From: a virus
Lineage: Duplodnaviria; Heunggongvirae; Uroviricota; Caudoviricetes
IMG/VR virus record: IMGVR_UViG_3300028859_000015
Strand: one strand, 5' to 3'
DNA: 23,649 bases
Shown here piece after piece: positions 1 to 23,649 of the stretch. The notes beneath the pieces are model-generated. The model was not told the origin of the DNA. It saw only the letters and a program-made list of their open reading frames with translations, and ran no database searches. Numbering within the stretch: the first letter of the stretch is position 1; every line of letters starts with the position of its first letter. Both the position numbers and the translations under genes were made by a program.

Positions 1-1
1 G

Positions 2-664
2 TCCTTGAAGCCTTGGTATGAAAAACCCAGTTGGTTTAGAAACTTTACAGATGCTTGTAACGTAACCGATAATTTAATAACTCAAGGATATCTAACTAAA
101 TTATTATTAAATAATAATATACAGGCAATATATGATAATGGAGAAAGCATAATAAATTCAGCAGAGCCTCATCAGATGCTAGTACTAAATCCTAAACTCT
201 GTACAAATCTTACAACGATAGTACTAAAACAACATAATAGTGAAGTAGAAAAAAGAGCAAAACAATTATTAAATGGAATAGTAGATAATAAGATAGATCT
301 AAAAAGAATGAACCCTGAGAGTATTTTACTCCTATGTAAATATAATTTATTACATCCTAATATAGCTACAGATACAGTAATAACAAAAGCCATTGCTAAA
401 TATATAATAGAAACTAAAAAAGCTCCCAACGGGCTTTTGGATGGTATAGTAACATCTAATATAAGACTACTTCTAGCTATATTAATAAGAGAAATAGTAG
501 CTAATAATAAATTCACAGTTAAGAATTATATAAACTCAGGGTTAGTGGAGCAGGATGATGGTGATTATATGTTAAAGGCTATACGTAAATATGGTATAGA
601 TAATATGCCATATGATAAACAAATAGAATTCAGTAAACTAAATGATATACTAGAGGTAAGGTAA
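2..664 (+). CDS. Hypothetical protein, 5'-truncated by the window edge
   Basis: The frame is open from position 2 to TAA at 662-664, and the listed start at 5 is only an in-frame TTG. No recognisable motif. Confidence 0.7.
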   Translation, partial: SLKPWYEKPSWFRNFTDACNVTDNLITQGYLTKLLLNNNIQAIYDNGESIINSAEPHQMLVLNPKLCTNLTTIVLKQHNSEVEKRAKQLLNGIVDNKIDLKRMNPESILLLCKYNLLHPNIATDTVITKAIAKYIIETKKAPNGLLDGIVTSNIRLLLAILIREIVANNKFTVKNYINSGLVEQDDGDYMLKAIRKYGIDNMPYDKQIEFSKLNDILEVR

Positions 665-955
665 TTAATATACCCTCTCTGATATTTGTTTGGCTGGTTT
701 TATATTAGTATAATTCCATATTTCCATCTCCCATTCGCCTGTCTGTAAATCTGTAAACTTTGTTATGACTGGCCATTGATTATAGGATGCTCCAGATATT
801 ACATTAGTCTCTACATTATTTACAATATACTTACTTACTATAACTTCTCCTGGTGTAATTGGAGGGTATGTGATAAGAATATTAGCAGTAAAGTGCTTAG
901 CAGCTAACGTATTAGTTCCCCATTGCCAGTTAATACCCTTTATATGCTCTACCAT
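665..955 (-). CDS. Small hypothetical protein, paralog family B (beta-rich, ~80-96 aa)
   Basis: 96-aa ORF with AGAGGT upstream. Hand alignment to 975..1244: SKYIVNNVETNVISGASYNQWP...FTDLQTGEWEMEIWNYT vs DRYLLNQVDTNFVSGQTYRNYP...FTDNQDGTWEVKILNYT. Confidence 0.8.
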   Translation of the reverse strand: MVEHIKGINWQWGTNTLAAKHFTANILITYPPITPGEVIVSKYIVNNVETNVISGASYNQWPVITKFTDLQTGEWEMEIWNYTNIKPAKQISERVY

Positions 956-974
956 GGTACTTGACCTCTATCTC

Positions 975-1244
975 TTATTCAGTATAATTTAATATCTTCA
1001 CTTCCCATGTGCCATCTTGATTATCAGTAAAGGAAGCAGTATTAACAGTGGACAAATAGGCTGGGTAGTTCCTATAGGTTTGTCCAGATACAAAATTGGT
1101 ATCTACTTGATTTAGTAGATACCTATCAATAGTCACATTTTCTGGTATATGTATTACTTCATGTTTTAATATATTACCATAGCAATATTTACCAGTTTGT
1201 GTGAAAGTTGATAAAAAATAACAAAAATCCTGATTATTAATCAT
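975..1244 (-). CDS. Small hypothetical protein, paralog family B
   Basis: 89-aa ORF, clearly similar to the adjacent 665..955 protein. Confidence 0.8.
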   Translation of the reverse strand: MINNQDFCYFLSTFTQTGKYCYGNILKHEVIHIPENVTIDRYLLNQVDTNFVSGQTYRNYPAYLSTVNTASFTDNQDGTWEVKILNYTE

Positions 1245-1248
1245 ACAT

Positions 1249-1434
1249 TTAATTAGATTTTACATTAACCTTTATTTCCATTTCTATTACCTCAAACCTT
1301 TTACAATTATAATACCTATCACACCAATCAGCAGATAGTTTAGCCCATTCATAAGATTCAAAATAAAAAGGCATACCATTTAAGCTATGATAGACACCAG
1401 ATACTACATCTAACACTAGCCAGCTTTTAACCAT
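1249..1434 (-). CDS. Small hypothetical protein, paralog family A
   Basis: 61-aa ORF whose ATG overlaps the upstream stop (TAATG). It is nearly identical in its core to 1434..1607. Confidence 0.8.
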   Translation of the reverse strand: MVKSWLVLDVVSGVYHSLNGMPFYFESYEWAKLSADWCDRYYNCKRFEVIEMEIKVNVKSN

Positions 1435-1536
1435 TAGTCTGTAACCTCTAATTCTATTACCTCAAACCTTTTACAATTATAATACCTATCACACCAATCA
1501 GCAGATTTATTAGCCCATTCATAAGATTCAAAATAA
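1282..1536. repeat. Direct repeat: 85-nt copies at 1282-1366 and 1452-1536
   Basis: Read directly from the sequence: 82 of 85 nt identical at a 170-nt offset. All three mismatches are adjacent (1337-1339 vs 1507-1509). Confidence 0.95.
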
Positions 1537-1607
1537 GCTGTCTCACCATTAGATAATTTGCTATATGTTCCATTTATTATACCCAGTACAACCCAACGTG
1601 TAGCCAT
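1434..1607 (-). CDS. Small hypothetical protein, family A (57 aa, absent from the ORF track)
   Basis: Hand translation: MATRWVVLGIINGTYSKLSNGETAYFESYEWANKSADWCDRYYNCKRFEVIELEVTD. TAATG coupling at both ends. Confidence 0.85.
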   Translation of the reverse strand: MATRWVVLGIINGTYSKLSNGETAYFESYEWANKSADWCDRYYNCKRFEVIELEVTD

Positions 1608-1765
1608 TATTCTGTAACCTCTAAGATAGTAAAACGTTCAACTATATGTAATCTAAGAAGCCAACGTTCAGCAGCCTCATAGGTAATAAAAGCTAGAGGT
1701 TCATTACTGTTAACATTAGTAATATACTGACCGGTTATATTATCATGTAATAGATATTTAATCAT
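1607..1765 (-). CDS. Small hypothetical protein, family A (52 aa, absent from the ORF track)
   Basis: Hand translation: MIKYLLHDNITGQYITNVNSNEPLAFITYEAAERWLLRLHIVERFTILEVTE. Its stop overlaps the next ATG. Confidence 0.8.
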   Translation of the reverse strand: MIKYLLHDNITGQYITNVNSNEPLAFITYEAAERWLLRLHIVERFTILEVTE

Positions 1766-1919
1766 ACTCTTTATAGCTTTCTACAATAAGTATCCACTCT
1801 TCTAATAGCATCTTACATAATGCTAAATCATTATCTTTAATGGCCTTCTTCATATCAGCTACAAAGTTATAAGAAATATCGACATCTATATGCTTATACT
1901 CATGGTCATTGTTAGTCAT
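1758..1919 (-). CDS. Small hypothetical protein (53 aa, absent from the ORF track)
   Basis: Hand translation: MTNNDHEYKHIDVDISYNFVADMKKAIKDNDLALCKMLLEEWILIVESYKEYD. It fills the gap exactly, with 8-nt overlaps on both sides. Confidence 0.7.
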   Translation of the reverse strand: MTNNDHEYKHIDVDISYNFVADMKKAIKDNDLALCKMLLEEWILIVESYKEYD

Positions 1920-2232
1920 TAGGAATTTCTTTCATATCATCTATTAGGGTTTGTATTAATGGCCGAATAATATTTATGTTATTATTATCTAAAGCATACT
2001 GTAGCATTATTTTAACTGCCATAGAGCCTTTAAAACTATATAAATAACTTACAGATTGGTCCCCAATAGACATAATAGTATCAGAACCCGTAAGCTTTGT
2101 AACATTTATCATACTTTTATCTATATTTAACATCTCAGCTAATTCATCTACACTCTTATCAGTATCCTCATACTGCTTAAAGGAATGCTTCACTATCTCA
2201 TTAAGGTGTTGATTATCTTCTTCATTTAACAT
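1912..2232 (-). CDS. Hypothetical protein
   Basis: 106-aa ORF with GGAG six nt upstream of the ATG. Confidence 0.75.
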   Translation of the reverse strand: MLNEEDNQHLNEIVKHSFKQYEDTDKSVDELAEMLNIDKSMINVTKLTGSDTIMSIGDQSVSYLYSFKGSMAVKIMLQYALDNNNINIIRPLIQTLIDDMKEIPND

Positions 2233-2303
2233 TAATACTCCATAATTTGATATAACTATTAGTAATTGTAAGAGTTAAAGAAATAAGGAATTACGAAGGA
2301 AAA

Positions 2304-2543
2304 CTAAACTACAAACTCTTCATAAACCTTTATACTACTATCATATCTGTTATCACCACGCATTAGAAAAATATGATTTCCATAATCATCTAAAAATCCT
2401 GCTCCACTTAAGCCAATTACAGATAAATTCCATATCTTTATATTATACAAATTACCCTCAGTGGTAGCTACTTTGTCTATATCTTCATACTTAATAGATA
2501 AACTTATATTTCTCTCAGAATTAACCCATACCTTAGTTATCAT
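2304..2543 (-). CDS. Small hypothetical protein, paralog family C
   Basis: 79-aa ORF. It shares WxN...NIxLxIxY, LxGAxF...GxxI and VYE with 2545..2838. Confidence 0.75.
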   Translation of the reverse strand: MITKVWVNSERNISLSIKYEDIDKVATTEGNLYNIKIWNLSVIGLSGAGFLDDYGNHIFLMRGDNRYDSSIKVYEEFVV

Positions 2544-2544
2544 A

Positions 2545-2838
2545 TTAGTAATTAGAATTCCACTGACTTGGAACCGTTATGCTATCTATACTAGTACCGG
2601 GAGGTATTTCATAAACAGTAGAAGCTGCTGTTAATAAACCTGTACCATTAATTATTAAAATGGTAAAACCTAAGTTAGTCTTGAAGGATGCTCCAAAAAG
2701 ATTTCTTTTATAAATATGACAATCCCTAACCTGATAAGATACTATATTATTATTAGAGTCTCTAACTACTAGAAATGGGTCATATTCAATAGTTAAATGA
2801 ATATTTAGCGCATCATTTTTCCATTCACGAAGTAGCAT
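2545..2838 (-). CDS. Small hypothetical protein, paralog family C
   Basis: Start moved to the ATG at 2838 (AGGT upstream, no overlap with the preceding gene), giving 97 aa. Similar to 2304..2543. Confidence 0.7.
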   Translation of the reverse strand: MLLREWKNDALNIHLTIEYDPFLVVRDSNNNIVSYQVRDCHIYKRNLFGASFKTNLGFTILIINGTGLLTAASTVYEIPPGTSIDSITVPSQWNSNY

Positions 2839-2846
2839 ATAATAAC

Positions 2847-3119
2847 CTAATAAATCAAACGACACTTGAATCTTAAAACTAAATCACTAACATTCAATAA
2901 AATACCAGTATAGCTTCTTAATTTAGTCTCATAATAATACAAGGCATTCATTTTTTCAATATCTGTTAAACTGCTTTTTATATCCTCTAATTGTTTTTCA
3001 AAAGTCCTCTCTGCTTCGGTTTCTAACATGGAATAGGTATTACTGTTATATCTAAATATATACTCTTCTATTATTTGATTACTTAATACCTTACAGATGT
3101 CAAAGGCTTCCTTACACAT
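2847..3119 (-). CDS. Hypothetical protein
   Basis: 90-aa ORF abutting the upstream gene. Confidence 0.7.
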   Translation of the reverse strand: MCKEAFDICKVLSNQIIEEYIFRYNSNTYSMLETEAERTFEKQLEDIKSSLTDIEKMNALYYYETKLRSYTGILLNVSDLVLRFKCRLIY

Positions 3120-3371
3120 TTACTTACCAGTAAAGTTTTTTAGTTTTTCATTATACTTCTTTATTGCCTCGGAACACATACCAGCAGCAGTATATCTAAT
3201 TCGAGTAGTATCTGTTTTAAATGCCTTTTTTAGTTGTGTATTCATTTGTAAGAAAGTAAAATAGGCTTTCTCAAGTAATGTCTTTTCTGCTATAGAATCA
3301 ATCTTAGTCTTAAAGTCATCTATGAATAACTTGTAGGAATCAAGTTTTGCTGTTGTTTTTTTATCTACCAA
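3120..3371 (-). CDS. Hypothetical protein (helical, Lys-rich)
   Basis: 83-aa ORF in a tightly packed operon, with GGAG upstream. Confidence 0.7.
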   Translation of the reverse strand: MVDKKTTAKLDSYKLFIDDFKTKIDSIAEKTLLEKAYFTFLQMNTQLKKAFKTDTTRIRYTAAGMCSEAIKKYNEKLKNFTGK

Positions 3372-3603
3372 AGGAAAATCTCCATAAATAATCTATTTCT
3401 GACATTTCCACTAACTCATACTCCTCAGAATGTTTTAATGTTAGAATATACTTAGCTGCTATTTCTTTACTACCTATAAACCAGGGCCTAGTTTCAAATG
3501 AAAGGCCCATACATAGATAATCAGCAGTAAGATATTCCCCATTTATTACATCCAGGATTAATGCTCCAGGCTCTGTTAAACTTGGGTTATAGTGACTATC
3601 CAT
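3361..3603 (-). CDS. Small hypothetical protein, divergent family A member
   Basis: 80 aa with GAGGA upstream. Motifs LILDVINGEYL, FIGSKEIAAKYI and EYELVE match the family A pattern. Confidence 0.7.
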   Translation of the reverse strand: MDSHYNPSLTEPGALILDVINGEYLTADYLCMGLSFETRPWFIGSKEIAAKYILTLKHSEEYELVEMSEIDYLWRFSFGR

Positions 3604-3818
3604 ATTTCATCCTCTGCTTGATATGAAAAACTATAATTGGTAGTATCCATTGAGAATGTTTCACCTGGAAGTAATGTAGTAATTACATTTTTAACAAGAT
3701 AAACCGTAAGAAGCCCAGGTTTACCATCTACCTTAGCCAGTTCAGTAGTCATCTTTATTATATTACCAGCAAAGGGCATTGTAGGATTAAAATCACAATA
3801 AGGAAGTTGTATAGACAT
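3576..3818 (-). CDS. Small hypothetical protein, divergent family B member
   Basis: 80 aa. FAGNIIK, YLVKNVITTLLPGETF and EIWIVTI parallel YGNILK, YLLNQVDTNFVSGQTY and GTWEVKI of 975..1244. Confidence 0.7.
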   Translation of the reverse strand: MSIQLPYCDFNPTMPFAGNIIKMTTELAKVDGKPGLLTVYLVKNVITTLLPGETFSMDTTNYSFSYQAEDEIWIVTITQV

Positions 3819-4384
3819 TAGCGAAGATACTCCACACTCTCATAAACTGTCTGACTATTTCGTTTAATAATAGCAAAACGCTGGTCTGGTGTAGTTAATA
3901 AGGAACCAATAGGCAATTCTATATTGGTATTTACAGGCTCTACAACTAATCGTGTAGTTCTAGTAATATGGTTGTCTGGAGTTTGCTCATCTCTTATATC
4001 TATAATCTCACCTGACATAAACTTAAGAATGGTATTATCCGTATATTCTATTGTTTTTAACCCACTCTTCACAAAAGACTGCTTAGATTCTTGAATAATT
4101 TGCTTATAGGGTTCCTGATTTTTTTCTGCTTCTGCTATAAACATGTCAAGAAAAGTAGTAATATGAGTTATATCTTTTTCCTTAATGGCACGCTTAAGCT
4201 GGTCCATACTTACTTTATTTATAGTAATGTTTCCAACACGATAAATAACAGATTGGTCATATGAACCGGATTGAACATCTATCTCAGGTTTAATTTCCCA
4301 CTCAGCGGGCTGGGTGGCGAAAACAACATTTTCTGCCGTATTTATTACTGTATCTAACTTTAACTTCTTCTGGCCTTCTCTCAT
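3818..4384 (-). CDS. Hypothetical protein
   Basis: 188-aa ORF with AAGGAG upstream and a CCGATAAT box upstream. Confidence 0.8.
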   Translation of the reverse strand: MREGQKKLKLDTVINTAENVVFATQPAEWEIKPEIDVQSGSYDQSVIYRVGNITINKVSMDQLKRAIKEKDITHITTFLDMFIAEAEKNQEPYKQIIQESKQSFVKSGLKTIEYTDNTILKFMSGEIIDIRDEQTPDNHITRTTRLVVEPVNTNIELPIGSLLTTPDQRFAIIKRNSQTVYESVEYLR

Positions 4385-4413
4385 TTAAGCTCTGGTTCTC
4401 CTTTATACTATAT

Positions 4414-4441
4414 ATTATCGGTATACTCTCAGAGTTATTAA
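4414..4441 (-). promoter_or_regulatory. Sigma-28-like -10 box ACCGATAAT, with TTAA at the -35 position
   Basis: Box at 4414-4422, 29 nt upstream of the ATG at 4384. TTAA lies 15 nt further upstream. Confidence 0.6.
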
Positions 4442-4462
4442 GTAAAGTAGGTAAAATAATAT

Positions 4463-4714
4463 TTATACTATTTGAAGCTTCCATAGATTACGTTCATCAG
4501 TATCCTTTGAATGTAGTCTGGTAATTATTATTTCTCCCATAGTATCATTATCCTTTAGATTAGTCTTTACATTTTTAAGAGTTATAAACTGAGTCTTTCC
4601 TATATGTGATGAAGTAATAACAGTACCCTTAATAAATTTACCATATAGTCTATATTCTATGACATCAGCGGAATTTACATTTTCTAGTTTTGGATTTCTT
4701 AAAGCCTTGGTCAT
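4463..4714 (-). CDS. Hypothetical protein, possibly a small SH3-like beta-barrel
   Basis: 83 aa with AAGGAG upstream. The pattern DVIEYRLYGKFIKGTVI is suggestive only. Confidence 0.7.
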   Translation of the reverse strand: MTKALRNPKLENVNSADVIEYRLYGKFIKGTVITSSHIGKTQFITLKNVKTNLKDNDTMGEIIITRLHSKDTDERNLWKLQIV

Positions 4715-4823
4715 TTATAACTCCTTTATTATGATTAATTCTATATTCCGCATCCGTCCCAAATTTCTAAGATAATATGTCTATTATTATACACTTTTAG
4801 TTTTATTGAAGTAAGATTTCATA

Positions 4824-5078
4824 CTAGTTATCTCCTCTTATATGTAAATCGGCATTAACTGAAACAACACAAAACTCATTAATAGTAAATACTTCTAATT
4901 GTCCATAAGAGTTATACATATATGTCTTATCAGCCAAAAATTTAGCTAGTGCCCTATTTGCTGACCACTTAAAACGAAACTGAAATGGAGGATATGTATA
5001 ACGAAAACTATAAGGCTCCTGTACCTTTATAGAAACCCAAGAACCCGTTGGTATATGTAAAATTCTATACTTAAGCAT
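4824..5078 (-). CDS. Small hypothetical protein, family A (LHIPTG subtype)
   Basis: 84 aa with a strong AGGAGGT SD. Motifs YRILHIPTGSWV, FRFKWSANRAL and NEFCVV. Confidence 0.8.
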   Translation of the reverse strand: MLKYRILHIPTGSWVSIKVQEPYSFRYTYPPFQFRFKWSANRALAKFLADKTYMYNSYGQLEVFTINEFCVVSVNADLHIRGDN

Positions 5079-5107
5079 TTCACCTCCTACATGTAATGCC
5101 TAACTAC

Positions 5108-5135
5108 ATTATCGGACTATATAGTAAATTTATTA
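5108..5135 (-). promoter_or_regulatory. Sigma-28-like promoter TAAT-N15-TCCGATAA
   Basis: Box at 5108-5116, 29 nt upstream of the ATG at 5078. Confidence 0.6.
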
Positions 5136-5512
5136 GCTTCTGCCTGTTCTTTTTTAGGAGTCTCTATTACTAGCAAAAGGGTATCTTTAGCTATTCTAAC
5201 ACAAGAGATATAAATGTCAGAAGTCTTATAATAATTTACTAACGCTAAAATAAGAATCTGAAACTCAATCGAAAAATCATCAGTATATTTAGCATCTTTT
5301 AGAGTAAGTTCTACTGATTTACTTTCTGCTAATTTTTCATTTATTTGCTTAACTAGTGAGTCAAATGCTGGCTTCATTTCTTTTGTTAAAGCCTCCATTT
5401 CTTGTTTAGTATAGGCATGAGATTTTTCAGGTATATTTACATGAGAAGGCTCATTAATAGAAATTAATGTAAATATAGGTAAAATTAAAGCTAATGTTAT
5501 ATTTAATAGCAT
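5117..5512 (-). CDS. Hypothetical membrane-anchored or secreted protein
   Basis: 131 aa with a hydrophobic N-terminus (MLLNITLALILPIFTLISI). Confidence 0.7.
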   Translation of the reverse strand: MLLNITLALILPIFTLISINEPSHVNIPEKSHAYTKQEMEALTKEMKPAFDSLVKQINEKLAESKSVELTLKDAKYTDDFSIEFQILILALVNYYKTSDIYISCVRIAKDTLLLVIETPKKEQAEANKFTI

Positions 5513-5596
5513 AATAGTGTCCTTAAAAGAAGATATAACTTACAAGTAATCATTAACACTATAAGCTATATTACATTTAATTATACATAAAGCATA

Positions 5597-5929
5597 CTAA
5601 CTAAAGGCCATTTTTAGCTCTTTTACCTTATTTAGTAACTCATCTCGTTCTTTATATACCTCCAATATATCCAATATATTAGGACCTTTACCAAATAAAA
5701 TACCTACTAAATCACCATCCTCATTATGAAATTCTGTCTTATTATCATCATCTAATGAATTTAGTTCATGATATAATCTTGAGTAATACTCGGCATTTTC
5801 TTTTTCTTCTTCATACAACTGTTTATAACGAAAAGCCTCAGCTTTAAACTCCTCTAAAAGAGCATTAGATTTAGTTAGTTTATCATTGAATAAATCAACT
5901 AACTTCTCTATTGTTACCGAATCTTCCAT
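5597..5929 (-). CDS. Hypothetical coiled-coil protein
   Basis: 110 aa, acidic with a heptad-like pattern. GGGAGG SD upstream. Confidence 0.8.
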   Translation of the reverse strand: MEDSVTIEKLVDLFNDKLTKSNALLEEFKAEAFRYKQLYEEEKENAEYYSRLYHELNSLDDDNKTEFHNEDGDLVGILFGKGPNILDILEVYKERDELLNKVKELKMAFS

Positions 5930-5965
5930 TTTAGCCTCCCTAGTTAAAAACTTCTTACAGTAAGT

Positions 5966-5974
5966 ATTATCGGC
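5966..5974 (-). promoter_or_regulatory. Sigma-28-like -10 box GCCGATAAT
   Basis: Exact match to the FliA -10 consensus GCCGATAA, 36 nt upstream of the ATG at 5929. The -35 position reads TTGA. Confidence 0.65.
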
Positions 5975-6012
5975 AAAAACAAAAACACCTCAAATTTTTA
6001 TGAGGTGTTTTT
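5975..6012 (-). terminator. Intrinsic terminator downstream of hsp20 (possibly bidirectional)
   Basis: Minus strand reads AAAAACACCTCA-TAAAAATT-TGAGGTGTTTTT-GTTTTT: a perfect 12-bp inverted repeat followed by a U-tract. Confidence 0.85.
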
Positions 6013-6032
6013 TACGTCTTCTGGTAGGTGTG

Positions 6033-6482
6033 TTATTTAATATCTATTACTTTTAGTTGCTTCTCTTCTGGTACAAGCTGTTCTAAATCTATAGTCAATA
6101 TACCTTCAGTAAATACTGCCTTATTAACTTTAATATTTTCAGCTAATTGAAAAGAGCGCTTAAATTGCTTTCCTGTAATTCCTCTATGTACTTCATAAAC
6201 CGATTCATCATGTTCTGATTTATGATGCCTACCCTCAAAGCAAGCAGTTTCATATAAATTAGAAGGACTATTTAGAGATATGACAGATAACACTCCATCT
6301 TTTAAAGTTATCTCTATATCCTTTTTAAGATATCCAGCCAATGCTAGTTCTATCTTAAAATTATTATCTCCTATACGATAAATATTGTACGGAGGAAATG
6401 CTTGTGTGTTAGATGTTTCAAATAGCCTGGAAAATAAAGTATCCATACCAATTGATAACTCTTTGTATTGATTCATATCCAT
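6033..6482 (-). CDS. hsp20: Small heat-shock protein Hsp20 (IbpA-like alpha-crystallin domain)
   Basis: Motifs FPPYNI, FKIELALAGY, GVLSV, VHRGITGKQFKRSFQLAE, AVFTEGILTIDL and K.IDIK. Confidence 0.95.
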   Translation of the reverse strand: MDMNQYKELSIGMDTLFSRLFETSNTQAFPPYNIYRIGDNNFKIELALAGYLKKDIEITLKDGVLSVISLNSPSNLYETACFEGRHHKSEHDESVYEVHRGITGKQFKRSFQLAENIKVNKAVFTEGILTIDLEQLVPEEKQLKVIDIK

Positions 6483-6487
6483 GTTAT

Positions 6488-6560
6488 ACCCCTTTAAGGC
6501 AGTTATTGAACCCTTTCGGCGTTCAGTTATTAATAAGAGTCTATACCAGAAGACCTCTTA
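6488..6560 (-). promoter_or_regulatory. Structured 5' leader of hsp20: ROSE-like RNA thermometer candidate
   Basis: Three consecutive hairpins at 6534-6560, 6507-6525 and 6488-6503, each with a bulged G. The last one pairs over the SD AGGGG. Confidence 0.65.
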
Positions 6561-6563
6561 AAA

Positions 6564-6869
6564 TTAATTCATTAAACATAACATTTCTAAAATCTCATCT
6601 TCATAGGCAATAAAATAATTTTCTAGTATTATTTGGTTATTAGTCTCATTAGTAGAGACTAAAGTTGCCCTCAAGAATATATCAGAGAGAATCCTATCAT
6701 AATTATCTAGTTGTACATTATATGAAGTAGTATTTATTCTCTTATGTAGTCTCTTTAATAGAACAGTGGCTTCATTTGAATAAACTCTACTAATATCTAA
6801 AAGAATCTCTGCTTTACATGAGATACTATATCTAAAAGAACTACTAACATGCTCAAAAGAACTACGCAT
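6564..6869 (-). CDS. Hypothetical protein
   Basis: 101-aa ORF overlapping the upstream gene by 8 nt. Confidence 0.65.
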   Translation of the reverse strand: MRSSFEHVSSSFRYSISCKAEILLDISRVYSNEATVLLKRLHKRINTTSYNVQLDNYDRILSDIFLRATLVSTNETNNQIILENYFIAYEDEILEMLCLMN

Positions 6870-7212
6870 GTTTACCTAACACTTCCCAAATAGATGAAAA
6901 TATATTCCTATTAAAGGCTCTTACAATTAATAATAAACTAGACAATACAGAGGAAAGTTGTAGCATATATTCTGTATAATAGGCATGATTAACTAATATT
7001 ATACTAAAACAAAACAATAACCATATAAAATACCTAGGAAAAAATATCTTTAAAATATAATCCTCTAACGTTCGTTTTCCATCAGATAAAAGAAAAATAC
7101 GAGTATATAGACTATTATTTTTTAATTTATATCTCAAAAAGAGAGTTAAAATACCCTCTACTAATAAACCACCAAGCAGTAAAAAAGTAAGGGCTGTTAT
7201 ATAGAAGAGCAT
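6862..7212 (-). CDS. Hypothetical membrane protein (about 3 TM segments)
   Basis: 116 aa with three hydrophobic stretches and a GAGGAG SD. Confidence 0.75.
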   Translation of the reverse strand: MLFYITALTFLLLGGLLVEGILTLFLRYKLKNNSLYTRIFLLSDGKRTLEDYILKIFFPRYFIWLLFCFSIILVNHAYYTEYMLQLSSVLSSLLLIVRAFNRNIFSSIWEVLGKHA

Positions 7213-7233
7213 TCAACCAAATCTCCTCTATAT

Positions 7234-7242
7234 ATTATCGGT
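7234..7242 (-). promoter_or_regulatory. Sigma-28-like -10 box ACCGATAAT
   Basis: Lies 21 nt upstream of the ATG at 7212. No TAAA at the -35 position. Confidence 0.55.
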
Positions 7243-7649
7243 TAGTAGTCCAGAGAAAATGAGACAGTTTGTGAAATAGTTTGGCCAGTAGACTTCATTT
7301 GAAGAACAAGCTCAAATATTCGTGTATTTTGTGAAGTGGCTGCTGTTATTTGCGTAACAGTTACACGTGGCTCCCAGGTTGCAATATCAGATATAATGGC
7401 ATCAGCTACCAAACTCTGTGTTGTATCATTAATTGGTTGAAATATTAAATCCTGAGCTGAACTGCCAAAGGAAGGATTTCCTGGCATACAACCTTTTTTA
7501 GAATTTAATAAAACATAAATAGAATCTGTTATCAAATCTAAATCAGTTTCCATGGCAAAAAAACCAGAAGAACTTTTTCTTGGCGGAAATGCTATACCAG
7601 AAAATGTAGAAGTTGTAGGAGTTGTTGGTGTATTTATTTTATAGCTCAT
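7242..7649 (-). CDS. Baseplate wedge subunit, T4 gp25/GpW-like
   Basis: Motifs GIAFP, LITDSIYVLLNSKKG.MP.NPSFGS, LIFQPI and IATWEPRVTV. Confidence 0.9.
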   Translation of the reverse strand: MSYKINTPTTPTTSTFSGIAFPPRKSSSGFFAMETDLDLITDSIYVLLNSKKGCMPGNPSFGSSAQDLIFQPINDTTQSLVADAIISDIATWEPRVTVTQITAATSQNTRIFELVLQMKSTGQTISQTVSFSLDY

Positions 7650-7663
7650 TTTAAAATTCCTTT

Positions 7664-7672
7664 ATTATATCA
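7664..7672 (-). promoter_or_regulatory. Extended -10 sigma-70/sigma-A type promoter TGnTATAAT
   Basis: Minus strand reads TGATATAAT immediately before AAAGGA and the ATG at 7649. The region is very AT-rich, so a chance match is possible. Confidence 0.4.
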
Positions 7673-7750
7673 GGTAATTAGATTATTTTATTTAGTACAT
7701 TTTCTATATTTAATTAAGTATAGGAAATTATTACTCAACTATTACGAATA

Positions 7751-7759
7751 TCCGATAAT
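7751..7759 (+). promoter_or_regulatory. Sigma-28-like -10 box TCCGATAAT
   Basis: Intergenic, 41 nt upstream of the ATG at 7801 and on the same strand as that gene. No TAAA at the -35 position. Confidence 0.55.
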
Positions 7760-7800
7760 CTTATAGGAAGTAATTATAGGGGTTATAGTAAATTAACTAT

Positions 7801-8625
7801 ATGAAATCATTTAATTCCACTATGTTCATAAAACCAATAAACATAACTGAAATGTCATTAGGTATATCTAATGATTTGTGGAAGTCATTAGAGAATCACA
7901 TAGGAGATAGTGAAGAATGGTTTAATAAATTAATAAAAACATCTAAGTGGTCTTCACAGATTTCCGATGCTACCTTAGAAGCTATTATAAAGAATTATTT
8001 TTTTACTTTACTAGAAAGAAATAATATAAATTTAATAGATTTGAAATGTAATTTCTACAAGACCGACGAAGCTGATAGTATTTATGGTAAATGTTCTTAT
8101 AATTTACTAAATTCTTCTAATAAATTAAAGCATATAAAAGAAATAAAGGCTAAGATAGATATATATATGTTTAGGCTATTAGAAGTTAACTCAAAAGATG
8201 CTATAAAAATATTATACCATGAACTAATTCATTGTGAAGAACTTACCAAAGCCTTAATAAACATAGGCACTGATAAAATGTTTAATACTATTCCACAATT
8301 TGAATGGGTAAGCGCTGACTTAGTAATAAATAAAAAAGAAAATAAAACAGAAGAAGACTATATAAATGATATCTCAGAAATAAATGCTTATGCCGGAGAA
8401 TTAGCCCTACAACTATACTATAAATATAAACTTGAATTTAAAGATAGAACCACTAAAGAACAGGACTATTTTATAAGAACTAAAATAATTCCAAATATAA
8501 AAAATGAATTTTCAAATAGCATACAAGTAAATTATATTAACAAATTAATAAAAAGCAATAAATTTTATATAGCGTTAATTAAACAGCTTTCTATATTAGC
8601 TTCTCATGTGGCAATAAATGAATAA
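7801..8625 (+). CDS. Putative zinc metallopeptidase-like protein (HExxH)
   Basis: ILYHELIHCEE, followed by YINDISEINAYAGE (candidate third-ligand Glu). Confidence 0.6.
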   Translation: MKSFNSTMFIKPINITEMSLGISNDLWKSLENHIGDSEEWFNKLIKTSKWSSQISDATLEAIIKNYFFTLLERNNINLIDLKCNFYKTDEADSIYGKCSYNLLNSSNKLKHIKEIKAKIDIYMFRLLEVNSKDAIKILYHELIHCEELTKALINIGTDKMFNTIPQFEWVSADLVINKKENKTEEDYINDISEINAYAGELALQLYYKYKLEFKDRTTKEQDYFIRTKIIPNIKNEFSNSIQVNYINKLIKSNKFYIALIKQLSILASHVAINE

Positions 8626-8941
8626 CACAGTATATGCCCTATTACATATTCCAACAGCAGAATACGTAACAGTAGACTACAAGACGGCATTATGTGAAGA
8701 CATACCTGCTGCCAATAAGCTACTATCTATAATGGTTTGTGATACCACTTATTATTGGGGACATCCTAGAACAGACTTTAGGATAGGTAAGATATCATTA
8801 AAGGAATACGAAATTCCACCAGATAGCTTAGAATTTGATATTGTGGCTATTCCTAAAAATGTCTTAAATGAGGAATCTTATAATCATATATTAAGCATAG
8901 GCTTTTATTATTGTAGTAAAACTATAGCCAGTATCATATAA
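8618..8941 (+). CDS. Small hypothetical protein, family A (LHIPT subtype)
   Basis: 107 aa. Motifs YALLHIPTAEYV, CEDIPAANKLL and LEFDIV. Confidence 0.75.
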   Translation: MNNTVYALLHIPTAEYVTVDYKTALCEDIPAANKLLSIMVCDTTYYWGHPRTDFRIGKISLKEYEIPPDSLEFDIVAIPKNVLNEESYNHILSIGFYYCSKTIASII

Positions 8942-8942
8942 A

Positions 8943-9176
8943 TTATAGAGGTATTACAGAAATTTTTAAAGCCAGTTTTAAGGGTACATTGATTCTTTTT
9001 TTATTTCCCTGAGAATATATATCTAACACAATACCCCGTTCTTTTATACCCTTAACTCTAACTCTTGCTCCTAGTTCAAGTTCCAAAGAAGTAAGTTCTT
9101 CCTTTGAAAAAGTATCTGTATCTAAAGCTTTAATAATACCTAATGAATTTTTTGGAAGTGCTGAAAGTAATATCAT
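8943..9176 (-). CDS. feoA: FeoA-like SH3-fold protein
   Basis: 77 aa with the pattern LSAL....GIIKAL......LTSLELELGARVRV......I.VPLKLALKISV. It lacks the usual RL.xMG and PLGDP motifs. Confidence 0.6.
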   Translation of the reverse strand: MILLSALPKNSLGIIKALDTDTFSKEELTSLELELGARVRVKGIKERGIVLDIYSQGNKKRINVPLKLALKISVIPL

Positions 9177-9205
9177 ATATTTAATTAGCTTATTTTAGGA
9201 TATTT

Positions 9206-9427
9206 ATGTATCAAATACTTCATATACCAAGTGGATGCTATGTAAAGTATAATGCTTATGAATTATATGATGCTTACAGACCAGGAGTTATCCTAAATAG
9301 CAGCAAAAATAAAACTGCTCCAGTAGTGTGTTCTACGGAGCAGGAGGCTAAGCAAGTAATAACTAATATCTTATTAATACTATCAGAAGCCTTAGATATT
9401 GAATTTGAAATTATTAAATTATATTAG
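9206..9427 (+). CDS. Small hypothetical protein, family A (LHIPSG subtype)
   Basis: 73 aa with AGGA upstream. Motifs YQILHIPSGCYV, CSTEQEAKQVI and IEFEII. Confidence 0.8.
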   Translation: MYQILHIPSGCYVKYNAYELYDAYRPGVILNSSKNKTAPVVCSTEQEAKQVITNILLILSEALDIEFEIIKLY

Positions 9428-10412
9428 ACTCTATAAGATTTCTAATCATGATATAGGTATATCCTTCTATATCGTTTATGGCTTGATTTAAAGCACAATA
9501 ATCAATAACTAAATCAACAAAAGGAAGGACATTAGTTCCTGCTACTGTTATATTAGTAAGTAAATCTATTAATCCTTTTTTAGATTTATCAAATGTCTGT
9601 AAAGCCTTTAAAATATATGTTTTATCATTTAAAAAAGATAAATAGCTATATTCAGGAGAAAAATATGGTTGGATATCAGGCAAAACTGATTTATTAACTA
9701 AATAAACTTCAGAAGACATACACTCTAATAACGCAGAAGCCTTAGAGAAAGCAGAAGTTGTTTTTGGATTTGTTGATAAATTATATACATAATTTGGAAC
9801 ATGTATAGCAGGAGTTAGACCTAGTTTAAGATTTTTTTTAAAACTTAAAAGTTTATTAGTAAAATCTAAAAATTTATAATTAACCAATGGCAAAAGTCTG
9901 GCTTTTAAAGAAGAAAAATAATCCTCTTTATTTTTTTTAATTGCCAATGAATCATCTAGTAAGGCATCTATATTAGATACCGGAGTTTCTGCTCTACATA
10001 TGGCTGAGAGTTCTAATCTATTATAACACATATCATAAGCAACAACAGCTAAACCCCTTCCTAAAGTATAAAATTCAAGTAAACTAGAAGCATTTATAAG
10101 TTCATCTGATAAATCATTCTCAACAAGAGTAAAATAATTGGAAGAAAGTAAATTATAAGTTATGGAATAAGAATTTTCTATAGAATATAGATAATCTTTT
10201 ACTATTTCCTTTGAAAAAGAAAAGGACAGCATTTCTTCATATGAGATATCAGAAAGATTTCTTGCGCCATAAGAAATAGGACCATAGGCAGTAGGGCTGA
10301 AGCTACCTGGACCATAGATGGTGGGTCTGGCACCAAGAGTATTAAGACTATTTGTATAATTTACTACGGTAGAGGTATTTGCGAAGCCATTAGCAAAATA
10401 AGGTGATGACAT
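9414..10412 (-). CDS. Hypothetical protein, possibly virion-associated
   Basis: 332 aa with a GAGGAG SD and a G/P/Y/S-rich N-terminus. Divergent from the baseplate genes. Confidence 0.85.
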   Translation of the reverse strand: MSSPYFANGFANTSTVVNYTNSLNTLGARPTIYGPGSFSPTAYGPISYGARNLSDISYEEMLSFSFSKEIVKDYLYSIENSYSITYNLLSSNYFTLVENDLSDELINASSLLEFYTLGRGLAVVAYDMCYNRLELSAICRAETPVSNIDALLDDSLAIKKNKEDYFSSLKARLLPLVNYKFLDFTNKLLSFKKNLKLGLTPAIHVPNYVYNLSTNPKTTSAFSKASALLECMSSEVYLVNKSVLPDIQPYFSPEYSYLSFLNDKTYILKALQTFDKSKKGLIDLLTNITVAGTNVLPFVDLVIDYCALNQAINDIEGYTYIMIRNLIESNII

Positions 10413-10430
10413 ATTTACTCCTCATTAATA

Positions 10431-10458
10431 ATATCGGCCTAAGTACAATTAAGTTTAG
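10431..10458 (-). promoter_or_regulatory. Consensus sigma-28 (FliA/SigD-type) promoter
   Basis: Minus strand reads C-TAAA-CTTAATTGTACTTAG-GCCGATAT, i.e. TAAA-N15-GCCGATAT, just upstream of the SD and ATG at 10412. Confidence 0.8.
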
Positions 10459-10479
10459 TCCAAGAAGGGTATAATAGAT

Positions 10480-10821
10480 ATGTCATTCATTACAAACTGG
10501 AATGGGGATGTTATACAGACTCCAGTATCTTCTGCTTTATGGAGTAATAAAGGAGGTATATTTACACCGGCTAATAGTTATTCAACTTATTATCCACTAC
10601 CTTCTGCTTATAGAACAGCAATTCCAATTGTTGGAACATATACTATACCACCACAGTTTGAAAATAGAGCAGACTTAATAGCCAACGCAGTGTATGGCTC
10701 AGAAGATTATTGGTGGTTAGTATTTTGGTTTAATGGTATTGTAGATCCATTTTCTACACTTACTGCTGGAACTACTTTATTATTAGCTGATATTACTACA
10801 GTAAATTCCACATTAGGATAA
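10480..10821 (+). CDS. Baseplate wedge protein, T4 gp53/LysM(Tail X)-like
   Basis: RADLIANAVYGSEDYWWLVFWFNGIVDPF..L..GTTL. Lies directly upstream of the gp5-like gene. Confidence 0.85.
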   Translation: MSFITNWNGDVIQTPVSSALWSNKGGIFTPANSYSTYYPLPSAYRTAIPIVGTYTIPPQFENRADLIANAVYGSEDYWWLVFWFNGIVDPFSTLTAGTTLLLADITTVNSTLG

Positions 10822-10824
10822 TAA

Positions 10825-13437
10825 ATGGCTGACAGAGAACAGCAAAAATATATGGAATATCTTTCCAAAGGTATTTCAGGTAATGTTACCAGAGGACTTG
10901 TGGTTGATGTAAATGACCCATTACAGTCTGGAAGAGTGCGTGTATGGATTCCATTACATCATGGTGGTATGGTTAAAAATGACCCAATATCTTTTGATGC
11001 CTCAGTATCTGGTAAAGCGGTATCAAGACTAGGAAATTTAGCAAGTAGTGATTCAATAACATGTCTTCCTTGGGCTCCTGTAATGAGCAATAATTGGGGT
11101 CCAGTAGTAGATTTACAATCAGGTACAGTTGCTTCTGTATTTGGTGTATATAATATACCTAAAATTGGTACTGAGGTATTTTTAATATTCGAAGATGACG
11201 ACCCTAATCATCCTATTGTTCTTGGAGCAGTTTATCATCAATCAGACTTAGTTCCATCACAAAGAAAAACTCCCTTAATAGAAATAACTCCAGGAACTAC
11301 TATAGCTACTACTCCAAATTTAGATTATAGTGGAACAGTATCTCAAAATTATTTAATACAAAGCCAAAATGGGTCCTCACTTTTATTAAGTGACACTGTT
11401 GGACAAGAAGAAATATATGTTGGAGGCTCCATTGGGTTTTTTACTACTGCCGAAACTGGTGATTATAGCACTCAATATCAGACATTTAGTTCCAATTATC
11501 CAAATTTTCCTACTACACAATCTGCTCCATATAGAGTTAGAAACTCTCTTATAAATACTTCAAATCCTCTTATAAATGTAAATTTATTACAGCCAACAAC
11601 TGCTCCAACTACCTCATTAGTAACTTCGCTAGGAACCACTACAACTACCACAGCGAACACTCAAGCTACTACTACCTCAACTACCTCTGGAACCATAACT
11701 AAACAATTACCCTTTGGTCAAAATATATCTCCCCTTTTACCTGGATCTGCCTCTACTGATGGTAAGGCTTTCTACGCAAAAAGAGCAAATGGAGAGGTAC
11801 ATTTAGGAGTAGATATTCGATTTGCTACCTCTGACCATACTACTCCATTACTTGCCCCTATAAATGGAACTGTAGTATTAGCACAATTAAGCTCAAGTGC
11901 TGGAAATTGGATAATATTTTTAGGGGCTGATGGATATTGTCATACTTTTTGCCACCTAAGTGTTATAAGCTGTTCTGTAGGACAATCTTATCAAATAGGA
12001 GCTGTATTAGGACATACTGGAGGTCAGCCTGGAACAGCAGGCGCAGGTAATACAACAGGACCGCATCTACATTGGGAAGTATGGAATCCCTCTGGTGCTA
12101 CTACCAATTCTGCTATAATTAATGTAAGAAATGTAGCAAGAAAACCAAGTAATGTAGCTGGTCAAACTGGATATTACCCAAAATCAAATGGAGTTTTAAT
12201 ATTTGAAGATGGAGTAAAGACATGGCTAGGAAAACAAGTAACAGGTGTTAATACACAAGCCATGTTAGGAGCTACACAAATAGACTCTTATGTTCAGATG
12301 TACAATACAGCTACTGATTATACCCACGATAAGCCTATTGGTTTAGAAGTGTCGTTAAATCCTGGGGCAGAACAAATATTTATAAGGCACTCTTCTGGTG
12401 CGTTTTTAGGGTTTGATCCAGATGGCAATTTTAAACTGTATACGCCAGGATCAGCTGACTTTAAAATAAATAGAAATTTAGTATTTGATGTGCTAGGTGG
12501 TATTTTTAATTCCTGTATGGCCATGTATACTAGAGCAAGAGAGGTAATAAAATTCTTATCTGGAGGAAGAGCAATGGAAACATATCATATTAATGCTTTT
12601 ACAGACTTTCCTACCGATAAAAATAGTTCCAATATCTTATCTAAGTATAATCTACCAAAAATATTTTCCAGAATAGACCTATTCAGAAAAAATGATATGA
12701 ATGATGCTATAACTCAAAGTTCTTCTAATGTATATTATACATTAGCTACTGGATTTTTAGGTAAATCAGCATCAGCTATACAAACAGATGGATATGCGGC
12801 ACAACCTGACCAGGATGCTATTAACCAAATTAACTTTAATTTTTCTTTGGATGATGGTTATATAAATAAGAGCTGGTCAACCTATATTAAAAGCAATAAC
12901 AATCCTATAGCTTCTCATATAACACCTAAGATACTTAAGGCAATGCTTCTTCTTGCTTGTAAAGGAAACCCAAGTCCAGCATCAAATGACGGATTATCTG
13001 GAGTATTTCAATTAGCTTCCATAGCAGCAACCACAATAAAGGGTAATTCAGCTTCCCTAACGTCTTATCTAAGTCCACAAGACAATATAGATTTAGCAGT
13101 ACAATTTATAAACAGTAGAGCTAATGCTATGTATACTTTTTTAGGCACTAAAGTAATATATTCTGATGATTCTAGTGGAGTAATTGGAGGCAAAGAATAT
13201 GCTATGAGAGCTGTCTTAATGGATTATTTGTATTGTATGTATACTAACACAGTTTCTACAGATATAGAATATTTGTATCAAGCAGTAGTAAATGGTGGTG
13301 GCTTTGGTTATCCCGCCCTAGAACAAAATTTTGCTACTTCTGCCTTATTAGCAGATGCCAGCACTTATAAAAATGCCGTAAATTGTTATGGGGCAACTAT
13401 TATAGCAATTACTAATAGTTCGGCTTTTAGTATATAG
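10825..13437 (+). CDS. Baseplate central spike (gp5/VgrG OB-fold) with M23 peptidase and a degenerate lytic-transglycosylase-like domain
   Basis: OB-fold: GLVVDVNDPLQSGRVRVWIP, LPWA, PKIGTEVFLIFEDDDPNHPIVLG. M23: HLGVD, HTFCHL, GPHLHWEV. Spike strands: RHSSGAFLGFDPDGNF. SLT-like: GNP...S.DG.SGVFQL and PQDNI. Confidence 0.9.
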   Translation: MADREQQKYMEYLSKGISGNVTRGLVVDVNDPLQSGRVRVWIPLHHGGMVKNDPISFDASVSGKAVSRLGNLASSDSITCLPWAPVMSNNWGPVVDLQSGTVASVFGVYNIPKIGTEVFLIFEDDDPNHPIVLGAVYHQSDLVPSQRKTPLIEITPGTTIATTPNLDYSGTVSQNYLIQSQNGSSLLLSDTVGQEEIYVGGSIGFFTTAETGDYSTQYQTFSSNYPNFPTTQSAPYRVRNSLINTSNPLINVNLLQPTTAPTTSLVTSLGTTTTTTANTQATTTSTTSGTITKQLPFGQNISPLLPGSASTDGKAFYAKRANGEVHLGVDIRFATSDHTTPLLAPINGTVVLAQLSSSAGNWIIFLGADGYCHTFCHLSVISCSVGQSYQIGAVLGHTGGQPGTAGAGNTTGPHLHWEVWNPSGATTNSAIINVRNVARKPSNVAGQTGYYPKSNGVLIFEDGVKTWLGKQVTGVNTQAMLGATQIDSYVQMYNTATDYTHDKPIGLEVSLNPGAEQIFIRHSSGAFLGFDPDGNFKLYTPGSADFKINRNLVFDVLGGIFNSCMAMYTRAREVIKFLSGGRAMETYHINAFTDFPTDKNSSNILSKYNLPKIFSRIDLFRKNDMNDAITQSSSNVYYTLATGFLGKSASAIQTDGYAAQPDQDAINQINFNFSLDDGYINKSWSTYIKSNNNPIASHITPKILKAMLLLACKGNPSPASNDGLSGVFQLASIAATTIKGNSASLTSYLSPQDNIDLAVQFINSRANAMYTFLGTKVIYSDDSSGVIGGKEYAMRAVLMDYLYCMYTNTVSTDIEYLYQAVVNGGGFGYPALEQNFATSALLADASTYKNAVNCYGATIIAITNSSAFSI

Positions 13438-13448
13438 GAATTAAGTAT

Positions 13449-16445
13449 ATGGATATGACACTAAAACAACTAATAAAACATATACTAACTGAGGAAGTAG
13501 TAGACCCAGAGCAGGAAAATATAGTAGATATTTTGGCTAGATTTAAAAAAGAAGCCGAAGATGAGACTACTGTAGCTAACGAAGAGGAAGAGCAGTCTAA
13601 ATTAGCAAAAGAAGCAAATGATAATAAAGTAGAGGAAGCCTTTGGAAATGAGTCAGTAATCTCTAAAGAGTCTCAGGAGATAGAAAAACCAAATACAAAA
13701 ATAATAATTCCAATAATATCTTTATATAACAATATAAAAAACTCTGGTATAGATTCTATGTCTCTTTTAGCTAAAGGTTCTGAAAATACAGTAGAGGAAG
13801 TATCAAAGACAATAGCAAAGTCAATAGTTGAATATAGAAAAAATCCAAATATACAGCGTAAACTACAACAAGCTTTTGAACAAGGAATAAAACCAAATCC
13901 AAGCAATTATTTAAATGAAGAGCAACTAATAAGTAATTTAAAAGTATCCCTAATACGCTGTAAACTATACTTCTGGACTGCTCTTAATATTTACAGAGAA
14001 CCAGAAGTATTTGTAAAGTCATCTTCAAAAGAGCAAAAAGAAGCAGAAAAATCAGGAATAGTTTCTGCTGATTCAGGAGATAATATAAAAACAAGCTATC
14101 CAAGCTTAAACTATTCCAAAATTTTTACTGAATTAATGAATCCTTCTGATAAAGAGCTAGACAGTGTTTATTATATGTTTAGAGAGTTGGCTTCTAATCA
14201 GTATAGTAATGATATATCTGAACTACAAAAAATAATATTATCCAAAAATGATTTACTGACTAAATTTCTATCTAAAAAAATAAAACTTCAACAGGCTTCC
14301 TCAATACAAAATACAATTAAGGAGGCTATACAAAGACCTTCTTTTGATTATAATAACATAAAAAAGGCTGCTGATAGAATTAAAAAAGAGCAAGAATTAC
14401 AAGGAAGAGAAGTAGCCAAGTCAGAAACACCAATAGGAAGTGTTGATGTGGAAAAGCCCTCCAACTATACTGGAGATGCTGTTTCTAAAACTGATGAGCT
14501 TAGAAATAAGTTATTTGACAGATACTTCAATACTCTTATATCAGAATATTTTTATGCCACTACAGAAAATATAAGTAAAATTGATGAAAGAATTTACGAA
14601 AAATTAGCCAACCCTATATCACTAAATTTATTTTTTAAGGGAAGAAGATTATCAGGTCAAAAATATGAAACCAAAGGTCTAGACACTACTTCTTCAAAAG
14701 ATAAAAATATAATTCTAAGAAATGCTACTACTAGTATAGAGGACATAGAAACTACAGAATCAGCAACTATAACAAATAAAGAAGCCTATCTTCTTAATAA
14801 TAAAAATTTATTTCATGAGTATTTTAATTCTACAAACTATACAAGTTGTGTAGGAGAGTTTTTAGAGAAATGGTCTAAACAATCAGATAAATTTTTAGTT
14901 AAAATATTTGATAAACAAAGTAATAATCTAGTAGATATTAATTTATTAGAATATTTATATAAACAGTCTAGTCATTATTTACCCACTAGTGGAACAGCTA
15001 TTACTGAATTACAGATAGATATTTTATCCTGTGCTAGGCATTTAATAACTTTGGATGGTGAACCTGCTAACGTTTCAGAATCAAATTTTAGTGAATTTTA
15101 TTCAGAGTTATATGGACTAGTAGTGTCTAAATATAAATTGCAGGAATTTACCTTTGCTGGAACTAATAATACAACAAAGGAAGCTGCTAGGCAAGCTTTT
15201 GGATTAGAAGAAATGGGAACAATAGAAACCTCAAATGAGCGCTCTTTTGGTAGATGGGCGGAAAAGGGCACATTTAAAGATAGACTATTAATAAAAATTA
15301 ATAGTATAACTGATCCAGCTTTTGAGAATATAAAAGAAAATGTAATAGAGCAATTAGAAACTATTACAGACCATGGAAAAATTTTAGATATTTCCATAAG
15401 ACTTATTGGAGAAGTAGCTACAGAAAACTTATTACGTGGGTCTTCAGATGAAAAACTTTATAGGGTAGCAAATAAATCAGAGTTGACCGTCCTATCCAAA
15501 GAATTAGCCAAGAAATTAGATGGGATAATGGTATTAGATCCAGTTAATACTTCTGATATTACTACATATATAATAACCCAAAATTTTAAGATAGGTAAAA
15601 AAGAACTTCTTAATTGGCTACTTACTTCTGACATAGCTTCTTGTGAAAAATTAAAAACTGAAATTACTCAGACTCCTAAATTTAAAGCATTAGCTCCAAG
15701 AAAAGTAGCTAGCCAAACAGCCATTATAGCCTCATTTGATGCTTTAATTCTAGAAAAAAAGAAAGCTGCCGGATTAACTGAAAGCTTAGAGCAGGAACAG
15801 AGAGTAAGTGATATATTAAGACAAGCAGCTATTAAAGCTTTTGCTACTTCTTTAATTCCTAATTTACAATTTATAGGAAAAGAGCTTAATAAATTTGGAA
15901 GATTTTTAATAAATCTATCACAGTATCCAGAATATTATATCGATACAATAAAAAAGACAGAAGAATCTGCCCGTAAATTTAGATCTGCGCTAAGAAATTT
16001 CTTACTGCCTATAAGTAGAATAAAACAACTAGTAGAAATTTATGAAGAAATAAAAGATGTAATGGAAGAGGAATTATCACCATTAGATAATCCAGTATTT
16101 AAAAATAATTTTTCTAGGATAAAAAGTTGGTTACTGGAATTTTTTAAGATGGATAATAATTTAAAGGTAAAAATGGCAATAAAAATAGCTGAAGAAGAGA
16201 ATGATTGGAAACCTCTTAAACAGCTATTATATGATAATTGGGATGTAATAGTCAAAAGATTAAGCGATTCTAATGGCAATCTTACTTCAATAGGAAAACT
16301 TATATCAGGATTAATATTTAAATCAGCAGCATATGCTAAACCATATAAGTCAACTACAGGTTCTGAAGAAGAAGACCTAAAAAATCAAGAACTACTAAAA
16401 AAAGCAGGAGTTAAACTCAAGAGCTCAAGATTTGCTTCTCTATAG
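13449..16445 (+). CDS. Large hypothetical protein (998 aa), possibly virion-internal
   Basis: Long uninterrupted ORF, co-oriented with the baseplate genes. Helical and charged, with no recognisable catalytic motif. Confidence 0.9.
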   Translation: MDMTLKQLIKHILTEEVVDPEQENIVDILARFKKEAEDETTVANEEEEQSKLAKEANDNKVEEAFGNESVISKESQEIEKPNTKIIIPIISLYNNIKNSGIDSMSLLAKGSENTVEEVSKTIAKSIVEYRKNPNIQRKLQQAFEQGIKPNPSNYLNEEQLISNLKVSLIRCKLYFWTALNIYREPEVFVKSSSKEQKEAEKSGIVSADSGDNIKTSYPSLNYSKIFTELMNPSDKELDSVYYMFRELASNQYSNDISELQKIILSKNDLLTKFLSKKIKLQQASSIQNTIKEAIQRPSFDYNNIKKAADRIKKEQELQGREVAKSETPIGSVDVEKPSNYTGDAVSKTDELRNKLFDRYFNTLISEYFYATTENISKIDERIYEKLANPISLNLFFKGRRLSGQKYETKGLDTTSSKDKNIILRNATTSIEDIETTESATITNKEAYLLNNKNLFHEYFNSTNYTSCVGEFLEKWSKQSDKFLVKIFDKQSNNLVDINLLEYLYKQSSHYLPTSGTAITELQIDILSCARHLITLDGEPANVSESNFSEFYSELYGLVVSKYKLQEFTFAGTNNTTKEAARQAFGLEEMGTIETSNERSFGRWAEKGTFKDRLLIKINSITDPAFENIKENVIEQLETITDHGKILDISIRLIGEVATENLLRGSSDEKLYRVANKSELTVLSKELAKKLDGIMVLDPVNTSDITTYIITQNFKIGKKELLNWLLTSDIASCEKLKTEITQTPKFKALAPRKVASQTAIIASFDALILEKKKAAGLTESLEQEQRVSDILRQAAIKAFATSLIPNLQFIGKELNKFGRFLINLSQYPEYYIDTIKKTEESARKFRSALRNFLLPISRIKQLVEIYEEIKDVMEEELSPLDNPVFKNNFSRIKSWLLEFFKMDNNLKVKMAIKIAEEENDWKPLKQLLYDNWDVIVKRLSDSNGNLTSIGKLISGLIFKSAAYAKPYKSTTGSEEEDLKNQELLKKAGVKLKSSRFASL

Positions 16446-16931
16446 TTTAGCGTTAGATACTAGGATAGCTCTTAAATACTCCTCTACAGTATCTGTAGAA
16501 AGCTTTTTCATAAATAATTTTCTAGAAGACATAAAACCCATAGTTATAGTAGCATAAAATACATGCTTAGTAGCCTTTAAAAATAGAAACTCATATAAGA
16601 AATAATGTAACTGATATTTAAGAGAATATAAAAAACTGAGCATTCTAAAAAAAGATACATTCTTATAATCATGTAAAAGCATAAGACAAGGAAGAGCCTT
16701 AGCAGTAGAAAGAGCTCTATCCTCATCACATTTAGACATAGCTAGCTCTAAATGGAAAGATGGAACATACACAGTATTTTTATAAACACAATACTGACCT
16801 CTACTAGCTAATCTTACAAACCAAGGAGCCTGAGATAACATTTCAAAGGGAGATGTATCCTCCTTTGTTGATGCTTTCACTACATCTATGACATAAGGCA
16901 AAGCGTAAAGTTGCTTATTTAAAAAACGCAT
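16440..16931 (-). CDS. Hypothetical protein
   Basis: 163 aa, coupled to dut by a TAATG overlap at 16931. Confidence 0.75.
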   Translation of the reverse strand: MRFLNKQLYALPYVIDVVKASTKEDTSPFEMLSQAPWFVRLASRGQYCVYKNTVYVPSFHLELAMSKCDEDRALSTAKALPCLMLLHDYKNVSFFRMLSFLYSLKYQLHYFLYEFLFLKATKHVFYATITMGFMSSRKLFMKKLSTDTVEEYLRAILVSNAKL

Positions 16932-17389
16932 TATACACCACTACTACCAAAACCCTTAGCCTTTCTTGATCTAACACTCTCTTCATTCTTAAAATCATCA
17001 AGATTAATTTCAGCTATCTCACAAGGCCTTACTTCTTCAATTGAGAATTGACATATGGCTGTTCCAGAATCTATAATTTGAGCAGTATCTGATGTATTAA
17101 GTAGTAAAACCTTCAAACGACCTGTATAGGCTTGGTCAATAACTCCAGCAGATACTTTTATGCCTTTTCTATAAGCAAGTCCAGAGCGTTCATGAAACTT
17201 AATCCAACAATGTTCTGGAATAATACAAGAAAGTTCTGTATCAACTAAAACCTGTTCATGTGAGGGGATGAACAAAGGCTCTTTATTAAGTGGGTAATAT
17301 AAATCAAAGCAAGCATCAGTAGGATAATTCTTCTTTGGAAGAATAGCATTATTACTTGCTTTTAAGAACTTAAGTGTAATTGGTCTCAT
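16931..17389 (-). CDS. dut: Trimeric dUTPase
   Basis: All five motifs present: DACFDL, RSGLA, GVIDQAYTG, ICQ, RKAKGFGSSG. TAAGGAG SD. Confidence 0.97.
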   Translation of the reverse strand: MRPITLKFLKASNNAILPKKNYPTDACFDLYYPLNKEPLFIPSHEQVLVDTELSCIIPEHCWIKFHERSGLAYRKGIKVSAGVIDQAYTGRLKVLLLNTSDTAQIIDSGTAICQFSIEEVRPCEIAEINLDDFKNEESVRSRKAKGFGSSGV

Positions 17390-17409
17390 CAGACTCCTTA
17401 ATTAAGTGT

Positions 17410-17826
17410 ATGATACAACTAAATTTTAATCTATTTCCTTTGTCTACAAATAAGCTATACGTAAACATTCCTGGCCAAAAAAGGCGTTTTGTATCTACTG
17501 AAGGTAAAAAATTCAAAGCCACAATAGAAGAAGAAGTAAAGAAAGGTCTAAGTAATAAAGAAACCCTACTTTATTTATCGTCATTAATAGGAAAAAAATT
17601 AACAGTTCTTATAGAAGTAACCTCTGATAAATGGTTCTTAAAAGATAAAAAAACTATAAGAATGCTTGATATAGAAAACACAGCTAAAGCACTTTTGGAC
17701 TCTATCTTTACAGCCTATAAAGATAGTAATTTAGAGTTAGATGATAAACAGATATTCGAACTTAAATTAAGTAAAAAAGTTGGACTGACAGATTCTACAC
17801 TTGTTCAAATTTCTGAATTGCTGTAG
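17410..17826 (+). CDS. rusA: RusA-like Holliday junction resolvase
   Basis: Motifs PLSTNKLY, STEGKKFK, DIENTAKALLDSI and DDKQI. Start moved to the ATG at 17410 to avoid overlapping the dut start. Confidence 0.85.
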   Translation: MIQLNFNLFPLSTNKLYVNIPGQKRRFVSTEGKKFKATIEEEVKKGLSNKETLLYLSSLIGKKLTVLIEVTSDKWFLKDKKTIRMLDIENTAKALLDSIFTAYKDSNLELDDKQIFELKLSKKVGLTDSTLVQISELL

Positions 17827-19594
17827 ATATAGTAGAAGTCTCAGTAGCACCATCTTTTATAACCTGTATAGCATATCCAGGTTTAGTCTTAACTAATTCA
17901 TCATGAGATATTAGGATTATCTGATATTCGTGAGATAATGAATCTACTACTTTTAAGACAGCCAATTTACTTGCTTCTGAGAGACCATCTAAGGCTTCAT
18001 CTAATACTAAAACAGACATATTAAATCCAGCAGTTTTAAGTAGTGATAGAAGAGATAAAGTCATTGAAATCTCAAGTCTACCCTTCTCACCAGTAGAGAA
18101 CATTCCTGAGTTTCTTCCATTAATAGTAAAATCTAATGTAGGGTTATCCTTTTCGTCATTTATAAAGAACTTAACTTGCATAGGTTTTTCATATACAATA
18201 GTAGCATATTGACTGGCTAAAGCATTAAGAACATTTATTTCTTCTTTAATATAACTTAATCTTAAACCATTTTTAGAAACTATTTGTTTCCATGCCACGT
18301 TAATTTTTAACTGTTTTTCATGTTCTTTTAGAGAGGCTCTAAGTTCAATTAACTCTTTCTTTAATTTTAATAATAGTTCTTCGTTAAAGGCAGAAGAGGC
18401 TAACTCAAGACTTTCTTTATTGTTTGATAAGGCTCTTTCCAAAGCTATTAAATTTGTCTGAACAAAGGACAACGAAGACGATAACTTAGTAGCAGTCTTT
18501 TCCATTTGGTCTTTTAGGGCTTTTATTTTATCTATTTTAGATAGCTTTTCTATTAATTTTATAGATACTTCAGAAATTCGCACATTAAGAGTGGTTAACT
18601 CATCATCATAATGATGCTTTACTGCTTCTTTTGAATGCTCTGTTAATGAGGATTTACAAATAGAGCACTCTAAATTGCCTTGTTTATTAGTTTTAAAAGA
18701 CTTTAAAACTGCCTTTTTCTTTATTTCTAAACCAGATTTCATAACCTCTATAGAACGTTTCTCTGCTGATAAATCGCTATATTCTAAGCTAAAGGGTTCC
18801 AGTTTGGTATTACATTCAGAAATAAGGGCTCTAGTATTATACAATTTTTCAGATATAGTGTGTTCTTGTTTCTGATAGCCTTGAATCTCTTCCTCATGTT
18901 CCTTTATACTGCTTTTTATAGTTTCTATATTAGAGCAATATATTTCTTTTTTAGTAGCTTCAGCAATGTATAAGTTATTTTTATCTGTTATTAAATAGTT
19001 TATGGAAGAAATAGATTCCTCACTACTTTTAATAGCTGTATTTATCTTTTTCACAACAGACTCTATACGTTTTACGGCCAAAGACTGCTCAAGTCGTTCA
19101 AATCTTTCTGAGGGCCTAAGTTTAGTAAATCCTGGAAGCATTACAGAGAAGATGGTGGAGAGGAAATTAGTATGGTCTATCCCTACTATGGCCCGAATAG
19201 CCTCATCAATTCTAGTAATTGTCATGTCTTGCGATATACAAACACCATTCTTCCATAATTTTGCTTTATTTACCTCAGAATTGGGTCTTTTCCAGCGTTC
19301 AACCTTAATTAGATTATTATTTTCATCTATTATTTCTAATCCCACATAAATACCACCATTTTGATTATTTTTAGAGATATAATCTGAGATATAAGAGCTT
19401 CTAATGCCCTTTCCAAATAACGCTAAGCTTATTCCATCAATAAGTAAGGATTTTCCAGCTCCATTACTCTGTAAGGAACTACTCAAATAAGAACCAAATA
19501 CCAGATTAATACAATCCCTAGAAAACTCCACAGTATTACGAGTCTGAAACACTACAAAATTCTCAAGCGTTAGGCTTTTAAGTTTAAATGCCAT
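17795..19594 (-). CDS. sbcC: Recombination ATPase SbcC/Rad50/T4 gp46-like
   Basis: Walker A NGAGKS, coiled coils with a CSIC zinc hook, signature FSTGE, Walker B LVLDEALDGL, and ISHD. Confidence 0.96.
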   Translation of the reverse strand: MAFKLKSLTLENFVVFQTRNTVEFSRDCINLVFGSYLSSSLQSNGAGKSLLIDGISLALFGKGIRSSYISDYISKNNQNGGIYVGLEIIDENNNLIKVERWKRPNSEVNKAKLWKNGVCISQDMTITRIDEAIRAIVGIDHTNFLSTIFSVMLPGFTKLRPSERFERLEQSLAVKRIESVVKKINTAIKSSEESISSINYLITDKNNLYIAEATKKEIYCSNIETIKSSIKEHEEEIQGYQKQEHTISEKLYNTRALISECNTKLEPFSLEYSDLSAEKRSIEVMKSGLEIKKKAVLKSFKTNKQGNLECSICKSSLTEHSKEAVKHHYDDELTTLNVRISEVSIKLIEKLSKIDKIKALKDQMEKTATKLSSSLSFVQTNLIALERALSNNKESLELASSAFNEELLLKLKKELIELRASLKEHEKQLKINVAWKQIVSKNGLRLSYIKEEINVLNALASQYATIVYEKPMQVKFFINDEKDNPTLDFTINGRNSGMFSTGEKGRLEISMTLSLLSLLKTAGFNMSVLVLDEALDGLSEASKLAVLKVVDSLSHEYQIILISHDELVKTKPGYAIQVIKDGATETSTISTAIQKFEQV

Positions 19595-20634
19595 TATAGA
19601 TTCACCATAAAATGCTCTCCAACTGTTTTAAACTCTTCTAAACTCACTCCTTCTGGTAGATATAATCCAGCATTATTCAAAATATACTCCTTTAAGCTAG
19701 ATGAGTTTCTTTTTTCTATGTTTAATATACTAATTTGAGTTTCATTTTCTTCATTATTCTTAGTTAATAGTTCAAAACCCTTAGTAGAACCCAATAACTT
19801 AGTTATTTCTATTACATTTTCTGGTGAAGTATATACTCTATAGTAAGCATTACTATTCAAAGTCTCTAAATTAAGCATTAAATTGGTATCTATAGTAGTT
19901 ATAAACTCAGGAGAATATGGATTTTCTATAAATTCCAGAGAATTTTTGTCTGTATCTAAGATCCAGCAACCCTTTTTACCTGTTTCATTAAATTTTTTGT
20001 TTAGTAAAGTTCCTAAATACACTACTTTAGCATTTAAATCTGTTGTAGGAACATGAAAATGTCCAGTAAATACTCTATCAAAAAAGTTAAGGTTGATTTT
20101 AGATAAATCTACAGCATCTGGGTCAACTGAGATAGTTTTAGTGTCCCAAAAATGCCCAAAGAAATACTTTTTACCAGGACAATCATACTTCTTCTCAAAC
20201 TCAGTAAAAGCTGAATAGATATCTGTTGTCTCTCTTAAATAAGGTAAGAAAAACAACCTGGCATCTTGTGTATCTATAAAAGAAGGCTTTGAAAATATAT
20301 TAATTATAGGATTAAAAAGGTCTAAAATATTATGATTACTAGAAATCATATCATGGTTTCCTATAAGCCAGTAATTTCTAGGAAAAGCAGACTTAACTCG
20401 CTTAAAAAGCTCTGCTATGGCCAATCCTTCTCTAGTATGAAGGCGTTCTGCCACATCAAAAGTATCTCCTGAAGAGATAAAACTCTCAGCATGGTGCTCT
20501 TTTCCTACCTTTATAACCCAATCCACACTATCTATAATCTCTTGTAAACGAGAAGGGGTCCCGTTTTCTAAAACCCTATCAAACGCTGCAGAAAATTTTA
20601 GATGAAAATCTGAGGCTATAACTATTTTTCCCAT
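19594..20634 (-). CDS. sbcD: Recombination nuclease SbcD/Mre11/T4 gp47-like
   Basis: Metallophosphoesterase motifs SDFH, GDTFD, GNHD, GHF and GHFH. Coupled to sbcC by a TAATG overlap. Confidence 0.96.
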   Translation of the reverse strand: MGKIVIASDFHLKFSAAFDRVLENGTPSRLQEIIDSVDWVIKVGKEHHAESFISSGDTFDVAERLHTREGLAIAELFKRVKSAFPRNYWLIGNHDMISSNHNILDLFNPIINIFSKPSFIDTQDARLFFLPYLRETTDIYSAFTEFEKKYDCPGKKYFFGHFWDTKTISVDPDAVDLSKINLNFFDRVFTGHFHVPTTDLNAKVVYLGTLLNKKFNETGKKGCWILDTDKNSLEFIENPYSPEFITTIDTNLMLNLETLNSNAYYRVYTSPENVIEITKLLGSTKGFELLTKNNEENETQISILNIEKRNSSSLKEYILNNAGLYLPEGVSLEEFKTVGEHFMVNL

Positions 20635-20653
20635 AAACCCTCTCTAATACTCA

Positions 20654-20681
20654 ATATCGGCATAGGCCCATCATTCTTTAG
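20654..20681 (-). promoter_or_regulatory. Consensus sigma-28 (FliA/SigD-type) promoter
   Basis: Minus strand reads C-TAAA-GAATGATGGGCCTAT-GCCGATAT, i.e. TAAA-N15-GCCGATAT, upstream of the sbcD SD (GAGAGGG) and ATG. Confidence 0.8.
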
Positions 20682-20691
20682 CTACTCAATA

Positions 20692-20997
20692 CTAGTACAT
20701 CACTTGAAATGGTGTAAATGGCCCATAATCCTTAAATAATTTTGGTCCTATATACTTTCCAGTGGCATCTACTAAACTATCATCTACTTCTAAATAGGCA
20801 GGAATAGATAGGTTTGCTACATTAATAAAACTAAGTATTAACGGTACGTTATCATAGTTTACTATAAAAGAATTATTAATAGGCATGCGTAATCGTTTAT
20901 TGGACCAAAATTCCTTAGTTCCAGTTAATTTATGAGTATATGTATTATTAGTTTTAATATCAAACCAATCAAAAGCACCAGAGAACACAACTTTCAT
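20692..20997 (-). CDS. Hypothetical protein
   Basis: 101-aa ORF with AAGG upstream. Confidence 0.75.
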   Translation of the reverse strand: MKVVFSGAFDWFDIKTNNTYTHKLTGTKEFWSNKRLRMPINNSFIVNYDNVPLILSFINVANLSIPAYLEVDDSLVDATGKYIGPKLFKDYGPFTPFQVMY

Positions 20998-21083
20998 AGC
21001 CTTATTCCTTCTATTACTTAATTTAAAGCTATCCTTTGAATTAACTTTAGAATATTTATCTAACTTATGAGGTATTTTCTATT

Positions 21084-21542
21084 ATGGATAAAAGAAATTT
21101 ATTTGAGCAAATGAATGAAAGTGCCTATGAGAATAGCACTAATCCCTTTGATTCATTATATGTAGTTAGTGAAGGAGATTCTTTTACAGAATCTGAGTTG
21201 ACATATACAGAACCTACAAGTGTTAAAATGCCGCATAATATGACTCAGGCAGAAATAGAAGAATGGCGCCATAGATTAGAACTTGAAGAAGAAATGAATC
21301 CATTTAATGAGCCTGTTGAACCAGAAAATATAAATTTACCCTCTGAAGAACCTCTACCAGATGAGGCTTTACGTTCAGAGCTTCCTCCAGAAGAGGGTTT
21401 GGGTGGTAATGAGGGTGAAATTCCTAGCGATCTACCTCCAGAAGAAGCTGAACACGAAGAAATAATAGACACAGTAGAGACACTATCAGCTAAAATTGAT
21501 AAATTAGCTGCTAAACTTGATGCCATTACTAGTGCTTTATAG
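21084..21542 (+). CDS. Acidic, Pro/Glu-rich hypothetical protein with a C-terminal coiled coil
   Basis: 152 aa with GAGGT upstream. It ends in LSAKIDKLAAKLDAI. Confidence 0.8.
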   Translation: MDKRNLFEQMNESAYENSTNPFDSLYVVSEGDSFTESELTYTEPTSVKMPHNMTQAEIEEWRHRLELEEEMNPFNEPVEPENINLPSEEPLPDEALRSELPPEEGLGGNEGEIPSDLPPEEAEHEEIIDTVETLSAKIDKLAAKLDAITSAL

Positions 21543-21553
21543 GATAGATTACT

Positions 21554-22462
21554 ATGTCGAAAGTGATACTTACAGTAGGTCCTCCAGGTGTTGGCAAGAC
21601 CACCTGGATTAAAAATTATGTAGCTAATATAAATGAGCCTTATGTGATTTGTTCTGCTGACCACTATTTTGAAAAAGAAGGTAAGTATGTCTATGAACCT
21701 TCTAAGATTGGATTAGCACATAATAGCTGCTTTGAAAAATTTGTAAATGCTCTTCGCTCTGAAATACCTCTTATTTTTATAGACAATACTAACGTAATAA
21801 AAGAACAAAGAGCTAAATATATAAATAAAGCTAATGAATATGGCTATGAAGTAGAAGTAAAAGTATTTCCAGTAGATATAAACAGAATAAAATTACAAAA
21901 TAAGTCTCAAGAACGAATTGATGCTAATAAAATAATACCTGACTCAGTTATAGATAGAATGTCTAGTAAATTAGATTTAGATCCAGGAACTTGGAAACTA
22001 GTTAATGGTAAATTAGTAAAAATTTTAGAAACAAAACAATTTATTAGAGTTTCTGAAATTCAAGAAATGGCTGCTACCCCTCCACCTCCTACTGCAGCCG
22101 AATTAAATCCTCCAGCACAAACACAACAAGTTAGTAGTTCTATGCCTTCTTGGATACAGCAACCAGATTCTGCAACTACTATAGGCTTTGCTGGTAAGGA
22201 AGCCTCTAATGCTATGGGTGATAAGGGATTACAAAGACAAGTAGCTACTAAAAATGCTATATCAGGCCTAACTAATAGGATTGCTTCTAAATTAACTGCT
22301 AATAATCGTAAATTTGATGCTAACCAATTATCTTCTTGGATATCTTCTAATGCTTCTACAAATCAATTTTATACTGCCCAAGATGGAACTACTTATGCTT
22401 TAGCTTCTGTTCAATATAGTAGTTTAGTAACATTTTTACGTCAACTATCTCCTACTCAATAG
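21554..22462 (+). CDS. P-loop kinase (AAA_33/polynucleotide-kinase-like) fused to an unknown low-complexity C-terminal domain
   Basis: Motifs VGPPGVGKTTW, CSADHYF, AHNSC, IFIDNTN, AN.YGYEV, and IPDSVIDRM. Confidence 0.85.
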   Translation: MSKVILTVGPPGVGKTTWIKNYVANINEPYVICSADHYFEKEGKYVYEPSKIGLAHNSCFEKFVNALRSEIPLIFIDNTNVIKEQRAKYINKANEYGYEVEVKVFPVDINRIKLQNKSQERIDANKIIPDSVIDRMSSKLDLDPGTWKLVNGKLVKILETKQFIRVSEIQEMAATPPPPTAAELNPPAQTQQVSSSMPSWIQQPDSATTIGFAGKEASNAMGDKGLQRQVATKNAISGLTNRIASKLTANNRKFDANQLSSWISSNASTNQFYTAQDGTTYALASVQYSSLVTFLRQLSPTQ

Positions 22463-22468
22463 GTAAAT

Positions 22469-23017
22469 ATGAAGAAGCTAGACAAAACAATGTTTATCAG
22501 AAACTCTAAAGAATTTTTAGATGAGTTACATGCCATGCCTATACATCCTCCAGCTTTAATACATTTAAAACCAGCCCCAGCAGGAGATTGGTATGATAGA
22601 TTACATTTAGCTAATTTAGAATCTATATATAATCTACCTCAGGGTATATTAAAACACATGATTGATATAGAATCTGGTGGAAATCCATTAGCGCACTCTA
22701 ACAAGGGAGCAAAAGGACTATTTCAGATTATGGATAAAAAGCATAGTGGCTTTACTGGAGACCCCTTTAATCCAATAGAGGCTGCTAAATATGCTGCTAA
22801 AACTTTAAATGATTTAGCTCATCATTTTGGAAATTATAAAGAAGCTGTTGCAGCATATGATTGGGGAATAGGAAATATGACAACTCATGGACTAGAAAAT
22901 GCCCCAGAAGAAACAAAAAATTACATAAAAAAATTTGAACAGCATGGCACTAATCTAGGCAATGTTATGCATTCTGTAAATGACGTTCACACATTTGAAA
23001 GGAAGCATAAGATATAA
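22469..23017 (+). CDS. Soluble lytic transglycosylase (SLT domain)
   Basis: IESGGNP.A.S.KGAKGLFQIM (catalytic Glu present), FNPIEA, AVAAYDWG.GN, and PEETKNYI. Confidence 0.93.
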   Translation: MKKLDKTMFIRNSKEFLDELHAMPIHPPALIHLKPAPAGDWYDRLHLANLESIYNLPQGILKHMIDIESGGNPLAHSNKGAKGLFQIMDKKHSGFTGDPFNPIEAAKYAAKTLNDLAHHFGNYKEAVAAYDWGIGNMTTHGLENAPEETKNYIKKFEQHGTNLGNVMHSVNDVHTFERKHKI

Positions 23018-23018
23018 T

Positions 23019-23528
23019 ATGACTAATAAAAGTTTAATACGAAATGAAATAAAAAGAGTTTTAAACATACAGGAAGAAACAGAGGAACCTTTAACTAAAG
23101 CTCCAACTAAAGAAGATACTAAAAAAGAACCCAAAGAAGAACTTATTAAAAAAGATAAAAAAGAAGTGTATGGTAAGGAACTAATACTAGATATACATGA
23201 AGTTGAAAAAGATAAAATTACAGTAAAAAATATAAAAACATTTGCTGAAGAGTTATGTGATGAAATTGGAATGACAAAAGGTATTAAAGCAATAGTGTGG
23301 GGAACTGATTCAGATAAGGATGAGTTAAAGGATCCGCGAGCAGATGGGCTGTCATGCATACAATTTCTTCATAGTTCTTCTATTGTAGTTCATGGAATAG
23401 ATTTGCTTGGACGCATTTTTATAAATATTTTTTCATGTAAGGAATTTTCAACTGATAAAGCTAAAAACTTTGCTTTGAAATCATGGGGTGGAAAAATAGC
23501 CTCAGAACATGTAATTATACGTAAATAA
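23019..23528 (+). CDS. speD: S-adenosylmethionine decarboxylase-like proenzyme (class 1B SpeD fold) with a charged N-terminal extension
   Basis: YGKELILD, FAEELCDEIGM, GLSCIQFLHSSSIVVH, INIFSCKEF. Start moved to the ATG at 23019, just after the SLT stop. Confidence 0.85.
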   Translation: MTNKSLIRNEIKRVLNIQEETEEPLTKAPTKEDTKKEPKEELIKKDKKEVYGKELILDIHEVEKDKITVKNIKTFAEELCDEIGMTKGIKAIVWGTDSDKDELKDPRADGLSCIQFLHSSSIVVHGIDLLGRIFINIFSCKEFSTDKAKNFALKSWGGKIASEHVIIRK

Positions 23529-23542
23529 AGGGAAGAAATAAA

Positions 23543-23649
23543 ATGAAGGATAGTAAATTAAATGGAGTTTTCATAATCCCTACGGGGATTTCAAGTTCCA
23601 TAGGTGGTCATGCCTCTGCTCTTTCTCAAGTTAATTTGATTGCTTCTTG
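23543..23649 (+). CDS. DUF3326-like protein, 3'-truncated by the window edge
   Basis: Hand translation MKDSKLNGVFIIPTGISSSIGGHASALSQVNLIAS resembles the hhhPTGhGx.hGG.AGDA N-terminal signature as recalled for DUF3326. Only 35 codons are visible. Confidence 0.55.
   Translation, partial: MKDSKLNGVFIIPTGISSSIGGHASALSQVNLIAS

Follow-up and report, generated by a model that had tools for sequence, protein, structure and literature searches.

Which sigma factor reads the short element CCGATA(A/T)T, which recurs in front of genes in a 23,649-nucleotide stretch of phage DNA (the window), is the question raised by this locus. The initial annotation likened the element to the promoters of the flagellar sigma factor, sigma-28, and proposed that the phage either borrows this factor from its host or encodes a similar one of its own. 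The window derives from an uncultured myovirus of roughly 30% GC belonging to a clade of jumbo phages (213-238 kb) found in peat and freshwater metagenomes. Nothing close to the window turned up among cultured phages, whether in near-identity or in protein searches, and a scan of bacterial and archaeal genomes found no relatives of its SbcD protein. This SbcD is present in 76 blocks of the sequence collection, and 62 full-length SbcD/SbcC homologues were identified in one jumbo-phage clade. Four peat/permafrost metatranscriptome runs contain contigs at least 99% identical to the window within positions 3500-21500, though these may stem from carried-over DNA, and transcript starts, strands and expression are not readable from contigs.

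The octamer CCGATAWT occurs eight times in the window against 0.78 copies expected (sd 0.84), a number reached in none of 100 dinucleotide-preserving shuffles; the initial annotation had roughly estimated one to two chance copies. It is the most over-represented octamer of the window, at 29 times the second-order Markov expectation. The minus strand bears four intergenic copies of CCGATAAT (4414, 5108, 5966, 7234) and two of CCGATATT (10430, 20653), the latter two reading CTAAA-N15-GCCGATAT; a further intergenic CCGATAAT lies on the plus strand at 7752. Seven of the eight copies are intergenic and share the orientation of the next gene, their ends lying 17, 18, 21, 29, 29, 36 and 41 nt from its ATG. 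All seven positions and strands, the count of eight with seven well placed, the 17-41 nt spacing on the coding strand and the CTAAA-N15 reading at two copies were as first annotated; on recount the eighth copy was seen to lie inside an ORF. CCGATA(A/T)T is common to all eight copies and is preceded by G at three of the seven intergenic ones. The boxes thus carry the -10 element of sigma-28 promoters (GCCGATAA), including its conserved C-13 and G-12. The window was extended on both sides by exact-protein look-ups into a 57.4-kb composite, which added only one intergenic CCGATAT (at about -648) and, on the right side, two TCGATA variants upstream of genes; CCGATAWT is therefore concentrated in the window. 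The predicted promoters, with the agreement of their -35 boxes with the sigma-28 octamer TAAAGTTT in brackets, and the recombination genes are:

20646-20680, minus strand: sigma-28-type promoter of the SbcD-SbcC operon; -35 TAAAGAAT at 20673-20680, -10 GCCGATATT at 20653-20661; predicted start near 20646, leader of about 12 nt
10423-10457, minus strand: sigma-28-type promoter of a 332-aa gene (9414-10412); -35 TAAACTTA at 10450-10457, -10 GCCGATATT; predicted start about 10423
7732-7766, plus strand: promoter of genes for 274-aa and 107-aa proteins (7801-8941); -10 CCGATAAT at 7752-7759, -35 TACTCAAC (poor, 2/8); predicted start about 7766
7227-7261, minus strand: promoter of genes for a 116-aa membrane protein and a 101-aa protein; -10 CCGATAAT at 7234-7241, -35 poor (3/8)
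5959-5993, minus strand: promoter of a 110-aa gene (5597-5929); -10 GCCGATAAT at 5966-5974
5101-5135, minus strand: promoter of an 84-aa gene (4824-5078); -10 CCGATAAT at 5108-5115, -35 TAATAAAT (4/8)
4407-4441, minus strand: promoter of a 188-aa gene (3818-4384) and of the small genes that follow it in a run; -10 CCGATAAT at 4414-4421, -35 TTAATAAC (3/8)
46-80, plus strand: eighth copy of CCGATAAT (66-73), inside a 430-aa ORF on the same strand; -35 register TACAGATG (5/8)
17795-20634, minus strand: genes for SbcD-like (346 aa) and SbcC-like (599 aa) recombination nuclease proteins (Pfam Metallophos, AAA_23/SMC_N)

The SbcD and SbcC genes are the best-annotated cargo of this promoter class. 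The -10 box at 7234-7241 directly adjoins the stop codon of a gp25-like baseplate gene, and an intrinsic terminator hairpin (5981-6012) is followed at once by the promoter of the 110-aa gene, a layout that recurs at position 2235 of the relative L021. The eighth copy is either a chance copy, of which about one is expected, or an internal promoter.

For the -35 element, the E. coli sigma-28 consensus TAAAGTTT (PMC2859248) was used for scoring. Two promoters of the window match it at 6/8 positions and five match it poorly (2-4/8). Across 55 sites, which were chosen on CGATA so that only flanks and positions are independent evidence, the best agreement was obtained at offset -21, the canonical N11 spacing (3.80/8 against a mean of 2.57, z = 5), and this offset also ranked first in four of five genomes taken singly. 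A weak signal is thus present in the sigma-28 register, with TAAA 15 nt or the octamer 11 nt upstream of the G. The two consensus copies of the initial annotation stand, while its five "-10-only" boxes are, given this exact register, better called promoters with a weak -35 element.

The pattern extends beyond the window. In the composite and four relatives, together 884 genes (crude gene calls, taken as longest ORFs), CGATA in the sense orientation is most frequent between -40 and -21 relative to the start codon, with 58 copies in two bins against about six per bin elsewhere and a flat antisense profile, and the upstream and strand enrichment proposed as a check was therefore found. Twelve of 13 relatives retain CGATA upstream of SbcD, even at a protein identity as low as 47%, and in an 85% relative the SbcD and 332-aa gene promoters both preserve their -35 and -10 boxes despite altered spacers. 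What follows CGATA depends on the phage lineage: AAT/ATT here, ACT in relatives G001 and G004, and ATA in G003. The window dUTPase gene is without a CGATA box; that of G001 has one. With the -10 element kept across relatives and a weak -35 in exact register, the assignment to the sigma-28 promoter type holds.

A gene for a FliA/WhiG-like sigma factor was identified in all five near-complete relatives, inside the replication module and among phage ligase and split PolA genes. These proteins are about 220-266 aa long and possess Pfam sigma-70 regions 2 and 4; in the two that were scored, PF04542 (55 and 42 bits) and PF04545 (51.5 and 28.6 bits) were all above cut-offs. The best NCBIfam family was FliA_WhiG (TIGR02479; 143.9 and 131.1 bits, compared with 73 and 55 for SigBFG), matched over its full length (model positions 3-221 of 224). 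As both scores are under the curated cut-off of 189.6 bits, the proteins are described here as FliA-like and not as certified members of TIGR02479. Their best matches among solved structures are Pseudomonas aeruginosa FliA, Streptomyces WhiG and E. coli FliA, and FliA proteins are their nearest cellular homologues. Structures of E. coli sigma-28 have shown strong recognition of the -10 and weak recognition of the -35 element, with C-13 and G-12 being critical (bioRxiv 10.1101/2020.01.02.893370). Using the contact residues of that study and an alignment to 6pmi_F, the equivalents of R74 (which contacts C-13), T69 and R220 were found to be kept in the phage sigma, with changes at R58 (to N), Q63 (to K), Q73 (to Y) and K208 (to Y); P. 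aeruginosa FliA likewise differs at positions 58, 63 and 73.

The suggested search for a FliA-like gene was hence successful in every near-complete relative; for the window's own phage, the genome of which is incompletely assembled, no sigma gene was found among database proteins. Three candidates for its own factor (P0197, P0087 and P0200) were rejected, as all come from other samples, and two others, P0198 and P0199, are only 83% alike. One copy of the sigma gene lies on a 220,571-bp contig, and an SbcD of 85% identity lies on a contig of the same size from the same study. In G001, the replication module is about 100 kb from SbcD.

We consider it probable (about 0.6) that the sigma-28-type promoters form one transcription class of this jumbo phage, read by the host core polymerase with a phage-encoded FliA/WhiG-like sigma factor. 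The phage factor is favoured because every near-complete relative has such a gene; its reading of these boxes, the timing of the class and its presence in the window's own genome are inferred. Made from the replication module, it would steer host core RNA polymerase; the two relatives searched (93% and 95% complete) yielded no gene for a catalytic subunit of RNA polymerase. Its targets would combine a strong composite -10 element, gCCGATA(A/T)T, in which C-13 and G-12 are invariant, with a weak TAAAGTTT-like -35 element placed 11 nt upstream of the G. With transcription predicted to begin about 7 nt past the box, leaders would measure 11-35 nt. The class would take in genes for recombination and nucleotide metabolism along with numerous small accessory genes; in relatives it would also include a second sigma-like gene.

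Two readings that dispense with sigma-28 altogether were weighed. It is very unlikely that the boxes are not promoters at all and instead bind a phage regulator that recognizes DNA or RNA, or act as RNA processing signals in the 5' leaders. Such roles would suit the rather fixed 17-41 nt distance to the start codon and the very short predicted leaders, in which the Shine-Dalgarno sequence lies close to the very 5' end, but they leave unexplained the in-register TAAAGTTT-like box, the placement right behind terminators and the co-occurrence in the clade of a sigma gene of the cognate type. It is similarly hard to regard GATAAT/GATATT as the -10 hexamer of a primary sigma factor with an upstream CC extension, a reading that we hold to be highly improbable. 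GATAAT is one base off TATAAT, and in a generic scan -35-like hexamers were assigned to some copies (e.g. TTGAGG-N16-GATAAT, 5993-5966); however, the invariant bases are a C and a G that sigma-70 does not read, and the tail of the hexamer differs between relatives (GATACT, GATATA). Nor is any TTGACA-like box enriched, the -35 signal being TAAAGTTT-like at sigma-28 spacing, and a sigma-70/SigA scan (TTGACA-N17-TATAAT) gave 71 matches against 71.1 expected in shuffles, which is chance level.

Borrowing of the host factor deserves more attention, although it too is unlikely. Host FliA or SigD, alone or beside a phage factor, would then read the promoters, and the class would be expressed only in motile cells. 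This is consistent with a -10 element equal to the bacterial consensus, with the two copies that fit CTAAA-N15-GCCGATAT exactly, and with the lack of a sigma gene in what is assembled of the window's own genome. Against it, the lineage-specific bases after CGATA fit co-evolution with a phage factor, and no sign of flagellotropy was seen. Borrowing also becomes unnecessary once a FliA-like sigma gene is present in each of the five near-complete relatives, and for the same reason the promoters are most likely a phage-run transcription switch rather than a link to host motility. Of the two alternatives first proposed, that of a factor encoded by the phage has thus gained ground while that of host FliA is no longer needed; the flagellotropic lifestyle and the coupling of SbcCD to host motility that accompanied the latter found no support in the data.

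Under a more tentative extension of the phage-encoded reading, which we regard as possible but doubtful, the clade acquired both a flagellar-type sigma factor and the matching promoter code and deploys them in a cascade of two sigma factors. At its first step the FliA-like factor would switch on the middle genes as well as the gene of a second, highly divergent sigma-like protein, which would in turn read AATTAA-type promoters before head and portal genes. CGATA promoters do precede the gene of the second protein, or its operon, in G001, G002 and G004. AATTAARTW shows no excess in the whole window (7 copies against 9.6 expected) and only its positions are suggestive. Since the bacterial sigma-28 code has been kept, host FliA could in this cascade also fire these promoters, and early phage expression might then be sensitive to motility.

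Among known systems, the boxes most resemble the class 3 flagellar promoters of E. coli and Salmonella (sigma-28/FliA, TAAAGTTT-N11-GCCGATAA) and the SigD promoters of Bacillus subtilis. They share with these the -10 core, C-13 and G-12 and an equal spacing to a TAAA-type -35 element, and the combination of a dominant -10 with a weak -35 is common to the phage promoters and to structures of sigma-28 initiation complexes. Unlike the bacterial promoters, they precede recombination, nucleotide-metabolism and orphan genes and not flagellar genes, their -35 element is far more degenerate, and their likely reader is a divergent phage homologue. Bacillus phage SPO1 employs a sigma cascade, with gp28 for middle genes and gp33/gp34 for late genes, and its sigma factors have their own, unrelated consensus sequences. 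SPO1 uses such factors to redirect host core polymerase to phage promoter classes, as is proposed here, and in both systems the gene of a later sigma factor seems to be under the control of an earlier one (here through CGATA before the second sigma-like gene). The factor described here differs in belonging to the FliA/WhiG branch and keeping the ancestral sigma-28 promoter specificity, its sequence kinship with those of SPO1 being no closer than that of the sigma-70 family in general.

With phage T4 and its gp55 late promoters (TATAAATA), and with group 2 jumbo phages (Iyer et al. 2021, PMC7824862), the clade studied here has in common a large myovirus form, phage sigma factors, the lack, in the two relatives searched, of an RNA polymerase of its own and -10-dominated promoters; FliA-type factors go unmentioned in that review. 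The motif here is not TATAAATA, which in a T4-type system would be expected at -10 upstream of late genes and which showed no upstream enrichment in relatives, and the sigma is a full two-domain protein (regions 2 and 4) unlike the minimal gp55 type. The SigF/SigG-like sigma factors of Bacillus phages (Schwartz et al. 2022, PMC9429907) offer another case of phage-borne relatives of bacterial group 3 alternative sigma factors; they are the nearest cultured-phage matches to the phage sigma, at only 24-30% identity. They belong, however, to the sporulation and not the flagellar family, and the role proposed for them is host manipulation rather than service of a phage promoter class (PMC9429907). 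The literature searched contained no direct precedent for phages with a FliA-type sigma factor or with sigma-28 promoters.

Encoding a sigma factor is a classic means by which phages time their gene expression, and in the well-studied cases the factor reads a promoter code peculiar to it. The jumbo phages of this clade, abundant and uncultured, seem as a whole to employ a FliA-family factor that has kept the ancestral flagellar promoter code, and such a factor may account for the recurrence of sigma-28-type promoters in uncultured phages. The promoter-and-sigma pair is testable and can be used to annotate transcription units in genomes of the clade. It also raises the question of cross-talk, in either direction, with the flagellar regulon of the host.

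Eight copies of the octamer CCGATAWT are present in the window of 23,649 bases, where dinucleotide-preserving shuffles predict 0.78 (0 of 100 shuffles reached eight), and no other octamer there is as strongly over-represented. Seven copies are intergenic and lie on the strand of the next gene, their 3' ends 17-41 nt ahead of an ATG with a Shine-Dalgarno sequence in between; the eighth (66-73) is within an ORF and is about the chance expectation. The initial annotation had read the copies at 10430 and 20653 as CTAAA-N15-GCCGATAT, and the sequence bears this out. The genes preceded by these copies are SbcD-SbcC, a 332-aa orphan, a 274-aa orphan and four sets of small genes, with no PHROG or Pfam match for those other than SbcD-SbcC.

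Besides the SbcD-like and SbcC-like nucleases, the window encodes a gp25-like baseplate wedge protein, a gp5/VgrG-type hub with an M23 peptidase domain, RusA, dUTPase, an SLT lysozyme, a SpeD-like decarboxylase and many small orphans. No close relative was found among cultured phages. Metagenomes of peat, bog and permafrost contain contigs as long as 114 kb that encode proteins identical to those of the window, and 19 RNA runs contain parts of positions 3500-21500. Peat and permafrost metatranscriptomes (four runs, four studies) contain phage fragments of at least 99% identity, as contigs only, which may be transcript or carried-over DNA. Northern peatlands harbour this phage widely. Its clade was defined by SbcD homologues, with near-complete contigs of 213-238 kb. 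For comparison, a 57.4-kb composite extending the window was assembled from overlapping near-identical contigs, and four relatives were taken whole from IMG/VR, their genes being simple longest-ORF calls.

Related genomes compared (length; CheckV completeness; SbcD identity to the window)
G001: 230,154 bp; 93%; 58%
G002: 213,189 bp; 95%; 50%
G003: 127,104 bp; 56%; 47%
G004: 67,598 bp; 29%; 69%

Three independent lines of evidence (position and strand, conservation, and context) indicate that the CGATA motif, the core of the octamer, is functional. Counted over 884 genes from the composite plus all four relatives, sense CGATA is most frequent between -40 and -21 relative to the start codon: these two bins have 58 copies, compared with roughly 6 in each 10-nt bin elsewhere, and antisense CGATA shows no peak. 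Twelve of 13 relatives keep the motif about 17-25 nt before the start of SbcD, even at protein identities as low as 47%, within flanking DNA that is otherwise unalignable. In the relative whose SbcD is 85% identical, a CTAAAG/CTAAAC box and CGATATT are both kept before SbcD and before the orthologue of the 332-aa gene, the intervening spacers having changed; such a pattern is the classic footprint of a two-box promoter. An intrinsic terminator directly precedes the 5966 copy, and relatives repeat this arrangement of terminator followed by CGATA box.

The E. coli sigma-28 consensus is TAAAGTTT-N11-GCCGATAA (PMC2859248). Fifty-five upstream sites, chosen solely by CGATA and a ribosome-binding site downstream, are flanked by g at -2 and C at -1, and from -21 to -14 they read T (69%), w, A, A, G (42%, 16% background), T, T, t. 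When TAAAGTTT was slid along the 45 nt upstream, the top match fell at -21 exactly (3.80/8 versus a mean of 2.57; z = 5), as it did in G001, G002, G004 and the composite taken separately; the 807 other CGATA sites scored 2.63 at this offset, near background. The predicted promoters therefore combine a strong -10 box with a weak -35 box in canonical register. This agrees with published E. coli sigma-28 initiation complexes, in which -10 contacts are extensive, C-13 and G-12 are critical and -35 contacts are weak (bioRxiv 10.1101/2020.01.02.893370). A generic scan of the window for sigma-70 promoters was at chance (71 matches versus 71.1 expected), and the T4 late-type TATAAATA is without upstream enrichment.

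As to which factor reads these promoters, the initial annotation had offered either the host flagellar sigma factor or a sigma-28-like factor of the phage. A Sigma70_r2 search of the four relatives identified two kinds of gene, one of them FliA-like; the gene of the window's own phage was not found, contig walking having stopped short of the expected region. The FliA-like proteins (about 220-266 aa) possess regions 2 and 4, and FliA_WhiG is their top NCBIfam family, matched full-length at 143.9 and 131.1 bits (SigBFG, 73 and 55), below the curated cut-off of 189.6 bits. The best solved-structure matches are FliA of P. aeruginosa, WhiG of Streptomyces and FliA of E. coli. Database relatives are about 20 phage clusters followed by bacterial FliA at 31-37% identity, the closest among cultured phages being Bacillus phage SigF-like factors (30%). 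Aligned with E. coli FliA, the phage protein keeps equivalents of T69, R220 and R74, the last of which contacts C-13 (bioRxiv 10.1101/2020.01.02.893370); R58, Q63, Q73 and K208 are replaced. On several independent contigs the gene lies within the phage replication module, surrounded by ligase, split PolA and GP88. All five near-complete genomes carry it: G001, G002, a 233,172-bp contig that also has a 69% SbcD, a 225,674-bp contig with a 58% SbcD, and a 220,571-bp contig of the same size and study as that recorded for the 85% SbcD. Given this clade-wide conservation, the window's phage likely carries the gene too, at roughly four chances in five. Neither of the near-complete genomes G001 and G002 encodes beta, beta-prime or T7-type polymerase domains, and these phages must therefore use the host core polymerase. 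Host FliA may also recognise the CGATA promoters. The flagellotropic lifestyle that the initial annotation considered finds no support in these data.

Three candidate sigma proteins were rejected as the window phage's own, all being from other samples. The module around the sigma gene (loci L081, L085 and L082 of relatives) is rich in mobile insertions: DnaB contains intein and homing-endonuclease domains, and two separate genes encode DNA polymerase A, flanking a LAGLIDADG gene in one relative.

Phage-encoded sigma factors are known, as are jumbo phages with sigma factors but without a polymerase (PMC7824862; PMC9429907). The literature searched, which was limited in reach, yielded no account of a phage sigma from the FliA family that goes together with sigma-28-type promoters.

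Genes behind CGATA promoters in the clade
RecA/UvsX-like recombinase: G001, G002
SbcD and dUTPase: relatives
HD 5'-deoxynucleotidase: relatives
Ribonucleotide reductase large subunit: G002
HNH endonuclease: relatives
PDDEXK nuclease: G003, G004, composite
Many small ORFs: relatives

The CGATA class looks like a middle or delayed-early one. A CGATA promoter precedes the dUTPase gene of G001 (172072-172551) but is absent from that of the window (16931-17389, minus strand); membership of the class therefore turns over between relatives.

A second word, AATTAA(A/G)T, may mark a late promoter class. In relatives it is at its maximum 20-30 nt ahead of start codons (one 10-nt bin of G001 has 34 copies, compared with about 4 elsewhere) and lies upstream of the major head and portal genes; over the whole window, AATTAA(A/G)T is not over-represented (7 versus 9.6 expected).

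AATTAA(A/G)T sites noted in the window
10447-10455, plus strand, ahead of the baseplate(-hub) operon
21015-23, minus strand
7707-15, minus strand

Within the divergent intergenic region 10413-10479, CTAAACTTAATTG, which forms the -35 box for the CGATA promoter on the minus strand, is the reverse complement of AATTAAGTTTAG, the plus-strand element ahead of the baseplate operon, and the two candidate promoters thus overlap back to back. The extended -10-like TGTATAAT, of primary-sigma type, occurs in minus-strand upstream regions 4715-4823 and 5513-5596, before an 83-aa gene (4463-4714) and a 131-aa gene (5117-5512), both of which lack a CGATA box; these sites may serve as early promoters, read by a host sigma factor and interspersed among those of the CGATA class.

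The second sigma-like protein of the relatives (318-334 aa) matches region 2 only weakly and PHROG not at all, and its gene adjoins the RecA/UvsX-like gene in G001.

Second sigma-like genes
L043 (locus of a relative), 1030-1986, minus strand
L041 (locus of a relative), 1027-2004, minus strand
G002, 61093-62097, minus strand

CGATA promoters with -35 matches of 7/8 and 6/8 (counted by eye) precede this gene in G001 and G002, and in G004 one is ahead of an endonuclease gene inserted directly before it. A CGATA promoter thus stands before the second sigma-like gene or its operon in all three, an arrangement that hints at a two-step sigma cascade.
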